Assembly (NCBI GenBank): GCA_001773725.1
Contig: MEXP01000027.1
Span: 1 to 55,247, forward strand
Origin: Candidatus Amesbacteria bacterium RIFCSPLOWO2_01_FULL_49_25
Lineage (GTDB): Bacteria > Patescibacteriota > Microgenomatia > CAZETR01 > Amesbacteraceae
Length of the DNA: 55,247 nucleotides
Reading direction: 5' to 3'
A program made the position numbers and the translations under genes. This document shows, one piece after another, positions 1 through 55,247 of this stretch (positions within the stretch are counted from its first letter, which is position 1; every line of letters begins with the position of its first letter). Below the pieces are notes generated by a model that saw only the letters and a program-made list of their open reading frames with translations, made no database searches and was not told the origin of the DNA.

Positions 1-31
1 ATCGCGGCTTACTTAATTTTGATAATTTGAT

Positions 32-338
32 ATGCAAAATAATTTGCAGATATTAGTTTGGTGGGGATTGGCAATTGGCTGGCTGATCGTGTTATTTGCG
101 TATTTAATACTGGAAAGGGAGCGAAAAGACATGGAAAAACAAAAGAAAGAAATAGAAAAGGCGATGCGGGAGCGAGTTGGAGAACTGCAAGATAAAGTTA
201 TCTGAAATTGAGGGTGTAATTGGCGAGATTACTGAAAAAGCGATCAGAAAGATTATCGCGGAAGAGATTTCGGAGGAGAAACATAAGCAAATGGTGTTAG
301 GGGGACTGGAGGAAGTGAGGAAAAACTATGGCATGTAA
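32..338 (+). pseudogene. ATP synthase subunit b-like gene, frameshifted near 203
   Basis: 32..205 reads MQNNLQILVWWGLAIGWLIVLFAYLILERERKDMEKQKKEIEKAMRERVGELQDKVI* (one TM plus a charged coiled coil). It continues in another frame at 204..338 as EIEGVIGEITEKAIRKIIAEEISEEKHKQMVLGGLEE, like the b-subunit C-terminus, and overlaps the next ATG at 328. Context is delta-like and atpD remnants. Confidence 0.45.
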
Positions 339-692
339 TTTGTATGAAAAGTTATTAACCGTAGAGGATGCGGTTAACGCTGTCAGTGTAATTGATATAT
401 TACGCAATAGTTTGTACAGAACAGACAGCGGATCGTTTGATGGAGAAATGGAAAAACTGGCGACCTCGGAAATAGAACAATGTATAAGGGCAAATGTGGT
501 TATTGCGGTAAATAAAGAAGGCGTGTTGAGAAAACTATATAATTCGGTGAAATCTATGAAAACAATTATATTGTCTGTTGCGATTAGTTTTTCGAGGGAG
601 CTAAGAGTGAAATTGGAGAATGGGTTAAAGAGCACTTCGGAGAAGACTATTTGGTAGCAATTGATGTTGATGAATGCATATTGGCAGGAGTC
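328..692 (+). pseudogene. ATP synthase delta (AtpH)-like gene, frameshifted near 652 and truncated near 692
   Basis: ORF 328..657 stops early. Frame 654..692 continues VAIDVDECILAGV, matching the delta C-terminal VDxxIxGG motif, then abuts atpD sequence. Confidence 0.5.
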
Positions 693-693
693 T

Positions 694-1070
694 CTGTCGC
701 GCACGGTTTACCAAGAGGGCGGCTGATGGCAATTGATCTTTTGACTTCGACCTCTTCGGTACTTAGTCCCGGTGTGTGGGAGAGAGGCATTGCAAGGCGG
801 CGGTGGCGGCTCAGGCGATGTTGAAGCGGGCTGAGTCACTGGAGCGAATGGTTAGGCTGGTGGGGGAATCTGAACTGTCGGCGGAGAACCAGTCACTTTA
901 TAAGCGGTCAAAGAAACTGCGAAATTATATGACGCAAAACTTTTTTGTAGCTGAGGCTCGGACTGGCAGGAAAGGCCAGTATGTGCCAATTGCTTCAGTG
1001 GTGTCTGATGTAGAGGAGATATTGGCTGGCAGATATGGTCAAATCCCGGATGATAAGTTTTTATATATTG
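694..1070 (+). pseudogene. atpD: F1 ATP synthase beta subunit, C-terminal remnant with two frameshifts
   Basis: Three frames join into a beta C-terminus: LSRTVYQEG (694-719), RLMAIDLLTSTSSVLSPGV (720-776), then GERH...LERMVRLVGESELS...YMTQNFFVAEARTGRKGQYVP...ILAGRYGQIPDDKFLYI. The Walker A/B half is absent. Confidence 0.85.
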
Positions 1071-1077
1071 CCCCAAC

Positions 1078-1740
1078 ATGCCAATTTTGTATCCACGGCT
1101 TACGGGAAACTGGTATTGTACAGAGCCCGGGGGGTGTAGGAGTGATGGGGTTTTTACTCCCAAAAACTGCATAAAGACTTTATTGACGCTTTTTGACGGG
1201 TTTAGAAAAGGGTGCAAGGGTGTTAGTTACTATGAGGGTAAAAAACTTGAACTGAAGTATTCGAAGGTGTTGTTTGTGGGAAAGAGTTTGGGAGGAGCGT
1301 ATGTTCCGTTGTTGCCTAAGTTTGATAAGAATATTAATGAGTTAGCTGTTTTTTGTCCGGCAGTGGATCAAAGTGAACAGGGTGTAGTTTCTGACGAGGA
1401 GACGAATGGGGGTTTTATGCGGGAGATGGAGAGTGGGGGATATTACCATTTATATCGGGGGGTTTTAGGAAAGAGGACGTGGTGGAAACATCTGGAGGAT
1501 AAGGATGGATTATCGCCGATGGATAACATAGCCTGTTTGGGCGAAGCAAAGATGTTTATTGCTCATGGAAAGAAAGATAAATGTATCCATTATTCAAAGT
1601 CCGTGAAGTATTACGAGAGAATTATGAAGATATACCCCGGAAAAGGAGGACAATTTGTCCTGAGGTTGTATCCTGGTGGCGATCATGGTCCATCGATGAC
1701 CAATCTGGCAATCCAAGATTTTTTGGATTGGATTCTTTAG
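1078..1740 (+). CDS. alpha/beta-fold serine hydrolase, probably N-terminally truncated
   Basis: Nucleophile elbow FVGKSLGG, FIAHGKKD (acid) and GGDH (His). No upstream oxyanion strand is present, and the ORF is fused directly to the atpD remnant. Confidence 0.7.
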   Translation: MPILYPRLTGNWYCTEPGGCRSDGVFTPKNCIKTLLTLFDGFRKGCKGVSYYEGKKLELKYSKVLFVGKSLGGAYVPLLPKFDKNINELAVFCPAVDQSEQGVVSDEETNGGFMREMESGGYYHLYRGVLGKRTWWKHLEDKDGLSPMDNIACLGEAKMFIAHGKKDKCIHYSKSVKYYERIMKIYPGKGGQFVLRLYPGGDHGPSMTNLAIQDFLDWIL

Positions 1741-1765
1741 CAAATTGGGGGATAATCGTGTGTAT

Positions 1766-2119
1766 ATGAAAGCAGCGAAGGTCAAACCAACAATAAAATT
1801 TGCGGATTTGGAGAAGATTGATATGAGGGTGGGGAGGATTGTTTCGGTTGAGGATATGGAGAAGTCGGACAAATTGGTAAGGCTGACGGTGGATTTTGGG
1901 GATTTTAAGCGAAAGATTTTGGTGGGGTTAAGGAAAGAGAGAGAAAACCCCAAAGAAATTGAAGGGAAGCAGGCGTTGTTTGTGGTGAATTTGGAGCCAA
2001 AGGAGATGATGAGTGAAGTATCTGGAGGGATGCTGTTTGATATAGGATATGCGAACGGAATTACACCCGTGTTGGCAATACCAGAAAAGGAGGTGCCGAA
2101 TGGCGCAACGGCCGGTTAG
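1766..2119 (+). CDS. tRNA-binding OB-fold protein (CsaA/Trbp111/MetG C-terminal-like)
   Basis: FADLEKIDMRVGRIVSVE...SDKLVRLTVDFG...RKILVG...VVNLEP...SGGMLF; ATG at 1766 is preferred over TTG at 1745. Confidence 0.85.
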   Translation: MKAAKVKPTIKFADLEKIDMRVGRIVSVEDMEKSDKLVRLTVDFGDFKRKILVGLRKERENPKEIEGKQALFVVNLEPKEMMSEVSGGMLFDIGYANGITPVLAIPEKEVPNGATAG

Positions 2120-3701
2120 GGAATATCTATTGGAAAAGATTGGAAAGGTGGTAAAGCTGGAGCATCCGGAGATAGAGAAGCGGGGAGATTACTCTTTTTA
2201 CACGACCGATAAAGACGTAATGATAAAAGAAGACGAAGTGATTGAAAAAGTAGAGCGAGTGGGCGGTTTTGTCAATATATGGCTCAAAAATGATGTACTT
2301 GTCAATCAAATAGATGAAGTGATAAGACGAGGCCAGCAGTATGGAGGATCAACTGGCGGATCGGGAAAGAGAGTGATAATTGATTATTCCGCACCCAATA
2401 TAGCCAAACCTTTCGGAATTGGGCATTTGCGATCGACGATTATCGGACAAGCTTTGTATAACCTGTATAAATTTTGCGGCTGGGATGTAGTGGGTGACAA
2501 CCATTTGGGTGACTGGGGTACCCAATTCGGGAAACTGATATTTATGATTAAAAACACTGACACCGCGGATTATTCGATAGATAATTTGGAAAAATTATAT
2601 GTCGAGTTTCATAAACATGCGGAGTGGGAGGATGAGGGGAGAAAATGGTTTAAGAAACTGGAAGAAGGGGACGCCGAGGCAAAGGAGATATGGGAAAAGT
2701 GTGTAAAAGTGTCAATGGCTGAATTTGATAGGATTTATGAGTTGCTGGGAGTGAAAATTGACGCAGCTTTTGGAGAGAGTTTTTATGAAGATATGATGAT
2801 CGGGGTGATCGAGGAAGCCAAAAGAAAAGGGGTAATGCATGAGAGTGAGGGAGCGGGGGTGATCGAAATTCCGGGCATAAAGACTCCGCTCATGTTACTT
2901 AAGAGTGACGGCGGGACAACGTATGCTACTCGTGATTTGGCGACACTCAAGTTTAGGCGTGAGAAGTGGGATCCGGATATGGTGATTTATGAAGTTGGGG
3001 CGGAACAAGGATTGCATTTTGAACAGGTGTTTGCGGCGGCGAATATGCTGGGATATATAAAAGAGGGAGAAAGACTGGTGCATACGAAGCATGGGTTGTA
3101 TCTGGATATGGATGGGAAGAAGTTTGCGACCCGAAAAGGAAAGACTATAAAGCTGGAGGAAGTGCTGGAAGAGGCGATTGAGCGAGCCAGAAAGTTGGGA
3201 AACACTGACCAGGCGCAAGCCGTGGGAATCGGCGCGATTAAGTATTTTGACTTGATGCATTCGGTACAAAGTAACATCGTTTTTGATTGGGAAAAGATGA
3301 TGAATTTGCAGGGAAACTCTGGGCCGTACTTACAATATACACATGCGAGAATTGAGAGTGTAATCAGGCAGGGCGGGAAATTAATGGAAAGGTATAATCT
3401 TAGTAACTATAGGGTTAATAAAGAAGAGGAGAGGGTAGTCAAAATGATATATAGATTTGGCGAAGTTGTGGAGGAGAGTGCCAGCAGGCTGGCGCCGAAT
3501 TTGCTATGCGGTTATTTGTTTGAATTGGCGCAGAGGTTCAATACTTTTTATAATAAGCATTCAATTTTGACTCCCACAGGGGCAGCTGAAGAGGAGCGGG
3601 GGAGAACCAGGGAGTTTAGGTTGGCGATGACGAAGGCCACGGGTATAATTATTAGAAACGGATTGACATTACTGGGAATAGAGGCGCCGGGGAGAATGTA
3701 A
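2100..3701 (+). CDS. argS: arginine--tRNA ligase
   Basis: IDYSAPNIAKPFGIGHLRSTIIG, NHLGDWGTQFG, KFATRKG, GNSGPYLQYTHARI, C-terminal LGIEAPGRM. Start is uncertain (ATG 2100 or TTG 2130). Confidence 0.97.
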   Translation: MAQRPVREYLLEKIGKVVKLEHPEIEKRGDYSFYTTDKDVMIKEDEVIEKVERVGGFVNIWLKNDVLVNQIDEVIRRGQQYGGSTGGSGKRVIIDYSAPNIAKPFGIGHLRSTIIGQALYNLYKFCGWDVVGDNHLGDWGTQFGKLIFMIKNTDTADYSIDNLEKLYVEFHKHAEWEDEGRKWFKKLEEGDAEAKEIWEKCVKVSMAEFDRIYELLGVKIDAAFGESFYEDMMIGVIEEAKRKGVMHESEGAGVIEIPGIKTPLMLLKSDGGTTYATRDLATLKFRREKWDPDMVIYEVGAEQGLHFEQVFAAANMLGYIKEGERLVHTKHGLYLDMDGKKFATRKGKTIKLEEVLEEAIERARKLGNTDQAQAVGIGAIKYFDLMHSVQSNIVFDWEKMMNLQGNSGPYLQYTHARIESVIRQGGKLMERYNLSNYRVNKEEERVVKMIYRFGEVVEESASRLAPNLLCGYLFELAQRFNTFYNKHSILTPTGAAEEERGRTREFRLAMTKATGIIIRNGLTLLGIEAPGRM

Positions 3702-3714
3702 ATCTCAATTTTCA

Positions 3715-5013
3715 ATGACCAATTTTCAAATAAATTCCAATTTTCAATTTTACAAACTCAGGAATGGAGTGAGAGTGGTTTTGGTGCCGATGGAGGGAGT
3801 GGAGAGCACGGCCGTGGGGGTGTTTGTGGAGACAGGCAGCAGGTACGAGACGGCGAAAATTAACGGAATATCGCATTTTTTGGAGCACATGGTATTTAAG
3901 GGGACGAAGAAGTTCCCGACACACAGAGATACGAGTTATTTGGAAGGGCTGGGGGCGATACAGAATGCCTGGACAGATGTGGACGCTACGGCCTATTGGT
4001 GCAAAATACCGGCGGATAAGTGGAAAGAGGGACTGGATTTGGTCAAAGACCTGGTTTTGTATCCGACGTTTCCGCCTAAAGATTTGGAGATAGAGCGGGG
4101 AGTGATTTTGGAGGAGATCAATCGGAGGGAGGATAGACCGGATGAGATAGTGGAAGAAGAGGTGTTAGCTTTGATGTACGGAGATAATTCCCTGGCTATG
4201 ACGGTATTGGGGGAGTCTGGAGTAATCAAGTCTGTTCGAAGGGATGATTTTGCGGCATACCATGACAGCCAATACGTGGCCGGAAGGATTGTAGTTGCTT
4301 TGGCGGGCAAATTGGAAAGCGCTGAGTGCAAAAAACAAATTGAGGAGTGGTTTGGGGGGTTGCAGGCAGATCGGGGGCGTGAGTTTGTGAGGTGGGAGGG
4401 TTTGCAAAAAGAACCACGGGTGAGAATCAGACACAAGGATTTGGCGGCCCAGGCTCATGTGGACCTGTCTGTGTTTGGGTATACCCTGAGTGACCCGAGG
4501 AGATTTGCTCTGGCCTTGCTGACGACTTATCTGGGTCAAGGGTTGTCTTCCCGGCTTTTTTTGGAATTGAGAGAAAAGAGGGGTTTGTGTTATGCTGTAT
4601 CTGCCGGAACAATGAAGCTTCCCGATACGGGGACGTTTGGAGTGTATGCGGGATTGAATGTCGGCAAGCTGGAGGAAGCAATAAAGGCCATATTGGAAGA
4701 GCTGGTTCGGGTAAAGCTACAAAGGTTGAATGATGAGGAACTGGCGGCGGCGAAAGAAAAAGTCCGGGGGCCGACGCTGTTTTCGGCGGAAAATCCCGTA
4801 AATGTGATGAACTATTACGCCAAGCAGGCGCTGGATCGGCCGGAGGAGATATTGTCCTATGAGCAGGCGATTGAGCGAGTGATGCAGATTGATGCTGAAG
4901 AGGTGCAGAAAGTAGCACAGAGTATCTTTTTGACGCAGGGGTTGAATTTGGCCATTGTGGGTCCGGTGGAAGAAAATCGGAAAGAGGAGCTTCTCAATTT
5001 GATGAAGTTTTAG
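3715..5013 (+). CDS. M16 family (pitrilysin/insulinase-like) zinc peptidase
   Basis: GISHFLEHMVFKGT (HxxEH), ERGVILEE, SSRLFLELREKRGLCY. Confidence 0.95.
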   Translation: MTNFQINSNFQFYKLRNGVRVVLVPMEGVESTAVGVFVETGSRYETAKINGISHFLEHMVFKGTKKFPTHRDTSYLEGLGAIQNAWTDVDATAYWCKIPADKWKEGLDLVKDLVLYPTFPPKDLEIERGVILEEINRREDRPDEIVEEEVLALMYGDNSLAMTVLGESGVIKSVRRDDFAAYHDSQYVAGRIVVALAGKLESAECKKQIEEWFGGLQADRGREFVRWEGLQKEPRVRIRHKDLAAQAHVDLSVFGYTLSDPRRFALALLTTYLGQGLSSRLFLELREKRGLCYAVSAGTMKLPDTGTFGVYAGLNVGKLEEAIKAILEELVRVKLQRLNDEELAAAKEKVRGPTLFSAENPVNVMNYYAKQALDRPEEILSYEQAIERVMQIDAEEVQKVAQSIFLTQGLNLAIVGPVEENRKEELLNLMKF

Positions 5014-5025
5014 TAGAATCGGAGC

Positions 5026-5658
5026 ATGCTAAGTCGAGGGCTGGAGAAGTACAATGAAAAGACCTTGGTTTTGTTGAAGCCGGACGTGGTGCAAAGAGGT
5101 TTGATGGGCGAGATTATCTCCCGATTTGAGAAAAAGGGATTGAAGATTGCGGCCATGAAGATGGTTTGGGCGTCGGAGGAGATGGCCCTTAAGCACTACA
5201 CCTGGCCGGAGCATGCCATGATAGCTTTGGGTGAACGAACGATTGCCGTTTATAAGGATAGAGGAATTGAGGAAAATAGGACGGCCAAGGAAATTGCTTT
5301 GGATATCCAGAAGAAGTTGGTGAGGTATTTGTCGGCAGGCCCATTGGTGGCGATAGTTTTGGAGGGGGCACACGCTATCGCTTATGTGAGAAAAATGAGA
5401 GGAAGCGTGAATACGCTTGGTGCCGATTTGGGGTCGATAACTGCGGACTACACAGTTGACTCTTATTTCATTTCCGATGAGGATGACAGATCGGCGAGGA
5501 CTTTGGTGCATGCTTCGGGATCGGTTGAAGAGGCGGGTATGGAAATTCCGATTTGGTTTGGCGAGGAAGAGATATATTCTTACAACTTGGCGATTGATGA
5601 GATCCTGTATTCCAGACAGTGGGAGGATACATACAGGCATTTGATTAGTAAAAAGTAA
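5026..5658 (+). CDS. ndk: nucleoside diphosphate kinase
   Basis: TLVLLKPDVVQRGLMGEIISRFEKKGLKIAAMK; catalytic LVHAS. Confidence 0.93.
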   Translation: MLSRGLEKYNEKTLVLLKPDVVQRGLMGEIISRFEKKGLKIAAMKMVWASEEMALKHYTWPEHAMIALGERTIAVYKDRGIEENRTAKEIALDIQKKLVRYLSAGPLVAIVLEGAHAIAYVRKMRGSVNTLGADLGSITADYTVDSYFISDEDDRSARTLVHASGSVEEAGMEIPIWFGEEEIYSYNLAIDEILYSRQWEDTYRHLISKK

Positions 5659-5750
5659 CTTGTAGTATTTGTGTAATTTGAATGTGGAGTTCGAACACAA
5701 TTTGTGTTTTGGTGATTGACAATGAATGGTAAAAGTGGTTCTATATATTC

Positions 5751-5915
5751 ATGTCTGCCTTGAAAATTAAGAGTGTGAGAGTTGAGGAGCTGAGGAGTAA
5801 AAGTGATAAGAATGCTAAAGCAAAAGTAGTAAAGAATCCTGTAGTTCTGGAAGGGTTAAAAGAGAAGTGGACAAGCTTGATGCAGTTTGTGGCGGTGGGG
5901 GGAGATTTCGTTTAG
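5751..5915 (+). CDS. small hypothetical protein (54 aa), not in ORF track
   Basis: MSALKIKSVRVEELRSKSDKNAKAKVVKNPVVLEGLKEKWTSLMQFVAVGGDFV*. TTGACA lies at 5716-5721 upstream. No family recognised. Confidence 0.35.
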   Translation: MSALKIKSVRVEELRSKSDKNAKAKVVKNPVVLEGLKEKWTSLMQFVAVGGDFV

Positions 5916-5963
5916 ATTAAGAGACTGGTCAATAGAGAGCGATAGTGGAGTAAAATATGGTGG

Positions 5964-6035
5964 CGGGGTGTAGTGAATCGGTATCACGCTACGTTCGGGA
6001 CGTAGAAACAGAGGGTTCAATTCCCTCCACCCCGA
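5964..6035 (+). tRNA. tRNA-Pro, anticodon CGG (CCA not encoded)
   Basis: Acceptor CGGGGTG/CACCCCG, D-stem GTGA/TCAC, anticodon arm CTACG-TTCGGGA-CGTAG, T-arm GAGGG-TTCAATT-CCCTC; C1:G72 and A73. Confidence 0.93.
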
Positions 6036-6039
6036 CATT

Positions 6040-6114
6040 GACCCCGTAGCTCAATGGATAGAGCAAGGGTTTCCTAAACCTTAGATGCAGGTTCGATTCC
6101 TGCCGGGGTCACCA
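6040..6114 (+). tRNA. tRNA-Arg, anticodon CCT, CCA encoded
   Basis: Acceptor GACCCCG/CGGGGTC, D-arm GCTC-AATGGATA-GAGC, anticodon arm AGGGT-TTCCTAA-ACCTT, T-arm GCAGG-TTCGATT-CCTGC, ends ACCA. Confidence 0.96.
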
Positions 6115-6129
6115 AGTGAAATCGATGAA

Positions 6130-6372
6130 CTAGTGGAGGAAGACTTCGAAGTGGCTGGGGCCGATGATATATCCCGGGCCGGGGGAACGCTCGGTGATAA
6201 TTTCGCCGCTGGGGGTAAGTCTGGTGCAGTTGAGTTCTAAAGTTGCTCCTCGGCCCGAAGTACTCAAGACTTCTATGACGGTGATGGGATAGCAGGATTC
6301 TTTGAGGGGGTTGCAGGCGGCCAGGGTGAACGAGGCGATGACTAGGAGTGATGCGGCACGGTGGGGGAGCAT
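6130..6372 (-). CDS. small putative lipoprotein
   Basis: Hydrophobic N-terminus ending in a lipobox-like LAAC; start lies 1 nt after the PEGA gene stop. Confidence 0.55.
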   Translation of the reverse strand: MLPHRAASLLVIASFTLAACNPLKESCYPITVIEVLSTSGRGATLELNCTRLTPSGEIITERSPGPGYIIGPSHFEVFLH

Positions 6373-6373
6373 G

Positions 6374-7627
6374 TTATCTGAGGCTGACGGCGTAGAGGTT
6401 GGGTTGGGAGGAGAGAGAGGGATTTAAGTTGGAGAGGATGAGTACCTGCTTGCCGGAAGGGTAAGGGAAGGCGTAGCTGTTTTCCATTGGACCGGAGTAG
6501 ACCACGGTAGGGTTGGTGGAGTCGTATTCCATAATGGTAACTTGCTTGTCGTTGACCTTGATGAGGTGGCCGGAGTCGGGAAACCAAGACCAACCGGCGT
6601 TGGCAGTAGTAGGGAGCAAGGGTGACGCGGCGAGGGTTTTTGATTTTTTGGGGAGGCTGAGGCCGAGGCTGGGGCTGGGAGTGGGGACAGTACCTTCGTC
6701 TATGGAGAAGTTGCGGTCTTCCTCGAGATCATAGACATAGACGCGGCTGGGGATGAGGTATCTTTGTTGAGGTTGAGAATTGGAGCCGGGAAGGGGTTTT
6801 TTGAGGATGTCGGGGATATAGGCTGAGGCGGTGGCGGTGTACAGGAGTTTGTTTTCTTTGGGTGACCAGACGAGGCTGGCGGAAGAAGTGGCCAAAGTTT
6901 CGACTAAAATGGGAGACAGAGTGGACAGTTTTTGGAAATCGAGCAGGGTTTGGCGCTGGAGCCAGTTGGCGAGGGTGGTGGAGGTGACGGTCAGGGTGGA
7001 AGTGGTTGAGGAAGTGTCGACTAAATACGCTGAAGAAGAAGCGGTGTCTACGAGGATTTGGCGGGAGTTCGGGGACCAGATTAAATTTGCAACCCGCCAG
7101 TTGGCGGGGAGGTTGGAAATTAACTTTGGTTCGCGGTTGATGAGGCCCAAGGGTGATTCGGTGAGGTCAAGAAGATAGAGACGGGGTGAAGTCGGTTGAG
7201 TGGATTGGATAAAGGCCACATGGGTGCCATCCGGTGAGAGCGACGGAATAGCGGCACCGGAGGAGGTGATGGCTTTGAGGGAGGGGACGGAAGGAAAGAG
7301 AGTGGCGGAGGCGCGAGTGACGATTTCCGGTTCTAAGGTCAAAGTTTTTTTCCAGGGTTGGAAACCGTCTTTTTTGATTTCGACTTCGTAATGCCCGGGT
7401 GAGAGATTCGTGGTGGTGTTGGTGGCGGAGAGAAGCGTGCCATTGATGTAAATTTGGGCGCCGTCCGGATTGGATGTGGCGACCAGAAGGCCGGTGGGGC
7501 TGATGGTTTTGGTGGACGGGTCGGGGCGATAGCCGCGGGCGAAAAGTATAACTAAATATGTCAAACTGGGGACTAGTATGAGACCGGCGACAAAGAGTAG
7601 AATCCGGAGTGTCACGGTTTTTTGCAT
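6374..7627 (-). CDS. membrane-anchored PEGA-domain / beta-propeller (TolB-like) protein
   Basis: True start is probably MQKTVTLRILL at 7627, as the longer ORF overlaps mreB. N-terminal TM, PEGA (GLLVATSNPDGAQIYINGT...LSPGHYEVEIKKDGFQPWKK), then SPDG/WSPN/WFPD propeller motifs. Confidence 0.8.
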   Translation of the reverse strand: MQKTVTLRILLFVAGLILVPSLTYLVILFARGYRPDPSTKTISPTGLLVATSNPDGAQIYINGTLLSATNTTTNLSPGHYEVEIKKDGFQPWKKTLTLEPEIVTRASATLFPSVPSLKAITSSGAAIPSLSPDGTHVAFIQSTQPTSPRLYLLDLTESPLGLINREPKLISNLPANWRVANLIWSPNSRQILVDTASSSAYLVDTSSTTSTLTVTSTTLANWLQRQTLLDFQKLSTLSPILVETLATSSASLVWSPKENKLLYTATASAYIPDILKKPLPGSNSQPQQRYLIPSRVYVYDLEEDRNFSIDEGTVPTPSPSLGLSLPKKSKTLAASPLLPTTANAGWSWFPDSGHLIKVNDKQVTIMEYDSTNPTVVYSGPMENSYAFPYPSGKQVLILSNLNPSLSSQPNLYAVSLR

Positions 7628-7640
7628 AGACTGATTATAT
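7627..7640. promoter_or_regulatory. overlapping divergent -10 elements (PEGA gene / mreB)
   Basis: Minus strand TATAAT (7639-7634) lies 6 nt before ATG 7627. Plus strand TAGACT (7627-7632) lies 8 nt before ATG 7641. Confidence 0.55.
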
Positions 7641-8651
7641 ATGTTCTCTTTGTCTAAAAGGATAGGAATTGATTTGGGGACGGCGAATAGCCTGGTGTGG
7701 CTGGCCGGGCGGGGGATTGTGGCGAATGAGCCGACGGTGGTGGCGGTGAAGATTGATGATGGACAGGTGATTGAGGTGGGAAATGCGGCCAAGGAGATGC
7801 TGGGGAAAACTCCGGGCAATATCCGGGCGTCCCGGCCGATGCGGGACGGGGTGATTGCTGATTACCGGGTGACTGAGGCGATGTTGAGGTACTTTATCCA
7901 GAGAGTATGCGGGAGGGTGTTTTTGTTTAAACCGGAGGTGATGATTTGTGTGCCGGCGGGTGTGACTCAAGTGGAGCGGCGGGCGGTGTTGGATGCGACC
8001 TTGGCATCCGGGGCGAAGACGGCGTATCTGATTGACGAACCATTGGCGGCGGCGATTGGGGCGAAACTACCAATTGCGGCGGCGTCGGGGAACATGATTA
8101 TTGATATCGGCGGGGGATCGGCCGAGGCGGCGGTGATTTCACTGGGAGGAGTGGTGGTGCATAAAAGTGTGCGGGTGGCGGGCAACAAACTGGACGAGGC
8201 GATAATAAATTACATGAAGCGCCGGCACAATCTGATAATCGGGGAGACCACGGCCGAGGAGGTAAAAAAGAGAATCGGTTCGGCGACTGTCTTGCCGGTG
8301 GAGGAAACTATGGAGGTGAAGGGGCGGGACAGTGTGACTGGGCTGCCGCGGGCGGTGGTGGTAAGCAGTACCGAGATCACCGAGGCGATTCGGGCGGTAC
8401 TGACGCAAATTGTGGGGGCGGCCAAAGGAGTGTTGGAACAGACGCCGCCGGAGTTGGCGTCCGACATCATCGACAAAGGGATTGTGATGAGCGGGGGGAC
8501 TTCAGTCCTTCGAAACTTTGACCGGTTTATGACTGAGTTGACGGGGGTGCCGTGTCATGTGGCCGAGGAGCCGCTGTTGTGTGTGGTGCGGGGGACGGGA
8601 GTGGCTATTGAGAATTTGGACTTGTATAAGAAGAGTGTTAGTCGGAGGTGA
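7641..8651 (+). CDS. mreB: rod shape-determining actin homolog MreB
   Basis: IGIDLGTANSLV, EPTVVA, RPMRDGVIAD, IIDIGGGSAE, VMSGGTS. Confidence 0.97.
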   Translation: MFSLSKRIGIDLGTANSLVWLAGRGIVANEPTVVAVKIDDGQVIEVGNAAKEMLGKTPGNIRASRPMRDGVIADYRVTEAMLRYFIQRVCGRVFLFKPEVMICVPAGVTQVERRAVLDATLASGAKTAYLIDEPLAAAIGAKLPIAAASGNMIIDIGGGSAEAAVISLGGVVVHKSVRVAGNKLDEAIINYMKRRHNLIIGETTAEEVKKRIGSATVLPVEETMEVKGRDSVTGLPRAVVVSSTEITEAIRAVLTQIVGAAKGVLEQTPPELASDIIDKGIVMSGGTSVLRNFDRFMTELTGVPCHVAEEPLLCVVRGTGVAIENLDLYKKSVSRR

Positions 8652-8943
8652 TGACTCGGGACGCGCGTTGTTTTGCAGATTTTTCTAAGACGTCTAGATG
8701 TTGAAAAAGAAGATTTTTTTCTAGGATTGAAATAGTCAAGGCGGCGTCTTTGTAGTATACACTTTGATCCAATAGGTGTGCAATTAGACTGGAGTCAGGG
8801 GCCGATTGGGAGGCGAGGGCTTCAGCTTCATTTTTAAGTTCAACCGCGGGTGCTTCGGCTAATTGGGCAGCTTGATGTAGTAACTGTAGAGGGTTCGGGG
8901 TTTCGCTTTCTTGACTCCCGTTAGCTTTTGGTTCCACGGCCAT
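8638..8943 (-). CDS. hypothetical protein (101 aa)
   Basis: Open ORF with TGCTAAGAT 8 nt upstream of the ATG; no family recognised. Confidence 0.55.
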   Translation of the reverse strand: MAVEPKANGSQESETPNPLQLLHQAAQLAEAPAVELKNEAEALASQSAPDSSLIAHLLDQSVYYKDAALTISILEKNLLFQHLDVLEKSAKQRASRVITSD

Positions 8944-9000
8944 ATGAGGTTATCTTAGCAGAAAGGTTCGTGGATTGCAATATTATGGGCTATGGACGTC

Positions 9001-9387
9001 TTATTTGAGTTCAACTGTGGCGCTGGCGGCTGTGAGTTTGCCTTTAGCTTCTTCGGCGGCGGCCTTGTTGACGTTTTCGGTGACAACTGCTCCTGGTTTT
9101 TCGGAAAGATCCTTGGCTTCTTTCAGACCCAAATTGGGATTGATTTCGCGAAGGGCTTTGATGACTGCGATCTTATTGGTGCCGGCGTCTTTTAAGACGA
9201 CGGTAAATGAAGATTGCTCTTCGGCAGGTTCAGAGCCTGCGGATCCTCCGGCTGGTGCGGCGGCTACTGCTGCAACTGGGGCCGCACTGACACCAAACTT
9301 TTCTTCCAGAGCTTTGACGAGGTCGTTGAGTTCAAGGACGCTGAGCGCCCCGATGTTTTCGATGATCTTGGTGACTTTATCAGACAT
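9001..9387 (-). CDS. rplL: 50S ribosomal protein L7/L12
   Basis: [21 protein letters not shown]...[21 protein letters not shown]...LGLKEAKDL; strong SD AAGGAGGTGA. Confidence 0.97.
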
Positions 9388-9886
9388 GGGTAAGACTCAC
9401 CTCCTTTAGGGTTCTGACTAATTTAGTAATGTTCCAGTTGAGGTTGTATGCCAGATTGAAGAGGGGAGAGTTGAGGGAGCCGACGAGTTTGGCGGCTAAA
9501 GTCGGTTTGTCGGGGATGCTTGAGAGCTGGGATACTTCGGCGGCCGAAAGTACCCGGTCGGCAAGAATTCCTGATTTGAAAGAAAGCCCCGCGGCGGCCG
9601 GATTTTTCTTGGCGAATTCGGCGATAGTTTTTAGGGGTGCGACCTCATCGGAAAGGGAAAAGACGAAGGCGTTTGTGCCTGAGAGATCTATTTTTTTGCC
9701 TAAGGCTATCTTGAAGAGAGTGTTTTTGGCGATGACCATTTGGCCGCCGGCTTTTTTGATTTGTTGACGGAGGAGCGTGGCTTGGGATACTTTGAGGCCC
9801 CTGTAATCGACGATAGCTACGGACTTAGCTTGGGAAAGAAGATTTTTGAGGGCGGCAACAACGGATGTTTTTTTAGGACTAATCAT
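9380..9886 (-). CDS. rplJ: 50S ribosomal protein L10
   Basis: [22 protein letters not shown]...[12 protein letters not shown]; directly precedes rplL. Confidence 0.95.
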
Positions 9887-9955
9887 ACACCTCGGCGCGG
9901 CTTATGCTTCTGCTGGCTCAGCACGGGTTTACTGCGCGCTGTCTTTGGAGTAACC
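9887..9955 (-). ncRNA. L10 leader (rplJ autoregulatory cis-RNA)
   Basis: Minus strand CCAAAGAC-A-GCGCG...CGCGC-CGAGGUGU-AUG follows the Firmicutes-type L10 leader pattern (CCGAAGAC-x-stem...stem-CGAGG); GCGCG pairs with CGCGC. Confidence 0.7.
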
Positions 9956-9960
9956 GCGGA

Positions 9961-9969
9961 ATTATAGCA
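9961..9969 (-). promoter_or_regulatory. extended -10 promoter for rplJ-rplL
   Basis: TGCTATAAT (perfect TGnTATAAT) sits just upstream of the L10 leader. Confidence 0.7.
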
Positions 9970-9974
9970 TTTGG

Positions 9975-10406
9975 TTAGGAGGAAGGGAAGAGGGTGTCTT
10001 TAGCTTTGGTTAGAAGTTTTAATTTGTTAGTAACTCCCTGTCTATTTCTTTCTTGTGCTGTTGATAATTCTTCTTGAAGGGCATCGATATTGTGGGTTAA
10101 TAGTTTTGAGGCGATTTCTTTTTGTGGCTCATCTAATGAGCTGCCAGGTTCTGCAAGAGTGGACGATAGTTCTCTGTAAGTTCTGACCAGGGCCGAGGGA
10201 TATCCTTCTTGTGAACTTGACTCTTGCTCATTTCTGGCGATTCCTACTTGTTGGCAGAGAGCTTGGGCTGCTGGGGCACTTCCATGGCCCACTCTTTTTT
10301 CCCAATTCGCCGCCTCTTGGGAAAATTGAGAAGCAACGACGAGTTTAGACTTTCCTTCACTTGATAAAATCATGGTATCTTTTGGGGTTGGTGATCCGTC
10401 GGGCAT
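9975..10406 (-). CDS. hypothetical protein (143 aa) between rplA and rplJ
   Basis: Starts 2 nt after the rplA stop; helical and charged; no family recognised. Confidence 0.6.
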   Translation of the reverse strand: MPDGSPTPKDTMILSSEGKSKLVVASQFSQEAANWEKRVGHGSAPAAQALCQQVGIARNEQESSSQEGYPSALVRTYRELSSTLAEPGSSLDEPQKEIASKLLTHNIDALQEELSTAQERNRQGVTNKLKLLTKAKDTLFPSS

Positions 10407-10408
10407 AG

Positions 10409-11248
10409 TTAGATTTGGAGTTTAATGGCTGGGGACATGGTGGATTTTAGCACAACCTTTTGGATATGAGCAAGCGAGGAGAGGATGGCGGAGGCATTAT
10501 CTGTAAGCTGGGAATCGGAGAGTGAGAGTTTACCAATAATGGTGTGAATGACTGGGGCGGATTTCTCGGTTTTGAGAGTCAGACGATTGGCGGAGGAGAA
10601 CTTGGGGACTGCAGCCGAGGGGTCGTCCATCAAGGTGCCGTTTTTCGGGTTGGGCATGAGGCCTTTGGGTCCCAGGACTTTGGCGAGTTTGACAAGCTTG
10701 GACATTTGGGAGGGTTGGGCGAGCAGGACATCAAAGTTTATTTTGCCAGATTCGATTTCGGCAATAAGGCGATCATCGGCTACGGCTACCCTTAGAGATT
10801 TTCCTGAAGCGTGAGGGAGGGTAATTTCTCCTAGAGTTTTGGGCGACTCTTTGAGATTGATGTGCAGTTCGACGGTGGGATCGAAGCGGGTAAGTGAAAC
10901 CTGACGCAAGAGCTTGAGGGCATTGGCGGGGGAGTAGGTTTTGTGGGAGTCAATTTTGGCTTTGGCGACTGTGTATGCCTGGGATCTGATATGGGAGACT
11001 TTTGATTTTTTGGGGGGTGATCCGGCGGAAGCGGGAAGGGCCTGGGACCGTTTTTGGATTTCTTCGAGCTCGCGGAGGGATTCCTCGGAAGTGTCGACAA
11101 CGCGTTGTCCGCCTCCAAGGCCGGGAGCTTTGGCGGTTTTGCCTTGCAGACCGGCGCGCAGCTTTTTTTGCTCCAGTTGGCGCTGGTGTTTGGCTTTGAC
11201 TTCGGCTTCGTTTTCGGAGCCTAAAACTGAGATGCGCTTTTTACCCAT
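10409..11248 (-). CDS. rplA: 50S ribosomal protein L1 with long charged N-terminal extension
   Basis: FDPTVELHINL, TLPHASGK, FDVLLAQP, LGPKGLMPNPKNGT, KSTMSPAIK. Start is probably MGKKRIS at 11248. Confidence 0.92.
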   Translation of the reverse strand: MGKKRISVLGSENEAEVKAKHQRQLEQKKLRAGLQGKTAKAPGLGGGQRVVDTSEESLRELEEIQKRSQALPASAGSPPKKSKVSHIRSQAYTVAKAKIDSHKTYSPANALKLLRQVSLTRFDPTVELHINLKESPKTLGEITLPHASGKSLRVAVADDRLIAEIESGKINFDVLLAQPSQMSKLVKLAKVLGPKGLMPNPKNGTLMDDPSAAVPKFSSANRLTLKTEKSAPVIHTIIGKLSLSDSQLTDNASAILSSLAHIQKVVLKSTMSPAIKLQI

Positions 11249-11296
11249 AGTGACTTCGGGAAGATTATACAAGAAGAGGCAGGGGGAGGGAAGGGG

Positions 11297-12202
11297 TCAA
11301 GCCAGGGAATATGAGGTGGAGCGGCCGTGACCGTGGGGGATGACAAAATTTAGGGTGGAAAGTTTGGCCAGGTCTCGTGAGGCGGTGACTTGGGAGACGC
11401 GGAAGTGGGATTGGACCTTTTGATTGGTTATGGTGGACCCGGGGATTTCGATGAGGGAAAGGATGGACTTTTGGCGATCGGATAGTTGCCAGCCGGAGAG
11501 GGGGTGGTTTGAGGGTGCCGGTTGCGACAGACGGGAGAGAAGGGAATCCATTTGATTGACCAAGGCGGTGCAGTAAAATTCGAGCCAGAGGGTGATTTGG
11601 CCCAAGCGGGTGGCCGATTGGAGAACCTTGAGATAGTCGGTTTTGTGCTCGTTCCAATAGTTTTCCATGGCCAGAAGCCGATTGAGATCAAAGCCGGATT
11701 TGTAGAGGATAAGCAGGGATGCCAGGTAGGCCAAGCGGCTGGGATAAAAGTAGAGGTGCAGAATTGCAGATTGGATAGCGGGGTGAACCGGGCCGGTTTG
11801 AACGTAGCCCAAAAGAGAAGTGACTTCCTCTTCGTGGTGGAAACTGACCCCAAGGATATTGGCCAACTGTTTGAGATCGAGTGTAGTAGGGGACTTGGGG
11901 TTGGCGGTCCATTCATACCAGATGTGGTCTAATGCCCGGCGGTAATCGAGGGCTTTTTTTATGAAGGGAGTGGAGGTGCGATTGTCACCCGGGCCGAGAA
12001 GAATTTGTTCTATGGCTTGAGGAGAGAGGGGTTGATTGGAAAGCTGGGCCCAGCCGGAAAGATGAGAAAGCGTCGCCGACCAAACCAAGCGGTGATAATT
12101 TAAGGGGGAGAGGGGAACGAGGAGAATTTGGCTCTTGAGCTTGTCGATTTTTTTGAGGGAGATTTCCAGGGTAGGGGAGAGGTTGTACGAGAAAATTATC
12201 AT
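11297..12202 (-). CDS. Fic-like protein lacking the catalytic motif, with C-terminal winged HTH
   Basis: Fic-type scaffold (HPAIQSAILH...LILYKSG...YLKVL...WLEFY), but HPFxDGNGR is absent. C-terminus LSDRQKSIL...VQSHFRVSQVTASRDLAKL is a DeoR-like wHTH. Confidence 0.7.
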   Translation of the reverse strand: MIIFSYNLSPTLEISLKKIDKLKSQILLVPLSPLNYHRLVWSATLSHLSGWAQLSNQPLSPQAIEQILLGPGDNRTSTPFIKKALDYRRALDHIWYEWTANPKSPTTLDLKQLANILGVSFHHEEEVTSLLGYVQTGPVHPAIQSAILHLYFYPSRLAYLASLLILYKSGFDLNRLLAMENYWNEHKTDYLKVLQSATRLGQITLWLEFYCTALVNQMDSLLSRLSQPAPSNHPLSGWQLSDRQKSILSLIEIPGSTITNQKVQSHFRVSQVTASRDLAKLSTLNFVIPHGHGRSTSYSLA

Positions 12203-12209
12203 ATAGTTA

Positions 12210-12238
12210 TTCTTATCATTATCTTATCAGTGTGTCAA
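12210..12238 (-). promoter_or_regulatory. sigma70-like promoter of the Fic-like gene (leaderless)
   Basis: TTGACA (12238-12233), 17-bp spacer, TGA-TAAGAA (12215-12210), 7 nt to ATG 12202. Confidence 0.6.
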
Positions 12239-12311
12239 GAGACAATAAAATTCTAGATTTTGAAGCTAAATTAGATACTTAAGATAAGTAAATGACAAGA
12301 TTATCTTATCT
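12211..12311. repeat. repeated (T)CTTATC motif, candidate operator sites
   Basis: TCTTATC at 12211, 12222 and 12304. ATTATCTTATC is identical at 12218-12228 and 12300-12310. AGATAAG(12282-12288)-N16-CTTATCT(12305-12311) is an inverted pair. Confidence 0.55.
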
Positions 12312-12323
12312 GTAATCTGCAGG

Positions 12324-12352
12324 TTGACAGTTGATATCTAACTGACCATACT
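12324..12352 (+). promoter_or_regulatory. sigma70 promoter for tatA1 and the 842-aa gene
   Basis: TTGACA-17 bp-CATACT. The -35/spacer carries the near-palindrome CAGTTGATATCTAACTG. SD AAAGGAGGTGAT at 12367-12378. Confidence 0.7.
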
Positions 12353-12383
12353 GGAATAAGTTAATGAAAGGAGGTGATTGTGC

Positions 12384-12530
12384 ATGTTCCAAAATTTAGG
12401 TACTACTGAACTGTTGATTATCGCGGCGGTGCTTTTGGTTCTGTTTGGCGGAAAGAAGCTTCCCGAACTTTCTCGGGGAGTGGCTGACTCAATCCGCGAA
12501 TTCCGAAAAGCGACCAGAGAAGATGCCTAA
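12384..12530 (+). CDS. tatA: TatA/E-family protein, copy 1 (48 aa; not in ORF track)
   Basis: MFQNLGTTELLIIAAVLLVLFGGKKLPELSRGVADSIREFRKATREDA*: TM with polar E, FG hinge, amphipathic helix; perfect SD. Confidence 0.92.
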   Translation: MFQNLGTTELLIIAAVLLVLFGGKKLPELSRGVADSIREFRKATREDA

Positions 12531-12535
12531 GCGAT

Positions 12536-15064
12536 ATGACAGCGACTGTCCAGATCGCTATTGTAAAAAAAGCAATTTTGGCGTCGACAGTGATAACAGC
12601 TGCGGCCCTGGTATCCCCTTTGATTACCAGGGCTTCGGCTGGATCACCGCAAATTTGCGCTGCGGAGTCGAGCTGCAGTATCGGCGAATTTTTGTTTGAT
12701 GACGAATACACTCCAATAACGAGCGGAACTTGTACTATCACCAGCCGTTACCCCGACGGAAGTTTATTTTTGAATTCCCAAGCCATGACGGGTTCCTCTG
12801 ATGGCTGGTATGCTTATTCTTTTACCACGCCTTCGACAACCGGGTATTACCGAACACAAGTCTGCTGTACGGTGGGGACAGATTATTTGTGTGTGGATAA
12901 GGCTTTTGAGTCGTCCGAGAGTTCGGGATTGACTGCAAGCAGTATAGCCGCGGCTGTGTGGGGATACAGCAGTCGGACGATGACGGGGTTTGGCACTTTG
13001 GTATCTGACATATGGGGTTATTCTTCCAGATCGATGACTGGATTTGGGACACTAGCTCAGGACGTTTGGAATCACAATCCCCGAAAATTGACGGAGAGTG
13101 GAAGTAACCTTTCTGAGATAGAAAGAATTGTTAAAGAAAACCGGATAATGCTGGAAAGACTGGTAAATAAGCCAATCGTGCAAAATTTTATAGAAGAGGA
13201 TGGACCTGAGCTGTCGCAGATACTGCCTCAGTCCCGCACAACACTTGATGAATTGTATCTGGATACCCAGGTGGTGGCCAGCAAAATGGGGGTAGTGATG
13301 CTGTCCTGGGAAGATTTGACGGGAGAGGAAATAGAAGGGACACTGGGTGAGCTGCAAGCCACGGTGGGAAACGAGGAAGACAAGGCGGGGTCGGATTCGG
13401 TGATTGGTCAACTGGATTGGGTAGTGGATACCTGGGATTGGGAAATTGCTCGGACAGCCCGGGCGCAAGCGGTTGAATTGTCCCGGAGGCTGGTTGGAGC
13501 CGAACGGTCATTAAAGGGCGTAGGGGGCTTTAAGGCGGCTTACCAAGAGGCAAAGTCGGCGCTGGCTCAGGTTGAAGTATTGGAGAAGACGGTTGGTAGC
13601 GGGGAAGACGGGACAGAAGGCAAAACGGTTTATTCCCAGCTAGCGGAAGTTATAGATCTGGCACAAAAATGGGATCAGCACCAAGCCCGGGTGGATAAAC
13701 TGTTGACGGGATGGAATGTCCAAAAGGCCGTCGAATTACAGGGGGAGATCGAGATGGTAAAAAGTGACGTTCTGGCGGTTAACCGGGTTCCCAAGGGAAG
13801 TATCGCGATAAACGAAGCTTTTGGAGCCAACGAGGTCGATAAAAAGTTGAAGAATAAGCTGTTGGCCCTGCGGGGGCTGATTGATTTGAACCGGAGGTAC
13901 ATAGTTTCGGGAGCGGGGGACGGGATGGCTTACACGTGGCTGGAGGAAGGCAGTGTGATTTTTAAGTCGGTGGTGACAAACCCTTCAAAGATTATCGGGC
14001 AGGAAGTGGAAGTGAAATATTACTTGCCGCCGGAAGTGCGGGAAGAGGATATTTTAGACAAGGACGAGGGATTGGAAGTTAAGTATGACTCGGAGAAAGA
14101 TCAATACTACGTGGAAGGTAAATTTTTGCTTAAGGCTAGTGAAAGTCGCACGCTGGCGGTGCGGGTGGAGGATATTTGGGTGATAACAGACGAAGAAATT
14201 AACAGTTTGAAAAACCAGGCTGAAGAGTTGGCTAGACCTTTGGAGAAAACGGCGTTTTTTGCCCAGGGCGTGACTTTGAAAAGCGATATCGACGTGGCTT
14301 TGGACAAAATCACGGTTTTGATCAAAACGGCGATAACCCCGGAGCAGAAGATCCGATCTTATCGGGAGGCTCAGATTGAGATGGGCGGAGTAAAGATTAA
14401 GATGGAGAAACTGAAAGACTTGGTGGTTCAGGCTAGTGCCACCGGGGGCCTGTTGGGGTTTGTGGGCGGAGCCCAGGCATTGGCGGTGTGGGGACTGATC
14501 ATAATTTTACTGGCGGGTTTCGTGTTTTTGGCGGTATACATGAAGATGATATCCGGGCACGGGGTAAAGGTGAGAGTAGAGTCGGATGAGGACGATGAGG
14601 AGGAAAAGAGAGAGCCTGTAAAACAGCACCATCGCTCCGGCGGTCACGGGACGGGGTGGAGGATCGTAACTACGGCGATCGTGGCGGCGCTAATATCGGG
14701 GACGACGTCCGGAGTGGTGATGCGGCAAATGGTGCTGTCTCAGGTTGAGGCCAAGGTGGTGGAGGAGAAACCGGAGCAAAAGATCGTTGAGCAGGTTGAA
14801 CCTATATTGGAAACCGAAGTGATGGGGGAGAATACGGAGCAACCAGCTGTCGGCGGGCCGGATGTAGTCAGGATCGTGGTGGAAGAAGGGGGTTATGTTA
14901 ATTTCCGAGTCGGGCCGGGCTTGGGCGAAGAGGTAGTTGCTAAGTTATTGAAGGATGAGGAAGTGGTTAGGGTTTCGGAGAAGGGGGATTGGGTGGAGGT
15001 GGAGAGAGAAGACGGGACGGTCGGGTGGGTGGCGGCCAAGTTTGTAGTAGCTGGGTCAGAGTGA
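12536..15064 (+). CDS. large exported membrane-anchored protein with C-terminal SH3b domain
   Basis: Signal peptide ending RASA, Cys-containing beta domain, 18-aa Trp repeats, long helical region, TM pair, and C-terminal YVNFRVGPG...GDWVEV...GWVAAKFV (SH3b). Confidence 0.8.
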   Translation: MTATVQIAIVKKAILASTVITAAALVSPLITRASAGSPQICAAESSCSIGEFLFDDEYTPITSGTCTITSRYPDGSLFLNSQAMTGSSDGWYAYSFTTPSTTGYYRTQVCCTVGTDYLCVDKAFESSESSGLTASSIAAAVWGYSSRTMTGFGTLVSDIWGYSSRSMTGFGTLAQDVWNHNPRKLTESGSNLSEIERIVKENRIMLERLVNKPIVQNFIEEDGPELSQILPQSRTTLDELYLDTQVVASKMGVVMLSWEDLTGEEIEGTLGELQATVGNEEDKAGSDSVIGQLDWVVDTWDWEIARTARAQAVELSRRLVGAERSLKGVGGFKAAYQEAKSALAQVEVLEKTVGSGEDGTEGKTVYSQLAEVIDLAQKWDQHQARVDKLLTGWNVQKAVELQGEIEMVKSDVLAVNRVPKGSIAINEAFGANEVDKKLKNKLLALRGLIDLNRRYIVSGAGDGMAYTWLEEGSVIFKSVVTNPSKIIGQEVEVKYYLPPEVREEDILDKDEGLEVKYDSEKDQYYVEGKFLLKASESRTLAVRVEDIWVITDEEINSLKNQAEELARPLEKTAFFAQGVTLKSDIDVALDKITVLIKTAITPEQKIRSYREAQIEMGGVKIKMEKLKDLVVQASATGGLLGFVGGAQALAVWGLIIILLAGFVFLAVYMKMISGHGVKVRVESDEDDEEEKREPVKQHHRSGGHGTGWRIVTTAIVAALISGTTSGVVMRQMVLSQVEAKVVEEKPEQKIVEQVEPILETEVMGENTEQPAVGGPDVVRIVVEEGGYVNFRVGPGLGEEVVAKLLKDEEVVRVSEKGDWVEVEREDGTVGWVAAKFVVAGSE
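12929..13093 (+). repeat. three 18-aa (54-nt period) in-frame Trp repeats
   Basis: IAAAV-WGYSSRTMTGFGTLVSDI-WGYSSRSMTGFGTLAQDV-WNHNPRKLT; Trp codons at 12959, 13013 and 13067. Confidence 0.85.
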
Positions 15065-15466
15065 TCCTTGGAGGTAGCGGTTGTAGAGATAATGGATAAG
15101 GATGGCGGGCGGGAGGCCTAAGATAACCAGGTGCCGGTATTTGAGCCCCGGGAGAAGAATGATAATGCTGGTGAAAGCGTGGAGGGGGAGAGTGACGGCG
15201 AGGCGGAGAAAGTACTGGGCCATGTTGCCCCAGGCCAAAAAGTTGAAGAGATACAAAACGCTTTCGGAAAATCCAAACAGCAGTCCGGTAAGAGCGGCGA
15301 AGAGCAGTTTTGTCCTGACGGGGGCGGATGGCCAACCGATGTAGATGACGGCGGCTTTAACGAGTTCTTCGACTAGGAAGGGAAGGGGCAGGAGGAGTTC
15401 TAGCGGCCAAATGAGGAAGGGGGCGATCAGGGCCAAAAGCGGCGCGATGAGGCTACTTGTCGTCAT
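15056..15466 (-). CDS. PrsW-family intramembrane glutamic protease (minimal, 136 aa)
   Basis: VEELVK (EExxK), FGFSE (FxxxE), LRLAVTLPLH, IHYLYN (HxxxN); multi-TM. Confidence 0.8.
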   Translation of the reverse strand: MTTSSLIAPLLALIAPFLIWPLELLLPLPFLVEELVKAAVIYIGWPSAPVRTKLLFAALTGLLFGFSESVLYLFNFLAWGNMAQYFLRLAVTLPLHAFTSIIILLPGLKYRHLVILGLPPAILIHYLYNRYLQGSL

Positions 15467-15602
15467 TTTTCAGGCCCTTTTTGAGTTCCCTGACGGCCTC
15501 ACCGAAACCCTTGCCCAGTTCCGGGAGTTTCTTGCCGCCAAAAAGGACCAGCAAAATGACTAAGATGATGATTAATTCGGTAGTACCCAAATTTTGAAAC
15601 AT
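15453..15602 (-). CDS. tatA: TatA/E-family protein, copy 2 (49 aa; not in ORF track)
   Basis: MFQNLGTTELIIILVILLVLFGGKKLPELGKGFGEAVRELKKGLKNDDK*; SD GGGGGTGA; overlaps the PrsW-like start. Confidence 0.92.
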   Translation of the reverse strand: MFQNLGTTELIIILVILLVLFGGKKLPELGKGFGEAVRELKKGLKNDDK

Positions 15603-15619
15603 TAATGTTCACCCCCTTT

Positions 15620-15757
15620 TTATTTCGAAGCTTTTTTATATTCTTTTATAGCTTCGCCGATGCCCTTGATAAACTCGGGGATTTTTTTACCCCCGAAAAG
15701 AAAGATTAAAATGGCAATAATTATTATTAATTCGGTAGTACCGAGGTTCCGCAACAA
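15620..15757 (-). CDS. tatA: TatA/E-family protein, copy 3 (45 aa, TTG start; not in ORF track)
   Basis: MLRNLGTTELIIIIAILIFLFGGKKIPEFIKGIGEAIKEYKKASK*; SD AAAGGACGGTGA overlaps the tatC stop. Confidence 0.9.
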   Translation of the reverse strand: MLRNLGTTELIIIIAILIFLFGGKKIPEFIKGIGEAIKEYKKASK

Positions 15758-15762
15758 GATAA

Positions 15763-16506
15763 TCACCGTCCTTTCTTAATTAAGAATCGGTTTAATAGTA
15801 ACGTAAGTTCGAATAAAAAAACAAGGGGGACAACTAGAAGAATGTCGGACATAATATCGGTGGGCGGCAGAAGCATGACGAACATCAGGGAGACGGCGTA
15901 AGCTATGGGACGCTGGCGGGAGAGAACTTTGATGGTGATGACTTTGAGATGTATTAATATGCTCATCAAAATGGGGAATTGGAAGGCCAAACCCAAGGCC
16001 AGGCCGGTGAGGACAATTTTGGTGAGTAAGAGTTCGATGTCTAAGATATTGCCTATATGGAGCTCCAGAGATTTTTGGTAAAAGATGGCCACGACGTATT
16101 TCATGACGGTTATGCCATAGAGAAATCCGCAGACTAGGAGGAGAAGTGAGAGAGGGAGGGGGAGGGTCACCAGTTTGAGCTCTTTTTTGGACAAGGCCGG
16201 TTTTAGAAACGACACCACTTGATAGATGATGAAGGGAAAGATGGCAATCAGGCCTACAAACATGCCGGAGTTGATGGCCAGGGTGAAGAACTGGAAAGGC
16301 GACGTAAAGACGACGTTGATTCCCTCGAGGTTGAGAAAACCCAGGACAAAAGTGACAAGTTTTTCGTAGTAGAAGAAACCTATCGAGGCGGTGATAAGAA
16401 AGAGGGAGGCCAAAAAAAGGAGGCGCTTTCTGATCTCGAGCAGGAAGGGAAAGTATTTGTTGATGGTGGTTTGGAGTTCGGGGGTGAGGACAGCGGTGTC
16501 GGGCAT
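15763..16506 (-). CDS. tatC: twin-arginine translocase subunit TatC
   Basis: LLEIRKRLL, TSPFQFF, PFIIYQVVSFLKPALSKKE, GLAFQFP, PPTDIMS...PLVFLFE; six TMs. Confidence 0.93.
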   Translation of the reverse strand: MPDTAVLTPELQTTINKYFPFLLEIRKRLLFLASLFLITASIGFFYYEKLVTFVLGFLNLEGINVVFTSPFQFFTLAINSGMFVGLIAIFPFIIYQVVSFLKPALSKKELKLVTLPLPLSLLLLVCGFLYGITVMKYVVAIFYQKSLELHIGNILDIELLLTKIVLTGLALGLAFQFPILMSILIHLKVITIKVLSRQRPIAYAVSLMFVMLLPPTDIMSDILLVVPLVFLFELTLLLNRFLIKKGR

Positions 16507-16515
16507 GACTAGATG

Positions 16516-16677
16516 TTACTCTTTTTTCTTGAGAGTTTCACCCTCGGCGGCGCCTTTTTTGTACTCTTTGATCGCTTCGCCGATACCTCTTATGAACTCG
16601 GGGATTTTCTTACCGCCGAAAAACAGAAGCAAAAGTGCGAGAATGATGATGAGTTCGGTGGCGCCTAGGTTGAACAT
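16516..16677 (-). CDS. tatA: TatA/E-family protein, copy 4 (53 aa; not in ORF track)
   Basis: MFNLGATELIIILALLLLFFGGKKIPEFIRGIGEAIKEYKKGAAEGETLKKKE*. Confidence 0.92.
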   Translation of the reverse strand: MFNLGATELIIILALLLLFFGGKKIPEFIRGIGEAIKEYKKGAAEGETLKKKE

Positions 16678-16682
16678 AAGAT

Positions 16683-16847
16683 TTAGCTGTCGTCTGAGTC
16701 GGCGGCAATTTCTGATTTGATCTTTTTAACTTCTTTGGCCGCTTCGCCCATCCCGCGGGCCAGTTCGGATAGCTTTTTGGAGCCAAAGAATAGGAGGAGA
16801 AGGACGAGGATGATGACCAGCTCCGCGGTGCCGATATTGGAAAACAT
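16683..16847 (-). CDS. tatA: TatA/E-family protein, copy 5 (54 aa; not in ORF track)
   Basis: MFSNIGTAELVIILVLLLLFFGSKKLSELARGMGEAAKEVKKIKSEIAADSDDS*. Confidence 0.92.
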   Translation of the reverse strand: MFSNIGTAELVIILVLLLLFFGSKKLSELARGMGEAAKEVKKIKSEIAADSDDS

Positions 16848-16852
16848 ATACT

Positions 16853-17047
16853 TTAGGATTCTTGGGGTTTATCTGATTTATCGGTAACGGCGCTCTCGAA
16901 CTCGGCCTTGACCTTCTTGAGTTCCTTGGAAGACTCGCCCAGGCCGTGTGACAGCTCTTTGACTTTTTTGCCGCCGAAGAGGATCAAAAGTATGGCGGCG
17001 ATGATAAGGAGTTCGGTGAGACCGATATTTTTTATAAAGTCGAACAT
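16853..17047 (-). CDS. tatA: TatA/E-family protein, copy 6 (64 aa)
   Basis: MFDFIKNIGLTELLIIAAILLILFGGKKVKELSHGLGESSKELKKVKAEF...; TATACT 6 nt upstream of the ATG. Confidence 0.92.
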   Translation of the reverse strand: MFDFIKNIGLTELLIIAAILLILFGGKKVKELSHGLGESSKELKKVKAEFESAVTDKSDKPQES

Positions 17048-17112
17048 AACCTAAGTATATAGAACCTTAATGAACTATTGTCAATGGTCGCATGCCCGAT
17101 CAGACTGCAAAT

Positions 17113-17295
17113 TCATGTGTGACCGGTATAGTCGGTATTGTTTTCCTGGAAGTTGGCTTTGGGGTCGAATTCGAGCTGGGGAGGGGCGGGGGGCGGGGGA
17201 GGAGATTTCTTCTTGCCGCCGAGCTTGAGGGCGCCGCCAAAGAGGACTAGGGCCAGAAAGCCCAAGATGCCGAGTTCGGTGCCGGAAAGCTGCAT
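17113..17295 (-). CDS. TatA-like single-TM peptide with poly-Pro tail (60 aa)
   Basis: MQLSGTELGILGFLALVLFGGALKLGGKKKSPPPPPAPP...: the TEL...LFGG TM matches the TatA copies, but the amphipathic helix is replaced. TATAGT lies 8 nt upstream. Confidence 0.55.
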   Translation of the reverse strand: MQLSGTELGILGFLALVLFGGALKLGGKKKSPPPPPAPPQLEFDPKANFQENNTDYTGHT

Positions 17296-17337
17296 GTGGT
17301 TTTACTATAATAAGTCGGATAAAATTTGTCAATTATT

Positions 17338-17967
17338 ATGGCGAAAAGTATCGATTATGTTTTGTTTGATTGGGACGGGTGTCTGGCTCGGACAATGCAT
17401 TTGCTGCTTCGGGCACTCAAGACGGAGCTGGGCAAGCAGGATTTGCGGCTAACCGATAAACAGGTAATCAGGTATATGTTTGGGAATTGGCTGGGAGGCT
17501 TGCGGTATTGGGGAGTGGCCGATGCGGAAGAGACGGTAGTCAAGATAAAAGAGGAATATGATAAGAAGAAAGGTGAGGTGAAGCTCTACGCCGGGGTGAA
17601 GGAGACACTGAGGAGACTTGTGAAGCGGGGCAAGCGGCTGGGGGTAATTAAGCTGGAGGGAGATGGAAATGAGATTCGACCTCTATTGGGGATAGAATCC
17701 GTACAGATCTTTACCGGCCGGGACTTGGCGGGGGAGAAGCCGGAGGCCAAGGTTTTGGAGCGGGCGGTGGAATTGCTGGGAGGTCGGAAGGCGGAGACGT
17801 TGTGGGTGGGTAATTCAGTGAATGATTTGGAAATGGGACGGGGGGCCGGGGTGGAGACGGTGATTTTTTGTCCGGCTGAAAATGAGAAGTTTGGGAACAG
17901 TAAAATATTGGAGGCGGAAGGGGTGCGGGTAATAGGGGAGTTTAGGGAGCTGTTAAAAATAGTTTGA
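17338..17967 (+). CDS. HAD-superfamily hydrolase (partly degenerate motifs)
   Basis: LFDWDGCL (motif I), KPEA (motif III), WVGNSVND (motif IV with D>N). Confidence 0.8.
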   Translation: MAKSIDYVLFDWDGCLARTMHLLLRALKTELGKQDLRLTDKQVIRYMFGNWLGGLRYWGVADAEETVVKIKEEYDKKKGEVKLYAGVKETLRRLVKRGKRLGVIKLEGDGNEIRPLLGIESVQIFTGRDLAGEKPEAKVLERAVELLGGRKAETLWVGNSVNDLEMGRGAGVETVIFCPAENEKFGNSKILEAEGVRVIGEFRELLKIV

Positions 17968-17979
17968 TATGATTTAGGG

Positions 17980-18426
17980 GTGGTTGTTGAAGTAGACCAG
18001 AGTGGAAGATTAGAGCACCTGGATACAGATACGGTTATAGCGTTTGCCAATGGGGAAAGCGGGGCGGTGTTGATCAAAGTTTCGGTTAAGAGACAAATTG
18101 TTCAGAGTTTGAAGCGAACTATAATTCCACATGATCAGTTGATGCCGTTGTTGTTTGCTGTAGTAGTGTCTTTGCTGGTGAAGGGGTTGAATAGGCAAAT
18201 GATTTTGGAGATTGATGAGGAGTATACGGGAAAAAACAAATTTATCGAGCAAGCACTGATTAAGATGCTGGGGGCAAGGTGGGAGGGAGAGGTCAGATTT
18301 AGGCTCATTGGGAAAGAAAGCCCGGCACATAAGTTGGCCTGGGAGGTACACCGCTCGGACTTGAAGAAACGGGGAGTGAGAAAACTAAAGTTGGAAGAGA
18401 TAATGAAGTATTTCGTCGGGAAATGA
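17980..18426 (+). CDS. hypothetical protein, DUF3800-like / RNase H-like acidic motifs
   Basis: N-terminal VEVDQSG (compare DUF3800 YxDESG), IDEEY, IGKESPAH; GTG start. The family call is from motif memory only. Confidence 0.5.
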   Translation: MVVEVDQSGRLEHLDTDTVIAFANGESGAVLIKVSVKRQIVQSLKRTIIPHDQLMPLLFAVVVSLLVKGLNRQMILEIDEEYTGKNKFIEQALIKMLGARWEGEVRFRLIGKESPAHKLAWEVHRSDLKKRGVRKLKLEEIMKYFVGK

Positions 18427-18427
18427 A

Positions 18428-18488
18428 AAAGTCGGGATTTGGCACACCTCTCGCTTTTACGAGGGGGGTCCAAACTCACCCCGACTTT
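18428..18488. ncRNA. 61-nt structured element (rod-like hairpin) downstream of the DUF3800-like gene
   Basis: Nested stems AAAGTCGGG/CCCGACTTT, TTTGG/CCAAA and CCTCTCG/CGAGGGG around loop CTTTTA. Minus-strand TATAAT at 18502-18497 lies 8 nt before it. Confidence 0.55.
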
Positions 18489-18537
18489 GTATGTGTATTA
18501 TACTAAGTTTTGCAAGTGTTCGCAGTTGATAGGTGGA

Positions 18538-19842
18538 TTACTTAAGGGAAGCAAGCGTGGCTTTGGTTTTGGCGTCTTTGAGTGTCCGGCCGGTGGTGCC
18601 GGCGGTGGTGTGACCGGAGATGACTTCGTCCCAGACGGCGTCGGCGATTTCGGAAGCGGAGGCGCCGCCGGCTTGGGATTCAATAAAGGTGCCGGTACCG
18701 AGGTCACGGGTGCTGCCGGCAGTGTTGCCGGAGAAGGTGTGGTGGAGACGGACGCCGGTGCGGGTGACTCCGGTGCCGACGTCGATGCCATAACCGGTAT
18801 TGTTGTAGATAAGATTGTTTTCGAAAATATTGTCGGAGATGGAAGTGCCGCCTAAGTTGGCTCCATCGGCGCCCGAGCCGGAAATGATGCAGGTACTGAT
18901 GATTGATTGCGATACAGAGTTGCCTATATTGATACCGTTTGATGTGGAACTTTCGATGGCACAGGTTTGAATGCTGGTGCGAGTGGAAGAGGATAAATCG
19001 ATGCCGTTGGCGGTAGCGGTATTTATCCAGCAGTCTTTGACGAGGGCATTGTCTCCGGTAATGGTGATGCCATTGACTGAGCCGCCGGCGGTGGGTTGGA
19101 CATAAAGACCGGAGACCTCGACATTATCGGCGGTGACGGTAATCGGGACGGTGGAACTTAAAGTGGGTTTGATTTGGAAGGGGTAACCTGGGCCGCGGAC
19201 TTTGAGGTTGTTTTTGGTGATAGTCAGGCTTTCGGGGACCGTGGTTATGCCGCCGCTGGCTGTGGAGAGGCAAAAGATAATGTCGTTGTTGCCGGCGGTG
19301 GCAAGTGTTTGGGCCTTGGCGAAGGTGAGGACGGCGGTGGATGGCTGGAGGCCATCGTTGGTATCAAGGCCGCCGGCAGGGTCCCAGTACCATATGTTAC
19401 CAAGAGTCTGATGTTTACCGCGCAGGGACTCGATGAGGTAGAGCATATTGAGATCTTCGGGGGGAGTAATAATAGTAGGGGAGGAGGATTGGGCGATGAT
19501 CACCGTGACGTAGTCGGATGGTTTGATGGGGTTGTTGCTGAAGGTGTTGGTAGCCACGAGGTTTCCACCCCGGACATAAACCGTGATGGTAGGGGGCGCT
19601 CCGGGTGATTCAAACTGGATACGCCAGTCGTTGATAAGGACCATGGTGATACCGACCTGGGCTCCGCCGCCCAGATCCTGCTTGCCAAAGGCATTGCAAA
19701 TGTGGCCGTAGTCCAGAAAATCCAGCTCGTCTTCGTAGTCCCTGATTGCATTAACCAGTTCCTGAATAGTGACAGAAGTGCCTTCCACCGGATCGTCGAC
19801 TTGAATAACCCGGTCGAACTTAAAAAAAGTCAGCGTGGCCAT
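18538..19842 (-). CDS. signal-peptide-less fibre-like protein with right-handed beta-helix (pectin lyase-like)
   Basis: N-domain TIQELVNAIRDYEDE...GKQDLGGG...GITMVLINDW; beta-helix ITVTADNVEVSGL, GITITGDNALVKDCWI, IYNNTGYGIDV; C-terminal EIADAVWDE. Confidence 0.7.
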   Translation of the reverse strand: MATLTFFKFDRVIQVDDPVEGTSVTIQELVNAIRDYEDELDFLDYGHICNAFGKQDLGGGAQVGITMVLINDWRIQFESPGAPPTITVYVRGGNLVATNTFSNNPIKPSDYVTVIIAQSSSPTIITPPEDLNMLYLIESLRGKHQTLGNIWYWDPAGGLDTNDGLQPSTAVLTFAKAQTLATAGNNDIIFCLSTASGGITTVPESLTITKNNLKVRGPGYPFQIKPTLSSTVPITVTADNVEVSGLYVQPTAGGSVNGITITGDNALVKDCWINTATANGIDLSSSTRTSIQTCAIESSTSNGINIGNSVSQSIISTCIISGSGADGANLGGTSISDNIFENNLIYNNTGYGIDVGTGVTRTGVRLHHTFSGNTAGSTRDLGTGTFIESQAGGASASEIADAVWDEVISGHTTAGTTGRTLKDAKTKATLASLK

Positions 19843-19851
19843 AGGTTACGG

Positions 19852-20916
19852 CTATATCTGTTCTAAAAATATAGAGACCGATAGTCTGGGGACGAGCTCG
19901 GCACCTGAATCGGGAACGAAGGTGATATCAGTAGGGATTTTGGCGGCCAGGTAATCGGTAGTGCCCAGGGAGGCGGCTAAAATGCTTTTGATAGCGTGAT
20001 CAAACGAGCTGCCCTGACTGAGGGCGGTTTTGAACGGGGCCTGGGGTAGTTCCCTTTGCCTGAATGTCTGGTTTGGTTTGTCCAGCTCGAAGAAGACGGG
20101 AGTAATGAATAGGTTCGTTTCCACTCGATGGCTATTAAAACCGGAAAGATTGGTTATTTGATCAGTTTTTGACCAGCTGTGATAAAAGTTTGTGGAGATC
20201 AGTCCCCGGTCAAACAAAGCTATAAAATGGCTTAAATCCGCGGCCACGGCGACGCTGAAGTTGGGGACTTTGGTCAATTTACCCTGGCGGTGGGTCAGGT
20301 ATTCCAAGAGGTGTCTGTTGACCAAATGAACGCGGTCGGAGGCGAGTTCTCGGGCATAATAGACCAGACTGTTTCTGTAGTTGAACAGAGGTTCTAAGCC
20401 TTGGATTGAAAATACCGCCCTAAGCATGGGTTCGACCTCGATGGTGGTCAGATCCAGCAAATTTGGCTCGTTGACCAGGAAGCAGCCGAGTACGGGGTTG
20501 TAAACACGAAACTCGTGCCGGGGGGCAACATTTCTTAGAAGGTTTATCGATGTGTTATCGATTTTCTCACAGGTGAGGATTATTCGGTCCGGGGGCGCGA
20601 TCGAGAGGTGAGAAACTACCGGAGAATCGGGGTAGGTAATAGTAGTGTCGGAGTCTGATTGTTTGAGCAGACCAATGTCCCCGAATGTGGCTAGATAGTC
20701 CAGGATTGATTTGTAGTCCTGGAGCAGGTTGGCCGGAGGGGTGCTTTTTACCAAATGAAAGAAGACCGGGCGGGCGAAGGAACTACTGGGGAGTTCCAGC
20801 AGAATTTTCAGCTTTGAGCTGGAGCCGCTGGAGCTCGGCTGTGAGCGTGGCTTTGAGGACAATTTGTTTTTGGACTTCATCAGAAAATATTTTAATATTA
20901 TTTTCGGCGCGGGCAA
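19852..20916 (-). CDS. hypothetical protein (up to 354 aa; start uncertain)
   Basis: Long open ORF within the operon. The N-terminal ~45 codons overlap the 66-aa ORF and are low complexity, so the true start may be later (e.g. TTG 20754). Confidence 0.65.
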   Translation of the reverse strand: MPAPKIILKYFLMKSKNKLSSKPRSQPSSSGSSSKLKILLELPSSSFARPVFFHLVKSTPPANLLQDYKSILDYLATFGDIGLLKQSDSDTTITYPDSPVVSHLSIAPPDRIILTCEKIDNTSINLLRNVAPRHEFRVYNPVLGCFLVNEPNLLDLTTIEVEPMLRAVFSIQGLEPLFNYRNSLVYYARELASDRVHLVNRHLLEYLTHRQGKLTKVPNFSVAVAADLSHFIALFDRGLISTNFYHSWSKTDQITNLSGFNSHRVETNLFITPVFFELDKPNQTFRQRELPQAPFKTALSQGSSFDHAIKSILAASLGTTDYLAAKIPTDITFVPDSGAELVPRLSVSIFLEQI

Positions 20917-20983
20917 TGCCTTCTTTTACTGCTTGGATTTGGTGGGTTAGATCGGTAGCGTCAATCGGCGGTGCATCTGACAT
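20783..20983 (-). CDS. small coiled-coil protein (66 aa)
   Basis: ATG lies 2 nt after the 1013-aa gene stop; heptad pattern LTHQIQAVKEGIARAENNIKIFSDEVQKQIVLKATLTAELQRL. Confidence 0.6.
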   Translation of the reverse strand: MSDAPPIDATDLTHQIQAVKEGIARAENNIKIFSDEVQKQIVLKATLTAELQRLQLKAENSAGTPQ

Positions 20984-20985
20984 GG

Positions 20986-23900
20986 TTAGTCGACGATAGA
21001 GTCAAAGGTACGAATAGCGGCGACTGAAGCTCCCGATGAGGTGAATGTACCAGCAACCTCGAACGGCAGGATGCCCTTGCGGCGGACACGGGAAAGAATG
21101 GGGATGTCGCTGACGTAAACGATGGTGTTGGAAACGCTGGTGGTGGTAGCCTGCTGTTCGATGAGGACCACAAAGGCGTTATCACCGGTACTTAGATTTA
21201 GACCCCCGGTGGTATCTCCGATATCTCCCGAGGTCAGGGTGAACCTGTTTGAATTTCTGTCTACTGCCGAGTATGCGAAGGAAAGGTATAGTCCGGTATC
21301 GGCGGGAGAGAGGACCCGCAGGGTGGCACTGGTGGGAACATCGGAGGGAAGGGGAGAGGCGGTGCGGGTGTTTTGGGATACTTCGATAAGGGTGGAAATG
21401 GAGCTGTTAACCGTGGTGTTAATCGCATTGCTAATTTTGAATTCGGTGGTGAGAATATTGCCTCCGGAAGTTCGAAACACAGCCACCCGGTCTCCGGATA
21501 CCAGACCCGTGACCTGGAGGGTCTGCTGGTTGGGCGGATTGCGGACTGTGCCGTTGGAGTCAATGAGCTGGAAAGCCCGGACATCGGCGGTAGCCATGTC
21601 TTCCACAAATACACCCCGGGCGCCGAAGAAAGTACCTCCGGCGAAGGTGCCCAAGGGGGAAGCTTTCACCAGGGCAAAAGCGGTATCTTGAGTAATATAG
21701 AGGCGGCCCTGTTTGCCTGATTCGGAGCCTTTGCCGCCTAAGAGACTGTAAGCTGGTTCTCCGGTTCTTTCCAAGCTCCTGGTGCGGTACTTTACCCACT
21801 CGTACATCCGGGCCAGAGTGTCTCCATCCGCTTGATTATCCCGATTGAGGTAGACGACGGCGTTGTAGGGCTGGTTGCCATTGCCGTCTTGGATGTCTCT
21901 TTGAATTTGGGTGGCGACGGTAATGGTGGCGGTGAAAGTGGCGGTGGCGCCAGAGGTCGCCCCAGTGACACTTTCGCCCGAGGCGAAGGCGGTTGACTGG
22001 GTAATGTTTCCTACGGTGATGACGCTGGCCCCGTCATCGGCCATAAAGATGCCGGAAGCCGAGGAGGTGCCGCCGGTGATTTGTTCACCATCAATGAAGT
22101 TGGTGGTTCTATCTGAGTAAGTAAACGTGCCTTCGACTGTGGCGACGATAATTCTGGAACCGTAACCGGCGACCAGGTTTGAAGGAGAACCGTTGACCGA
22201 GGAGACTTGAGTTGAAATCTGACCAACAATATGGTCGTTGTCGGCAAAATTGGTGGAGGGGGTGAGTAAAATATAGTCCAAGGTTCCGGTACTGGTTCCG
22301 GATACGGCGGTAATGATGCCTCTTTTGGAAGCATTGGTGGTGCGAATTTCCTCGCCGGAGGTATAGGCTCCGCCCGCGTCATAATTTAGTCTGCTGGTTC
22401 CGGTAGTATTGTTGAGGTCGCTGGCGGTAGCTAAAGGGATAGGAGCGACACCGGCGATAGTGGTCGTTTCGAAGTGGTCGTAGGTGTCGCCATAGTTTCT
22501 ATTAAAGATGGTGACGGTACCGCTGTTGATCAGGGCTCCGGTGCTGGAAACGGTTTTGGAGGTATCGGTATTGGTTTTGACTTTGACCAGGGCGTCAATG
22601 TGCCCGGTGAGCCAGAAAGTGTCTATGACCGAACCATTTTGTTCGATGTAGAACTGGGGCAGGGGAGTAGTGGCGGCGTAGACGGTGTTGCCGATTCCTT
22701 CCACGGATCCCAGGGTCTGGTAATTGGTCCAAATGTTGTCCAGACCTGAGTCCTGAATGGATCCAGATTCAATGAAACGGAACGATAAATCGGGAATTTT
22801 CCAACCGTTGACCAAAGTAAACTGCTGTAAGGCGACTTGGGCGGTCATGGGGACGTCGTCGTCCAAAGCTCCCAGCTCGTCAAAAGTGTCCTGGAGGTAG
22901 GTATATAAAGCGTTTGAATCCCGGACAATGTTTAAGCTGCCGCCGTTGTAGATCCCGCCTTGAGAAAGGAGCTGTTCGACAATCGGAGAGCCGTTGACGT
23001 CGGCAACTTTGTCCAAGAAGTCACTGGCTGCATTGGGGGCATTGATATCGGCGGCATAGGTATCGGAAGTGGTCCTAATAACAATGGCGTCGTTGTCAAA
23101 CAACGATTGGCCGGCGGTTAGACCTTGAACGGTGAGTTTACTATTGGTGGTGTCGACAGTGATGATTTTGCCGGTAGCGTGGGTATTGGTTCCCCCTGAG
23201 GTCCGGGTGATTAATTTATCGCCAATTTTGAAGGTGACGCCGGATTGAAGATTGTCATAAGGGATTTTGAGGACATAAATTTCATCATTGTTGGCCCAAG
23301 TATCGTCGGTATCGACTAATTTGAGTGATCCGGTCAGGGTTACGCCGTAGACGCGCTGGACCACGGCCGATTTGCCGGCGGAAAAGTTATCGGTGCTTCT
23401 GATGGTAGCAAAGCGGGGTATTGCTTCCGTACCGCCGTCGAAATTGATAATGGCAGAGATATCTGACGAGGGAGGGGAGATGGTTCCGCCAGAGGCCTCG
23501 TTGACAACTGACCCGGTCCAGGCGTCACCCGGAACTTCCGCTCCCGAGACGACGGCTACTTGCGTACCTGATTTTTGGATGATTTCGGCATCGGCAAAAG
23601 TAGTTTGACCCTGTCGGCCATAAACGTTGCCGGCGCTGTTGGCAGTTTGGAGGGCCTGCGTATAGTGATATTCAATGGCCTTGACAGAAAAATTGGCTCC
23701 GTTGGTGGTGGTTAAGGTGTCGCCGACCACAAAGCCGCCATTTGTTACAGTGGCAAAATAGATCGAGTCCAGGGTCTCCAGAGTCTCGGCATGAGTGAAG
23801 CGGTTTTGAACATTGGTTAGGGCTATGGTGCCATTGGAAGTAGTATCAGTGATGTCCTGGCCTACGGTTCCCAATATTTTTCCCAGGGCCGTGCTGGTTA

Positions 23901-24027
23901 CACCGTAGACGTAGTCGCCGGCTTGGGGCGGGTCGCCGGTAGTTACGCCGGTGTAGTCGAGTACACCGTCGACGTGGCTGATAATTTTGTTGACAAAATC
24001 GACGCTCCAATCGTTGGTAATTGCCAT
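20986..24027 (-). CDS. large Thr/Ser/Gly-rich beta-structured fibre/surface protein, no signal peptide (1013 aa)
   Basis: MAITNDWSVDFVNKIISH start; NALYTYLQDTFDELGALDDDVPMTAQ...FTLVNGW core; repeated F/YxxG(E/D)xI...TS units. Confidence 0.8.
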   Translation of the reverse strand: MAITNDWSVDFVNKIISHVDGVLDYTGVTTGDPPQAGDYVYGVTSTALGKILGTVGQDITDTTSNGTIALTNVQNRFTHAETLETLDSIYFATVTNGGFVVGDTLTTTNGANFSVKAIEYHYTQALQTANSAGNVYGRQGQTTFADAEIIQKSGTQVAVVSGAEVPGDAWTGSVVNEASGGTISPPSSDISAIINFDGGTEAIPRFATIRSTDNFSAGKSAVVQRVYGVTLTGSLKLVDTDDTWANNDEIYVLKIPYDNLQSGVTFKIGDKLITRTSGGTNTHATGKIITVDTTNSKLTVQGLTAGQSLFDNDAIVIRTTSDTYAADINAPNAASDFLDKVADVNGSPIVEQLLSQGGIYNGGSLNIVRDSNALYTYLQDTFDELGALDDDVPMTAQVALQQFTLVNGWKIPDLSFRFIESGSIQDSGLDNIWTNYQTLGSVEGIGNTVYAATTPLPQFYIEQNGSVIDTFWLTGHIDALVKVKTNTDTSKTVSSTGALINSGTVTIFNRNYGDTYDHFETTTIAGVAPIPLATASDLNNTTGTSRLNYDAGGAYTSGEEIRTTNASKRGIITAVSGTSTGTLDYILLTPSTNFADNDHIVGQISTQVSSVNGSPSNLVAGYGSRIIVATVEGTFTYSDRTTNFIDGEQITGGTSSASGIFMADDGASVITVGNITQSTAFASGESVTGATSGATATFTATITVATQIQRDIQDGNGNQPYNAVVYLNRDNQADGDTLARMYEWVKYRTRSLERTGEPAYSLLGGKGSESGKQGRLYITQDTAFALVKASPLGTFAGGTFFGARGVFVEDMATADVRAFQLIDSNGTVRNPPNQQTLQVTGLVSGDRVAVFRTSGGNILTTEFKISNAINTTVNSSISTLIEVSQNTRTASPLPSDVPTSATLRVLSPADTGLYLSFAYSAVDRNSNRFTLTSGDIGDTTGGLNLSTGDNAFVVLIEQQATTTSVSNTIVYVSDIPILSRVRRKGILPFEVAGTFTSSGASVAAIRTFDSIVD

Positions 24028-24034
24028 AGCAGGT

Positions 24035-24469
24035 TTATCTTAATCTGTCCCAGAAACTGGTTTTGGGGGTGTTTAACTCCTCTTTTCTTTCGACGACGGC
24101 TTGTTTTAATTTATTGGTGATTAATTTCTTGCCGGGTTTGACTGGTTGGGGTGGAGTTTGGGGAGTTTCGGGAGCGGTGGCCGATCCGGCGTCCGGTTGG
24201 GCGTGGGGTTGGGACATGTCGATGACATTTGATTTATCCGGGCCAATGTTTATAGGTACGCTGTAATGAATGTCGCTGAAGGTTCTAGCGGGAACGCGGA
24301 TGTTGACCTTAATTTTTCCATTACCAGAGTACTGGGCGGGGATTTGGACTTCGACTTCATTTGAACTGGCGGTTCCTCCCACAATATGGCCGTTTATCTC
24401 GTTAATATAAATCAGATATCCGGCCCCAACGGGAAGGTTAATAAGCTTTATGGGGTAGGTTTCGGGCAT
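24035..24469 (-). CDS. small beta-sandwich protein with Pro/Lys-rich tail (144 aa)
   Basis: PIKLINLPVGAGYLIY resembles TLQVTGLVSGDRVAVF in the 1013-aa protein; first gene of the fibre operon. Confidence 0.6.
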   Translation of the reverse strand: MPETYPIKLINLPVGAGYLIYINEINGHIVGGTASSNEVEVQIPAQYSGNGKIKVNIRVPARTFSDIHYSVPINIGPDKSNVIDMSQPHAQPDAGSATAPETPQTPPQPVKPGKKLITNKLKQAVVERKEELNTPKTSFWDRLR

Positions 24470-24487
24470 GTTTTAGTAACCAGCATT

Positions 24488-24517
24488 ACTATACCTATCT
24501 TTTTGAATAAAATGCAA
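24488..24517 (-). promoter_or_regulatory. candidate sigma70 promoter for the fibre operon
   Basis: TTGCAT (24517-24512), 18 bp, TATAGT (24493-24488). Confidence 0.5.
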
Positions 24518-24525
24518 GACGATGT

Positions 24526-26373
24526 TTAGGCTAGCGAAAGAAATGCTTGTTCTAGATTCCGGGTGTAGCTTTTAGTATCAAATAATGGCCTTGATTTTCG
24601 ATTCAGGATTAATGATTTACGAATAGCGGCTAACTTTGGGGGGTGGGTGGCAAGGTCGACGGCCAATTCCTCATACTCCTTTTTGTTTTTGGCGATTAAT
24701 TGGGGTAGTCCGGCGGCCGTTAATGCAGAGGCGGAGACTCGAGAGGCGAAGTGGTGCCCTAGGATGGTAATTACGGGCACACCTGCCCACAGACAATCAA
24801 CAGTGGTAGTGTGGCCGTTGACGATATGCGTGTCTAAGACCAGATTGGCCAGACCAATCCGGGCTAAGTGATTCGCCTTGGGCATTTTGGCGGCGACGAT
24901 AATTTTATCTTTTGGCAAGCCCCTGGCTGCGGCTTCGTCAAGCAGGGTGCGGGTGATGACCGGATGGGGGGAGTACAACCAGAGGACGCTGTCTGGCACT
25001 TGGTGGAGAATCCTTGCCCAGGCGTCGAACATATCGGGCTCGATTTTGTAGGGGGTATTGAATGAGGCGAAGACGAATTTGTCTTGGGGCAGACCAAAGT
25101 CCTGTCTACTAAATTTTAAACTGGGAATTTTGAGTTTGTTGTCCGTGGGTCGGTAGCTGTGGGGGAGATAAATGACTTTTTCGCTATAGTATTTTTGGGA
25201 AGAAGGCGGGAGGACTACACGATCGGCAATCAGATAGTCTATAAATGCGGCGCCGGTGGTGCCTGGAAAGCCTAAGTAGGCTACTTGGATGGGGGCGGGC
25301 CGGTAGGCAAATATTTTTAACCTCGAGTCGTGGGTATGACCTTTTAAATCGACCAGGACATCGATCCCAAGCCGATTGATGAGCTTGGCGGCGCTTAAGT
25401 CGGAAAGTTTTCTAATGTCAATGAAATGGTCGACCGCGCTGGAAATTCTTTTTTGCCAAGCGCTTCGGTCATTGATGCCGTGGGAGAAAGCAAAGATTTC
25501 AAATAGCTGTTTATTGTGGTTTTCTAAAACTCCGACTATATTCTGGCCGGTGGGAAAATCTCTAAATCCATTCGAAATATAGCCAATTTTTAACTTTGGC
25601 CCCCTAGTTTTTTTATAGTGAGATTTGACATTTTTTTGTATTTGTTTGAGGAGGTTGTCGCTGACGGCTTTGGCAATCTTGAGGTTTTGAGCTTCGTCGT
25701 CTGAGCGGAGAATATTATTGAAAGCGGACTCGATTGGCTGGTCGGTTTTGGCTATCAGTTGGTCTAATTCTTGTGATGTTTTTTGTAAATCTTTCCAGAG
25801 GCTGAGTTTTTTCTGGACGTAAATAAGCGGAGCCCGGGGTTCGGCATACTGGACTTTTACGTCCAGTTTGACGGCCTGGGACAATAGCTTGTAGGCCTTG
25901 ACCAAATCTCCTCCTTCCAAGTAGGCGTTGCCCAAGTTGTTGCAATAAATAATGTTCTCCGGTTCGGCCTTGTGGGCCAGGGATAGATACTTAATGGCCA
26001 GTTTGGGTTTTTTTAATGTGAGGCAGGCGTTGCCGATGTTGTTGTAGATAGCCGAATTTTGGGGATCCAAATTGAGGGCTTTTTGATAGGCTTTGAGCGC
26101 CAGCTCATACTTGCCGATCTCGAAGTAAGCGACTCCCAAATTGACCAGGTACGTGGCCGATGAGGGGCCATATTCAACGGCTTGGAGGTAGTTTTTTATA
26201 GACTCGTCGAGATGGCCGGTTTCCTTGAAGGCTAGCCCCAGGTTGTAATAGGCATTGGCCAAGCCAGGGTTTACAGAAATGGCAAGCTGAAAGTATTCGA
26301 TGGCCTCGGTCAGTTGACCGGAATTGGCTAGGCGGATGCCCAGACTATTGTAATAATCGGCTTTGGTTGACAT
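24526..26373 (-). CDS. TPR + GT41 (OGT/SPINDLY-like) glycosyltransferase, paralog 1
   Basis: TPRs; IGYISNGFRDFPT, DLKGHT, RPAPIQVAYLGFPGTTG, FNTPYKI, LDTHIVNGHTTTVDCLWAGVP, ASRVSAS. Confidence 0.92.
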   Translation of the reverse strand: MSTKADYYNSLGIRLANSGQLTEAIEYFQLAISVNPGLANAYYNLGLAFKETGHLDESIKNYLQAVEYGPSSATYLVNLGVAYFEIGKYELALKAYQKALNLDPQNSAIYNNIGNACLTLKKPKLAIKYLSLAHKAEPENIIYCNNLGNAYLEGGDLVKAYKLLSQAVKLDVKVQYAEPRAPLIYVQKKLSLWKDLQKTSQELDQLIAKTDQPIESAFNNILRSDDEAQNLKIAKAVSDNLLKQIQKNVKSHYKKTRGPKLKIGYISNGFRDFPTGQNIVGVLENHNKQLFEIFAFSHGINDRSAWQKRISSAVDHFIDIRKLSDLSAAKLINRLGIDVLVDLKGHTHDSRLKIFAYRPAPIQVAYLGFPGTTGAAFIDYLIADRVVLPPSSQKYYSEKVIYLPHSYRPTDNKLKIPSLKFSRQDFGLPQDKFVFASFNTPYKIEPDMFDAWARILHQVPDSVLWLYSPHPVITRTLLDEAAARGLPKDKIIVAAKMPKANHLARIGLANLVLDTHIVNGHTTTVDCLWAGVPVITILGHHFASRVSASALTAAGLPQLIAKNKKEYEELAVDLATHPPKLAAIRKSLILNRKSRPLFDTKSYTRNLEQAFLSLA

Positions 26374-28168
26374 TGATGGACCAGATGGTGGAATAAGCTT
26401 TTTCTAAATCCCTGGTATAGGTGCGGGTATCGAATAAGGGTTTGGTTTTAATGTTTTTTTGAAGTTTGATTTTGAGCCGGCGCAATTTTTGCGGGTGAGT
26501 TGCCAGGTCAGTTGCCAATTTGGCGTAGTCTTTTAAATTTGGGGTAACTAACTCGCTGAGTCCAACGGCCGTTAGAACACTTTGGGATACCCGGGAAGCA
26601 AAATGACTGCCTTCGGTTGTGATTACGGGTACGCCGGCCCAGAGACAATCGACGGTGGTGGTGTGGCCATTGACGGGGGTTGTGTCCAAGGCAATGTCGC
26701 CAAGACCAACCCGGGCTAAATGAAATTCTTTTGGCAGTCGGGTGGCAAAAATAATCCGATCGGGGAGGATACCCAGATCTTTTGCCTGGGCATGAAGGTT
26801 GGTATTTGTGTCGGAATTGGTACTAAACAACCACAGGACGCTTTTGGGAACTGCTTTGAGAATTTTCATCCAAGCCAGAAATACTTCTTCCTCAATTTTG
26901 TAGGGCATATTAAATGATGAAAAAACTATGGCGGTTGCAGGGAGTCCAAAGTCCCGGCGAGAGTATTTGGCAGAGGACACATGCGGGTGGGCGTCGGCGG
27001 GCCTGTAGGAGAAGGGCAGATAGATGATTCTTTCGCTATAAAATTTCTTCTGGGAGGGGGGGATGACGATTTGGTCGGCAATTAAATAGTCTATAAATGG
27101 AGCGCCGGTTGTGCCGGGAAAACCGAGGTATGAGATTTGGACTGGGGCTGGCCGGAGGGCAAATATTTCCAGTTTGTTGGCCTCGGTGTGACCTTTAAGA
27201 TCGATGAGGATGTCAATCTTTTCTTCATGAATCTTTTTAGCGGCCTCGACAAATGAAAGACTGGACAGGTCTGAGAGATGGTCTACAGCCTGGCTGATTC
27301 TTTGTCTCCAATTGGTTTCGTCGCTGGCTCCGAAGCTGAAGGCGGTAACGTGGAACTGGCGGCGGTCGTGATTTTCCAATACCCCGATGAGATTGTGGGA
27401 GGTAGGGAAGTCCCGAAACCCGTTGGACAGATAGCCGATTTTGATTTGGCGGGGCGAGGGCTCTTGGGAAAATTTGAACCTGAGTTCTTGCTTGGCTTTG
27501 GCCATGGTGTGGTCAATAAATTGCCCCCATGACTTAGCTACGTGGTAATTAATTTTCGGGTCGGCCACTCGGACAATATTTAAAAAGGGAGGTTCAATTG
27601 ACTTTTCACCCCTTTTTAATTCATCGTTGATTATTTGATTTAGTTTGATGCCGGCTTGCCTGGCTTCCCGCCAGAGACATAAATATCTGAGAGTGTGGTA
27701 GAGGAGGTGGTGGGCTTTGTCGTAATTGGGATTTTTTTCGAGGGCTTTATTTAATTGGGCCAGGGCTTGGGTGTAGTCACCTTTTTTGGAAAATACCGTG
27801 GCTAGGGTGTATAGAGCTTGTTCAAAACCGGGATCCAGGGAGAGAGCGTGGTTTAGATAGCCTTGAGCTAGGTCTAATTTTTCGAGTCGGGCATAGGCGA
27901 CGCCCATGTTGTTGAATATGGCCGGGTGGTTGAAGAACTTACCGATGAGCCCGTTATAGTGGTCGATTGCCTGGGTGAATTGACCCCTGGCAATCATTAT
28001 TACTCCCAGGTTAATTTGGGAGAGCAAGTTTAGCTGGGCCAGAGTGAGCAGGGGATCGTCGGAAATCGCATCTTGATACATTTGTTCCGCCTCATCCAAT
28101 CGACCGGCGTTTTGCAAGATGACTCCCTGGTTGTATTTGCTGGTAATTTTAGAAATTTTATTTTGCAT
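26345..28168 (-). CDS. TPR + GT41 glycosyltransferase, paralog 2
   Basis: Same GT41 motif set (SNGFRDFPT, FNMPYKI, NGHTTTVD). Confidence 0.92.
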   Translation of the reverse strand: MQNKISKITSKYNQGVILQNAGRLDEAEQMYQDAISDDPLLTLAQLNLLSQINLGVIMIARGQFTQAIDHYNGLIGKFFNHPAIFNNMGVAYARLEKLDLAQGYLNHALSLDPGFEQALYTLATVFSKKGDYTQALAQLNKALEKNPNYDKAHHLLYHTLRYLCLWREARQAGIKLNQIINDELKRGEKSIEPPFLNIVRVADPKINYHVAKSWGQFIDHTMAKAKQELRFKFSQEPSPRQIKIGYLSNGFRDFPTSHNLIGVLENHDRRQFHVTAFSFGASDETNWRQRISQAVDHLSDLSSLSFVEAAKKIHEEKIDILIDLKGHTEANKLEIFALRPAPVQISYLGFPGTTGAPFIDYLIADQIVIPPSQKKFYSERIIYLPFSYRPADAHPHVSSAKYSRRDFGLPATAIVFSSFNMPYKIEEEVFLAWMKILKAVPKSVLWLFSTNSDTNTNLHAQAKDLGILPDRIIFATRLPKEFHLARVGLGDIALDTTPVNGHTTTVDCLWAGVPVITTEGSHFASRVSQSVLTAVGLSELVTPNLKDYAKLATDLATHPQKLRRLKIKLQKNIKTKPLFDTRTYTRDLEKAYSTIWSINVNQSRLLQ

Positions 28169-29861
28169 ATTCCCGCCAGATCTGAAAATATACCTTTTCT
28201 AAATGTTTAGTAAAGCCTGGAGTGTCAAATAGGGGATATGATTTTTTATTAATTTTTAATTTCGAATTTCTAATTTCTAATTCGTCTGGGTGTGTGGCTA
28301 GCCTGACAGCTAAGTCTTCATATTCTTTTAGAGAATGGGTGATGAGTTTGGGGAGGCCGATGGCTGACAGTGCGCTGGCGGACACGCGCGAGGCGAAATG
28401 GCGGCCTAAGATGGTAATTACTGGTACTCCTGCCCAGAGGGCGTCGACCGTAGTCGTATGTCCGCCTACTGGGTGGGTATCCAACATTAAATTCGCCATT
28501 TTCATCCGGGCCAAATGTTGGGGCTTGGGAAGATTTTTGGTAAATATGATACGACTCGGATTTATTCCAAGTTTTTTGGCCCAGGCTCGCAAATTTTTAT
28601 TGGCCGAAGCGCTTGCATGCAGCTGCCAGAGAATACTGTTTGGTACCCGTTTTAATATGTTCATCCAGCTGGTGAAGACTTGAGGAGTTATTTTGTAGGG
28701 TAAATTGAATGAGCCAAAAACAATGCCATCTTTTCGGGGAGGAGTAAATTTTTGTGTGGAAATGGGCGCTTTATTATCTGTGGCCCGGTAACAATCGGGT
28801 AGGTAGATGACCTTTTCTGAATAGTATTTTCGGGCAGACGCAGGGATAACTGTCTTATCGGCGATTAAATAATCCATAAAACCCGCTCCGGTGGTTCCGG
28901 GAAAGCCTAAATAAGAAACTTGAATTGGGGCAGGCCGCAAGGTGAAAATCTCTATCCGATTGTCGGCAGTGTAGCCCTTTAAGTCTACCAGAATATCAAT
29001 GTTCTGGTCGTAAATCATCTGGGAGGCTTGGACATGACTGGCTTGGGTGATGTCGATAAATTTGCGGCAGGCTTTGATAATTCTTTTGCGATACAAACTG
29101 TGATCGTCGGGCCCATATGAAAAGGCAAAGGCTTGGACGCGGGGGGAGTGGTTTTCTAAAACTCCGACCAGGTTGTGTCCGGTGGGGAAGTCGCAAAATC
29201 CGTTTGAGACATAGCCTATCCGCAGGGGATGGGTAAGGGCCGCTTTTTTGAATACAAAGGCCGGTTTTTGGAAGGACTGCCTTTTTTCGATCTTATCACT
29301 CCAACTTTTAGCCACCTGGAAGTTTATTTTGGGGTCTTCGCACCTGACGATATTGGTGAAAGGAGTATCAGCGGAGGGGGTATCTAAATTGTCCCAATCG
29401 CATATTTCTCTTTTTAATCCGTATAAAAAACTTTGGGTTTGCTGATCCCGGGGGTTTATCTTAAGCGCTTTTTGGTAATAATCCTTAGCCTGGGTTAGTT
29501 TTCCTTGATCGTGATAAAGAGTCCCGAGGCTGCTTAAGGCTTTGGCGTATTGGGGGTTAATTTTTAAAGCGGCCAGAAAATGTTTTTCCGAATCCGGATA
29601 TCTTTTGGTAATTTTGTAAATGGCGGCTAGGTTGACATGAGCTTCGGCTATATTGGGGTTTAATTTGATGGCATTCAGAAATTCGTCTCGGGCAGGAAGA
29701 TATCTGCCCAAATTTAAATACATGGTGCCCAAGTTGTTGTGGGCGGGGGCGAAATCGGGGTCAAGACTGAGAGCATGACTAAAGCGCCTGATGGCCTCGG
29801 GGTAGTTGCCCAAGGAGTAATATTTCAAACCTAAATTATTTAGTGTTTGCGGGTTGTCCAT
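28158..29861 (-). CDS. TPR + GT41 glycosyltransferase, paralog 3
   Basis: SNGFCDFPT, FNLPYKI, GGHTTTVD. Confidence 0.92.
   Translation of the reverse strand: MDNPQTLNNLGLKYYSLGNYPEAIRRFSHALSLDPDFAPAHNNLGTMYLNLGRYLPARDEFLNAIKLNPNIAEAHVNLAAIYKITKRYPDSEKHFLAALKINPQYAKALSSLGTLYHDQGKLTQAKDYYQKALKINPRDQQTQSFLYGLKREICDWDNLDTPSADTPFTNIVRCEDPKINFQVAKSWSDKIEKRQSFQKPAFVFKKAALTHPLRIGYVSNGFCDFPTGHNLVGVLENHSPRVQAFAFSYGPDDHSLYRKRIIKACRKFIDITQASHVQASQMIYDQNIDILVDLKGYTADNRIEIFTLRPAPIQVSYLGFPGTTGAGFMDYLIADKTVIPASARKYYSEKVIYLPDCYRATDNKAPISTQKFTPPRKDGIVFGSFNLPYKITPQVFTSWMNILKRVPNSILWQLHASASANKNLRAWAKKLGINPSRIIFTKNLPKPQHLARMKMANLMLDTHPVGGHTTTVDALWAGVPVITILGRHFASRVSASALSAIGLPKLITHSLKEYEDLAVRLATHPDELEIRNSKLKINKKSYPLFDTPGFTKHLEKVYFQIWREYAK
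28219..28364. repeat. 146-nt near-identical segment shared with 31988-32133
   Basis: Two mismatches over 146 nt; 118 nt are perfectly identical (28231-28348 = 32000-32117). Confidence 0.9.
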
Positions 29862-31924
29862 ATCTTTATGTACGCTTTTTCCAATTCCCGGGTGTATTTT
29901 TCGGTGTCAAACAAGGGTGATGATTTTATGTTTTGTTTAAGTCTATCTTTGAGTTTGCACAGTTTGTCGGGGTGGGCGGCTAAGTCAACAGCCACGCGCT
30001 GGTATTCTTTTAAATTTTTAGTTATAAGTTGAGGCAGGTTGATGGCGGTAAGCACACTCGCAGACACCCGCGAGGAAAAGTTTTTACCCAGCAGGGTAAC
30101 CACGGGCAGTCCCGCCCATAACGCGTCGACCGTAGTGGTATGACCATTGCAGGGGAATGTATCAAGAGCCAAATCTGCCAGTCTAAGGCGGGCTAAATGG
30201 TCCTCTTTTTTGGCATTTCCGGCAAACAAAATTCTTTGAGGGCTGATACCGCGGCGAACGGCTTCGTGTTTCAAATTAGTTTTAGCCAGATCGGTGGTAC
30301 ACCATTGCCAAAGTATAGAGCGCGGAACTGTTTTTAAAACTTTCATCCATACTCCAAACAGCTCTTTGGTGATCTTGTAAGTTTGATTAAATGAAGCGAT
30401 GACCAGTGAGTCCGGGGGTAAATTGAAATCGGACCGTTTAAATTTGTGAACACTTGCCCCTACTTGGTTATCGGTGGCTCGATAACTGATAGGTAAGTAA
30501 ACAATTTTTTCAGTAAAGAATTTTTGTGATTTTTCCGGGATAACTATGCGGTCAGCTATCATATAGTCTAAAAAGCCGGCTCCGGTTGTGCCGGGGAAGC
30601 CCAAGTAGGCTACTTGAATGGGGGCCGGCCGGTAGGCAAATATTTCCAGTCGATTCCCCCTGGTATAGCCTTTGAGATCGACTAAAATATTGATCTTGTC
30701 GGTTAAAATTCTTTTGGCGGCGGCGGCAAACTCTAAGTGGGAAATGTCAATAAATTTATCGGCAGTTTTTATAATTCTATCCCGATACACGCTTTTATCG
30801 TCCGGCCCGTGGGAATAAAGATAAATCTCAAATTGGCTGCGGTCGTGCAGTTCAAAGACGCGGGTAATGTTGTGGGCGGTGGGAAATTCGCGAAATCCGT
30901 CTGATACATATCCGATCCTGATTTTCTTATGCTTAATCCAGATTTTTGGGAAAATTAATTTGACGGGTGAAACTTCTATTTCATTACTCCAAGCTTTGGC
31001 TACTTGGAGATTTTTGGCCGGGTCGTCATCGTTGATGACGGAAAAAAAGGGAGTTTCCCCGGGGCGTCTATTTTGTTTGAGAGAGGCATTGGTATGGTTT
31101 TTCAGGTTTTTTTGGACATTTGTAAGCTCGTCCCACTGACAAGCCTGCTTGAGGGCGTAAGCAAAGTTGCCCTCGCTCTGGCCAAAATCGGGATTGACTT
31201 GTAAGGATTTTCTAAAGCAGTTGAGTGCTTCCTGAAGATTTCCCTGCGACTCATAGATGATGCCCATATTGTTGTGCACTTGGGCCAGGTCGGGCTTGAT
31301 TTCCAGACTTTTCTTGTACGATTCCAGGGCTTTTTCAGAGTCTCCTTTCATGCGCAGTACCAAGCCCAGATTGCCCATGGCTTCGGCAAACTCGGGCTTG
31401 ATTTGCAAAAGCTTTTGATAGACCTGAATTGCCTCGGAGAGCAGTTGGGAATTGTTGGTACTTGATCCCATGTTGGTCAAAAGAGTGGCTAAGTTGAAGT
31501 AAGCCTGACTGGATGTGGGATCAAGACTAATCGTTTGGGTAAAAAACTTTCGAGCTTTTTCCCAGCTGCCAATTTTTTTGTACAAGTTCCCCAGGGCCAG
31601 ACAAGCTTCACTGTCTTTTGGGTTCAGATTAATGGTCTGCCGGTAGGACGCGGCGGCTTGGGGATATTGTCTTAAAGATTCATAAAGACTGCCTAAATTG
31701 AAGTGGGCTGCCGTTTGGCGGGGATTTATTTTTAAAGCTTGTTTATATGCGGTGATTGCCGCTTGGGATTGGCCACGGCTTTGATAGGCGGCTCCCAAAT
31801 TGACATACACCTCGCCATAACCGGGATCGACTTGCAACGCTTTTTTGTAATTGGCAATTGCTTGCTGGTAGTCGCCTTTTAGGAAATAACCATACCCAGA
31901 CGAGAAATAATCTTTGGCGTTCAT
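29840..31924 (-). CDS. TPR + GT41 glycosyltransferase, paralog 4
   Basis: Start MNAKDYF at 31924 (ATGA overlap with paralog 5); SDGFREFPT, FNQTYKI, NGHTTTVD. Confidence 0.92.
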   Translation of the reverse strand: MNAKDYFSSGYGYFLKGDYQQAIANYKKALQVDPGYGEVYVNLGAAYQSRGQSQAAITAYKQALKINPRQTAAHFNLGSLYESLRQYPQAAASYRQTINLNPKDSEACLALGNLYKKIGSWEKARKFFTQTISLDPTSSQAYFNLATLLTNMGSSTNNSQLLSEAIQVYQKLLQIKPEFAEAMGNLGLVLRMKGDSEKALESYKKSLEIKPDLAQVHNNMGIIYESQGNLQEALNCFRKSLQVNPDFGQSEGNFAYALKQACQWDELTNVQKNLKNHTNASLKQNRRPGETPFFSVINDDDPAKNLQVAKAWSNEIEVSPVKLIFPKIWIKHKKIRIGYVSDGFREFPTAHNITRVFELHDRSQFEIYLYSHGPDDKSVYRDRIIKTADKFIDISHLEFAAAAKRILTDKINILVDLKGYTRGNRLEIFAYRPAPIQVAYLGFPGTTGAGFLDYMIADRIVIPEKSQKFFTEKIVYLPISYRATDNQVGASVHKFKRSDFNLPPDSLVIASFNQTYKITKELFGVWMKVLKTVPRSILWQWCTTDLAKTNLKHEAVRRGISPQRILFAGNAKKEDHLARLRLADLALDTFPCNGHTTTVDALWAGLPVVTLLGKNFSSRVSASVLTAINLPQLITKNLKEYQRVAVDLAAHPDKLCKLKDRLKQNIKSSPLFDTEKYTRELEKAYIKIWTTRKH

Positions 31925-34002
31925 TTTTTTCCTAAGTAATTTTCCCACATTTCCAAAAATTCCTTCTCTAGATTTCTGACAAAGTGGGGAGTGTCAAACA
32001 GGGGATATGATTTTTTATTAATTTTTAATTTCGAATTTCTAATTTCTAATTCGTCTGGGTGTGTGGCTAGCCTGACAGCTAAGTCTTCATATTCTTTTAG
32101 AGAATGGGTGATGAGTTCGGGGAGGCCGATGGCGGTAAGCAAGCTGGCTCCCATACGTGAAACATAGTGGTTTCCCAAGATGGTGATAATTGGCACACCA
32201 GACCACAGTAATTGGCTGGTAGTGGCGCCACCATTATAGGTTTGGGTGTCTAGGGCCAGATCGGCGTACTTAACTGCCGACATAAATTTGTCAAAAGGAA
32301 GCTGTCTGAAGAAGATCAATCTTTTGGGATTTATCCCAGATTGCAGGGTAAAGTCAGACAGATTTTTTTCGGCCACCTCGTTGTCGGCAAAGATCCATAA
32401 AACGCTATTGGGGACTCGGCCCAGAATTCTCATCCAGGTTACGAAGAGCGCCTGGTTGATACGGGAACTTCTATTAAACGAAGCAAAAGTAAATTTCGTG
32501 CCGGGCAGTTCCAGTTCTTTTTTGGTGACCTGTTGAGGAGTAAATTGCGGTGGAGTGTTTATCTGGTAACAATCGGGCATGAAAACTAGTTTTTCCTGGT
32601 AATACTTGGAAAATTGAGGGGGAACGAGTGTATGGTCTACTATTAGGTAATCAAAAAAGTTGGCTCCGGTGGTGCCAGGGAAACCTAGGTATGAAACTTG
32701 GATTGGAGCTGGTCGGTAAGAAAAAATTTCGACACGATTGGCTTTGGTAAAACCTTTTAGATCAATTAGGATGTCAATCTGGTCGGAGTTGATTTTTTGG
32801 GCTGATGCGGGGTGGTCTAAGGTGGTGATATCTACAAATTTGTCGCTGTACTTTTTGACTTGATTGGTATGAAAAGGATTGTTGGACCTGCCAAAATGGT
32901 AGGCGGAGACCTGGAATTTTTTCTTGTTGTGGAGTTTGAATAAATCCGTGATTAACGAGGCCACGGGCATATCCTCAAAATTGTTGACGTAGCCAATTTT
33001 GAGAAGGGATTTGGGTTTGCGATTACTAAAAGTGAACCTGACCGGCGATGAATCGGCGGCCGCTTCTATATCTTTGAACCAAAGTTTGGCCACTCTCAAA
33101 TTGAAGCCTGGGTCGTCTACGCGAGATATAGACAAGAAAGGGTCTTCTCCCGACTTTTTGCCAATTTTTAGAGCGGCATCAACTTGGACTTGGAGTCGGT
33201 GTTCAATCTCTTTCAATTTGGGCCAGTCACAAGTTAGGCGCAGTAAATCTGCCAAGTGAGCCAGGATGTAACTGTTTTGGGGATCGAGAGCTAAAACCTC
33301 ATTAAAATTATCTATGGCCTTGATAAATTTCCTTTGATCTTGGTACGTGGTGGCTAAATTTAGCAGGGCTTCTACATATTGAGGGTTGTTTTTTATGGCC
33401 TGCTTGTAGTAGTCTTCGGCGTCGTCCAGTCGCCCCAGCTGCTGATAGACACTGCCCAAATTGTTTTGGGCGTTAGCGTAATTGGGATTATTTTCTAAAG
33501 CTTTTTTGAAGTAGGGGACGGATTTGAACAGCTGACCCTTTTTACTTAGGGCGACCCCCAAATTATTATTGGCACTAATATTCTCCGGATCCATCAGGGT
33601 GGCTTTGTAGAACAGTTCAATTGCTTCGTCGATCCGATTTTGGTATTGCAAAGTCACGCCTAAGTTGAGCAAGGCATTAATTTGGTTGGGATTGAGTTGA
33701 AGCGATTGATTGAAAGCCTTTTCCGCTTTTTGATAATCCTCCAAACTTAGGTACAGGGTGCCTAAATTAAAATGGGTTTCAAAATCTTTCGGGTTTAACT
33801 TAAGGGATTGATCGAAAGTGTTTAACGCGGCTTTTAGATCCCCCTGAATTTGATATGCAACCCCCAGATTGTAATATCCATCTACGTTGGCAGGGTTGGC
33901 TTTGACAGCTTTTTTGAATTCGCTAATTGCGCCTTCCAGGTCCCCTGTGGAATATAGATTTGCTCCTCTATCTATATGAATGTCGGCTTTGGCTTTGTTC
34001 AT
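31921..34002 (-). CDS. TPR + GT41 glycosyltransferase, paralog 5 (divergent active site)
   Basis: Start MNKAK at 34002; IGYVNNFEDMPV, FNRSSRI, YNGGATTSQ. Confidence 0.9.
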   Translation of the reverse strand: MNKAKADIHIDRGANLYSTGDLEGAISEFKKAVKANPANVDGYYNLGVAYQIQGDLKAALNTFDQSLKLNPKDFETHFNLGTLYLSLEDYQKAEKAFNQSLQLNPNQINALLNLGVTLQYQNRIDEAIELFYKATLMDPENISANNNLGVALSKKGQLFKSVPYFKKALENNPNYANAQNNLGSVYQQLGRLDDAEDYYKQAIKNNPQYVEALLNLATTYQDQRKFIKAIDNFNEVLALDPQNSYILAHLADLLRLTCDWPKLKEIEHRLQVQVDAALKIGKKSGEDPFLSISRVDDPGFNLRVAKLWFKDIEAAADSSPVRFTFSNRKPKSLLKIGYVNNFEDMPVASLITDLFKLHNKKKFQVSAYHFGRSNNPFHTNQVKKYSDKFVDITTLDHPASAQKINSDQIDILIDLKGFTKANRVEIFSYRPAPIQVSYLGFPGTTGANFFDYLIVDHTLVPPQFSKYYQEKLVFMPDCYQINTPPQFTPQQVTKKELELPGTKFTFASFNRSSRINQALFVTWMRILGRVPNSVLWIFADNEVAEKNLSDFTLQSGINPKRLIFFRQLPFDKFMSAVKYADLALDTQTYNGGATTSQLLWSGVPIITILGNHYVSRMGASLLTAIGLPELITHSLKEYEDLAVRLATHPDELEIRNSKLKINKKSYPLFDTPHFVRNLEKEFLEMWENYLGKK
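31988..32133. repeat. second copy of the 146-nt segment (see 28219-28364)
   Basis: Direct comparison, offset 3769 nt. Confidence 0.9.
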
Positions 34003-35810
34003 GAGTGATTCATTATATATATGTTCCAAATTTTGTGGTAAGCATTTTCCAGATTTTGGGTATATTGTTGGATATTAAACAAAGGGCTAGTAAGGACTAT
34101 TGGGGGGATCTTTTCGGGGCGTAAGGCCAGGTTTAGGGCCAGGTTTTCATACTCGGAGAGTGAGTGAGTGATAAGTTGGGGCAGGGCCGCGGCAGTGAGA
34201 ATACTGGCGGAGACTCGGGAAGCGAAGTGATTGCCCATGAGAGTAATTACAGGAACTTTGGACATTAGAGCATCGACGGTTGTTGTATGGCCATTAACCG
34301 GGTAAGAATCCAGAACGATATTGGCTTGGGCCACACGGTCTAAATGCTGGCGCTTGGGAAGTATGGGGACGAAGACGATTCTGGCCGGATCGATTCCCCG
34401 GAGTTTGGCTTCGGCTTTTAAATTATCTACTGCTTCTGATGTGCTTTCCAACTGCCAAAGGACACTGCGGGGAAGTTTTTTCAGGATCCTCATCCACACC
34501 AAAAACAACGGGGGACGTATTTTATAAGTGTGATTAAAAGACGCGAATACAAATGGCTGGTGGGATTTGGGAGAGGGGAGCGGAGCTTTGAATCCGGTGT
34601 CAGCCGGGCGGTAACAGTGGGGCAGGTAGACAACTTTTTCGGTGTAATATTTTTGGGCAGATGGGGGAATAACAATTTTGTCGGCAATAATGTAGTCTAT
34701 AAAGTCCGCTCCGGTAGTACCCGGATAGCCTAAGTAATTGACTTGGACGGGGGCGGGCCTTCTGGCAAAAATGCCCAGCCGGTTGTTTTTGGTGTGACCT
34801 TTGAGGTCGACTAGAATGTTGATCTTTTCTTTGTTTATGAGAACGGCGGCTTCTGTGTCGCTTTGTGTTTCAATGTTTATAAATTTGTCCACGGAGTTTA
34901 CAACTCGGCGTCTCCAGTCGCTTCGGTCTCTGGCTCCATAGCTAATCGCGTAAATTTCAAATTGATCTTTGTCATGATGTTCCAAAACAGGGGCCAGATT
35001 GTGGGCGGTAGGAAAGTCGCGGAATCCATCCGAGAGATAAGCGATCTTAATTTTTTTGGCTGGGCGCAGATAGTGAAAGTTAATATTTGCGGTTGTAAAT
35101 TTTTGAGACCAGCTGAGGGCTGTTTGATAGTTTTTGGCATCGCTTGAGTGCATAGTTAAGTCGAAGAACGGGGGCTGTTGAACCTTGAGTTTTATTAAGC
35201 GCTGGTAAAGTTTACCGGCTTCTTTCCAAGCGCAGATTCTAAAAAGCTCAAAAACAAGGTGGGGGGTGGGATTGGGAACGTGGCGCAGGGACTCGATGCC
35301 GCGCTGGGATTGCCCGTTGTTTATGCACACCAGACCCAAATTGTGGTAAGCATCATAAAAATCGGGAGAGAGTTGAATTGCCTTTTGATATGAATTAATG
35401 GCGAGCGATGAATGTCCTAGATCGCTGTAGACATTACCAAGGTTGAAATAAACTTGGGGAAAGTCGGGATTGACTTGTAAGGCTTTAAAAAAACATTGCA
35501 GGCTTTGGTGATACTTGCGGTTGATGTGATATAAAATTCCTTGCTGGACGTATAGTATTGCCAAGTTGTGTTTTGCGGTTTGATAGCTAGGGTCGATACT
35601 GACGGCTTTTTTCAAAAGTTTGACAGCCTTTTCAATTTGACCGGTTTTTTCCAAGACTAGGGCGTAATTGACATAAGTATTTACCAGCGTTGGGTCAATT
35701 TCCAATGCTTTTTCGAAATTTTCACTGGCTTTCTGATATTCCCCGTTTTTTTGATAGAGGCTTCCTAGGTTGAAGCAGGCTATGGCATTAAGATAATTTT
35801 GTGAGGGCAT
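33999..35810 (-). CDS. TPR + GT41 glycosyltransferase, paralog 6
   Basis: Start MPSQNYL at 35810; SDGFRDFPT, FNHTYKI, NGHTTTVD. Confidence 0.92.
   Translation of the reverse strand: MPSQNYLNAIACFNLGSLYQKNGEYQKASENFEKALEIDPTLVNTYVNYALVLEKTGQIEKAVKLLKKAVSIDPSYQTAKHNLAILYVQQGILYHINRKYHQSLQCFFKALQVNPDFPQVYFNLGNVYSDLGHSSLAINSYQKAIQLSPDFYDAYHNLGLVCINNGQSQRGIESLRHVPNPTPHLVFELFRICAWKEAGKLYQRLIKLKVQQPPFFDLTMHSSDAKNYQTALSWSQKFTTANINFHYLRPAKKIKIAYLSDGFRDFPTAHNLAPVLEHHDKDQFEIYAISYGARDRSDWRRRVVNSVDKFINIETQSDTEAAVLINKEKINILVDLKGHTKNNRLGIFARRPAPVQVNYLGYPGTTGADFIDYIIADKIVIPPSAQKYYTEKVVYLPHCYRPADTGFKAPLPSPKSHQPFVFASFNHTYKIRPPLFLVWMRILKKLPRSVLWQLESTSEAVDNLKAEAKLRGIDPARIVFVPILPKRQHLDRVAQANIVLDSYPVNGHTTTVDALMSKVPVITLMGNHFASRVSASILTAAALPQLITHSLSEYENLALNLALRPEKIPPIVLTSPLFNIQQYTQNLENAYHKIWNIYIMNHS
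34708..34757. repeat. 50-nt perfect repeat shared with 39677-39726 (paralogs 6 and 9)
   Basis: gctccggtagtacccggatagcctaagtaattgacttggacgggggcggg occurs at both sites. Confidence 0.85.
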
Positions 35811-37455
35811 ATTCCAGGTTTTGAGTATACTCGCGGATATTAAATATGGGGGCAGTTTTGTTAATTTGGGGAAGAGAGGCGGGATGCAAACCAAAATTTA
35901 CGGCCAATTTTTCGTATTCATTCAGGGTACGAGTAATCAATTGCGGCAGATTTGCGGCCGCAAGGACGCTGGCTGAAACCCGGGATGCGAAATGTCGGCC
36001 GATGAGTGTAATAACAGGTACTCCGGCTAGCAGACAATCGACCGTGGTGGTATGACCATTGGTAGGGAAAGTGTCAAGAGCGATATCGGCAAGCTGGAGT
36101 CGAGACAAATGGCTGGATTTTTCCAGTTTGGGAGCAAAAATGATTCTTCGGAAGTCGATACCGTTTTTGACAGCCTCTTTGTGAAGGTTGGATGCCGCCA
36201 AGCCGCTGCTTTGAAGCTGCCAGAGAATACTGCCGGGGACACTTTTTAGTATTTTCATCCAGATTGTAAATATTTGCGGAGTGATTTTATAAGTATGGTT
36301 AAATGAGGCAAATACTATTCCCTTGGACGGTAATCCTACTTGGGCCCGGGAGACTTTTTTTAGCTGGCTGGCTATTTGATTGTCGGTGGGTCTGTAACAG
36401 TGGGGGAGATAGATGACTTTTTCGGTATAGTGGTTCTTCTGGGCGGGGGGGATAGTTATTTTATCGGCAATGACATAGTCCAAAAAAGCGGCGCCAGTGG
36501 TACCGGGATATCCCAAGTAAGAAATTTGGATTGGAGCGGGCCGGTAAGCCAATATTTCCAGGCGGTTTCCCGAACTGTGGCCTTTGAGGTCGATCAGAAT
36601 ATCAATTTTGTCTGCATGAATTTGATTGGCGGCTGCGAAATTGCTGGCTCGGTTTATGTCGCGGATAGTATCAAACGCGGCCGCGGATCTTTTTTGCCAC
36701 GGGCTGTCGTCTGTTGTTCCCCAGGTATAGCCGTGGACAATAAACTTAGTTTTGTCATGACTTTCAAGTAAGCCGACAATGTTATGGCCGGTGGGAAAAT
36801 TTTTGAGTCCATCTGATAAATAACCGAGCCTGATCTTTTTGCCCCTTTTTGAATAATTAAATGTACTTTTTTTGGAAAAAACGGCGCTTTGCTTTTGGGC
36901 CAGAATTTTGTTTTGAGCCGGGTTATCGGTAAAAATTAAATGCAGAAAAGGACTTAAGTTTTCCAACTCGAGAAGTTTAGCTAAATCTGACTTTCTGGAT
37001 TTCCAATCACAGGCTTTATCCAATTCATGCCGGAGAATGCTTAACAAATGTAGATTGCCGGGGTTGTTGATTAACCCCTTTTTTAAAATACCAACCGCTT
37101 TTGAGTTGCGGCCGTAAGCGCTAAGCAATAGCCCAAGGTTTTTGTAGGCCGAGGCGTTATGCGGGTCTATTTGAAATGCTTTGGTATATGCGCTAGTGGC
37201 TAAATTGATTTTTCTTAAGCCTTCGTACGCCAACCCCAAATTGTAATAAACTCTGGCCAGTCCGGTAATTTTGGCTTTTTGAAGATAGTGTACGGCCTGG
37301 GAAAAGTTGTTTTTTTTCAAATGACATACACCGATATCGTTGTAGACAAAATGAGCGCTAGGATTGGACTTTAAATGTCGAGAAAATAAAGTCAGAGATT
37401 TATCCCAATCCCCCTGGTGCAGGCAGGATAGCCCTTGGTTGTATAGGTCATCCAT
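35788..37455 (-). CDS. TPR + GT41 glycosyltransferase, paralog 7
   Basis: SDGLKNFPT, FNHTYKI, NGHTTTVD. Confidence 0.92.
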   Translation of the reverse strand: MDDLYNQGLSCLHQGDWDKSLTLFSRHLKSNPSAHFVYNDIGVCHLKKNNFSQAVHYLQKAKITGLARVYYNLGLAYEGLRKINLATSAYTKAFQIDPHNASAYKNLGLLLSAYGRNSKAVGILKKGLINNPGNLHLLSILRHELDKACDWKSRKSDLAKLLELENLSPFLHLIFTDNPAQNKILAQKQSAVFSKKSTFNYSKRGKKIRLGYLSDGLKNFPTGHNIVGLLESHDKTKFIVHGYTWGTTDDSPWQKRSAAAFDTIRDINRASNFAAANQIHADKIDILIDLKGHSSGNRLEILAYRPAPIQISYLGYPGTTGAAFLDYVIADKITIPPAQKNHYTEKVIYLPHCYRPTDNQIASQLKKVSRAQVGLPSKGIVFASFNHTYKITPQIFTIWMKILKSVPGSILWQLQSSGLAASNLHKEAVKNGIDFRRIIFAPKLEKSSHLSRLQLADIALDTFPTNGHTTTVDCLLAGVPVITLIGRHFASRVSASVLAAANLPQLITRTLNEYEKLAVNFGLHPASLPQINKTAPIFNIREYTQNLEYALTKLS

Positions 37456-38998
37456 TGATTGACAGGTAGGCTTGTTCTAGATCGAGGGTAAACTGTTTAG
37501 TATCAAATAGGGCTGAGGATTTGGACACTTGAGGTAGCTTTTGAGGATGAGTGGCTAGATTGACGGCCAAATCTTCATAACTTTTTAAGTTTTTGGTGAT
37601 CAGCTGGGGGAGGCCCGCGGAGGTTAATATGCTGGCCGACACACGAGAGGCAAAATGTGTCCCCAAAGTTGTGACCACCGGAACGCCGGCCCATAAACAT
37701 TCGAGTGTAGTAGTGTGACCATTGACAGGGGTTGTGTCCAAGGCCAAATCGGCCCGGCTGAGCCGAGCCAGGTGTTGATCCGGGGGAAGTTTGCCAGCGA
37801 ATAGGATGCGACTGGGATTGACTCCCAGCTGAAGCGACTGCAGCCGGAGGTTTTTTGGGGCATGGCCTTCGGCCCATAACCAGAGGCGACTTTCGGGAAC
37901 GCGTTTTAAAATATTCATCCACACTTTAAACACTGGCGGTTCGGTTTTGTAACTTTGGTTGAATGAGCAGAAGGTGAAAGTTTTATTGATTTTTTTCTTG
38001 AGGGGAACTTTTGATCCAAAGTCGTAAATTTGGTACGTGTGGGGCATATAGATGGGCCTTTCGGTGTAATACTTTAGTTCATGCCGGGGGGTAACGATTT
38101 TGTCTGTCACAATGTAATCTATGAAAGAAGCTCCGGTGGTACCGGGAAAGCCCAGCCAAGCGATTTGAACTGGTGCGGGCCGGAGGCTAAAGACGTCGAG
38201 TTTGCCGTGTTGGGTATGGCCCTTGAGGTCGACGAGAATATCCACCCTTTCATTGGCAATTGTCTGGGCGAACTGTAAGGAGTTGACGCCCTGTAAGTCA
38301 ATAAATTCATCGGAGTAATTTTGGGCTAGGCGCCGGTAGATTGAATGATCGTCGGTTCCGTAGGAAAACAAGATAATTTTGAATAGCTGCTTGTTGTGGT
38401 GGCGCAAAAGTCCGGTTATTTTGTGGCCGGTGGGGAAGTCGCGAAACCCATCGGAAACGTAGCCGATGGTTATGCGATTATTTTTAATTCGAGGAGGAAG
38501 TTTAACTGACAGGCCAGCAGTTTCTTTTTGAATAGAGCGGCTCCAATTCCTGGCCACTTGAAAGTTGTGAGCCGGATTGGGGTCCGTAATGATATTGAAG
38601 AAGGGGGTTTGGTCACAGAGGGGGGGCGTCAGAGTGCGATCTAACTCCTGCCAGGCGCAAATGCTTTTTAAATAAAAAATGTGTCTAAGGCGGGCCGCTG
38701 TATTGTGCGGATTAATTTCCAGTGCTTCTTTTAGCCGGCCCAAATTACTCAAGGCTGAACTCAAATTAACGCGAGCTTTTTGATAGTCGGGCTTTAGGGC
38801 GACGGCCCGACGGTACCATTTGATGGCGGCCAGGTATTTTTGCTGGCGGGCGAAGGCGTTTCCCAGATTGAAGTTGAGGATAGAATTGTCCGGGTCAAGT
38901 TTTAAGGCTTGGGAAAAGAGTTTTCCAGCTATCTGGAAATGTCCTTGTTTCTGGGCCAGATTGCCTTGCTCGTTTAACAGGTTTACCGCATCGTCCAT
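37448..38998 (-). CDS. TPR + GT41 glycosyltransferase, paralog 8 (short TPR region)
   Basis: SDGFRDFPT, FNQSYKT, NGHTTTLE. Confidence 0.92.
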   Translation of the reverse strand: MDDAVNLLNEQGNLAQKQGHFQIAGKLFSQALKLDPDNSILNFNLGNAFARQQKYLAAIKWYRRAVALKPDYQKARVNLSSALSNLGRLKEALEINPHNTAARLRHIFYLKSICAWQELDRTLTPPLCDQTPFFNIITDPNPAHNFQVARNWSRSIQKETAGLSVKLPPRIKNNRITIGYVSDGFRDFPTGHKITGLLRHHNKQLFKIILFSYGTDDHSIYRRLAQNYSDEFIDLQGVNSLQFAQTIANERVDILVDLKGHTQHGKLDVFSLRPAPVQIAWLGFPGTTGASFIDYIVTDKIVTPRHELKYYTERPIYMPHTYQIYDFGSKVPLKKKINKTFTFCSFNQSYKTEPPVFKVWMNILKRVPESRLWLWAEGHAPKNLRLQSLQLGVNPSRILFAGKLPPDQHLARLSRADLALDTTPVNGHTTTLECLWAGVPVVTTLGTHFASRVSASILTSAGLPQLITKNLKSYEDLAVNLATHPQKLPQVSKSSALFDTKQFTLDLEQAYLSING

Positions 38999-40770
38999 AG
39001 TTTTTGAAATGCCTTTTCGAGATCTCTGGTATAGCTTTTGGTGTCAAAAAGGATCGATTGTTTGTCTACCGGGGGGAGCCGGTCGGGGTGGGCGGCTAAT
39101 TCCACGGCCAGGTCCGCATAACTTTTTAGGTTTTTGGTGATGAGCTGGGGGAGACCGGCGGCTGTTAATGCGCTGGAGGAAACACGGGAGGCGAAATTTC
39201 TACCCGCCATGGTGATGACGGGGACGCCAGCCCATAGACAGTCGACCGTGGTAGTGTGACCGTTGGTGGGATAAGTATCCAGGGCCAAGTTGGCTCGGCT
39301 AAGCCGGGCCAGGTGCTGGGGTTTGTCCATTTCATGAATATATGTGATTCTTGCGGGGTCGACTCCGTATTTTTTGGTGTAAGCGGTTAATTTTTGGCGC
39401 ACCGGATTGTCTTCTACCCATATCCAGAGAACGGTTTTGGCGGTTCTTTTGAGGATATTCAGCCAAGCTTTAAACATTGCCTCTTCTATTTTGTAGGATG
39501 AGTTAAACGAGGCAAAGATAAAGGATCGGGATGGTTGGAGTGGGGGAGGGTGGATCTTAAATCTGGTATCGGTCGGGCGATAACAATGAGGCAAGTAAAT
39601 GACTTTCTCGGTGTAGTATTTTTGGGCGGAGGGGGGAATTACTATTTTGTCAGCAACGATATAGTCCATGAATTTGGCTCCGGTAGTACCCGGATAGCCT
39701 AAGTAATTGACTTGGACGGGGGCGGGTCTTGCGGCAAAAATTCCCAGCCGATTGTTTTGAGTGTGACCTTTGAGGTCGACCAAAATATCTATTTGAAGCT
39801 GGTTGATTAACTTGGCGGTCTCCGGATCCGAAAGGCTGTCGATTTCTATAAAATGATCCACGGCTTCGATGACTTTCTTTCTCCAAATGCTTTTGTCGTT
39901 GGGTCCCCACGAAAAGGCAAAAATCTCGTACTTATCCTTATTGTGGCTGCGGAGTACTTCAAGCAAGTTGTGGGTGGTGGGAAAGTCTCTGAAGCCGTCT
40001 GTGGCATAGCCAATTTTCAAACGAGAATGGTGGTTGGGATAATTAAATTTAACAGGTTCGTAATATAGGGAATTACTCCACACTCTTGCTATAACCAGAT
40101 TATCTTGGGGGTTGTCACTGCGGGTGATATTAATAAACGGAGTTTCACCCGGGTCGGGACTGTTCAGACTATTTAGTATTTGAGAAAACTCCTTGGTTTT
40201 GGCCCAGTCGCATCTATTGCGATAGTATTCGTAGAGGCTGGTGATAGCGCGGGCGTGGCGGGGATTTTTATCGACGGCTAGTTGGTAATATTTGACTGCA
40301 AGCGAGGTTTTGCCTTGTTTGCTGTGAGTCAGTCCCAGATTATATAGGGCGTCGGCGGAGGGGTTTTTGACGATAGTCTGTTTAAATAAAAGTTTGGCTT
40401 TATCCAGTTGGCCCTGTTGGGATAAGACAACTCCCAGATCATTGGCGGCTTGTGAGTTATTAGGGTTTATCAGGAGGAGTCTTTCCAGAGTTTTTTTGGC
40501 GGCTGGCAATTTGCCCAAATGAAGTTGTGTTAACCCCAGATTGTAAAGAACTATTTCATTTTCTGGTTCCAATTCGAGAGCTTTGGTGAAGGTTGACTCG
40601 GCCGCTGATAATTTTCCTAAATCGGACAGGCTGGCTCCCAAGTTGATATAGGCGTTTAATAAATTGGGATCGGCCCGGATGGCTTTTTGGAAATATTCGA
40701 CCGCCCGGTTGAACTGCCGGCGCTGGTAGAAGTGAAAACCTTTTTGAAAAAAAGTCAGTGCATCATCCAT
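38983..40770 (-). CDS. TPR + GT41 glycosyltransferase, paralog 9
   Basis: TDGFRDFPT, FNSSYKI, NGHTTTVD. Confidence 0.92.
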   Translation of the reverse strand: MDDALTFFQKGFHFYQRRQFNRAVEYFQKAIRADPNLLNAYINLGASLSDLGKLSAAESTFTKALELEPENEIVLYNLGLTQLHLGKLPAAKKTLERLLLINPNNSQAANDLGVVLSQQGQLDKAKLLFKQTIVKNPSADALYNLGLTHSKQGKTSLAVKYYQLAVDKNPRHARAITSLYEYYRNRCDWAKTKEFSQILNSLNSPDPGETPFINITRSDNPQDNLVIARVWSNSLYYEPVKFNYPNHHSRLKIGYATDGFRDFPTTHNLLEVLRSHNKDKYEIFAFSWGPNDKSIWRKKVIEAVDHFIEIDSLSDPETAKLINQLQIDILVDLKGHTQNNRLGIFAARPAPVQVNYLGYPGTTGAKFMDYIVADKIVIPPSAQKYYTEKVIYLPHCYRPTDTRFKIHPPPLQPSRSFIFASFNSSYKIEEAMFKAWLNILKRTAKTVLWIWVEDNPVRQKLTAYTKKYGVDPARITYIHEMDKPQHLARLSRANLALDTYPTNGHTTTVDCLWAGVPVITMAGRNFASRVSSSALTAAGLPQLITKNLKSYADLAVELAAHPDRLPPVDKQSILFDTKSYTRDLEKAFQKLWTMR

Positions 40771-42371
40771 AAATAGGCTGCCTCCAGTCTTTTTGTGTAC
40801 GCCTGGGTGTCGAAGAGGGGAGTCTTTTGGGAGACTCGGGGAAGTTTGGATGGTTGAAGGCCAAAATCGATAGCTAATTTAGCGTAGTGTTTTAAATCGC
40901 GGGCTACGAGTTGGGGTAGGCCGGCTGCGGAGAGGACGGTGGCGGAGACTCGAGAGGCAAAATGTGTCCCCAGGGTAGTAATTACGGGCACGCCTGCCCA
41001 CAAACAGTCGACAGTAGTGGTGTGGCCGTTGACGGGGGTGGTATCTAACGCCAGGTCGGCGTGACTTATGCGGGCGAGGTGGTCGGCTTTGGAGAGTCGG
41101 CCTGCCAAAATTATTTTGGAAGGATTTACGCGATGCTTTTTGGCTTCTCTAATCAAGTTTTGGATTGCCGCTGCGTTGGTGACGTATAACCATAAAACAC
41201 TTCCGGGAACGCGGTTGAGTGCGGCCATCCAGACTGCAAAAACTTCGGGCGTGATTTTGTAATGACCGTTGAAAGAAGAATAGATAAAGCCTTTTTCGGG
41301 TAGCCCCAGACTGGATCTGGTGAATTTTGATTTGTGGATTTTGAATTTGTTTTCGGTGGGTCGATAACAGTGGGGAAGACGGATAATTTCTTCGGTAAAA
41401 TATTCGTTTTCATTGGGGGGATTGACTATTTTATCGCCGATAAAATAGTCTATGAAGGAGGCTCCCGACGTGCCTGGGAAGCCGAGGTAATTGACCTGAA
41501 TCGGTGCGGGGCGGCGGGCAAAGATGCCTAGCCGGCCGCCGCTGGTATGACTTTTTAGGTCGACCAGGATATCTACCTGGTCCTGGTAAATTTTGGCAGC
41601 GGCGGCTTGATCTGCAGCTGGGCTTAAATCGATAAATTCGTCGGCCAGGGAGGCGATTTCTCTTCTAATTTGACTCTGGTCATCGGGGCTAAAGGAATAA
41701 GCCAGTATTCGGAATTTATCGCGGTTGTGGCAGCGAAACAAGCCGGTGATGGTATAGGCTGTGGGAAAATCACGGAATCCGTCTGAAGCATAACCTACGG
41801 TGATAACTTTTCCCGGCTTTTTTTTGCAAATAAAGGGTGTAATTTGTTGAAGAGCCGCTTGGCTGTAGGCCCTGGCAATTTGTAAGTTGCGCTGGGGATC
41901 GGCCGACCGAATAACGCTCATAAACGGCTGTTCACCAGGTTTTTTTCCCAAGGCAAGCTCTTGCGATGTAATTTTATCCAGCTGACGTGCCAACTGGGGG
42001 CGGGTCCAATCACATATGAATGGCAGGCGATTGACTAAGTGGGCGAGAGCCTGGGAGTTATGGGAGTTAATGGCATAAGCTTTTAAGTACTGGTCTATGG
42101 CTTCGGAATATTTATCCTGACGGGCATAGGCAATCCCTAGGTTGAAGTAGGCGAAATCAGACTTAGAATCCAATTTGATGGCTTGTTGATATGCTTCAAT
42201 GGCCTGGGTAAACTTCCCCAGCCGGGAAAGAGTTACCCCTAGATTGCTGAAGGCAAACTTGTTGGTGGGATATGCCCGGGTTTGCTTTTGATAAACTTCG
42301 CTAGCTGCTTTTATCTGTCCAGAATCTAGCAGCTGGCTGCCCAATTTTTCGAACTCTTCAATGGTGGTCAT
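40755..42371 (-). CDS. TPR + GT41 glycosyltransferase, paralog 10
   Basis: SDGFRDFPT, FNGHYKI, NGHTTTVD. Confidence 0.92.
   Translation of the reverse strand: MTTIEEFEKLGSQLLDSGQIKAASEVYQKQTRAYPTNKFAFSNLGVTLSRLGKFTQAIEAYQQAIKLDSKSDFAYFNLGIAYARQDKYSEAIDQYLKAYAINSHNSQALAHLVNRLPFICDWTRPQLARQLDKITSQELALGKKPGEQPFMSVIRSADPQRNLQIARAYSQAALQQITPFICKKKPGKVITVGYASDGFRDFPTAYTITGLFRCHNRDKFRILAYSFSPDDQSQIRREIASLADEFIDLSPAADQAAAAKIYQDQVDILVDLKSHTSGGRLGIFARRPAPIQVNYLGFPGTSGASFIDYFIGDKIVNPPNENEYFTEEIIRLPHCYRPTENKFKIHKSKFTRSSLGLPEKGFIYSSFNGHYKITPEVFAVWMAALNRVPGSVLWLYVTNAAAIQNLIREAKKHRVNPSKIILAGRLSKADHLARISHADLALDTTPVNGHTTTVDCLWAGVPVITTLGTHFASRVSATVLSAAGLPQLVARDLKHYAKLAIDFGLQPSKLPRVSQKTPLFDTQAYTKRLEAAYLWMMH
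40940..41045. repeat. 106-nt near-identical segment shared with 42580-42685 (paralogs 10 and 11)
   Basis: Four mismatches over 106 nt; the last 50 nt are identical. Confidence 0.85.
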
Positions 42372-42928
42372 AAGGCATGGTGCATCTGAAAAAATGCCAT
42401 TTCTAAATTCCTAGTATATTGTTTGGTGTCAAACAAGGGACAGGATTTGATTTGCTGTCTAAGTCTACTTTTGAGTCTAAGCAGCTTCTGGGGATGGGTG
42501 GCCAAGTCGACTGCCAGATTTTCATATTGAGATAGGTTGGAGGTGATTAGCTGGGGGAGACCTACGGCTTTTAGACAGCTGGCGGAGACTCTAGAGGCAA
42601 AATGTGTCCCAATGGTAGTAATTACGGGCACGCCGGCCCACAAACAGTCGACAGTAGTGGTGTGGCCGTTGACGGGGGTGGTATCCAGGGCCAAATCACT
42701 CTTGGATAGTCTTTGCAGATGCTCTCGTTTGGGAAGAGTGGGGACGAAGATAATTCTGGTCTTGTCGACCCCGCTTTTTTTGGCTTGAAGAACTAAATTG
42801 TTTTCGGTGTACTGGTGAGTATGTAGTAACCAAAGGACACTTTCGGGGACTCTGGTTAATGTTCTCATCCAAGCGGTGAATACATCGGCCTCGATTTTGT
42901 AGGCGGAATTAAGACAGGAAAAAACCAT
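42368..42928 (-). CDS. GT41 paralog 11, C-terminal catalytic lobe (separate frame, 186 aa from ATG 42928)
   Basis: MVFSCLNSAYKIEADV...LPKREHLQRL...LDTTPVNGHTTTVD...; the upstream part of the tracked ORF is out-of-frame junk. Confidence 0.75.
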   Translation of the reverse strand: MVFSCLNSAYKIEADVFTAWMRTLTRVPESVLWLLHTHQYTENNLVLQAKKSGVDKTRIIFVPTLPKREHLQRLSKSDLALDTTPVNGHTTTVDCLWAGVPVITTIGTHFASRVSASCLKAVGLPQLITSNLSQYENLAVDLATHPQKLLRLKSRLRQQIKSCPLFDTKQYTRNLEMAFFQMHHAL

Positions 42929-44138
42929 TATCAGTTGGGCGGTAGCTGTCGGGTAAATAGAGAACTTTTTCAGAGTAGTACTTGTGTTCCGTTTCGGGAA
43001 TGACGGTTTTATCGGCAATAATGTAGTCCAAAAAACCGGCGCCCGTTGTGCCGGGGAAACCCAGATAAGAGATCTGAATGGGGGCAGGGCGGCGGGCAAA
43101 GATACCAATTCTGTTGCCCAGCAAATAGCCTTTCAAATCGACCAGTATTTCAATTTTATCCCGGATTATTATTTGGGCGGCCTGGTGGTCATCCAGGGAC
43201 GTAAGATCGGTTTGTCGGGGGACAGCTTTGTTTATCCGCCGGGCCCAGATACTGTTGTCGCTTGGCCCCAGGTGATAAAGAAAAACTTTGAACTTACTTT
43301 TGTCTAGATTCTCCAGTACACCTACCAAATTATGGGCGGTGGGAAAATCGCGGAATCCATCCGAGACAAATCCGATAGATATTTTTTTCGATGGTGTTAG
43401 CCGATGCCCAGCTTTTTGGGGCGGCTTAAATTTTTCGCTCCACCATTTGGCAATGCGGAAGTTTTCCCGGGGGTCAGCATGCCTGATAATGGACATCATT
43501 GGCTCTTCGAAAACTTGTGTTTTTTGGAGCGAATCCAGCTGCTTTTCTATTTGAGGAAGATCTTCCCATTGGCAAGCGTGCTTTAATTGATAGGCATAGT
43601 GGGCCAGAGTTGGCCCAAATAGGGGATTGACCTGCAAAGCCTGGCGAAACAATTTAAACGCGGCGGGGAAATGACCTGATTGGGCATACCAGATGGCCAA
43701 GTTATTCAGAGCCTCCAGGTGGCGGGGATTTGATTGTAAAGTTTTTTCGTAATAGTAGCGGGCATTATCTAATTTGTGACTGTGGCAATAAACTCCCATG
43801 TAGAAGTTGGCTTCTTCATCCTGGGGATTTAATTTGAGAGCCAGATTCAGGTGATGGAGGGCTGATTTTGGCTTACCAAGTTTGAGAAGTATAGTTCCCA
43901 GGTTTGATTGGGTGATAGGGTTACTTGGATTTAATCGGGCTGATTTTTTGAAAAGTGCCAACGCTTTGTCTTCCCGGCGGGTGGCGTTGTAAACAGCGGC
44001 CAGATTGTTAATTACGTCTGCGCTGTGGGGATGTGTTTTTAGGATTTGTTTATAAGCGGCTTCTGCTACAAAGTAGTCTTGGTTTGTAAAAGCCTGACTG
44101 GCGATTATTAGCTGTTCGTTTACATCCGCCATTTTCAT
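42909..44138 (-). CDS. GT41 paralog 11, TPR + N-terminal catalytic lobe (stops at the inter-lobe linker)
   Basis: TPRs, CQW, SDGFRDFPT, RPAPIQISYLGFPGTTG, ends YRPTDNGFFLS*. Confidence 0.85.
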   Translation of the reverse strand: MKMADVNEQLIIASQAFTNQDYFVAEAAYKQILKTHPHSADVINNLAAVYNATRREDKALALFKKSARLNPSNPITQSNLGTILLKLGKPKSALHHLNLALKLNPQDEEANFYMGVYCHSHKLDNARYYYEKTLQSNPRHLEALNNLAIWYAQSGHFPAAFKLFRQALQVNPLFGPTLAHYAYQLKHACQWEDLPQIEKQLDSLQKTQVFEEPMMSIIRHADPRENFRIAKWWSEKFKPPQKAGHRLTPSKKISIGFVSDGFRDFPTAHNLVGVLENLDKSKFKVFLYHLGPSDNSIWARRINKAVPRQTDLTSLDDHQAAQIIIRDKIEILVDLKGYLLGNRIGIFARRPAPIQISYLGFPGTTGAGFLDYIIADKTVIPETEHKYYSEKVLYLPDSYRPTDNGFFLS

Positions 44139-44144
44139 TGACCG

Positions 44145-44153
44145 ATTTTATCA
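44145..44153 (-). promoter_or_regulatory. extended -10 at the head of the GT41 array (leaderless)
   Basis: TGA-TAAAAT lies 6 nt upstream of ATG 44138. Confidence 0.55.
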
Positions 44154-44268
44154 GAATGTTATACCCATCATAAGGAAATTTACATGCGCAGACACGCATT
44201 TCGATGGGTATATATCCGTCATACTTTTGCAAATTCGAGTATGACGGTTATAGAATGGCTTTTGGAAT

Positions 44269-45252
44269 ATGGCAAGCCCTCTGAAAGTAATTGTATTCGG
44301 GCCGTGGGTGGGGGAGTTCAGCTACGAAATATCCTGGTGGACTTCTGAAATCAGAAAAGTCAGAAAAACCAATTTTTCCGACTACTGGGCGGTCCATGTG
44401 GGGTATAAAGGGAGGGAGGTTCTTTATAAAGATTTTATTGATGAATATATAGCTTTTCCGGATACTCTTAAGAAACAACTTACATACCCCAGCATGCATG
44501 GGATGTTTGTTGGCGGTCAGCACATCATCCCTGTGGAATGTATTGCTTTCTTCAAGGATGTAATTAACCAAAAAGCGGCCTTGTTTTCCGAAGTGAAATA
44601 TTATTTACCCGGACCATCGCTGGTTGAAAAACGGTTTCAGCCGCGTCCCGATGGTGAATGGGCGTATCTGGAAGCGGGTCCTAAGGCGCATAGGGCCGTG
44701 CGGGAAAAATTGTCCCAGTTTAAAGATCGATCTCGGGAGGTGGTGGCGGTGAGTGCCAATTTTCGCTTTCGGGATGGAAAACTTGAGTCTAAAAGTTGGA
44801 ATCCTGACTCCTGGCAGAAGTTTATTATCAGATTGATTGATGATTTGAATCTGAATGTAGTTTTGATGGGGCCCAGAACAATAGGGAATTATCCGGGAAC
44901 ACTGCATTTGAAAGAGAGTAATTTGTTGAGGGGGTACGAGGGCAGAATTTTGGATTTTGTATTGGAAGAGGAGGGGACGGTGGAGGACCAAGTTGCTCTT
45001 CTAAAAAATACTAAATGCAGTATTTGGGGATCCACAGGTGCGGTGACTTTAACTTATTTTACGCAGACGCCGATGTTTGCCCATCAGGCTAAGGAGTATG
45101 GCTGGAGACACCAACTAGAGTGGCATAAAATGTTGACCCACGGACATCAATACGTAAAAATTTTTGACAAATATCCTGCTGCGCAGATGTTTGACTCGCC
45201 GGTTGATGAGGTATTTGAGGAATTCAAAAGCTTTTATGCTACACTCCCTTAA
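44269..45252 (+). CDS. GT9-like (GT-B fold) glycosyltransferase
   Basis: FGPWVGEFSYE N-terminal motif; KSWNPDSWQKFI...VVLMG...DQVALLKNTKCSIWGSTG resembles the GT9 C-lobe. Confidence 0.55.
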   Translation: MASPLKVIVFGPWVGEFSYEISWWTSEIRKVRKTNFSDYWAVHVGYKGREVLYKDFIDEYIAFPDTLKKQLTYPSMHGMFVGGQHIIPVECIAFFKDVINQKAALFSEVKYYLPGPSLVEKRFQPRPDGEWAYLEAGPKAHRAVREKLSQFKDRSREVVAVSANFRFRDGKLESKSWNPDSWQKFIIRLIDDLNLNVVLMGPRTIGNYPGTLHLKESNLLRGYEGRILDFVLEEEGTVEDQVALLKNTKCSIWGSTGAVTLTYFTQTPMFAHQAKEYGWRHQLEWHKMLTHGHQYVKIFDKYPAAQMFDSPVDEVFEEFKSFYATLP

Positions 45253-46827
45253 GTGACAAACAAAAATTGGCCAAAGATCTACGTTTCGACTTACGACGCG
45301 TCGGTGTTTATCGTCCCCACTTTTGCATACCTTTTTAATAAATATTGGGGTGAAGACCAGGAAATTATATTGTTGTGCTATTCCAAACCCAAAGTAAAGT
45401 TGCCTAAGAATTTTCAGATTGTATCGATGGGTAAAGACCCCGGAGCTGATAATTGGACTGGGCCGCAGTATAAGATTTTGAAGAAGTTGGTGAAAGACGA
45501 TTACTTGATCTATATGCTGGATGACGAATTGCCGATCGATTTTTTGAAGCCTAATATTTTTGATGACCTGTTTGGAAAAATGAAGGCCGATCCGACTGTA
45601 GGCAGGGTGGGGATGGGGTTTGGGCCGTCTTTGAACACTGGAAATTTCAAATTAATTGAACGTAAACAAAACTACGATATTTTCGAGCTGAATCAAGACG
45701 CGCCTTATCGGATTACCAGTCAATGCTCGCTTTGGCGAAGTGATTATTTTTTTAAGCATATGGTTGAGCCAAAAGATGCTTGGACGTTTGAATTGCGAGG
45801 GTCGGAAGCGGCAAAAAATGACGGCCGAAGAGTCCTGGGTACGGCTAGACAACACCCTTTCCGGTGGATTGAACATGGAGCCATATCGAGGAGAAATAAC
45901 GGAAAGATAAATTTGTTGGGATTGAGACTTGACGATGTTAAAGAAATTGTTGTTAAAAAGTTACTTGATAAAGATTTGATCCAGTTCGGTCAGGATAGGG
46001 GGCCGCTGTATTCTAAGGCGGGTCTCAATTTTAAGTTTGACGATGTAAGAGAATTCAAAAATGCTCGGCAGTTTCACGATTTGAAGAGCGAGTATGGGGA
46101 TTTGTATGGAGAAAGACAATCGCCGCCAATGCTGCCGCCCACTGAGTTAATTGATTCTTTCTCGTTGGGGAGAAGGGCGGCAATAGTTGTAAATTATTTT
46201 GACAGTTGTTATAAAGACCCTATTTTTTATGAAAAAGGTGAGATAGAGCAAAACGTTAAGAAAGTGAAAAAAAGAGAGTTGGGGCGATATGGAGAGACGG
46301 ATAAGTGGCTCTATCAAGCTTTGGACAAATATCCCATCGATGGAAAAACCGTGGCCAACATGGGCTCAACAAGCGGCTTTTATGAAGCAGTTTGTCTGGC
46401 ATATGGGAGTAAACCCATTACCATTGAGTACAATGTCCGCGGGTCGAATCATCCTAAATTAAAATTTTTAACGCCCCAAGAATATGATAAAAACCCTATT
46501 ATTTTTGATGCCGCGATGTCCATTTCCTCTTTTGAGCACGATGGCTTGGGCCGATATGGAGACGCCATTGATCCTTTTGCCGATTTCAAGGCCATGGATA
46601 AGATGAGGAAAATGATCAAAAAGGGAGGGTGGTTGTTTTTGGCTGTGCCTATTGGAGTGGACAAAGTAATCTGGAATGCACATCGGGTCTATGGAGGGGC
46701 GAGGCTGCCGCTACTTTTGGCCGGGTGGCGGGTCTTGGACACGGTGGGATTTGATAGGTCGCTTCTGACTGTGGATTTGCCGGGTTTGGATGTGATTCAG
46801 CCTGTCTTTGTCCTGGAGAATACCTGA
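45253..46827 (+). CDS. fusion: putative GT-A-like N-domain + DUF268 (methyltransferase-like) C-domain
   Basis: N-domain YLIYMLDD, SQCSLWR, WTFELRG; C-domain DAAMSISSFEHDGLGRYGDAIDP...VIWNAHRVYG (DUF268 signature). GTG start. Confidence 0.65.
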   Translation: MTNKNWPKIYVSTYDASVFIVPTFAYLFNKYWGEDQEIILLCYSKPKVKLPKNFQIVSMGKDPGADNWTGPQYKILKKLVKDDYLIYMLDDELPIDFLKPNIFDDLFGKMKADPTVGRVGMGFGPSLNTGNFKLIERKQNYDIFELNQDAPYRITSQCSLWRSDYFFKHMVEPKDAWTFELRGSEAAKNDGRRVLGTARQHPFRWIEHGAISRRNNGKINLLGLRLDDVKEIVVKKLLDKDLIQFGQDRGPLYSKAGLNFKFDDVREFKNARQFHDLKSEYGDLYGERQSPPMLPPTELIDSFSLGRRAAIVVNYFDSCYKDPIFYEKGEIEQNVKKVKKRELGRYGETDKWLYQALDKYPIDGKTVANMGSTSGFYEAVCLAYGSKPITIEYNVRGSNHPKLKFLTPQEYDKNPIIFDAAMSISSFEHDGLGRYGDAIDPFADFKAMDKMRKMIKKGGWLFLAVPIGVDKVIWNAHRVYGGARLPLLLAGWRVLDTVGFDRSLLTVDLPGLDVIQPVFVLENT

Positions 46828-48381
46828 ATGCCTTTACAGCAGTACCATATACCTGGGTCGGTTAATGTCAATCCGCACGAGTGCTTTAACGATCCCAAGA
46901 CGTATCCCAATTTTCAACGAGAATTGGAAAAGTTTAAGGAGCTGCTGGTTGACTTGGTAGACAGACGGGCGAATAAAACATTTTATAAGTTCGGGGACGG
47001 GGACTATTATTTCTTGACAAAGAACCCGGTGGGCAGTGCCACGCCGGGGAGCGGCGCCCTCTTTAAGAAAGGTTATGATGACATTGACCATGAAGAGTTT
47101 GTAAAAAATACGATTAAGAACGACTTCGTTCTGTGCGAGATCTACCCTGAAAACAGAAGAATGTGGGCTGAGTTGTATCCGAAGAGAAAAATTGATTTTC
47201 CGGCCGAGTTTGCATACGGATTGTTTTACAATCGCTGGCTGTTTAAAACTTTTAAGGGAAGAATAGGGCTGATCGGAGCCAAAGAAAAACTTGAACTAAT
47301 CCAGGAACTTTTCAAGTTTAAACAGTACCGAGACTATATTCAAATGGACGGATTTGTGGATTATATTTACTTTCCGCAAAAAGGCTCGGCAGATGACTAC
47401 AATGCGACTTTGAAATATGTGGCAAAACAATTAAAGACAGCTAAAGCTGATATCTACTTGATGGGACTAGGTCATGCAAAAAGCGCAATTCTGCACCGGT
47501 TTAAAGATTACAAGAAGGCGGTGTACTTGGATGTAGGGAGCGGGATTGATGGCCTGGCGGGGATGATTCGGCAGGTAAAGCCGTATGCCGGGGACTGGAT
47601 AAATTTCAGAATAGAAGGATACGACTACTCCCAAACCCATCAAGATTATGTTTATTATACCGGCTCAGGGCAGCACGTGTTTTTAAGGAGAGGTAAAAAG
47701 GACGATTTACTGGACGCGGCTTTGAACAAAGCTCGGGGAGGAATGCTCAAGCATCCGCAGTATTTTGACGTTTATCATCATCATTTCCAGTCTCTGCGGG
47801 ACAAAAAAATTAAACTTTTGGAAATCGGGGTGAGAAAAGGGGGGTCATTGTGGATGTGGAAAAAGTATTTCCCGCTGGGCAAAATAACGGGTATTGATAA
47901 CCAGCCTCAAGCCAAACAGTGGGAAGGGCCGAATATTGAAATTTTTATCGGTGACCAGGCGGACGCGGCTTTCTTGAGACGAGTTAGTCAAGAGGCCGGA
48001 CCATTTGACATTGTTATTGACGATGGGGGCCACATGATGCATCAGGTGCGAATTTCTTTTTTGACCTTGTTTCCTTTGCTGAAGGAGACGGGCATATACG
48101 TGATTGAGGACACTCACACTTCGTACTGGCCAAATTGGGGGGGGAAACTGTACGGTGCGGAAACGACGGTGGAAATGCTCAAATCGCTGGTAGACCGGCT
48201 GCAGTGGTGGGCCTATCGCTGGCCGCATGCCGGAGAGTTTAAAATAAATAAGCCGTTAGATTATTTGGAAGCCAATCTGAAATCACTTCATTTTTATGAC
48301 GGGATGTGTTTGATTTACAAAGGCCGGGTGTCCGACCCCAAGGTTTGGGAGGACGGGGTGGTGAGAGATTATGATATTTGA
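46828..48381 (+). CDS. fusion: GT-D (DUF1792)-like N-domain + class I SAM (sugar O-)methyltransferase
   Basis: FYKFGDGD (compare RFGDGE) and YLDVGSGID in the N-domain; LLEIGVRKGGSL, IDDGGH, YVIEDTHT in the C-domain. Confidence 0.65.
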   Translation: MPLQQYHIPGSVNVNPHECFNDPKTYPNFQRELEKFKELLVDLVDRRANKTFYKFGDGDYYFLTKNPVGSATPGSGALFKKGYDDIDHEEFVKNTIKNDFVLCEIYPENRRMWAELYPKRKIDFPAEFAYGLFYNRWLFKTFKGRIGLIGAKEKLELIQELFKFKQYRDYIQMDGFVDYIYFPQKGSADDYNATLKYVAKQLKTAKADIYLMGLGHAKSAILHRFKDYKKAVYLDVGSGIDGLAGMIRQVKPYAGDWINFRIEGYDYSQTHQDYVYYTGSGQHVFLRRGKKDDLLDAALNKARGGMLKHPQYFDVYHHHFQSLRDKKIKLLEIGVRKGGSLWMWKKYFPLGKITGIDNQPQAKQWEGPNIEIFIGDQADAAFLRRVSQEAGPFDIVIDDGGHMMHQVRISFLTLFPLLKETGIYVIEDTHTSYWPNWGGKLYGAETTVEMLKSLVDRLQWWAYRWPHAGEFKINKPLDYLEANLKSLHFYDGMCLIYKGRVSDPKVWEDGVVRDYDI

Positions 48382-49118
48382 ATTAGTTTCATATAGTTTA
48401 CATTGGGCTTAATTTTGATTTTTTCTTTTGAATAGGCGATATACTCTCCACGGCTGGCGATGGATTTTCTGACGTCATCGGGAATTCGCAGTAAGCCGAA
48501 GCCGTAGTAGGCAAAGAGATTTTGCCAAAAAGTCAGCGGCTGTTCGTTGGGGTGGTGGTAATGGGCATTATCGCTTCCGGGTTGTTGAAAAGAAAACCAG
48601 ATTAAATTTGAATGGGTTACCAAATTGAGTATCAACTGGCTGGAAAACGGCGGTTCGATGTGCTCGGCTACCTCGGTGCATAACACTATATCGAACTTCT
48701 TATTCAACTTGAGGGGGTCTCTGAGGTCGTGATGAATGATTTTTTTCTTCGGTATGCCCCGTTTAATGCACAGTTCAATTCCTGCCTGGGCTCCCTCGAT
48801 GCCTGTAATATCGATACCTTTATCCAAGAAGCCTTTGGTGAACCATCCGGCCGCACTGCCGGCTTCCAGAACCTTAGTAAGATTCTTTCCTGTGATAATT
48901 TTGTAATACTTTTTGATGGCATTGACATAATTTCTAATTTCATTTGCATTTACATGATCTTCTTTAAAATATGCTTGAGGATAAAAATTGTCTAAGTTGA
49001 AAATATTGTAAGCCCCGGGAATATTTTGGTTAAACCACCACTTTTGGTTATTTCCAAGATACCCTTGTTCGATATCGGTTGTAAAACACGTACATTTAGT
49101 TAGTTTCTTTTTCATCAT
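48369..49118 (-). CDS. class I SAM-dependent methyltransferase
   Basis: VLEAGSAAGWF, GIEGA, FDIVLCTEVAEHI. Confidence 0.85.
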   Translation of the reverse strand: MMKKKLTKCTCFTTDIEQGYLGNNQKWWFNQNIPGAYNIFNLDNFYPQAYFKEDHVNANEIRNYVNAIKKYYKIITGKNLTKVLEAGSAAGWFTKGFLDKGIDITGIEGAQAGIELCIKRGIPKKKIIHHDLRDPLKLNKKFDIVLCTEVAEHIEPPFSSQLILNLVTHSNLIWFSFQQPGSDNAHYHHPNEQPLTFWQNLFAYYGFGLLRIPDDVRKSIASRGEYIAYSKEKIKIKPNVNYMKLIQIS

Positions 49119-49123
49119 TTAAT

Positions 49124-51391
49124 TTACGTTAAATTCTTCACTTTATTATATGAATTTTGTGCCTCTAAATTATCAGGAATGAATTTTAAAATGTTTTTGT
49201 AATTTGAGAGAGCCTCTGCGTAGTTTTTTAACTTAGTGTTGATTTTTCCTAAGTATAAATGGGCGTCTAATAAGTCTTTATTCAGAAGTAGGGTGCTTTT
49301 TAAATACTTTTTTGCCGACTCGAGATTTCCGGACTGATATTTAATTACCCCGAGCCAAAAATGGGCTAGTTCGTGTTTGGGATCAAGCTGCAAAACTTTT
49401 TGAAAGTTTGTTTCGGCTGCGGCGTAATCCTTTGCGATCAGGTGAGTTAAGCCGAGGTTGAGAAAATCGGAAGTGTTTTTGGGAGAATAGACAAACTTGC
49501 CCGTATCAGTGACGGTAATGTTTTTGGGCTTTTGACTTTGGAGGTAGCTTTTCCAGATAGTTAAATATGCCTCTTCGAGGTTTTTTACGAAGCGGGGGGT
49601 GTCAAATAAAGGATACGATTTACGGTTTCTGATGAGCACGCTGCGAATTTGCTGGAGCTTGTCCGGGTGAGTGGCCAGATCGACAGCCAGAGCCTCGTAC
49701 TGGGAGAGATCACGGGTAATTAGCTGGGGCAGGCCGATGGCGGTCAAGATGCTGGCAGATACTCGGGAAGCAAAGTGATTACCCAGCAGACAAACTACCG
49801 GTACCCCCGCCCACAGGCAGTCAGACGTGGTGGTATGGCCGTTGACGATGTGGGTATCCAGGCACAGGTCGGCTAATTTGATTCTGGTTAAATGATTTTC
49901 TTTGGTGACCTTGGGGGAAAAAATAATTCGCCGGGGGTCCACGCCGTGAGATTTGGTGTATTTTTTCAAGTTTTGGGTGGAGATAGGGTTGTCTGCTAAC
50001 TGCCAGAGGACGGAGTGGGGGATTCGGGTTAAGATATTCATCCAAGTTTTAAATACAGGCGGCTCGAGTTTGTATGGAGAGTTGAAGGAGCCGAAGATAA
50101 AAGCTTGATCCGGGAGCTGGAAATCCCGGCGGTCGAGTTTTTTTTGACCTGTGTATTGGGTGAAGTCATTTATCTGGTAGGTGTGGGGCATGATGACCAG
50201 CTTTTCTTGGAAATCGGCGGAATTGGGAGCCACGATGTTATCGACGACAATGTAATCGAAAAAGTCGGCGCCGGTGGTACCGGGAAAGCCCAAATAAGAG
50301 ACTTGAATCGGGGCTGGGCGCATGGCGGCGGCTTTGATCATGTTGCCGCGGGTGATGCCTTTGAGATCTATTAAGATATCTACGCCGCGTTTGTTGATTT
50401 CGGATGCAACTTGAGAATATGATTTGCCCTGCAAATCTATAAATTGATCGCTTTCTTTTTTGATGCGAGCCAAAATCAAACTGCCATCTTGGGGTCCATA
50501 AGAAAATACAAGGACTTTAAACCGGCTGCGGTCATGCAGACCAAACAGGCTGGCTACTTTGTGACCAGTGGGGAAGTCGCGGAAGCCGTCTGAAAGATAG
50601 CCTAAAGTGATTCGGTTTACAGAATTGTGTTTGAAGGTAAAGCTGGTTTTTTTCACCTCTATTTGTGAACTCCAAGCCTTGGCTACCTGGAGATTTGTAG
50701 CCATATCTGCTTTGCGGATGAGATTGTTGAAGGGATCTTCCCCGACCAAATTTGAGTCGATTTTGCGACTGAGCCTGTCCAGACCGGTCCAGTCGCATGT
50801 CTGGCGTTTTAGATGGTAGTACCAAGAAAGAATCGAGGTAATCCGCTGATGTTTGGGAAATTTGCGCAGAGCGTTTTCAAGGAGCTGCATCGACTCGGGA
50901 ATTTGCTGCCGGTCGAACAAGGCGATACTTAGGTCGTAATAAGGCCCGGGTTCTTGGGGATTGGTTTTTATGGCCTTTTTAAAGTAAATTTGGGCCTTTT
51001 TATAATTTCCCTGTCGGTAATATACGGCTCCCAAGTGGTGGTAAATGTTGGCCGCGTCGGCAGGCGCCGCGTCTGTTTTTAGGGCCCGGTGATAGTATTT
51101 GACTGCTTGAGTAAAGTTTTCCTGGCTTTGGTAAGCAAATCCCAGTGAGTGCAGGGCGGTAAAAAATTGGGGATCGAGCTGGAGAGCTTTTTGGAAGCAC
51201 CAGATGGCATCTTCGGGTCGGTCCAGCCGGGCCAGGGTGTTGCCCAGATTGAGATAGGCGGCCGGATTTTGGGAGTTGAGAAGAAGTGACTTGCGGAAAA
51301 ATATTAAGGCATCTTCGAGTTTGCCCTGCTGGGTCAACCATGCCCCCAAATCATTGAAATCTTGGTCACTTTTAGGAATTGCGTCTGACAT
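49124..51391 (-). CDS. TPR + GT41 + C-terminal TPR glycosyltransferase, paralog 12
   Basis: Start MSDAIPK at 51391; SDGFRDFPT, FNSPYKL, NGHTTTSD; additional TPRs follow the GT domain. Confidence 0.92.
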   Translation of the reverse strand: MSDAIPKSDQDFNDLGAWLTQQGKLEDALIFFRKSLLLNSQNPAAYLNLGNTLARLDRPEDAIWCFQKALQLDPQFFTALHSLGFAYQSQENFTQAVKYYHRALKTDAAPADAANIYHHLGAVYYRQGNYKKAQIYFKKAIKTNPQEPGPYYDLSIALFDRQQIPESMQLLENALRKFPKHQRITSILSWYYHLKRQTCDWTGLDRLSRKIDSNLVGEDPFNNLIRKADMATNLQVAKAWSSQIEVKKTSFTFKHNSVNRITLGYLSDGFRDFPTGHKVASLFGLHDRSRFKVLVFSYGPQDGSLILARIKKESDQFIDLQGKSYSQVASEINKRGVDILIDLKGITRGNMIKAAAMRPAPIQVSYLGFPGTTGADFFDYIVVDNIVAPNSADFQEKLVIMPHTYQINDFTQYTGQKKLDRRDFQLPDQAFIFGSFNSPYKLEPPVFKTWMNILTRIPHSVLWQLADNPISTQNLKKYTKSHGVDPRRIIFSPKVTKENHLTRIKLADLCLDTHIVNGHTTTSDCLWAGVPVVCLLGNHFASRVSASILTAIGLPQLITRDLSQYEALAVDLATHPDKLQQIRSVLIRNRKSYPLFDTPRFVKNLEEAYLTIWKSYLQSQKPKNITVTDTGKFVYSPKNTSDFLNLGLTHLIAKDYAAAETNFQKVLQLDPKHELAHFWLGVIKYQSGNLESAKKYLKSTLLLNKDLLDAHLYLGKINTKLKNYAEALSNYKNILKFIPDNLEAQNSYNKVKNLT

Positions 51392-51417
51392 TCTTAGTGC
51401 TATATTATAGGTGCTCA

Positions 51418-52464
51418 ATGAAAAAAGCACTGATTACCGGAATAACCGGACAGGATGGGAGCTACTTGGCCGAATTACTTTTGAAGAAGGGCTATAAAGT
51501 CTACGGGCTGCATCGCCGGTCTAGCAATCCCAACACGGCCCGGATTGACCATTTGTATGACAACCCCCGCTATCCCTATTTTTACACCGTTTACGGGGAT
51601 TTATCAGAAAGCTCCAGCGTGGCCAGAGTTATTGAGGAGGTAGAGCCGGACGAAATATACAATTTGGCCGCTCAGAGCCAAGTCCATGTTTCCTTTGAGC
51701 TGCCAGAATACACTGCCAATGTAACGGGCTTGGGGGCATTGCGGGTTTTGGAAACGCTGCGCAAGCTGAAGGCTAAAACCAGATATTACCAGGCTAGCTC
51801 TTCGGAAATGTTTGGTCGGGTTTTGGAAACTCCCCAGAGAGAGACCACGCCGTTTAATCCCTTGTCTCCCTACGGGGCTTCAAAAGCGTTTGCTTATTAT
51901 GTGACCAGGCTGTATCGCGACAGCTATAAATTGTTTGCCGCCAACGGAATACTTTTTAATCATGAATCTCCCCGGCGAGGAGAGAACTTCGTATCCCGGA
52001 AAATTTCCCTGGGATTGTCTAAAATCAGGGTGGGACTGATGGATAAATTGCGCTTGGGTAATTTGGACTCGCGGCGGGACTGGGGTTTTTCCAAAGATTA
52101 TGTGGAGGCAATGCACAAGATTATCGGGCACAAACAGCCTGATGACTTTGTGATTGCCACGGGCCAGACGCACAGTATCAGGGAATTTGTGGAGGAAGCG
52201 GGTCGGGTGTTGGGGATGAGGATTGTTTGGCAGGGCAAGGGAATGGGGGAAAAAGGCGTTAACGACAAAAACGGCAAAGTAGTAGTGGAAGTGGCAAGTG
52301 AGTTTTTCCGACCCAGCGACGTGGTGTTTTTGAAAGGGGACAGCACCAAGGCCAAAAGAGAGCTGGGCTGGAAGCCCAAAACCACCTTTAAAGAGCTGGT
52401 GGAAATAATGGTGAGTGCTGATTATAATCTGGCCAAAAGAATGTCCAGGATAGCAGCTTTCTGA
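51418..52464 (+). CDS. gmd: GDP-mannose 4,6-dehydratase
   Basis: KALITGITGQDGSYLAELLL, NLAAQSQVHVSF, YQASSSEMFG, SPYGASK, NHESPRRGENFV. Confidence 0.96.
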   Translation: MKKALITGITGQDGSYLAELLLKKGYKVYGLHRRSSNPNTARIDHLYDNPRYPYFYTVYGDLSESSSVARVIEEVEPDEIYNLAAQSQVHVSFELPEYTANVTGLGALRVLETLRKLKAKTRYYQASSSEMFGRVLETPQRETTPFNPLSPYGASKAFAYYVTRLYRDSYKLFAANGILFNHESPRRGENFVSRKISLGLSKIRVGLMDKLRLGNLDSRRDWGFSKDYVEAMHKIIGHKQPDDFVIATGQTHSIREFVEEAGRVLGMRIVWQGKGMGEKGVNDKNGKVVVEVASEFFRPSDVVFLKGDSTKAKRELGWKPKTTFKELVEIMVSADYNLAKRMSRIAAF

Positions 52465-52856
52465 TGGAAGAAATTTATTATAAAAAGAAATTGATGGGTA
52501 TTAAGATCAGGGGAGTGCCCAAGGGATCGATCCCGAGGACGCCGAAGGATTGGGCTCTGCAATTGGTAACGCTTAAGCACCCCAAGGGTACCCGCCTGGC
52601 CGCTCACTACCACCAGCCCAAAAAAAGACAAACTGCTAGGCTTCAGGAGTTCTTGTTTGTCAAAAGGGGTAAGGTGAGGCTGGATCTGTACGGGCCGGAC
52701 ATTGAGTATTTTAAGAAAATTTATTTGACTGCCGGACAAGGGTATCTGACGGTGGACGGGGGGTTTGGAATACAGTTCTTGCTCAATTCGGAGTTATTTG
52801 AGCTAAAGAACGGTCCGTTTGTGGAAGACAAGGTGACAATCGATGAAAAAAAGTAG
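52464..52856 (+). CDS. cupin-fold protein in sugar-nucleotide operon
   Basis: AHYH...QEFLFVKRGKV...ELKNGPF; coupled to gmd and degT. Confidence 0.6.
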   Translation: MEEIYYKKKLMGIKIRGVPKGSIPRTPKDWALQLVTLKHPKGTRLAAHYHQPKKRQTARLQEFLFVKRGKVRLDLYGPDIEYFKKIYLTAGQGYLTVDGGFGIQFLLNSELFELKNGPFVEDKVTIDEKK

Positions 52857-53937
52857 TGTAGCGCAGATGGAGCCGTGGTTTGATAAGAAGGAGGCGCGGG
52901 CGGTGTTTGATTATATGAAATCAGGGGGGTGGATTATGGAGTTTAGACAGACGCAAGAGCTGGAAAAGAGGCTGGCGGAACTTACAGATTCCAAGTACGC
53001 GATTATGACTGTCAACGGGACGGTGGCGCTTCTATTGGCCCTTAAGGCTTTGGGAGTCGGGCCGGGGGATGAGGTGGTGGTGCCAAATTTGACCATGATT
53101 GCTACCCCAAATGCCTGTGTGCTGGCGGGAGCCAGTCCGGTATTAGTTGACGTGGACCCGCAAAATTTGTGTCTGGATCTGACCGCGGCCCGAAAGCGGA
53201 TTGGCTCTAAAACAAAAGCCATGATTTACGTGCCGCTCAACGGCCGAAGTCACGATATGAGGAAAGTTAAAAAGTTTTGTAAAGAGAATAAGTTGTTTTT
53301 GATCGAGGACGCGGCTCAAGCATTGGGGTCTTTCTGCCGGGGCCAGCATTTGGGTACCTGGGGGGATATCGGGACGCTATCTTTTTCCACCCAGAAAATA
53401 ATTACTACCGGCCAAGGAGGGGCAATGCTGACAAACCGTAAGCGATTGGCTAATCGACTGTTGAAGATTAAAAACTTCGGCCGCCTTGGCGGTGGGAATG
53501 ATACTCATGATGAGTGGGGCTGGAATTTTCGATTTACGGATCTTCAGGCGGTGGTGGGGCTGGAGCAGATGAAGAAACTACCCGAGAGGATAAGAAGGAA
53601 AAAAGAAATTTACAAAAGATATCTTGATGAACTTAAGCACATATCGCGCATCAGGTTTATAGAGACTAATCTGGACGAAACTACCCCGTGGTTTGTGGAT
53701 ATTTATGTAGATGAACCCGATGCGCTGGCTAAATACCTGCAAAATAAAGGGATTGGCACCAGAAGAATTTACCCGGCGGTGAGCTCTCAAAAGATATACA
53801 AAAGCAATCTAAAGTTTCCGATAGCGGAAAGATTTGCCGGCTTGGGTTTGTGGCTGCCTTCTTCGTCGCAGTTGACCAATCGCCAGATCGACCATGTAAC
53901 CGGTCATATAAGAGCTTTTTTCAATAGCGTTTCTTGA
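52843..53937 (+). CDS. DegT/DnrJ/EryC1/StrS PLP aminotransferase (GDP-perosamine synthase-like)
   Basis: NGTVALLLAL, IEDAAQALGS, SFSTQKIITTGQGG, WNFRFTDLQA. Confidence 0.9.
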   Translation: MKKSSVAQMEPWFDKKEARAVFDYMKSGGWIMEFRQTQELEKRLAELTDSKYAIMTVNGTVALLLALKALGVGPGDEVVVPNLTMIATPNACVLAGASPVLVDVDPQNLCLDLTAARKRIGSKTKAMIYVPLNGRSHDMRKVKKFCKENKLFLIEDAAQALGSFCRGQHLGTWGDIGTLSFSTQKIITTGQGGAMLTNRKRLANRLLKIKNFGRLGGGNDTHDEWGWNFRFTDLQAVVGLEQMKKLPERIRRKKEIYKRYLDELKHISRIRFIETNLDETTPWFVDIYVDEPDALAKYLQNKGIGTRRIYPAVSSQKIYKSNLKFPIAERFAGLGLWLPSSSQLTNRQIDHVTGHIRAFFNSVS

Positions 53938-54433
53938 TCTGCTCGATGATCCAGGAGGTGGAGATGGGGAAGTCTACGTTTAAAGGCTTGCGGCGGGCTT
54001 GAGTGACTACCTTGAAGCCCAATTTTTCACCCAGCTTTTGGTGAGATCGAAGCAGGGGATCTTTTTGCAGGAGGACTACTTTGTTTGGGCGAATGGCGCT
54101 TAGGATTTTTTGGACATCGAGTTCTTCGGTAATTTCTTCGTCGAGAAGAACTACATGATCTACCATGGCTAGTCCGGCCGCTAACCTGGCCCGCAATTTT
54201 TCGGGAATGACCGGCCGCTTGGGGCCTTTGTAAAACTTGATGTTTTGGTCGGTGGCGATGCCGACCACTAAAATGTCGCCTTGCCTCTTGGCAAAATCAA
54301 AAAAGATCAGGTGGCCGGTGTGGAGCAAGTCGAACGTACCTGAGAGAAAGACTACGTGTTTGCCTTTCCTGACGGCGTTTAATTTTCGGGCGAGATGGGC
54401 ATAGTTTTTGGCGATTTTTTTATCCGTGAGCAT
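53921..54433 (-). CDS. cytidylyltransferase-family nucleotidyltransferase (RfaE-II/TagD-like)
   Basis: SGTFDLLHTGH (HxGH), KGPKRPV, STSWII. Confidence 0.85.
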   Translation of the reverse strand: MLTDKKIAKNYAHLARKLNAVRKGKHVVFLSGTFDLLHTGHLIFFDFAKRQGDILVVGIATDQNIKFYKGPKRPVIPEKLRARLAAGLAMVDHVVLLDEEITEELDVQKILSAIRPNKVVLLQKDPLLRSHQKLGEKLGFKVVTQARRKPLNVDFPISTSWIIEQIKKRY

Positions 54434-54471
54434 GACTTAGGTATTATGCGCTAACGAACAATAATTATACT

Positions 54472-55149
54472 CTAAAAATCTAGTAATTCCGATTTGATGT
54501 AACTATCTATTACTTCGGGGAGATTGAGATAGGGAATATTTAGGAGAGAGGCGAATTTTTTTTCGATCAAGTGGCCGACCCGGCACATGGAAGTGAAGGC
54601 CGAACTGTCCAGTATCTGGTAAACTTTTTTTCTGGAGAGGAGAACTGCCCGGCGGTCGATGTCGTTTTCCTTGACGGTTGAGGGGATTGCCCAATCAGCC
54701 TCGGTGGTGACGAAATCACAATAAGCCACAATGAGCATCGCCAATTGGTCAAGGCTGATTTCGCCCAGAGTCGCGTATGTAGTTAATAAGGGGTGGTTGC
54801 TAATTTCCGAGCTACTGGCCAGCTGGGCGATGGTGCTGTCAAAGCCTGCCTCAAGTAAATGTTGGCTGGACTGGCTGATTGACTGAGAGTAACCGGGCAG
54901 CCCATTTTGAGTGATCAGTTCTATTTGTTTTCTTTTGTAAAAATCGTGGACCAGTGCGGCCGAGACAATTTGTGTGCGTAGTTTTGGGGGGATGTTGAGG
55001 AGTCTGGATAAAGCGTCCACTCGGGCCGCTACGGCTAGACAGTGATCGATTACCCGGTCCCAACTGTCATATTTTTGGTGGAGAGCCAGTTCTTTGGCAA
55101 ACTTCTGTCTTAATTTTTTAAAATACTTGTTCGAGAGGGGCATTTGCAT
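54472..55149 (-). CDS. HD-domain protein
   Basis: DHCLAVA, LVHDF, VAYCD; TATAAT 6 nt upstream of the ATG. Confidence 0.75.
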   Translation of the reverse strand: MQMPLSNKYFKKLRQKFAKELALHQKYDSWDRVIDHCLAVAARVDALSRLLNIPPKLRTQIVSAALVHDFYKRKQIELITQNGLPGYSQSISQSSQHLLEAGFDSTIAQLASSSEISNHPLLTTYATLGEISLDQLAMLIVAYCDFVTTEADWAIPSTVKENDIDRRAVLLSRKKVYQILDSSAFTSMCRVGHLIEKKFASLLNIPYLNLPEVIDSYIKSELLDF

Positions 55150-55247
55150 GGTCCAATTATATATAATGCCTTACTGTGGCTAGGTCGAAACTACTTAAAC
55201 TCCATTTGGGATGCTGGAAGAGATACATTCCCGGATTTGTCCATGTG

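Follow-up and report, generated by a model that had tools for sequence, protein, structure and literature searches.

A Tat-associated gene cluster of phage-derived fibre proteins conserved across CPR bacteria, with a GT41 glycosyltransferase array in a Candidatus Amesbacteria genome

In the serine-rich-repeat adhesin systems of streptococci and staphylococci, genes for cytoplasmic O-glycosylation of a Ser/Thr-rich fibre are clustered next to those of a dedicated exporter, an arrangement that we infer for the locus described here. The exporter of these adhesins is an accessory Sec (SecA2/SecY2), whereas here it would be Tat; their glycosyltransferases are of the GT4/GT8 type (GtfA/B), whereas those found here belong to GT41; and, unlike the adhesins, the putative substrates (globular beta proteins derived from phages) have neither a signal peptide nor LPXTG. 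Folded subunits without an RR signal can cross through Tat as hitchhikers (e.g. the hydrogenase large subunit with HybO, and DmsB with DmsA), and a similar passage of folded proteins lacking their own RR signal is envisaged here. To our knowledge, Tat hitchhiking requires an RR-bearing partner, and its known cargo consists of cofactor enzymes, not fibres; no such partner was found in this cluster. Phage tailspikes and fibres, tailocins and contractile injection systems share with the locus a beta-helix fold, phage structural-module homologs and a coiled-coil partner gene; it differs from all of these in having no sheath, tube, baseplate or capsid genes and in being linked instead with the membrane genes for Tat, PrsW and SH3b.

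The HMW1/HMW1C system provides a precedent for cytoplasmic glycosylation of an adhesin by a GT41 enzyme ahead of export (PMC3012730). HMW1C is a single, N-glycosylating enzyme devoid of TPRs, as against twelve paralogs here, and HMW1 carries a Sec signal and uses a TpsB partner (two-partner secretion), whereas the fibre proteins of this locus are signal-less. Flagellin systems (FlmG or Maf) combine signal-less filament proteins, cytoplasmic O-glycosylation, dedicated export and a TPR-bearing transferase whose TPR part recognises multiple substrate paralogs, and the action of FlmG on flagellins is a further glycosylation precedent (PMC7591256); their exporter is the flagellar type III system, and neither their filament protein nor the fold family of their transferase is that of this locus. 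A cyanobacterial Ogt homolog is required for pilin glycosylation (PMC9306852). In Providencia stuartii, TatA is activated by AarA (PMC3712462), so that an intramembrane protease is tied to a Tat component, as may be the case here; AarA is a rhomboid, whereas the protease of this locus is PrsW/CPBP-like, and the TatA paralogs here have no long N-terminal extension.

The window, i.e. the whole analysed stretch of 55,247 nucleotides, comes from Candidatus Amesbacteria bacterium RIFCSPLOWO2_01_FULL_49_25, a groundwater ultra-small (CPR) bacterium. Pfam matches and translations bear out the gene content given in the initial annotation: TPR-GT41 genes in 12 copies (11 intact and one frameshifted, 42368-44138), sugar-tailoring genes, among them the GDP-deoxysugar genes for Gmd and a DegT-family aminotransferase, a fibre operon, TatC (PF00902), a PrsW-like protease (PF13367, via orthologs) and a membrane-anchored SH3b protein (SH3_3). 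Collinearity of the GT41 array, fibre operon and main tat operon also holds, all three lying on the minus strand. Seven TatA-type genes were counted instead of the six originally reported, the sixth being at 12384-12530 and the divergent seventh at 17113-17295. The homology of the fibre proteins to phage virion proteins and the 66-aa gene had both been overlooked. The features are as follows:

12384-12530, plus: TatA paralog immediately preceding the SH3b gene, its translation almost the same as that of the Pfam-positive TatA at 15453-15602
12536-15064, plus: 842-aa membrane SH3b protein (Pfam SH3_3, 1.7e-9)
15056-15466, minus: 136-aa PrsW/CPBP-like putative intramembrane protease (ortholog evidence)
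15453-15602 and 15620-15766, minus: two TatA downstream of tatC (PF02416, 5.9e-15 and 6.5e-11)
15763-16506, minus: TatC (PF00902, 2e-35)
16516-16677, 16683-16847 and 16853-17047, minus: three TatA upstream of tatC (PF02416, 8e-11 to 2e-9)
17113-17295, minus: divergent TatA-like gene, first of the tat operon (translation)
17326-17967, plus: HAD-family hydrolase (HAD_2, 6.6e-18)
17326-18426, plus: the HAD hydrolase and a 148-aa protein, an opposite-strand insert that separates the beta-helix gene from the tat operon
18538-19842, minus: 434-aa beta-helix protein (PF13229, 1.7e-10)
19852-20916, minus: "354-aa" ORF (orthologs in L004, L091, L089 and L032)
20783-20983, minus: 66-aa coiled-coil protein bearing the motif ENIxIFS (phmmer matches in L004, L007 and L029)
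20986-24027, minus: 1013-aa all-beta multidomain protein without Cys (144 homologs)
24035-24469, minus: 144-aa protein, encoded at the head of the fibre operon (orthologs in relatives)
24526-42371, minus: ten intact tandem TPR-GT41 genes (PF13844, E 1e-76 to 1e-103 for five)
42368-44138, minus: frameshifted GT41 gene (PF13844 matches to both profile halves)
44269-48381, plus: three tailoring genes of 327, 524 and 517 aa (profile and structure-sequence matches)
48369-49118, minus: 249-aa class I SAM methyltransferase (Methyltransf_23, Methyltransf_11)
49124-51430, minus: twelfth TPR-GT41 gene, 768 aa, extended by further TPRs at the C-terminus (PF13844, 5e-97)
51379-53937, plus: GDP-mannose 4,6-dehydratase (Gmd), 130-aa protein and DegT-family sugar aminotransferase (profile matches)

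The first product of the fibre operon, the 144-aa protein, gave no match in Pfam/PHROG family searches; in L004, L007, L008 and L090 an ortholog of it precedes the gene for the 1013-aa homolog. The 1013-aa protein (AlphaFold2 model, pLDDT 86.8) belongs to a family of conserved length with members in CPR bacteria and uncultivated tailed phages. The 66-aa gene, which comes after the 1013-aa gene in cells and phages alike, overlaps the "354-aa" ORF at its annotated start. The latter has no Pfam or PHROG match, and its alignment with the orthologs of 312-328 aa (L004, L091, L089 and L032) places the true start probably about 45 codons later, giving a protein of roughly 310 aa. The 434-aa protein (pLDDT 84) is built of an N-terminal alpha/beta domain followed by a right-handed beta-helix and has an invariant C-terminus (...IADAVWDEVISGH...KATLASLK); in Foldseek its model matches pectate and rhamnogalacturonan lyases as well as the tailspikes of Det7, CBA120 and HK620. 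Members of this family are 400-449 aa long (mostly 431-444) and share 57-77% identity, which is unusually high for a host-range adhesin and counts against the reading proposed below. The operon had been described as encoding signal-less, Thr/Ser/Gly-rich, beta-structured proteins, and composition (Ser+Thr 21-22.5%, Gly 10-11%), hydropathy and the all-beta AlphaFold2 models agree with this. Extreme strand compositional bias accounts for part of the Ser/Thr richness of the window's minus-strand genes; in homologs elsewhere Ser+Thr still reaches 19-20%. A search of the fibre proteins for a hydrophobic N-terminus, signal peptide or transmembrane segment found none, and the twin-arginine motif is absent from every fibre protein and ortholog examined.

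The 1013-aa family is represented by 41 loci in IMG/VR, where the homologs adjoin genes for a major head protein (3e-52), portal (1e-36), tail sheath and virion structural protein (3e-86). In phages, the 1013-aa protein, the 66-aa protein and the 434-aa N-domain persist as a triad, and a BFVD search with the 1013-aa model gave matches to baseplate, structural and fibre proteins of phages. The 1013-aa, 66-aa and 434-aa proteins are phage-derived relatives of virion fibres or tailspikes, and homology to phage virion proteins is sufficient alone to account for their missing signal peptides.

The main tat operon, preceded by a promoter-like sequence (TTGACA-17-TATAGT, 17332-17304), contains five TatA genes with Pfam matches. 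Its divergent first gene encodes a transmembrane segment and FGG hinge followed by a proline-rich tail; this protein has no Pfam match in the window, and its L004 ortholog gives a weak TatA_B_E match. When aligned to E. coli TatC (9dzz), the window TatC retains the equivalents of E15 and E103, the glutamates by which the E. coli protein binds RR signals. The PrsW-like copy of the window itself falls below the Pfam threshold, while 16 of its 18 orthologs match PF13367, and EExxK, SE, H and HxxxN are invariant across all 18. The plus-strand TatA-SH3b pair converges on the operon, and TatA also precedes the SH3b gene in L090, L091 and L092. According to hydropathy, the 842-aa SH3b protein has a hydrophobic signal-like N-terminus, two transmembrane segments and the C-terminal SH3_3 domain; it also contains a coiled region and a Cys-containing ectodomain with AVWGYSSRxxTGFGTL repeats. 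The two opposite-strand genes parting the fibre and tat operons of the window count against their coupling; a HAD ortholog, likewise inverted, lies within the cluster in L004, L007 and L091.

The fibre-Tat-PrsW-SH3b cluster is conserved across CPR yet undescribed. Its gene order is fibre, beta-helix, two to four TatA, TatC, TatA and PrsW-like, facing TatA-SH3b; this order is repeated in dozens of CPR genomes at species level and has no counterpart in the viral relatives. Among the cellular loci found through the 1013-aa family and evaluable over at least 5 kb downstream (n=29), 23 have TatC within 10 kb, compared with 0 of 31 evaluable viral loci (Fisher p=2e-11). A strong 434-aa ortholog is present in 22 of the 29. 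In 18 the 434-aa gene is co-directional with the tat genes and precedes them by at most 1 kb; these are species-level genomes of several CPR classes, with ORF gaps often below 100 nt. SH3b protein orthologs occur in 18/29, Tat adjoining in every case. The six loci without TatC comprise four non-CPR genomes, L026 and L007, the Tat genes of the last sitting just beyond the flank, as seen in L091. In the reverse test, with loci picked through TatC (L088-L092), the TatA-TatC-TatA-PrsW / TatA-SH3b core was present in 5/5 and the 434-aa gene directly upstream in 4/5; no fibre genes lie within 10 kb of the core of L092. Counting against the coupling, the fibre pair is found without Tat in phages and non-CPR genomes, e.g. 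as an isolated pair in a Gemmatimonadota chromosome. No conserved RR-signal protein was found in 839 kb of cluster flanks. In both the window and L090, ribosomal L1/L10/L7-L12 genes adjoin the locus at the same chromosomal place. The predicted Tat-fibre link is strongly supported by this synteny.

The ten tandem GT41 genes (615, 607, 567, 702, 702, 631, 555, 516, 595 and 538 aa) are packed tightly or overlap, and a 56-nt gap separates the array from the fibre operon on the same strand. Identity among the paralogs is 38-56% over the catalytic region but only 20-35% over the TPRs; the catalytic Lys and NGHTT are retained in every array gene but 31921-34029, and a 96-nt segment for the YLGFPGTTG motif occurs in 12 copies. 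The frameshift, which divides its gene into a 409-aa N part and a 246-aa C part, is reproduced without indels in Logan contigs of four runs. The 524-aa tailoring protein has a C-terminal DUF268, methyltransferase-like domain, and the 517-aa protein a C-terminal deoxysugar O-methyltransferase-like domain matching MycE (3ssm) at 4e-36; in L004 the fibre operon has orthologs of all three tailoring genes beside it, and in L001 it is flanked by sugar genes. Gmd (TIGR01472, 8e-147, exceeding the family cutoff) and the DegT-family aminotransferase (PF01041, 1.6e-88) would provide a route to a GDP-amino-6-deoxyhexose. Catalytic GT41 genes within 10 kb of the cluster occur only in the window, L007/L091, L015, L016 and L035 (about 5 of about 45 cellular loci), where they sit at differing positions within or next to the cluster; L090, a close relative, has none within the 10 kb read either side of tatC. 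The GT41 link is weaker than the Tat-fibre link, being limited to about five lineages, though intimate.

We propose, as a reading with about even chances, that in CPR of the Microgenomatia type the cluster constitutes a conserved module of the cell envelope, built on domesticated phage fibre/tailspike proteins that are exported by Tat and, here, glycosylated by GT41 enzymes. The 1013-aa, 66-aa, ~310-aa and 434-aa proteins, made without signal peptides, would fold and probably oligomerise in the cytoplasm like their phage relatives. In this lineage, twelve diverged TPR-GT41 paralogs, methyltransferases and a GDP-6-deoxy-aminosugar pathway may have been recruited, the GT41 enzymes O-glycosylating the Ser/Thr-rich fibre proteins while these are still in the cytoplasm, ahead of export. 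The dedicated Tat (TatC and several TatA), encoded immediately downstream, would carry the folded proteins across the membrane, through a non-classical recognition step or by piggy-backing on a partner. Outside, they could be held on the 842-aa protein, whose SH3b domain would bind the cell wall; docking is proposed because an AVW-type motif is common to its ectodomain and the 434-aa C-terminus. The PrsW-like protease may process one component. Judged from sequence and gene order, the locus suggests a novel means of assembling a surface fibre coated with sugars; host attachment and phage shielding as its roles are speculation. Of the earlier proposal, the unity of the fibre operon with the multi-TatA/TatC/PrsW/SH3b genes is supported by the recurrent CPR gene order. 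Its Tat-based glycosylated-fibre line gains from the same synteny and loses from the missing RR signals and the canonical TatC glutamates, and across CPR genomes the GT41 line proves to be a lineage-specific add-on, not a general component.

The fibre and tat genes might be neighbours without a cargo relation, Tat (together with SH3b and PrsW) serving RR proteins encoded elsewhere and the fibre genes only sharing locus or regulation, with another surface route or an intracellular role. The retained glutamates of TatC argue for such ordinary RR cargo, and the lack of an RR motif in the fibre proteins, the solitary core of L092 and the tat operon's own promoter-like site point the same way. We nevertheless consider this unlikely: same-strand adjacency within 1 kb, kept in 18 species-level genomes of several CPR classes, would hardly persist unless selected for; CPR bacteria have small genomes, and the flanks searched yielded no RR cargo; and no other export signal is seen in the fibre proteins. 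It is very improbable that the fibre genes were left by an integrated phage, as a decaying prophage or tailocin-like remnant whose products are released by lysis if at all. Their families do abound in viral contigs beside head, portal and sheath genes, but genes for a capsid, portal, terminase, sheath or integrase are lacking from the window and CPR loci, the chromosomal place is shared with L090, and the identity and near-constant length of the 434-aa family are unlike those of decaying genes. We give the least credence, close to none, to an anti-phage decoy or mask, in which surface fibre homologs occupy or hide the receptor of phages with related fibres. Close homologs do occur in phages probably infecting the same organisms, and the "phage shielding" first suggested is of this kind; the strong conservation of the 434-aa protein argues against an arms-race gene.

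Within the proposed export module, the GT41 array may not be dedicated to the fibres; its targets could be many cytoplasmic proteins, OGT-like, or pilins or the not yet exported SH3b protein, its position being an accident of this lineage. This is possible, if doubtful. It agrees with the scarcity of catalytic GT41 near the cluster (4/40 genome loci and the window), with the result for L090 and with the low mutual identity of the twelve TPR domains, which suggests many different acceptors. Against it stand the four independent arrangements with GT41 inside or directly beside the fibre operon, the further sugar-tailoring genes flanking the operon in L004 and L001, and the single uninterrupted co-directional run, from 44138 to 18538, that the array and fibre operon form in the window.

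Sequence analysis bore out the gene content given by the initial annotation: twelve GT41 genes (one of them frameshifted), a fibre operon, Tat, PrsW-like and SH3b genes, and sugar genes. The following features were distinguished:

12384-12530, converging on the tat operon: TatA-type gene, paired with the gene of an 842-aa SH3b membrane protein
tat operon, in order: divergent TatA-like gene, three TatA genes, TatC, two TatA genes, gene of a 136-aa PrsW-like protein
between the tat and fibre operons, opposite strand: two genes (HAD hydrolase, 148-aa protein)
18538-24469, minus strand: fibre operon, in order 144 aa, 1013 aa, 66 aa, ~310 aa (annotated as 354 aa) and 434 aa
20783-20983, minus strand: unannotated 66-aa coiled-coil gene, overlapping the TTG start of the "354-aa" ORF
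24526-42371, minus strand: ten intact TPR-GT41 genes
42368-44138, minus strand: GT41 copy with a +1 frameshift (409-aa N-terminal and 246-aa C-terminal parts)
49124-51430, minus strand: twelfth TPR-GT41 gene

The last GT41 gene of the array and the start of the fibre operon lie on the same strand, 56 nt apart. The window is bacterial chromosome, since it carries genes of ArgRS, MreB, NDK and ribosomal proteins L1, L10 and L7/L12; the source sequence occurs in groundwater, soil and sediment metagenomes.

The 1013-aa protein belongs to a length-conserved family (~1000 aa), every source-named member of which is called "hypothetical". Its AlphaFold2 model (pLDDT 86.8) is a string of small beta domains. 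The whole model gave no Foldseek match in the PDB below E 0.05, and a profile search of PDB sequences found no match. Against BFVD there were 77 hits (E<=0.001), to models of phage baseplate-wedge, structural and fibre proteins; they show shared domain types only, because the TM values are 0.11 or less despite the good E-values. The 434-aa family (57-77% identity; 400-449 aa, mostly 431-444 aa) has an invariant C-terminus closed by KATLASLK, and the AlphaFold2 model of the window protein (pLDDT 84) is a right-handed beta-helix resembling pectate and rhamnogalacturonan lyases and the tailspikes of Det7, CBA120 and HK620. The 66-aa coiled-coil protein, whose ENIxIFS family is placed after the 1013-aa homolog in phage and cellular loci alike, may be a fibre assembly factor. 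The fibre proteins contain 21-22.5% Ser+Thr and 10-11% Gly, values to be read against the composition of the window, and hydropathy analysis revealed neither a hydrophobic N-terminus nor a transmembrane segment in them. The 1013-aa family is represented by two or three paralogs in some clusters (L014; L022, 2576-11353; L090, 1-2614), including giant forms of ~2,900-3,000 aa, and short forms of ~660 aa are devoid of a ~340-aa beta-domain insertion present in the window protein.

The fibre proteins are phage-derived. This origin had been overlooked in the initial annotation; the kinship is evident from 41 IMG/VR loci, obtained with an 11-sequence alignment of the 1013-aa family, and from the structural genes adjoining them. 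Homologs of the 1013-aa protein sit on two kinds of contig, some of them large-phage-like, with RNA ligase, GIY-YIG/NUMOD3, HNH, DNA polymerase A and SNF2 helicase genes and many small ORFs. On the same strand and at most 10 kb away, the IMG/VR loci encode (i) a major head protein (PHROG, 3e-52), (ii) a portal (1e-36), (iii) a virion structural protein (3e-86) and (iv) a tail sheath (7e-9). The phage gene triad consists, in this order, of the 1013-aa homolog, a 50-66-aa ENIxIFS coiled-coil protein and a ~205-aa homolog of the 434-aa N-terminal domain; the 144-aa protein shows no similarity to the product of the "Gp80/head protein" gene that occupies the equivalent position in phage. A tblastn search of 50,697 GenBank phage records with the 1013- and 434-aa proteins gave no match, and metagenomes are the only known source of the phage relatives. 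Phage ancestry accounts for the missing signal peptides with no further assumption needed. Further relatives were found in Gemmatimonadota, Desulfarculales and Woesearchaeota assemblies. On the Gemmatimonadota chromosome CP070792.1 (L009, 10001-14596) a 1013-/434-like gene pair stands isolated amid ordinary cellular genes (transglycosylase, beta-lactamase, S41 peptidase, MacB/FtsX), with no phage or Tat genes within 10 kb.

The ORFs of all fetched loci were searched by phmmer with the window proteins. A recurring gene order was found in CPR genomes: 1013-like, (66 aa), (~310 aa), 434-aa beta-helix, two to four TatA, TatC, TatA and PrsW-like, ending in convergence with the TatA and SH3b genes. 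In a forward test, loci picked through the 1013-aa family and having at least 5 kb of downstream sequence were compared.

Table. Genes found in cellular (n=29) and viral (n=31) loci picked through the 1013-aa family
TatC (Fisher's exact p=2e-11): cellular 23/29, viral 0/31
Strong 434-aa ortholog (E<1e-60): cellular 22/29, viral 2/31
Any 434-like match: cellular 25/29, viral 23/31
SH3b (842-aa) protein: cellular 18/29, viral 0/31
PrsW-like protein: cellular 15/29, viral 0/31
434-aa gene on the strand of the tat genes and at most 1 kb upstream of them: cellular 18/29, viral 0/31

The six cellular loci lacking TatC comprise four from non-CPR genomes, L026, and the Woesebacteria locus L007, whose tat genes lie just past the flank, as seen in L091 of the same population. 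A reverse test was made with five loci chosen through TatC (L088-L092), and a metagenome scan with the lone TatC protein as query gave two loci. The 434-aa gene lies directly upstream in four loci of the reverse test (L088-L091), while the Daviesbacteria locus L092 has just the TatA-TatC-TatA-PrsW / TatA-SH3b core. The closest relative, L090, repeats the neighbourhood seen in the window, with genes of a 302-aa protein, L1, L10, L7/L12, MreB, PEGA and NDK. Genomes with the cluster are labelled as Woesebacteria, Levyibacteriota, Shapirobacteria, Roizmanbacteria, WWE3, Microgenomates and Saccharibacteria. Among the genomes sampled, the cluster is conserved and specific to CPR.

Many GTDB species-representative TPA assemblies that carry the cluster are titled "uncultured Gammaproteobacteria" or "Pseudomonadales" (L012, L015, L016, L019, L022-L028, L030-L032, L034-L036 and L042). 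These labels look wrong, because the TatC ORFs match the window TatC at phmmer E-values of 1e-41 to 1e-75, compared with 2e-16 for E. coli TatC.

The TatC protein of the window was identified by PF00902 (2e-35), and its sequence also matches E. coli and Aquifex TatC of solved structure. In a HMMER alignment to 9dzz, the Glu residues E15 and E103 of E. coli TatC, which bind the twin arginines, are both retained. The window has seven TatA-type genes (five PF02416 matches, one recognized by near-identity and one divergent), and the median is three TatA genes per locus. Sequence clustering of 83 TatA paralogs resolved no positional orthologous groups, the sequences being too short and too similar. 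Tat signal peptides have the form S/T-R-R-x-F-L-K followed by a hydrophobic stretch. No N-terminal twin-arginine (RR) signal was found in the 1013-, 434-, 354-, 144- and 66-aa proteins and their orthologs, the N-termini of which all begin MAIxDD(W/F)x(I/V)D... or MA(L/T)xF(D/F)F.... The fibre proteins thus lack the RR signal by which a Tat substrate is defined.

Among 18 orthologs of the PrsW-like protein, EExxK, H and HxxxN are invariant; PF13367 is matched by 16 of the 18, while the window copy alone falls below threshold. The family has the motifs and the polytopic membrane character of a PrsW/CPBP intramembrane protease. One precedent exists for a protease of this kind tied to Tat, AarA acting on TatA in Providencia (PMC3712462). 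The 842-aa SH3b protein carries a Sec-type signal, in whose n-region Lys and Arg are interchangeable, and its ectodomain has 2-3 repeats of IAxAVWxYSxRTLTxFGTL. A motif is common to the C-terminus of the 434-aa protein (SASEIADAVWD, 18538-18700), where it occurs once, and the 842-aa ectodomain (TASSIAAAVWG, 12950-13100), where it occurs 2-3 times (hhalign probability 62% over 11 columns). This may be a docking or trimerisation motif, and its sharing is suggestive, no more, of docking of the 434-aa protein on the SH3b protein.

The GT41 genes were recognized by PF13844 (E 1e-76 to 1e-103) at the seven loci scanned, and the remaining five have catalytic regions 38-56% identical to those of the seven. 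A 96-nt segment coding for YLGFPGTTG is present in 12 copies in the window. The closest solved relatives are human OGT (2e-123), SPY (2e-72) and XcOGT (6e-67). The Lys of FNxxYK and the NGHTT motif, which bind the nucleotide sugar (K842 and H920-T922 of hOGT), are kept in all paralogs but that at 31921-34029 (FNRSSRI, NGGATT). The paralogs are old, with 38-56% identity in the catalytic region and merely 20-35% in the TPR region. Two 3' ends (28176-28439 and 31945-32208, minus strand) are 82% identical over 264 nt in genes otherwise 49% identical and encode an identical stretch of ~42 aa (ITHSLKEYEDLAVRLATHPDELEIRNSKLKINKKSYPLFDTP), which indicates one local gene conversion. The frameshift of the copy at 42368-44138 recurs in contigs of four independent runs with no indels and one C>T difference (at 42981), and this copy is likely a pseudogene.

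The region also encodes Gmd (TIGR01472, 8e-147) and a DegT-family aminotransferase, and the sugar-gene set is completed by three methyltransferase-type genes and the gene of a 327-aa protein; the C-domain of a 517-aa protein is similar to MycE and TylF, two deoxysugar O-methyltransferases. SPINDLY uses GDP-fucose (PMC9715652), a precedent for a GDP-6-deoxyhexose donor such as the neighbouring Gmd and aminotransferase genes would supply. Catalytic GT41 ORFs occur within 10 kb of the cluster in 4 of 40 genome loci. Their placement is close and differs from case to case: (i) inside the operon, between the 66-aa and HAD/310-aa genes, in L007/L091, (ii) between two 1013-like paralogs in L015, (iii) singly and directly after the 434-aa gene in L016, and (iv) directly upstream of the operon in the window. 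The fibre operon is flanked by orthologs of the 327-, 524- and 517-aa tailoring genes in L004 and by sugar genes in L001. The initial annotation had joined Tat, GT41 and fibre genes into one system. This reading is partly supported: the synteny (TatC in 23/29 cellular and 0/31 viral loci) makes its Tat-fibre coupling much better supported than could be known from the window alone; the coupling of GT41 to the cluster is partial and lineage-specific.

The genes, their families, the kinship with phages, the synteny and the missing signals are shown. We give about even chances to the cluster being a conserved CPR envelope module of Tat-passed, phage-derived fibres, held by the SH3b protein, processed by the PrsW-like protease and, in this lineage, glycosylated by GT41 enzymes. 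In the pathway that we infer, the phage-derived fibre and tailspike proteins would fold in the cytoplasm, where in this lineage the GT41 array and the tailoring genes would glycosylate them before export; the adjacent Tat translocase would pass them across folded, the SH3b membrane protein would then hold them, and the PrsW-like protease would process one component. More tentatively, a phage fibre/tailspike module may have become a surface appendage of Microgenomatia-type CPR by way of cytoplasmic folding, heavy O-glycosylation by specialised GT41 paralogs in some lineages, RR-less export through a dedicated multi-TatA translocon and docking on the wall-bound SH3b protein. Such a pathway could, with the same reserve, represent a previously unknown Tat-based surface-fibre route and a new class of Tat cargo.

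The canonical look of TatC, taken with the missing RR signals, argues against a simple cargo model. The translocase might serve ordinary RR cargo, the adjacency then reflecting a shared envelope locus, which we consider unlikely. RR-signal searches found no such ORF across the window and no conserved RR-signal family in 839 kb of cluster flanks, the scans giving just the N-terminus of TatC itself and scattered singletons. It is somewhat doubtful, and compatible with the Tat link, that the GT41 array has other targets; catalytic GT41 ORFs are missing within 10 kb of most clusters, and in the window the array adjoins the fibre operon. A prophage remnant would agree with the phage kinship of the fibre proteins, but was rejected as very improbable: no other phage gene is present (capsid, portal, terminase and sheath genes are absent from the window and the CPR loci examined), the chromosomal position is fixed and the conservation is strong. 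An anti-phage decoy function has the slightest probability of the readings considered.

The proposed envelope module resembles the dedicated lines of glycosylation plus export known for SRRP adhesins (with accessory Sec), for HMW1/HMW1C (PMC3012730) and for flagellins with FlmG or Maf (PMC7591256). It belongs to none of them, as its combination of exporter, substrates and enzyme family differs; SecA2/SecY2/Asp and a serine-rich-repeat LPXTG adhesin are absent among the window proteins scanned. Pilin glycosylation in a cyanobacterium needs an OGT homolog (PMC9306852). Freshwater CPR genomics notes no more than the occurrence of Tat in Microgenomatia, Paceibacteria and Saccharimonadia (PMC9166423). 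Full-text searches on Patescibacteria/CPR, also for Méheust 2019, gave no description of the cluster.

A large part of bacterial diversity belongs to the CPR, most of which presumably live attached to other cells. Because the cluster links proteins of phage receptor-binding type with an exporter of folded proteins, it is a concrete, testable candidate for the machinery with which CPR build their surface and recognise partners. If the fibre proteins are Tat cargo, the targeting rules of Tat would extend to cargo that lacks a signal, is very large and may be glycosylated, and a route for the cellular domestication of phage fibres would be shown. The divergence of the twelve TPR-GT41 paralogs would offer a natural experiment on how TPR domains determine acceptor specificity.

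The GC skew of the window is extreme (+0.25 overall; G 16448, C 9886). Plus-strand genes have G-rich coding strands (+0.16 to +0.50) and minus-strand genes C-rich ones (-0.10 to -0.45), so that the genes of the ribosomal proteins, Tat, the fibre proteins and GT41 are all encoded on the C-rich strand. The skew shifts amino-acid use, Ser+Thr amounting to 6-14% in plus-strand and 11-23% in minus-strand genes. It is also seen in L090 (0.22) and in none of the other relatives. Two near-consensus or similar sigma-70-type sites, consensus matches only, precede the cluster genes: the near-consensus TTGACA-17-TATAGT (17304-17332, minus strand), directly upstream of the tat operon, and TTGACA-17-CATACT (12324-12352, plus strand), upstream of the TatA-SH3b pair. 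Between this pair and the L1 gene lies the gene of a 301-aa protein (11297-12202, minus strand) that has a helix-turn-helix-like segment at its C-terminus and may regulate the cluster; the equivalent position is occupied by the 302-aa protein in L090 and by a weak Fic-family match in L091.

Follow-up and report, generated by a model that had tools for sequence, protein, structure and literature searches.

Known Tat systems with several TatA proteins

In the established model of Tat transport, the translocation site is scaled by the amount of TatA recruited, not by the variety of TatA paralogs. The TatA proteins of Bacillus have an FGP hinge and a TM helix without an acidic residue. B. subtilis contains the specific pairs TatAd-TatCd and TatAy-TatCy together with TatAc, an auxiliary paralog thought to join another TatA (PMC5777986). 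In E. coli, one TatC is shared by TatA, TatB and TatE, which have divided roles and dock on it through a polar residue at TM position 8, and the core complex TatA1B2C3 has three TatA/B sites per TatC trimer (PMC13323110). Campylobacter jejuni has a TatABC system with a single TatC, two TatA paralogs at separate loci and many known redox substrates, and experimental evidence indicates that TatA1 and TatA2 differ in the substrates they support (PMC4148689). A documented case of more than three TatA proteins with a single TatC is Desulfitobacterium hafniense DCB-2, whose four tatA genes are scattered over a genome of 5 Mb that encodes many cofactor-bearing Tat substrates (PMC3306737).

The stretch of DNA analysed here, which we call the window (55,247 nucleotides), comes from a tiny groundwater bacterium of the Microgenomates (Woesebacteria-related) branch of the CPR and probably carries a genuine TatAC-type locus, with six long-lived TatA paralogs, a TatA-derived peptide without the amphipathic helix, and one TatC. 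The locus resembles that of B. subtilis in having several short, bifunctional TatA proteins and no dedicated TatB, in a tat operon placed beside client genes (there phoD-tatAd-tatCd, here putative) and in a monoderm-type envelope, but it has six TatA proteins (up to eight in relatives) for one TatC rather than three for two, and combines an FGG or FGS hinge with an invariant Glu where Bacillus has neither. It shares the high TatA:TatC ratio and the TatAC type of D. hafniense; however, its six or seven genes lie together in two neighbouring operons of a small CPR genome, with conserved positional orthogroups and specific neighbours. With C. jejuni it shares TatA paralogs beside a single TatC, and with E. 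coli several TatA-family proteins for one TatC and the polar docking residue, although this is Glu in all copies, as in TatB, rather than Gln, and no copy has the long C-terminal region of TatB. The initial annotation had considered the copy number high, and so it is relative to model systems (three in E. coli, three in B. subtilis, two in C. jejuni; PMC5777986, PMC4148689).

The array and its TatA copies

Six short TatA paralogs had been described on both sides of one tatC, in the order A6-A5-A4-tatC-A3-A2-prsW-like on the (-) strand with A1 on the opposite strand, and the coordinates and the PF02416 and PF00902 scores bear this out. The features of the region are as follows:

12324-12352, (+): promoter-like site TTGACA-17-CATACT upstream of A1 (10/12 matches to consensus, the only evidence)
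12384-12530, (+): A1, TatA class I, 'opp' orthogroup, 48 aa, Phe at the F39 column (PF02416 57.3 bits, TIGR01411 58.5 bits)
12536-15064, (+): 842-aa surface protein with C-terminal SH3b (SH3_3 38.2 bits)
15056-15466, (-): mini-PrsW-like intramembrane metalloprotease, 136 aa (from PF13367 matches of its orthologs)
15453-15602, (-): A2, TatA class I, 'd1' (downstream) orthogroup, 49 aa, Leu at the F39 column (PF02416 54.7 bits, TIGR01411 64.5 bits)
15620-15766, (-): A3, TatA class I, 48 aa, GTG start, Tyr at the F39 column (PF02416 41.8 bits)
15763-16506, (-): tatC, 247 aa (PF00902 123 bits)
16516-16677, (-): A4, TatA class I, tatC-proximal 'u1' orthogroup, 53 aa, Tyr at the F39 column (PF02416 41.4 bits)
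16683-16847, (-): A5, TatA class II, 54 aa, Val at the F39 column (PF02416 41.0 bits)
16853-17047, (-): A6, TatA class II, 64 aa, Leu at the F39 column, acidic tail (PF02416 36.8 bits)
17113-17295, (-): seventh peptide, TatA-derived, 60 aa (from ortholog comparison and alignment; no Pfam match)
17304-17332, (-): promoter-like site TTGACA-17-TATAGT, putative start of the tat operon (11/12 matches to consensus, the only evidence)
18538-19842, (-): 434-aa right-handed beta-helix protein, a conserved syntenic neighbour (PF13229 41.2 bits)

The six TatA ORFs (48-64 aa) flank the sole tatC of the window. All score above the 21-bit cut-off of Pfam PF02416 (TatA_B_E), with 36.8-57.3 bits; A1 and A2 also exceed the cut-off of TIGR01411, and no copy reaches that of the TatB model TIGR01410 (at most 35 bits against 56.5). 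The tat operon is tightly packed, with gaps of 5-17 nt or overlaps: the GTG start of A3 overlaps the tatC stop by 4 nt and the prsW-like ORF, the last gene, overlaps A2 by 14 nt. Promoter-like sites, identified as consensus matches, stand at the heads of both operons. The one before the tat operon is the top match in 12100-17500 and lies 9 nt 5' of the ATG of the seventh peptide, which is encoded by the first gene. A1 is preceded by a GGAGG ribosome-binding site of its own; 5 nt separate it from the 842-aa gene, which is co-operonic with it and convergent to the tat operon.

Our alignment agrees with the motifs reported in the initial annotation: Glu occupies the TM polar site in all six copies, the hinge is FGG or FGS, the TatB-type GP hinge is found in none of the six, and the column of E. 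coli F39 reads F/L/Y/Y/V/L from A1 to A6. The amphipathic helices are strong (muH 0.54-0.69, against 0.21-0.29 in shuffled sequences). Each copy has orthologs in other species and families that are 71-89% identical in amino acid sequence despite saturated synonymous sites, whereas the paralogs of the window are only 46-73% identical to each other. This conservation, together with two independent assemblies that span the array with 0 differences across 12300-17400, argues that the six copies are more than chance ORFs or artefacts. At the nucleotide level the paralogs are 53-70% identical and pS is saturated, so no recent conversion has taken place among them. Relaxed selection, which would have marked the copies as decaying, is not what we see, as pN is 0.08-0.21 against a pS of 0.56-0.88 (pN/pS 0.1-0.27, pS being saturated). 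The copies represent long-established orthogroups that are kept by purifying selection; they did not arise by recent duplication.

Individually, A1 is 85% identical to its ortholog in locus L001 (pN/pS 0.11); the top matches of A2 are d1 copies (up to 80%) and those of A4 are u1 copies in other genomes, with a dN/dS of ~0.10 against locus L081. A5 falls in the class II cluster and is 89% identical to its L081 ortholog (dN/dS ~0.02); A6 clusters with class II (u2-like) copies and has 83% core identity to u4 of L001 (pN 0.18-0.21 against pS 0.81-0.85). A3 is nearest to the upstream copies u5 of L002 (80%) and u3 of L001 (75%), and has therefore apparently moved downstream of tatC, a position that its 85% identical L081 ortholog shares.

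The seventh peptide retains an N-terminal LSGTEL motif, a Glu-bearing TM helix and an FGG hinge, and in the alignment the place of the amphipathic helix is taken by a linker rich in Pro and a tail, DPKANFQxNNTDY, that is conserved. It matches no Pfam or NCBIfam model, its weak HMM matches are all true TatA proteins, and it has only five relatives among 1.84 billion representatives; its L081 ortholog is 70% identical, with a dN/dS of ~0.2. The peptide is an offshoot of TatA, conserved but without the amphipathic helix.

TatC has 948 homologs, and those that carry a name come from Woesebacteria and Daviesbacteria. Residues E24, F100, L105 and E109 of the window protein are conserved and correspond to E15, F94, L99 and E103 of E. 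coli, where the roles of the RR-site residues have been defined (PMC13323110). Its polar cluster departs from that of E. coli, with T208 replaced by Pro (P214) and Q215 by Asp (D221); Y100 corresponds to S106. Since the twin-arginine-binding residues are retained, we read the system as a canonical TatAC translocase whose TatA family has diversified.

Two TatA classes across related genomes

Counting within ~8 kb on either side of tatC, which makes the numbers lower bounds per genome, we observed at least two TatA copies in 74 of 80 related loci. Full flanks were available for 54 Microgenomates/Patescibacteria loci; of these, 52 carry two or more copies and 19 four or more, the maximum being eight (one copy in 2 loci, two in 20, three in 13, four in 14, five in 2, six in 2 and eight in 1). 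The array had been taken as atypical; instead, multi-copy TatA is the norm of the clade and not peculiar to the window genome, and L081 even has an identical layout, with a TatC that is 77% identical. The clade-wide layout thus lends itself naturally to testing why a machine that exports folded proteins would need its pore subunit in many versions. The positional orthogroups are coherent: the nearest neighbour of a copy in another genome shares its label in 87% of cases, against 23% after shuffling, 97% of copies have their closest relative in another genome and not among the paralogs beside them, and in the most coherent class, opp, all 31 nearest neighbours are of the same class.

Across the clade the family divides into two deep classes, class I with A1-A4 of the window (~50 aa; 51) and class II with A5 and A6 (~63 aa). 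In class I the F39 column is mostly aromatic, with Phe in 59 of 75 u1, 30 of 43 d1 and 27 of 31 opp copies, and in class II (u2) it holds Ile, Leu, Val or Met in 57 of 65, aliphatic as in TatB of E. coli. A division of labour had been read from this column in the window. A2 (Leu) and A3 and A4 (Tyr) sit in a class that is mostly Phe among relatives, and the residue of one genome, without other support, does not define roles; a split into two functional types nevertheless seems plausible, because the two classes run through the whole clade.

Proposed mechanism and alternatives

In the mechanism we propose, TatC would bind RR signal peptides via the conserved E24 and E109, the invariant Glu would dock the TatA-family TM helices on TatC, and further protomers would then assemble, their amphipathic helices thinning the membrane. 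We found no RR signal peptide in the window, nor in related loci totalling ~1 Mb, and transport activity is therefore assumed from conservation. Upstream of tatC, the ancestral state of the clade was probably one class II copy (~63 aa, aliphatic at the F39 column) and one class I copy (~50 aa, usually Phe); u2-u1-tatC stands alone in 21 loci. Class II could be the receptor-resident, TatB-like subunit and class I the polymerising, TatA-like one; given that class II has neither the GP hinge nor a TatB cut-off score, this TatB-like role is suggested by length, one column and the ancestral pairing. The extra class I copies (d1, here A2, and opp, here A1) would have arrived along with the mini-PrsW protease and the large SH3-anchored surface protein, and further upstream copies (A3 and A6 types) would have been added in the subclade of the window. 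The additional copies are most likely alternative or mixed subunits of one translocase, which would either form a hetero-oligomer or act as isoforms tied to particular clients or conditions.

A tentative alternative, which overlaps with this explanation but claims specificity instead of mixed assembly, is that individual paralogs serve specific cargo or operons, with A1 and A2 acting in the biogenesis of the 842-aa protein and the mini-PrsW processing it. The prsW-like ORF of the window matches no Pfam or NCBIfam model, and 17 of 19 orthologs match PF13367 (best E 2.5e-08), with EExxK, FxxxE, R, H and HxxxN invariant; the gene occurs in 40 of 80 loci. The 842-aa protein, with orthologs in 42 of 80 loci, comprises a Sec-type signal peptide, a beta-sandwich, a helical bundle, a second beta-sandwich, a stalk, TM1, a basic loop, TM2 and SH3b (AF2 model with pLDDT 77, fold matches at domain level only). 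It accompanies the opp TatA in 24 of 24 cases, the PrsW-like gene in 29 of 29 and d1 in 28 of 30, although these loci are not phylogenetically independent and shared ancestry of one subclade could alone produce the co-occurrence. The linkage survives rearrangement in the distant loci L072, L078 and L079, A1 has its own promoter-like and ribosome-binding sites directly before the 842-aa gene, and paralog specificity has precedents in B. subtilis TatAd, for PhoD, and C. jejuni TatA2 (PMC4148689, PMC5777986). However, specificity in Bacillus stems from TatA-TatC pairs, whereas the window has one TatC, and the N-termini of the 842-aa protein and its orthologs are of Sec type, without a conserved RR. 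In overall shape (Sec-type N-terminus, basic loop, final TM, folded extracytoplasmic domain) the protein recalls the membrane proteins integrated by Sec and Tat together, such as actinobacterial Rieske proteins (PMC5449189), but its C-terminal domain is a cofactor-less SH3b, and the defining internal RR before the last TM is missing from it and from 36 of 42 orthologs, being present in 6.

We consider it rather unlikely that tandem copies merely raised the dose of TatA and then diverged neutrally, perhaps becoming mutually dependent through constructive neutral evolution, with no distinct roles. All copies do share motifs (Glu, FG hinge, amphipathic helix) and size range, copy number varies from one to eight among relatives with no obvious threshold, and TatA is the super-stoichiometric subunit, needed in excess over TatC (PMC13323110). 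Such a history does not sit well with orthogroups that are more similar across families than paralogs are within the window, nor with the residues and lengths maintained in each class, and the concerted evolution it predicts has left no sign, pS being saturated between paralogs.

It is improbable that some paralogs act outside Tat, in TatC-independent membrane stress or permeabilisation, or by competing for the TatA/B sites of TatC. The seventh peptide fits such a competitor or adaptor best, as it heads the operon and keeps only the TatC-docking half plus a new conserved tail; it is, however, limited to a handful of close relatives and cannot account for the clade-wide pattern, and the six full copies have the complete TatA architecture and clade-wide linkage to tatC.

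The suggestion that six paralogs form an unusually large or hetero-oligomeric pore for bulky, cytoplasmically glycosylated cargo finds no support and is very improbable: ~13 GT41/TPR glycosyltransferase paralogs do lie at 24.5-44.1 and 49.1-51.4 kb, and the stretch from these to the tat operon encodes large Ser/Thr-rich proteins (one of 1013 aa, the other the 434-aa beta-helix protein), but neither these proteins nor their orthologs have an RR or other signal peptide (or, for the 434-aa protein, an N-terminal extension), only 3 of 81 loci have near-full-length GT41 genes close to tat while arrays of several TatA genes run through the whole clade, and the RR-binding residues of TatC imply conventional, signal-dependent cargo. 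The 1013-aa and 434-aa proteins are partly syntenic with tat in relatives. In many of them the gene for the latter immediately precedes the run of tatA genes and has the same orientation, and roughly full-length orthologs (48-68% identity) are present in 23 loci.

Organization and family assignment of the tat genes

In the window, the tatC operon holds five tightly packed tatA copies, and a sixth (A1) is found on the other strand at a distance of 3.2 kb. The six TatA-family genes are named A1 to A6, and a seventh peptide, a 60-residue TatA-derived open reading frame (ORF), stands at the head of the minus-strand run.

Genes of the tat locus (from the ORF listing of the 11-19 kb region)
17113-17295, minus strand: seventh peptide, 60 aa
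16853-17047, minus strand: A6, 64 aa
16683-16847, minus strand: A5, 54 aa
16516-16677, minus strand: A4, 53 aa
15763-16506, minus strand: tatC, 247 aa
15620-15766, minus strand: A3, 48 aa; its GTG start overlaps the tatC stop
15453-15602, minus strand: A2, 49 aa
15056-15466, minus strand: 136-aa membrane protein (PrsW-like)
12384-12530, plus strand: A1, 48 aa; GGAGG ahead of the start, and the 842-aa gene begins 5 nt downstream
12536-15064, plus strand: gene of an 842-aa protein, convergent with the 136-aa gene

The minus-strand run is compact, with intergenic gaps of 5-17 nt or overlaps. Six TatA paralogs around one TatC, in this order, had been described in the initial annotation, and the ORF listing, the matches to PF02416 and PF00902, the residue alignment and two independent contigs confirm that observation. 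The contigs, assembled from two metagenomes, both span the array and show 0 differences over positions 12300-17400, which rules out an assembly artefact or a collapsed repeat. A look for RNA sequencing runs covering the array returned none. The window also contains an rplK-rplA-rplJ-rplL region and two tRNAs. As five of the six tatA genes are shorter than common ORF-length cut-offs, the locus also has a bearing on annotation practice.

All six copies pass the PF02416 model (36.8-57.3 bits, cut-off 21), and their best NCBIfam models are always of the TatA/E type. Only A1 (58.5 bits) and A2 (64.5 bits) exceed the cut-off of 53.9 for TIGR01411, with A4 (53.4), A3 (48.8), A5 (46.6) and A6 (39.9) below it. 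Scores against the TatB model, TIGR01410, are 22.4-35.0 bits versus a cut-off of 56.5; the hinge is FGG or FGS rather than Gly-Pro, and the longest copy, at 64 aa, has no long C-terminal extension. In an alignment with TatA, TatB and TatE reference sequences, the residues that had been read from the sequence at the outset are all borne out: a Glu at the polar transmembrane position, an FG hinge with no GP, and, at the column of E. coli TatA F39, Phe in A1, Leu in A2, Tyr in A3 and A4, Val in A5 and Leu in A6. All six copies carry the Glu, as do 228 of the 231 copies of the clade, where the FG hinge is universal. TatB-like traits are limited to this conserved Glu and to the aliphatic residue at the F39 column in A5 and A6 (and A2); E. 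coli TatB, too, has Leu at the same column. The second helix is strongly amphipathic throughout, with a moment of 0.54-0.69 that is exceeded by at most 0.6% of shuffled sequences.

The window TatC matches PF00902 with 123 bits (cut-off 25.1) over model positions 3-208 of 208, and the stricter equivalog model TIGR00945 with 105.7 bits, under its cut-off of 132.7. We aligned it to E. coli TatC as seen in recent cryo-EM structures, taking the residue roles from PMC13323110, in which H12, E15, F94, Y100 and E103 recognize the twin arginine. Four E. coli residues, E15, F94, L99 and E103, are retained as E24, F100, L105 and E109 and are invariant in 16 TatC sequences from Microgenomates; two recognition residues differ, H12 being replaced by F21 and Y100 by S106. 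In the polar cluster that forms the site for the TatA/B transmembrane helix, M205 is kept as M211, T208 is replaced by P214 (with a Thr two positions later) and Q215 by D221. Since both of the twin-arginine-binding glutamates are present, conventional twin-arginine recognition is the default expectation.

Distribution, age and classes of the TatA copies

Named homologs of the window TatC come from Woesebacteria and Daviesbacteria, and its closest relative, the TatC of P0002, is 90% identical. A TatC alignment led us to 80 loci in species-representative genomes, almost all of which belong to Microgenomates or other Patescibacteria. We made a TatA HMM of the window copies and scanned the six-frame ORFs of these loci with it. 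The full-flank set comprises the 54 loci that extend 2 kb or more upstream of tatC and 6 kb or more downstream; of these, 2 have one TatA copy, 20 have two, 13 have three, 14 have four, 2 have five, 2 have six and 1 has eight. Multi-copy TatA arrays are therefore the rule among the relatives; the array that had been noted in the window is real, and it is not special to it. The commonest layout is two copies upstream of tatC (28 loci); next, with 16 loci, comes one that has two upstream, one downstream and one at a distance of 3-4.5 kb on the opposite strand. With three upstream, two downstream and one opposite, the window lies at the high end, exceeded by the locus L002 with eight. The locus L081, whose TatC is 77% identical to that of the window, is arranged in exactly the same way, and PF02416 matches are already recorded in its public gene calls.

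Among the papers searched, none ties Microgenomates to twin-arginine transport; a survey of freshwater CPR bacteria states just that TatA and TatC are present in Microgenomatia (PMC9166423). Elsewhere, Desulfitobacterium hafniense has one TatC and four scattered tatA genes (PMC3306737).

Four relatives with a single upstream copy encode long TatA-family proteins of TatB-like length (L020, 2520-2834; L028, 7733-8008; L038, 1672-1887; L060, 113-448), of 72-112 residues from stop to stop and with a repetitive amphipathic extension of the type '...KELKKAKKEF...DKELEKAKKE...'. TatA-TatA fusions were considered for four ORFs with two HMM domains and rejected: each ORF proved on inspection to encode one TatA-family protein whose amphipathic extension is long and repetitive, at 72-112 residues from stop to stop.

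The window paralogs share 46-73% protein identity and 53-70% DNA identity, with saturated pS values of 0.67-0.95. Recent duplication or gene conversion is ruled out by this nucleotide divergence and by the saturation. We labelled the copies of each locus by position, as u1, u2 and so on upstream of tatC (u1 being nearest), d1 downstream and opp on the opposite strand. Each copy has a closer relative in other genomes, namely an L001 u1 copy for A4 (71%), a u2 copy for A5 (78%), a u4 copy for A6 (83%), u3/u5 copies for A3 (75-80%), d1 copies for A2 (up to 80%) and opp copies for A1 (83%). The nearest foreign neighbour carries the same positional label for 87% of 236 copies versus 23% after shuffling, reaching 31/31 for opp and 41/43 for d1, and in 97% of copies the best foreign match exceeds the best paralog of the same locus (median 81% versus 53%).

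One reason to doubt such an array would be relaxed selection on its copies. Compared with L081, A2-A6 are 72-89% identical and TatC is 77% identical, with pN of 0.08-0.18 and pS of 0.56-0.86; compared with the locus L001, pN/pS is 0.11-0.27 for all six copies. With pN this low against high pS in both comparisons, relaxed selection is not seen. A1-A6 are no less constrained than tatC, and by every evolutionary criterion available they are functional genes.

Clustering sets the distal upstream u2 type apart from all other copies. Copies of this class II have a median of 63 aa, 57 of the 65 with Ile, Leu, Val or Met at the F39 column, and the consensus ...NISPTE...FG.K......GE..KEIKKIKK.F., whereas class I (u1, d1 and opp) has median lengths of 48-51 aa and mostly Phe at that column. 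In the window, A5 and A6 belong to class II and A1-A4 to class I. The ancestral two-copy state is one class II gene and one class I gene, which makes a split into TatB-like (class II) and TatA-like (class I) roles a reasonable suggestion from sequence; since no copy fits the definition of TatB, we can only infer that class II is TatB-like. Overall, the locus looks like a canonical TatAC system whose TatA family has diversified across the clade.

A module linked to the extra class I copies

The surroundings of tatC are conserved in the order 1013-aa protein, 354-aa protein, 434-aa beta-helix protein, tatA run, tatC, tatA, 136-aa protein; convergent with this run lie a further tatA and the 842-aa gene, with a DeoR-HTH protein next. 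In the 54 full loci, which are not phylogenetically independent, occurrence together with the 842-aa protein is 24/24 for the opposite-strand TatA, 29/29 for the PrsW-like protein and 28/30 for the downstream TatA, and 21 of the 54 loci have none of these module genes and consist of just class II, class I and tatC. In the distant loci L072, L078 and L079, the 842-aa ortholog follows tatC-tatA on the same strand. From this co-occurrence and linkage, we conclude that the extra class I copies arrived with the 842-aa module and stay with it. The initial annotation had proposed a division of labour among the TatA copies on the basis of the F39 column, and this appears plausible in a refined form, in which class II is set against class I, with the module-linked extra copies in addition.

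The 136-aa window protein gives no match to PF13367 even at E values up to 1; 17 of 19 orthologs match that model, the best at E 2.5e-08, and a 'faint' match is on record for the L081 ortholog. Invariant in the family are E33-E34-x-x-K37, F64, E68, R88, H96 and H125-x-x-x-N129, and we take EExxK and HxxxN/D to be motifs of the PrsW catalytic type. At 136 aa it is far shorter than typical PrsW, and we regard it as a putative mini-PrsW.

The 842-aa family is specific to Patescibacteria, with SH3 as its sole annotation. A confident AF2 model (pLDDT 77) begins with a signal peptide and a beta-sandwich, continues through a disordered repeat region to a helical bundle and another beta-sandwich, and ends with a stalk helix that leads into TM1, followed by a basic loop, TM2 and an SH3b domain. 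The TM1-basic loop-TM2-SH3b C-terminus is universal in the family, and the N-terminal beta-sandwich contains invariant Cys pairs. A whole-fold analogue was sought with Foldseek against the PDB, which returned only SH3b and Ig/macroglobulin-like domain matches. An 'AVWGY..R.MT.FG' repeat of the protein is related to a motif in neighbouring conserved proteins.

Three of these neighbours, none of which has a signal peptide, lie between the tat operon and a glycosyltransferase cluster: the 434-aa right-handed beta-helix protein (18538-19842), 48-68% identical across 23 loci and with a C-terminal 'IADAVWDE...' motif, the 354-aa protein (19852-20916) and the Ser/Thr/Gly-rich 1013-aa protein (20986-24027). 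Apart from Beta_helix in Pfam, comparison with Pfam, PHROGs and PDB sequences returned nothing for them, and a prophage or phage-tail origin of the large neighbours was rejected for want of any PHROGs or PDB match. On the other side, next to A1 but on the opposite strand, lies the gene of a 301-aa protein (11297-12202) whose C-terminus holds a DeoR-type HTH; its synteny extends to 27 loci, and it is a possible regulator of the tat locus.

Cargo, the seventh peptide and possible roles

Tat signals were sought as an N-terminal S/T-R-R-x-F-L-K-like motif followed by a hydrophobic h-region. No window gene encodes such a signal peptide, including those of the 842-aa, beta-helix and 1013-aa proteins, and a regular-expression scan of 81 loci returned only the N-terminus of TatC itself, a recurrent false positive, and a few isolated doubtful matches. 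The 842-aa protein was rejected as a canonical Tat substrate, the signal peptides of its orthologs being of the Sec type without a conserved twin arginine. It was also considered as a dual Sec/Tat membrane protein, the hallmark of which is an internal twin arginine just before the final transmembrane segment, with a folded exported domain after it (PMC5449189). The TM1-loop-TM2-SH3 topology is present in 42 of 42 orthologs, and a twin arginine within the 25 residues ahead of TM2 in only 6 of the 42; the window protein reads ...GTGWRIV... at this site, and this reading is not supported. In a few orthologs the pair just before TM2 resembles a Tat signal, for example in P0168 ('...DLRRLIKF...') and in P0135, P0136 and P0142 ('...RRRIRKQVAI...'). 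A phoD-like dedicated cargo role for the beta-helix protein is not supported, since no ortholog has a signal peptide or N-terminal extension, and orthologs of the 1013-aa protein lack a signal peptide as well. By these sequence features, none of the neighbours looks like Tat cargo.

The window contains about 13 paralogous genes for TPR and GT41 (O-GlcNAc-transferase/HMW1C-like) proteins of 400-770 aa, in tandem at 24526-44138 and 49124-51430, a striking investment for a small genome. The three that were scanned match PF13844 with E values of 1e-37 to 1e-98. A larger pore for bulky glycosylated cargo, as first proposed, finds no support, in that a GT41 cluster lies near tat in only a few relatives and the neighbours have no Tat signals.

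The seventh peptide matches none of the family models, including PF02416 and TIGR01411. Its L081 ortholog is 70% identical with dN/dS of about 0.2, a search of 1.84 billion representative proteins yielded only five relatives, and the weak matches of an HMM of the family are true TatAs only. In this family the N-terminal part of TatA is retained (N-[IL]-G-x-x-E-L, a transmembrane helix with the Glu, and FGG), and the place of the amphipathic helix is taken by a linker rich in Pro and a conserved tail, DPKANFQxNNTDY. The peptide is best described as a lineage-restricted TatA derivative that has kept its TatC-docking half; to call it a regulator or an adaptor is speculation. The best promoter-like site of the region by consensus match, TTGACA-17-TATAGT, lies just upstream, so the operon probably starts with this gene. 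A public variant, P0241, is identical except for a 9-residue deletion in the proline-rich linker, which suggests that linker length is polymorphic in natural populations.

How receptor and pore roles are shared among TatA-family proteins is still being worked out. The TatA1B2C3 core complex of a 2026 structure has three TatA/B sites per TatC trimer (PMC13323110), and, by analogy, different paralogs could occupy the receptor sites of a core of this type. Microgenomates offer a natural experiment in an unculturable organism, in which genomes of about 1 Mb keep one TatC alongside 2 to 8 TatA-type subunits, each distinct and conserved in its own right, and the clade bears on which features decide the site that is occupied, on whether hetero-oligomeric TatA assemblies exist and on ties between paralogs and clients. 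The association of extra TatA, mini-PrsW and a Patescibacteria-specific surface protein is a concrete lead on cell-surface biogenesis in CPR bacteria. A far bolder reading, which we think improbable, is that Tat in Microgenomates would be an obligate hetero-oligomer of up to eight TatA-type subunits and a helix-less regulator peptide, wired to the mini-PrsW and the giant SH3 surface protein, with A1 and A2 helping to translocate or insert parts of the latter (for example its C-terminal hairpin or folded SH3) without a classical twin-arginine signal. If true, it would give the TatA family a function beyond twin-arginine-dependent export.

We also observed an extreme compositional asymmetry between the strands, with a GC skew of +0.25 over the window, strongest at positions 1-8000 and with a local peak of +0.41. 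At third codon positions it is +0.42 for plus-strand genes and -0.45 on the coding strand of minus-strand genes; the plus strand is thus G-rich whatever the gene orientation, which points to a mutational strand bias rather than a coding effect. Some relatives share the bias, with skews of -0.53 in L021, -0.45 in L045 and -0.26 in L081, but the median absolute skew over 81 loci is 0.075.

Follow-up and report, generated by a model that had tools for sequence, protein, structure and literature searches.

Organisation of the locus

The stretch of DNA analysed here (the window) is 55,247 nt long and comes from an uncultured groundwater bacterium. Its minus strand carries, at 24526–44138, eleven consecutive TPR-GT41 ORF units, and in the longest-ORF reading there is no intergenic DNA between them. 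From the downstream end they are g1 (24526–26373; 615 aa, about five TPRs), g2 (26345–28168; 607 aa), g3 (28158–29861; 567 aa), g4 (29840–31948; 702 aa as an ORF, 694 aa as called, about eight TPRs), the divergent g5 (31921–34029; 702 aa as an ORF, 693 aa as called, about eight TPRs), g6 (33999–35810; 603 aa from the ATG at 35810, the longest ORF reaching 35894), g7 (35788–37455; 555 aa), g8 (37448–38998; 516 aa, about three TPRs), g9 (38983–40770; 595 aa), g10 (40755–42371; 538 aa, about three TPRs) and g11, which is divided into a C-fragment (42368–42928; 186 aa, the C-terminal catalytic lobe with its motifs intact) and an N-fragment (42909–44138; 409 aa, TPRs and the N-terminal catalytic lobe) that forms the first gene of the array. 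A detached twelfth paralog, g12 (49124–51391; 755 aa), lies on the same strand where the earlier note had placed it, and contains extra C-terminal TPRs.

That note had described a gapless array of 11 genes overlapping by 4–29 nt. The eleven units are indeed free of gaps, but gene 11 consists of two ORFs and the range of overlaps is wider. On the longest ORFs neighbours overlap by 29, 11, 22, 28, 31, 8, 16, 16 and 4 nt, with a further overlap between g7 and g6 of 107 nt, which shrinks to 23 nt with the ATG at 35810 as the g6 start. In public gene calls some of the array genes have later starts, giving 4-nt overlaps.

The Pfam model PF13844 (Glyco_transf_41) was matched with E values from 7e-76 to 6e-103 in the ten intact array genes (6.5e-96 for g1) and with 5e-48 and 5.5e-37 in the two g11 pieces; across all 12 units, g12 included, scores ranged from 128 to 346 bits, all above the gathering cut-off of 25 bits. 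N-terminal TPRs were found in all array units. The expected contrast between conserved catalytic lobes and differing TPRs was borne out, since the paralogs are 40–59% identical in the catalytic region and 17–34% in the TPR region, the latter varying from 112 to 268 aa (about 3–8 repeats per paralog).

Upstream of the array lies a divergent intergenic region of 130 nt (44139–44268). By eye, the hexamer TAAAAT is seen to end 7 nt upstream of the ATG of g11, with no Shine-Dalgarno sequence. Two inverted repeats were also noted upstream of the array (44211–44225/44238–44252 and 44160–44169/44203–44212). The single leaderless promoter put forward in the earlier note could not be confirmed: promoter and terminator scans returned counts near the shuffled expectation, no minus-strand promoter was called upstream of g11, and none of the RNA runs searched for the array region contains it.

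Family, fold and active site

Structure prediction was carried out for g1 among the 12 units, and its model (pLDDT 87, pTM 0.83) comprises ten TPR helices and then two Rossmann-like lobes. It superimposes on human and fly OGT with TM scores of 0.80–0.85 and on XcOGT with a target-normalised TM score of 0.90 (rmsd 2.7 Å). The OGT-like fold of this model and the presence of PF13844 in all units bear out the assignment to GT41. Human OGT (hOGT) is the best full-length match (E 1e-123), and the C-terminal lobe scores 170 bits against human OGT compared with 101 for XcOGT, 84 for TtOGT and 77 for SPY. The paralogs contain C[DAQ]W and NGHTT motifs that align to human OGT. The NCBIfam NGT model NF049992 reached 30.6 bits against a cut-off of 1000, and the earlier proposal that these proteins stand closer to OGT than to HMW1C is thus upheld. 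An OGT-type GT41 identity, rather than an HMW1C or SPY type, is supported by the sequences.

A gapless alignment to hOGT maps K842, K898, H901, R904, C917, H920, T921/T922 and D925. The nucleotide and diphosphate contacts among them (K842, K898, H901, R904, H920, T921/T922 and D925) are kept in g1–g4, g6, g7 and g9–g12, and g8 keeps all but K898 (Pro) and D925 (Glu). In hOGT, the K842M substitution nearly abolishes activity, while K898A, D925A and D925N leave it undetectable (PMC2556091). The gate residue, proposed as a determinant of donor size in GT41 (PMC9715652), is Val in eight of the 12 units (including g1), Cys in g4, Thr in g7 and g9, and Tyr in g5 alone, so that 11 units have a small gate resembling C917 of human OGT. 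These small gates are compatible with a donor of UDP-HexNAc size. A Val or Cys gate is also common in other bacterial GT41 proteins, and GlcNAc is therefore not singled out. Furthermore, K898 is not constant across bacterial GT41 modules elsewhere, and about 20 of 238 homologues depart from H920, which makes activity calls from motifs soft.

The paralogs differ from hOGT in other respects. The intervening domain is missing, query residue 421 joining hOGT chain positions 717 and 830 (about 110 residues); the position of H498 is occupied by Phe, and H558 is not conserved. Every paralog nevertheless has N-[LIMV]-[GAS] at 34-residue spacing in the TPR region (e.g. 44/78/112/146 in g1), corresponding to the Asn ladder that serves as a substrate-binding element of hOGT (PMC9715652).

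The pocket of g5 is the exception. It carries K842R, K898F, H901F, R904A, a Tyr gate, H920G, T921A and D925Q, leaving T922 as the only mapped nucleotide contact. This substitution pattern is common to its orthologue rF in a relative described below, apart from the essential Lys, which is lost in g5 and not in rF; together they lack nucleotide-contact residues that the other 289 modules examined keep. The pairing of g5 with rF has an NJ bootstrap of 98%, and their TPR domains (57% identity), the best conserved of all the orthologue pairs, are more similar than their catalytic domains (47%). Judging from these residues, g5 probably uses another donor or is non-catalytic, that is, it may serve as a TPR adaptor without catalysis or act with a different nucleotide sugar.

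Integrity of the array

Fourteen independent assemblies, drawn from several studies and produced with several assemblers, are colinear over the array at 99.6–99.99% identity with no real indels, and unitig depth is flat over 24400–44300 in four runs. Mis-assembly, which the earlier note had named as a possible refutation, is therefore not the explanation, nor is chance. The only rise above flat depth (about 2–3x) falls on a two-copy tract of 146 nt shared by g3 (28219–28364) and g5 (31988–32133), the copies being 98.6% identical, which points to gene conversion; other paralogous DNA tracts within the array are mostly 60–74% identical. Repeats inside the array are short. The population is nearly clonal over about 20 runs, and nine SNP positions in 19.9 kb, with no indels, were found across four runs.

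The break in g11 falls in the inter-lobe linker, of which about 20 aa are gone adjoining a T6 run, and the ATG of the C-fragment (42928) overlaps the stop of the N-fragment by 20 nt. Every one of the 22 contigs read has the same split, and 36 collection blocks carry it according to the index. The orthologue of g11 in the relative (rB) is intact; another of that relative's genes, rD, is split.

A conserved set in a distant relative

A syntenic locus was found in a relative with 37% GC, with nine GT41 genes in a gapless array, a g12-like gene at the same place, and the same unit of Methyltransf_24, DUF268 and 327-aa proteins that adjoins the array in the window. Although this locus is 44–49% identical to the window, reciprocal best hits of the TPR regions pair g11–rB, g9–rC, g5–rF, g4–rG, g3–rH and g2–rI in collinear order, with TPR identities of 35–57% against a background of 25%. 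These six collinear orthologues suggest that single paralogs have long been maintained as distinct genes, and lend comparative support to the view that each paralog's own target may be set by its TPR domain. Moreover, the retention in a distant relative of an ordered set, including the member with a wrecked pocket, argues for a multi-part system rather than redundant copies. In trees, the catalytic domains group by genome; GC is 46% in the window and 37% in the relative, and the FYMINK residue fractions are 0.29 and 0.40. Among candidate-phyla relatives the same neighbourhood has 3, 4 and at least 10 GT41 copies, compared with 12 in the window.

Neighbouring genes and candidate acceptors

Directly downstream of the array and on the same strand, 18538–24469 contains the genes of the candidate acceptors: a 144-aa ORF (24035–24469), a 1013-aa all-beta protein rich in Thr, Ser and Gly (20986–24027), a 336-aa ORF (19852–20862) and a 434-aa beta-helix protein (18538–19842). 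The 1013-aa protein (T 13.5%, S 9%, G 10%; predicted model with pLDDT 85.6) belongs to a conserved family of about 1000 aa with 144 matches. Homologues of this protein and of the beta-helix protein adjoin GT41 genes in L096 and L100, the two relatives with 3 and 4 copies; in the third relative, with at least 10, the contig stops before the acceptor side and the methyltransferase and sugar genes are kept. In L097 the homologues adjoin a sugar-modification cluster with no GT41 gene within 10 kb, and in L098 the pair occurs without GT41 genes. No recognisable signal peptide was found in the candidate acceptors and no twin-arginine motif among the window ORFs, and the scan of window ORFs recognised neither a flagellin nor a pilin gene.

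On the other side of the array, a divergent plus-strand unit of three genes (44269–48381) encodes a 327-aa protein with no family match, a 524-aa protein with DUF268 at its C-terminus and a 517-aa protein with Methyltransf_24 at its C-terminus; each of the three is syntenic in the 37%-GC relative, at 46–49% identity. A SAM-methyltransferase (48369–49118, minus strand; 249 aa) lies directly downstream of g12. Three plus-strand ORFs follow at 51418–53937. The first is a GDP-mannose 4,6-dehydratase (GMD; 51418–52464), which reaches 488.8 bits with the NCBIfam model TIGR01472, where the cut-off is 415; next come a 130-aa ORF and a sugar aminotransferase of the LegC/PseC family (52867–53937) that scores below its cut-offs. 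The GMD product is a GDP-sugar, a mismatch with UDP-type pockets unless g5 or unassigned neighbouring proteins use it.

Interpretation of the locus

The reading we prefer, with a probability of about one half, is that the locus encodes a co-expressed, non-redundant, multi-paralog system for cytoplasmic protein O-glycosylation. It builds on the family, fold, motifs, collinear orthology, synteny and assembly described above, from which we infer an operon, activity, donor, acceptor and oligomerisation. Each unit would be a soluble enzyme in which an N-terminal TPR superhelix is joined to a GT-B domain of OGT type at the C-terminus. By analogy with human OGT, the Asn ladder of the superhelix would hold an extended acceptor peptide, and the pockets of ten units and the split g11, which keep most of the UDP- and diphosphate-binding residues of hOGT, could accept a donor of UDP-HexNAc size. 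The TPR domains, having diverged and yet been individually conserved, most likely direct each enzyme to a particular acceptor protein or site. Coupled expression is suggested by the lack of gaps between the overlapping genes, and natural fusions of two to four modules elsewhere point to modules acting on one job, possibly as hetero-oligomers. The Thr-rich all-beta protein of about 1000 aa and its beta-helix partner, encoded directly downstream, are the most likely acceptors.

A stronger version, which we regard as rather unlikely, would make the paralogs subunits of one hetero-oligomeric machine whose core includes a g5-type member, with long TPRs and a disabled or re-purposed nucleotide pocket, as adaptor or alternate-donor subunit, and which decorates the all-beta and beta-helix proteins. 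If so, the core would be conserved across candidate-phyla bacteria of the Microgenomates type, the all-beta and beta-helix pair would be a glycosylated surface or fibre structure of episymbiotic cells, and the fused GT41 proteins with two to four modules found in other phyla would represent this machine as a single chain.

Several other explanations were weighed. The enzymes may add a single sugar as a regulatory tag throughout the proteome, each TPR set addressing a slice of it and the neighbouring structural proteins being unrelated. This agrees with a C-terminal lobe nearer to human OGT than to the bacterial GT41 proteins of solved structure, with soluble enzymes in whose sequences no signal peptide or TM segment is evident, and with candidate acceptors that have no export signals; we nevertheless consider it unlikely, given that in relatives with 3, 4 and 12 copies the GT41 genes sit amid sugar-nucleotide and methyltransferase genes beside the 1013-aa and beta-helix proteins, and that no O-GlcNAcase partner was seen within the window. 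Similarly improbable is an assembly line in which the paralogs work one after another at shared sites, each adding a different or further sugar, and copy number mirrors glycan length instead of acceptor diversity, with HMW1C adding hexose onto hexose as the analogue. The locus does encode a GMD, a sugar aminotransferase, a nucleotidyltransferase and at least three proteins with methyltransferase domains, the gates differ (V, C, T, Y), g5 has a different nucleotide pocket with a SPY-like A904 and Tyr gate, and fused multi-module proteins are known elsewhere. However, the diverged part that is conserved orthologue by orthologue is the peptide-binding TPR and not the sugar pocket, which is nearly identical in ten paralogs, and beyond the glucose–glucose links of HMW1C no GT41 with a sugar acceptor was found described (PMC9715652).

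Very unlikely, in our view, is a fast-evolving or partly decaying array for strain-level surface variation (e.g. against phage or in host switching) with largely interchangeable members. Variable copy number among relatives, the conversion tract joining g3 and g5, the splits in g11 and rD and the genome-wise grouping of catalytic domains would all fit, but that grouping could stem from composition, the break in g11 is fixed rather than variable, the population is nearly clonal, and the six TPR orthologues have stayed collinear despite the low identity of the two loci. Finally, the chance that assembly strung together strain variants of a single GT41 gene or a few is negligible: nothing speaks in favour, the paralogs are only 40–59% identical even in their most similar part, and the colinear assemblies and flat single-copy depth refute it as far as short-read data reach.

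Comparison with known systems

HMW1C-like N-glycosyltransferases are likewise soluble GT41 enzymes, acting on a large secreted adhesin. HMW1C lacks TPRs and glycosylates Asn. All units here carry TPRs, and with the low NF049992 score this identity was rejected; the gate of ApHMW1C is Phe, compared with V, C, T or Y in the paralogs. The protein O-fucosyltransferase SPINDLY of Arabidopsis (7Y4I, 8DTF) is a GT41 with TPRs, like the array paralogs, and is a functional dimer with 2:2 stoichiometry (PMC9715652). Its pocket type was rejected for 11 of the 12 units based on the V/C/T gate and the OGT-type H920 and R904, together with D925 (Glu in g8). As in SPY, g5 has a Tyr gate (SPY Y744) and Ala at the R904 position and has lost H920 and D925, but it is missing the stacking His (SPY H728) and the essential Lys.

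XcOGT (2JLB, 2VSY) and TtOGT (5DJS), the nearest bacterial relatives of solved structure, are GT41 proteins with short TPR regions and no intervening domain, as here, and XcOGT is the best overall architectural match to the g1 model. Both, however, have a Tyr gate and lower sequence similarity to the paralogs than hOGT, were characterised singly rather than as array members, and had hardly any O-GlcNAc activity, or none, when assayed in vitro (PMC9715652). Human and Drosophila OGT (3PE3, 4GYW, 5A01) give the best sequence match and share the TPR Asn ladder, the CDW junction, FNxxYK, PKxxHxxR, NGHTT..D and the small gate. Apart from the intervening domain, they differ in that the Asn ladder of the longer hOGT spans TPR 3–14, against 3–8 TPRs in the array paralogs, and in being encoded by one gene instead of 12.

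At the level of architecture, the soluble bacterial TPR plus GT-B design also occurs in Caulobacter FlmG and Synechococcus Ogt, which decorate secreted filament proteins in the cytoplasm. The TPR domain of FlmG, which transfers pseudaminic acid onto flagellins, binds the acceptor and sets specificity (PMC7591256), and Synechococcus Ogt is needed for pilin glycosylation; the two are precedents for soluble bacterial O-glycosyltransferases whose specificity is set by TPRs. In the cited papers each system has one enzyme, in contrast to the array here. A FlmG-type system would pair such an enzyme with its flagellin acceptor and a nonulosonic-acid pathway; the ORFs scanned here yielded a LegC/PseC-family aminotransferase under its cut-offs and no recognisable flagellin.

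Multi-module GT41 proteins and gapless GT41 arrays recur among other bacteria; we found no paper on them. Seven GT41 genes overlapping by 4 nt occur in a Micropepsaceae MAG, and MAGs of Desulfococcaceae and Hyphomicrobiales encode two to four complete TPR-GT41 modules in one ORF. Fused ORFs of 2,891, 2,477 and 2,027 aa contain three to four complete modules. Among the best 150 matches of an exhaustive search, most were 1,000–3,855 aa long with 2–18 matched stretches. The architecture is therefore neither unique nor exceptional in kind; the 12 copies are still the most among the loci examined. Compared with other GT41 arrays, the window stands out in having the most separate genes (12), the most degenerate member and a gene split at the lobe boundary.

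Layout and integrity of the array

The ORF listing contains eleven back-to-back minus-strand units at 24526-44138 (g1 to g11, with g11 the first gene of the array) and another paralog, g12, at 49124-51391. Every unit matched PF13844 (Glyco_transf_41) far over threshold and bears N-terminal TPRs; g12 has C-terminal TPRs too. The gapless array and twelfth paralog described in the earlier note were confirmed, but g11 proved to be two ORFs and g5 to be divergent. Adjoining array genes do overlap, over a measured range of 4-31 nt instead of the 4-29 nt claimed; the g7/g6 overlap, 107 nt on the longest ORF, is 23 nt when g6 starts at ATG 35810, as in public gene calls. The twelve GT41 genes occupy ~21.9 kb, or 40% of the 55-kb window.

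Read depth had been proposed as the check on whether the array is a mis-assembly, and it revealed no artefact. Unitig depth was flat over 24400-44300 in four runs, and 14 fetched assemblies (ENA, JGI and NCBI, including GCA_001775605.1) matched the window colinearly, being 99.6-99.99% identical to it. The exact g1 protein was recorded in 41 collection blocks and the exact N-terminal piece of g11 in 36, and the region is present in no fewer than 20 runs from soil, groundwater and sediment. The one exception to the flat depth, a 118-nt unitig (32000-32117) at ~2-3x depth, falls inside a tract of 146 nt that g3 and g5 have in common (28219-28364 vs 31988-32133; 98.6% identical), the product of a recent gene conversion. 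The probability of an assembly artefact is negligible.

Some smaller differences were also observed. A 224-nt stretch of g6 (34588-34811) is 85% identical to g9 (39557-39780), other paralogous DNA tracts being typically 60-74%, and may be an older conversion tract. At 47633-47748, within the 517-aa methyltransferase-domain gene, two assemblies (L089 and L093) share ~28 clustered substitutions and two 1-nt indels, the remaining locus being nearly identical; this looks like a short recombination tract of diverged-strain origin. Apparent frameshifts in g8 and in the GDP-mannose 4,6-dehydratase gene of L093 were rejected as N runs at scaffold gaps, the sole 'indels' among the assemblies. The shorter g2 and g4 of the NCBI record were likewise rejected as a real difference, since that record departs from the window by two SNPs only and the lengths reflect differing start calls.

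A phage origin of the window was ruled out, because there was no DNA match among 50,697 phage records, the neighbour genes gave essentially no PHROG matches and the window carries cellular genes (ArgRS, MreB, TatC, L1 and NDK). The NDK ORF (5026-5658; 210 aa) matched its 135-position Pfam model in two stretches, and the ribosomal protein L1 ORF (10409-11272; 287 aa) matched the L1 model at residues 165-281 only; insertions, extensions or over-long ORF calls could account for both. The GC skew of the + strand is strongly positive throughout the window (0.10-0.41 in 2-kb windows), irrespective of gene orientation, so that the coding strand of the array is C-rich. For a bacterium, such a strand asymmetry is unusually strong.

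Promoter and terminator scans found no site supporting the promoter that had been claimed for the array, and a look for RNA evidence turned up no run covering the region. A 130-nt divergent intergenic region (44139-44268) separates the array from the 327-aa gene on the + strand, and contains inverted repeats at 44211-44225/44238-44252 (15 nt, 93%) and 44160-44169/44203-44212 (10 nt, 100%) that may be operator sites. A promoter-like TTGCAA-18-TAGAAT at 44227-44256 faces the + strand gene.

An OGT-type catalytic region

The assignment to OGT-type GT41 enzymes, and not to the HMW1C type, was upheld. Human OGT (hOGT) was the best match of g1 among solved structures (E 1e-123), and the C-terminal lobe alone scored 170 bits to human OGT, 146 to fly OGT, 101 to the Xanthomonas campestris enzyme (XcOGT), 84 to that of Thermobaculum terrenum (TtOGT) and 77 to Arabidopsis SPINDLY (SPY). 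The NCBIfam model for HMW1C-type N-glycosyltransferases gave 30.6 bits, well below its cut-off of 1000. In the g1 model (pLDDT 87, pTM 0.83), five TPRs lead into a GT-B region of two lobes; the model superposes on human and fly OGT at TM 0.80-0.85 and on XcOGT at a target-normalised TM of 0.90 (rmsd 2.7 A). The intervening domain of metazoan OGT has no counterpart in g1.

The C-lobe alignment to hOGT is gapless, and nine hOGT positions were mapped by arithmetic (K842, K898, H901, R904, C917, H920, T921/T922 and D925). The nucleotide/diphosphate positions, that is all of these but C917, are kept in ten paralogs; g8 carries K898P and D925E, and g5 has kept T922 only. In hOGT, K842M nearly abolished activity, and K898A, D925A and D925N left none detectable (PMC2556091). 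The residue at C917 has been proposed as a gate that sets donor size in GT41, being Tyr/Phe in SPY, XcOGT, TtOGT and HMW1C (PMC9715652). Eleven paralogs have V, C or T there, and g5 has Y. A gate this small would permit a HexNAc-sized donor but is not diagnostic, since it is also frequent in other bacterial GT41. For the eleven standard pockets, a donor of the UDP-HexNAc type is put forward only tentatively. The TPRs bear N-[LIMV]-[GAS] at a spacing of 34 residues, the asparagine ladder by which hOGT holds an extended peptide (PMC9715652).

Paralog divergence and a syntenic relative

Identity among the paralogs is 40-59% in the catalytic regions and 17-34% in the TPR regions (112-268 aa long), in agreement with the conserved lobes and differing TPRs noted earlier. 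Of the candidates scored from a 5.8-billion-protein collection, none from beyond this population was a close ortholog of g1 (>60% identity). The nearest named homologs came from Woesebacteria, Roizmanbacteria, Levybacteria (a match from the full-length search) and the 'Patescibacteria group'. A catalytic-profile search returned short-TPR relatives, few of them named: Woesebacteria, Roizmanbacteria, a 'PAT1' soil bin, Desulfobacterales/Desulfosarcina, Hyphomicrobiales and a Hermodarchaeota archaeon.

A syntenic relative was recovered as contig ena:ERZ25072999:ctg289100, merged from two fetched loci (L099 and L095), with a GC content of 37% vs 46% in the window. It shares the locus plan, including a g12-like gene with C-terminal TPRs and genes for a sugar epimerase, dehydratase and isomerase, and its Methyltransf_24, DUF268 and 327-aa-like genes are 46-49% identical to those of the window. 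Nine gapless GT41 genes (rA to rI) precede the contig end, and their full-length best matches are collinear with the array (rB-g11, rC-g9, rD-g8, rE-g6, rF-g5, rG-g4, rH-g3 and rI-g2). When the N-terminal (TPR) parts were compared alone, six of these pairs were clear reciprocal best hits: g11-rB (158 bits, next best 119), g9-rC (184, 124), g5-rF (345, 188), g4-rG (245, 188), g3-rH (152, 116) and g2-rI (182, 113). No clear partner was found in the relative for g10, g7 or g1, the contig ending too early in the case of g1. TPR identity is 35-57% in the six ortholog pairs against 25% in non-orthologous cross-genome pairs, which shows that the array is old and that its TPR domains have individually been kept distinct.

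In the paralog phylogeny, a check proposed in the earlier note, trees of the catalytic domains alone instead group them by genome, recovering only g5+rF (98% bootstrap) and g4+rG (60%) as pairs. Such clustering could reflect concerted evolution; this is not claimed beyond the g3/g5 tract, since the strong difference in amino-acid composition between the genomes might suffice.

The divergent g5 and the split g11

Both g5 and rF have N-FED(M/K)PV replacing the N-lobe DGFRDFPT, and NGGATT for NGHTTT. In both, Phe stands in for K898 and H901 and Ala for R904, the gate is Tyr, and residue 925 is something other than Asp. Among 291 catalytic modules tabulated (53 + 238), R904 is absent only from these two, and His at 901 is missing in one further module, the homolog protein P0037 (Tyr). 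They are also the sole ortholog pair with a TPR region (57%) better conserved than the catalytic region (47%). A milder Y-NGGAT variant, with H901 and R904 kept, occurs in a 748-aa GT41 of the Woesebacteria-type locus L100, in the 701-aa protein P0481 and in one Hyphomicrobiales module. SPY, whose donor is GDP-fucose (PMC9715652), resembles g5 in its Tyr gate, in Ala at the R904 position and in lacking His920 and Asp925. Given this likeness and the recurrence of Y-NGGAT in other lineages, the view of g5 as simply 'dead' was softened. The departures shared with rF, together with the resemblance to SPY, suggest that g5 either serves as a TPR adaptor without catalytic activity or works with another nucleotide sugar. 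A GDP-mannose 4,6-dehydratase (51418-52464; equivalog match) and a sugar aminotransferase are encoded at the same locus, 17 kb from g5. A hetero-oligomer with g5 as its adaptor is rather unlikely.

The N-piece of g11 (42909-44138, stop TAA; 409 aa) holds the TPRs and N-terminal lobe, and the 186-aa C-piece, with the C-terminal lobe, begins at ATG 42928, twenty nucleotides before the N-piece ends. The cut lies exactly between the catalytic lobes, at the site of the hOGT inserted domain, and ~20 residues of inter-lobe linker found in the other paralogs are gone beside a T6 run. The split has the same form in every copy read, which makes it a fixed feature and no sequencing slip; the rB ortholog is intact. 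Every motif is retained, and the stop/start overlap resembles other array junctions. As GT-B enzymes are able to function as two chains (Alg13/Alg14), g11 may with equal likelihood be a functional two-chain enzyme or a young pseudogene. The g8 counterpart rD (L099 15277-17005) is split too, into 82 and 499 aa with the cut inside the TPR region; its contig is labelled 3x coverage and an assembly error is possible.

Neighbouring genes and candidate acceptors

Four genes lie directly downstream of the array on the same strand, encoding proteins of 144, 1013 and 336 aa and a 434-aa beta-helix protein (18538-19842). The 1013-aa protein (20986-24027) is rich in T (13.5%), S (9%) and G (10%) and has no Pfam or PHROG match. 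Its family numbers 144 proteins at E <=1e-5 among the candidates scored and is conserved over the full length. The 120 matches listed are 34-98% identical, ~100 of them spanning the whole query (~970-1120 aa); they are unnamed or 'hypothetical', the only organism label being Patescibacteria group bacterium. The model is confident (pLDDT 85.6) and nearly all beta. No fold identity was accepted, as only weak local matches (TM <=0.12) to phage baseplate/fibre-like proteins and the Chlamydomonas flagellar glycoprotein FMG1B were obtained.

Homologs of the 1013-aa and beta-helix proteins occur in L100, where they are 58% and 68% identical and accompany three GT41 genes and a methyltransferase, and in L096 with four GT41 genes, a GT4 and a methyltransferase. 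The two homolog genes are adjacent in L097, within a sugar-modification cluster lacking GT41 within 10 kb, and in L098, in a phage-like context (Phage_30_3, GIY-YIG/NUMOD3, HNH, RNA ligase) without GT41. The association of GT41 with this pair is recurrent, then, but not universal, and GT41 copy numbers in the neighbourhoods are 3, 4, at least 10 and 12. The pair may descend from phage fibres. That these two downstream proteins are the acceptors is possible, though doubtful.

On the minus strand (15453-17047), five small TatA/B/E-family genes surround tatC (15763-16506); in L096 and L100, tatC sits among three or four tatA genes, in synteny with the GT41/beta-helix locus. No twin-arginine signal linking the acceptor candidates to the adjacent Tat genes was found in the window ORFs. 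In the divergent + strand unit (44269..48381), relaxed Pfam/NCBIfam scans of the 327-aa protein and of the N-terminal regions of the 524-aa (DUF268) and 517-aa (Methyltransf_24) proteins gave nothing usable, a WecG/TagA-like hint falling below threshold.

Multi-GT41 systems and comparison with known enzymes

Several of the 80 top-ranking loci of species-representative genomes contain tandem GT41 genes, including seven with 4-nt overlaps in a Micropepsaceae MAG. In Desulfococcaceae and Hyphomicrobiales MAGs, two to four complete TPR-GT41 modules are joined within one ORF of 1,356-2,891 aa (L007 819-9494 and 9884-15967; L010 10001-17434; L037 8967-13037 and 13048-17853). When 1.84 billion representatives were searched exhaustively with g5, 33,220 proteins came back at E <=1e-30, the best 150 being mostly 1,000-3,855 aa long with 2-18 matched stretches. 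The fusion elsewhere of modules that are separate here argues, by the Rosetta-stone reasoning, that they act together.

The favoured reading, with a probability of about 0.5, is that soluble OGT-type protein glycosyltransferases would be made as a co-expressed set, that each TPR domain would steer its enzyme to a distinct acceptor or site, and that the paralogs would function as one system. The proposal of one TPR for one target gains comparative support from the orthologous TPR domains. Proteome-wide regulatory glycosylation is an improbable use of the enzymes, and stepwise glycan building is improbable to the same degree. An interchangeable surface-variation array is less probable again.

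The locus offers a tractable test of TPR-encoded acceptor choice, with twelve natural variants built upon an almost unchanging catalytic chassis and candidate acceptors next door. It also represents a large outlay on putative protein glycosylation by candidate-phyla bacteria, ~22 kb of the window, and draws attention to a neighbouring conserved ~1000-aa family without any annotation. A full-text literature search found no paper on GT41 arrays, multi-module GT41 proteins or candidate-phyla GT41; the array and the fused multi-module proteins point to a widespread, unstudied class of multi-GT41 systems.

The GT41 family itself is already known, and the locus is better described as a variant deployment of it than as a new system. 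Its novelty lies in a multi-paralog set conserved in its order, in the aberrant member conserved along with it and in the link to the unannotated ~1000-aa protein family. GT41 has been studied almost wholly as single genes, namely the eukaryotic OGT and SPY and a handful of orphan bacterial enzymes with weak or uncertain activity. The present locus is a different use of GT41, with a dozen OGT-type enzymes side by side, one donor pocket rebuilt or dead, and TPR domains each conserved across a divergence that has left the locus just 44-49% identical.
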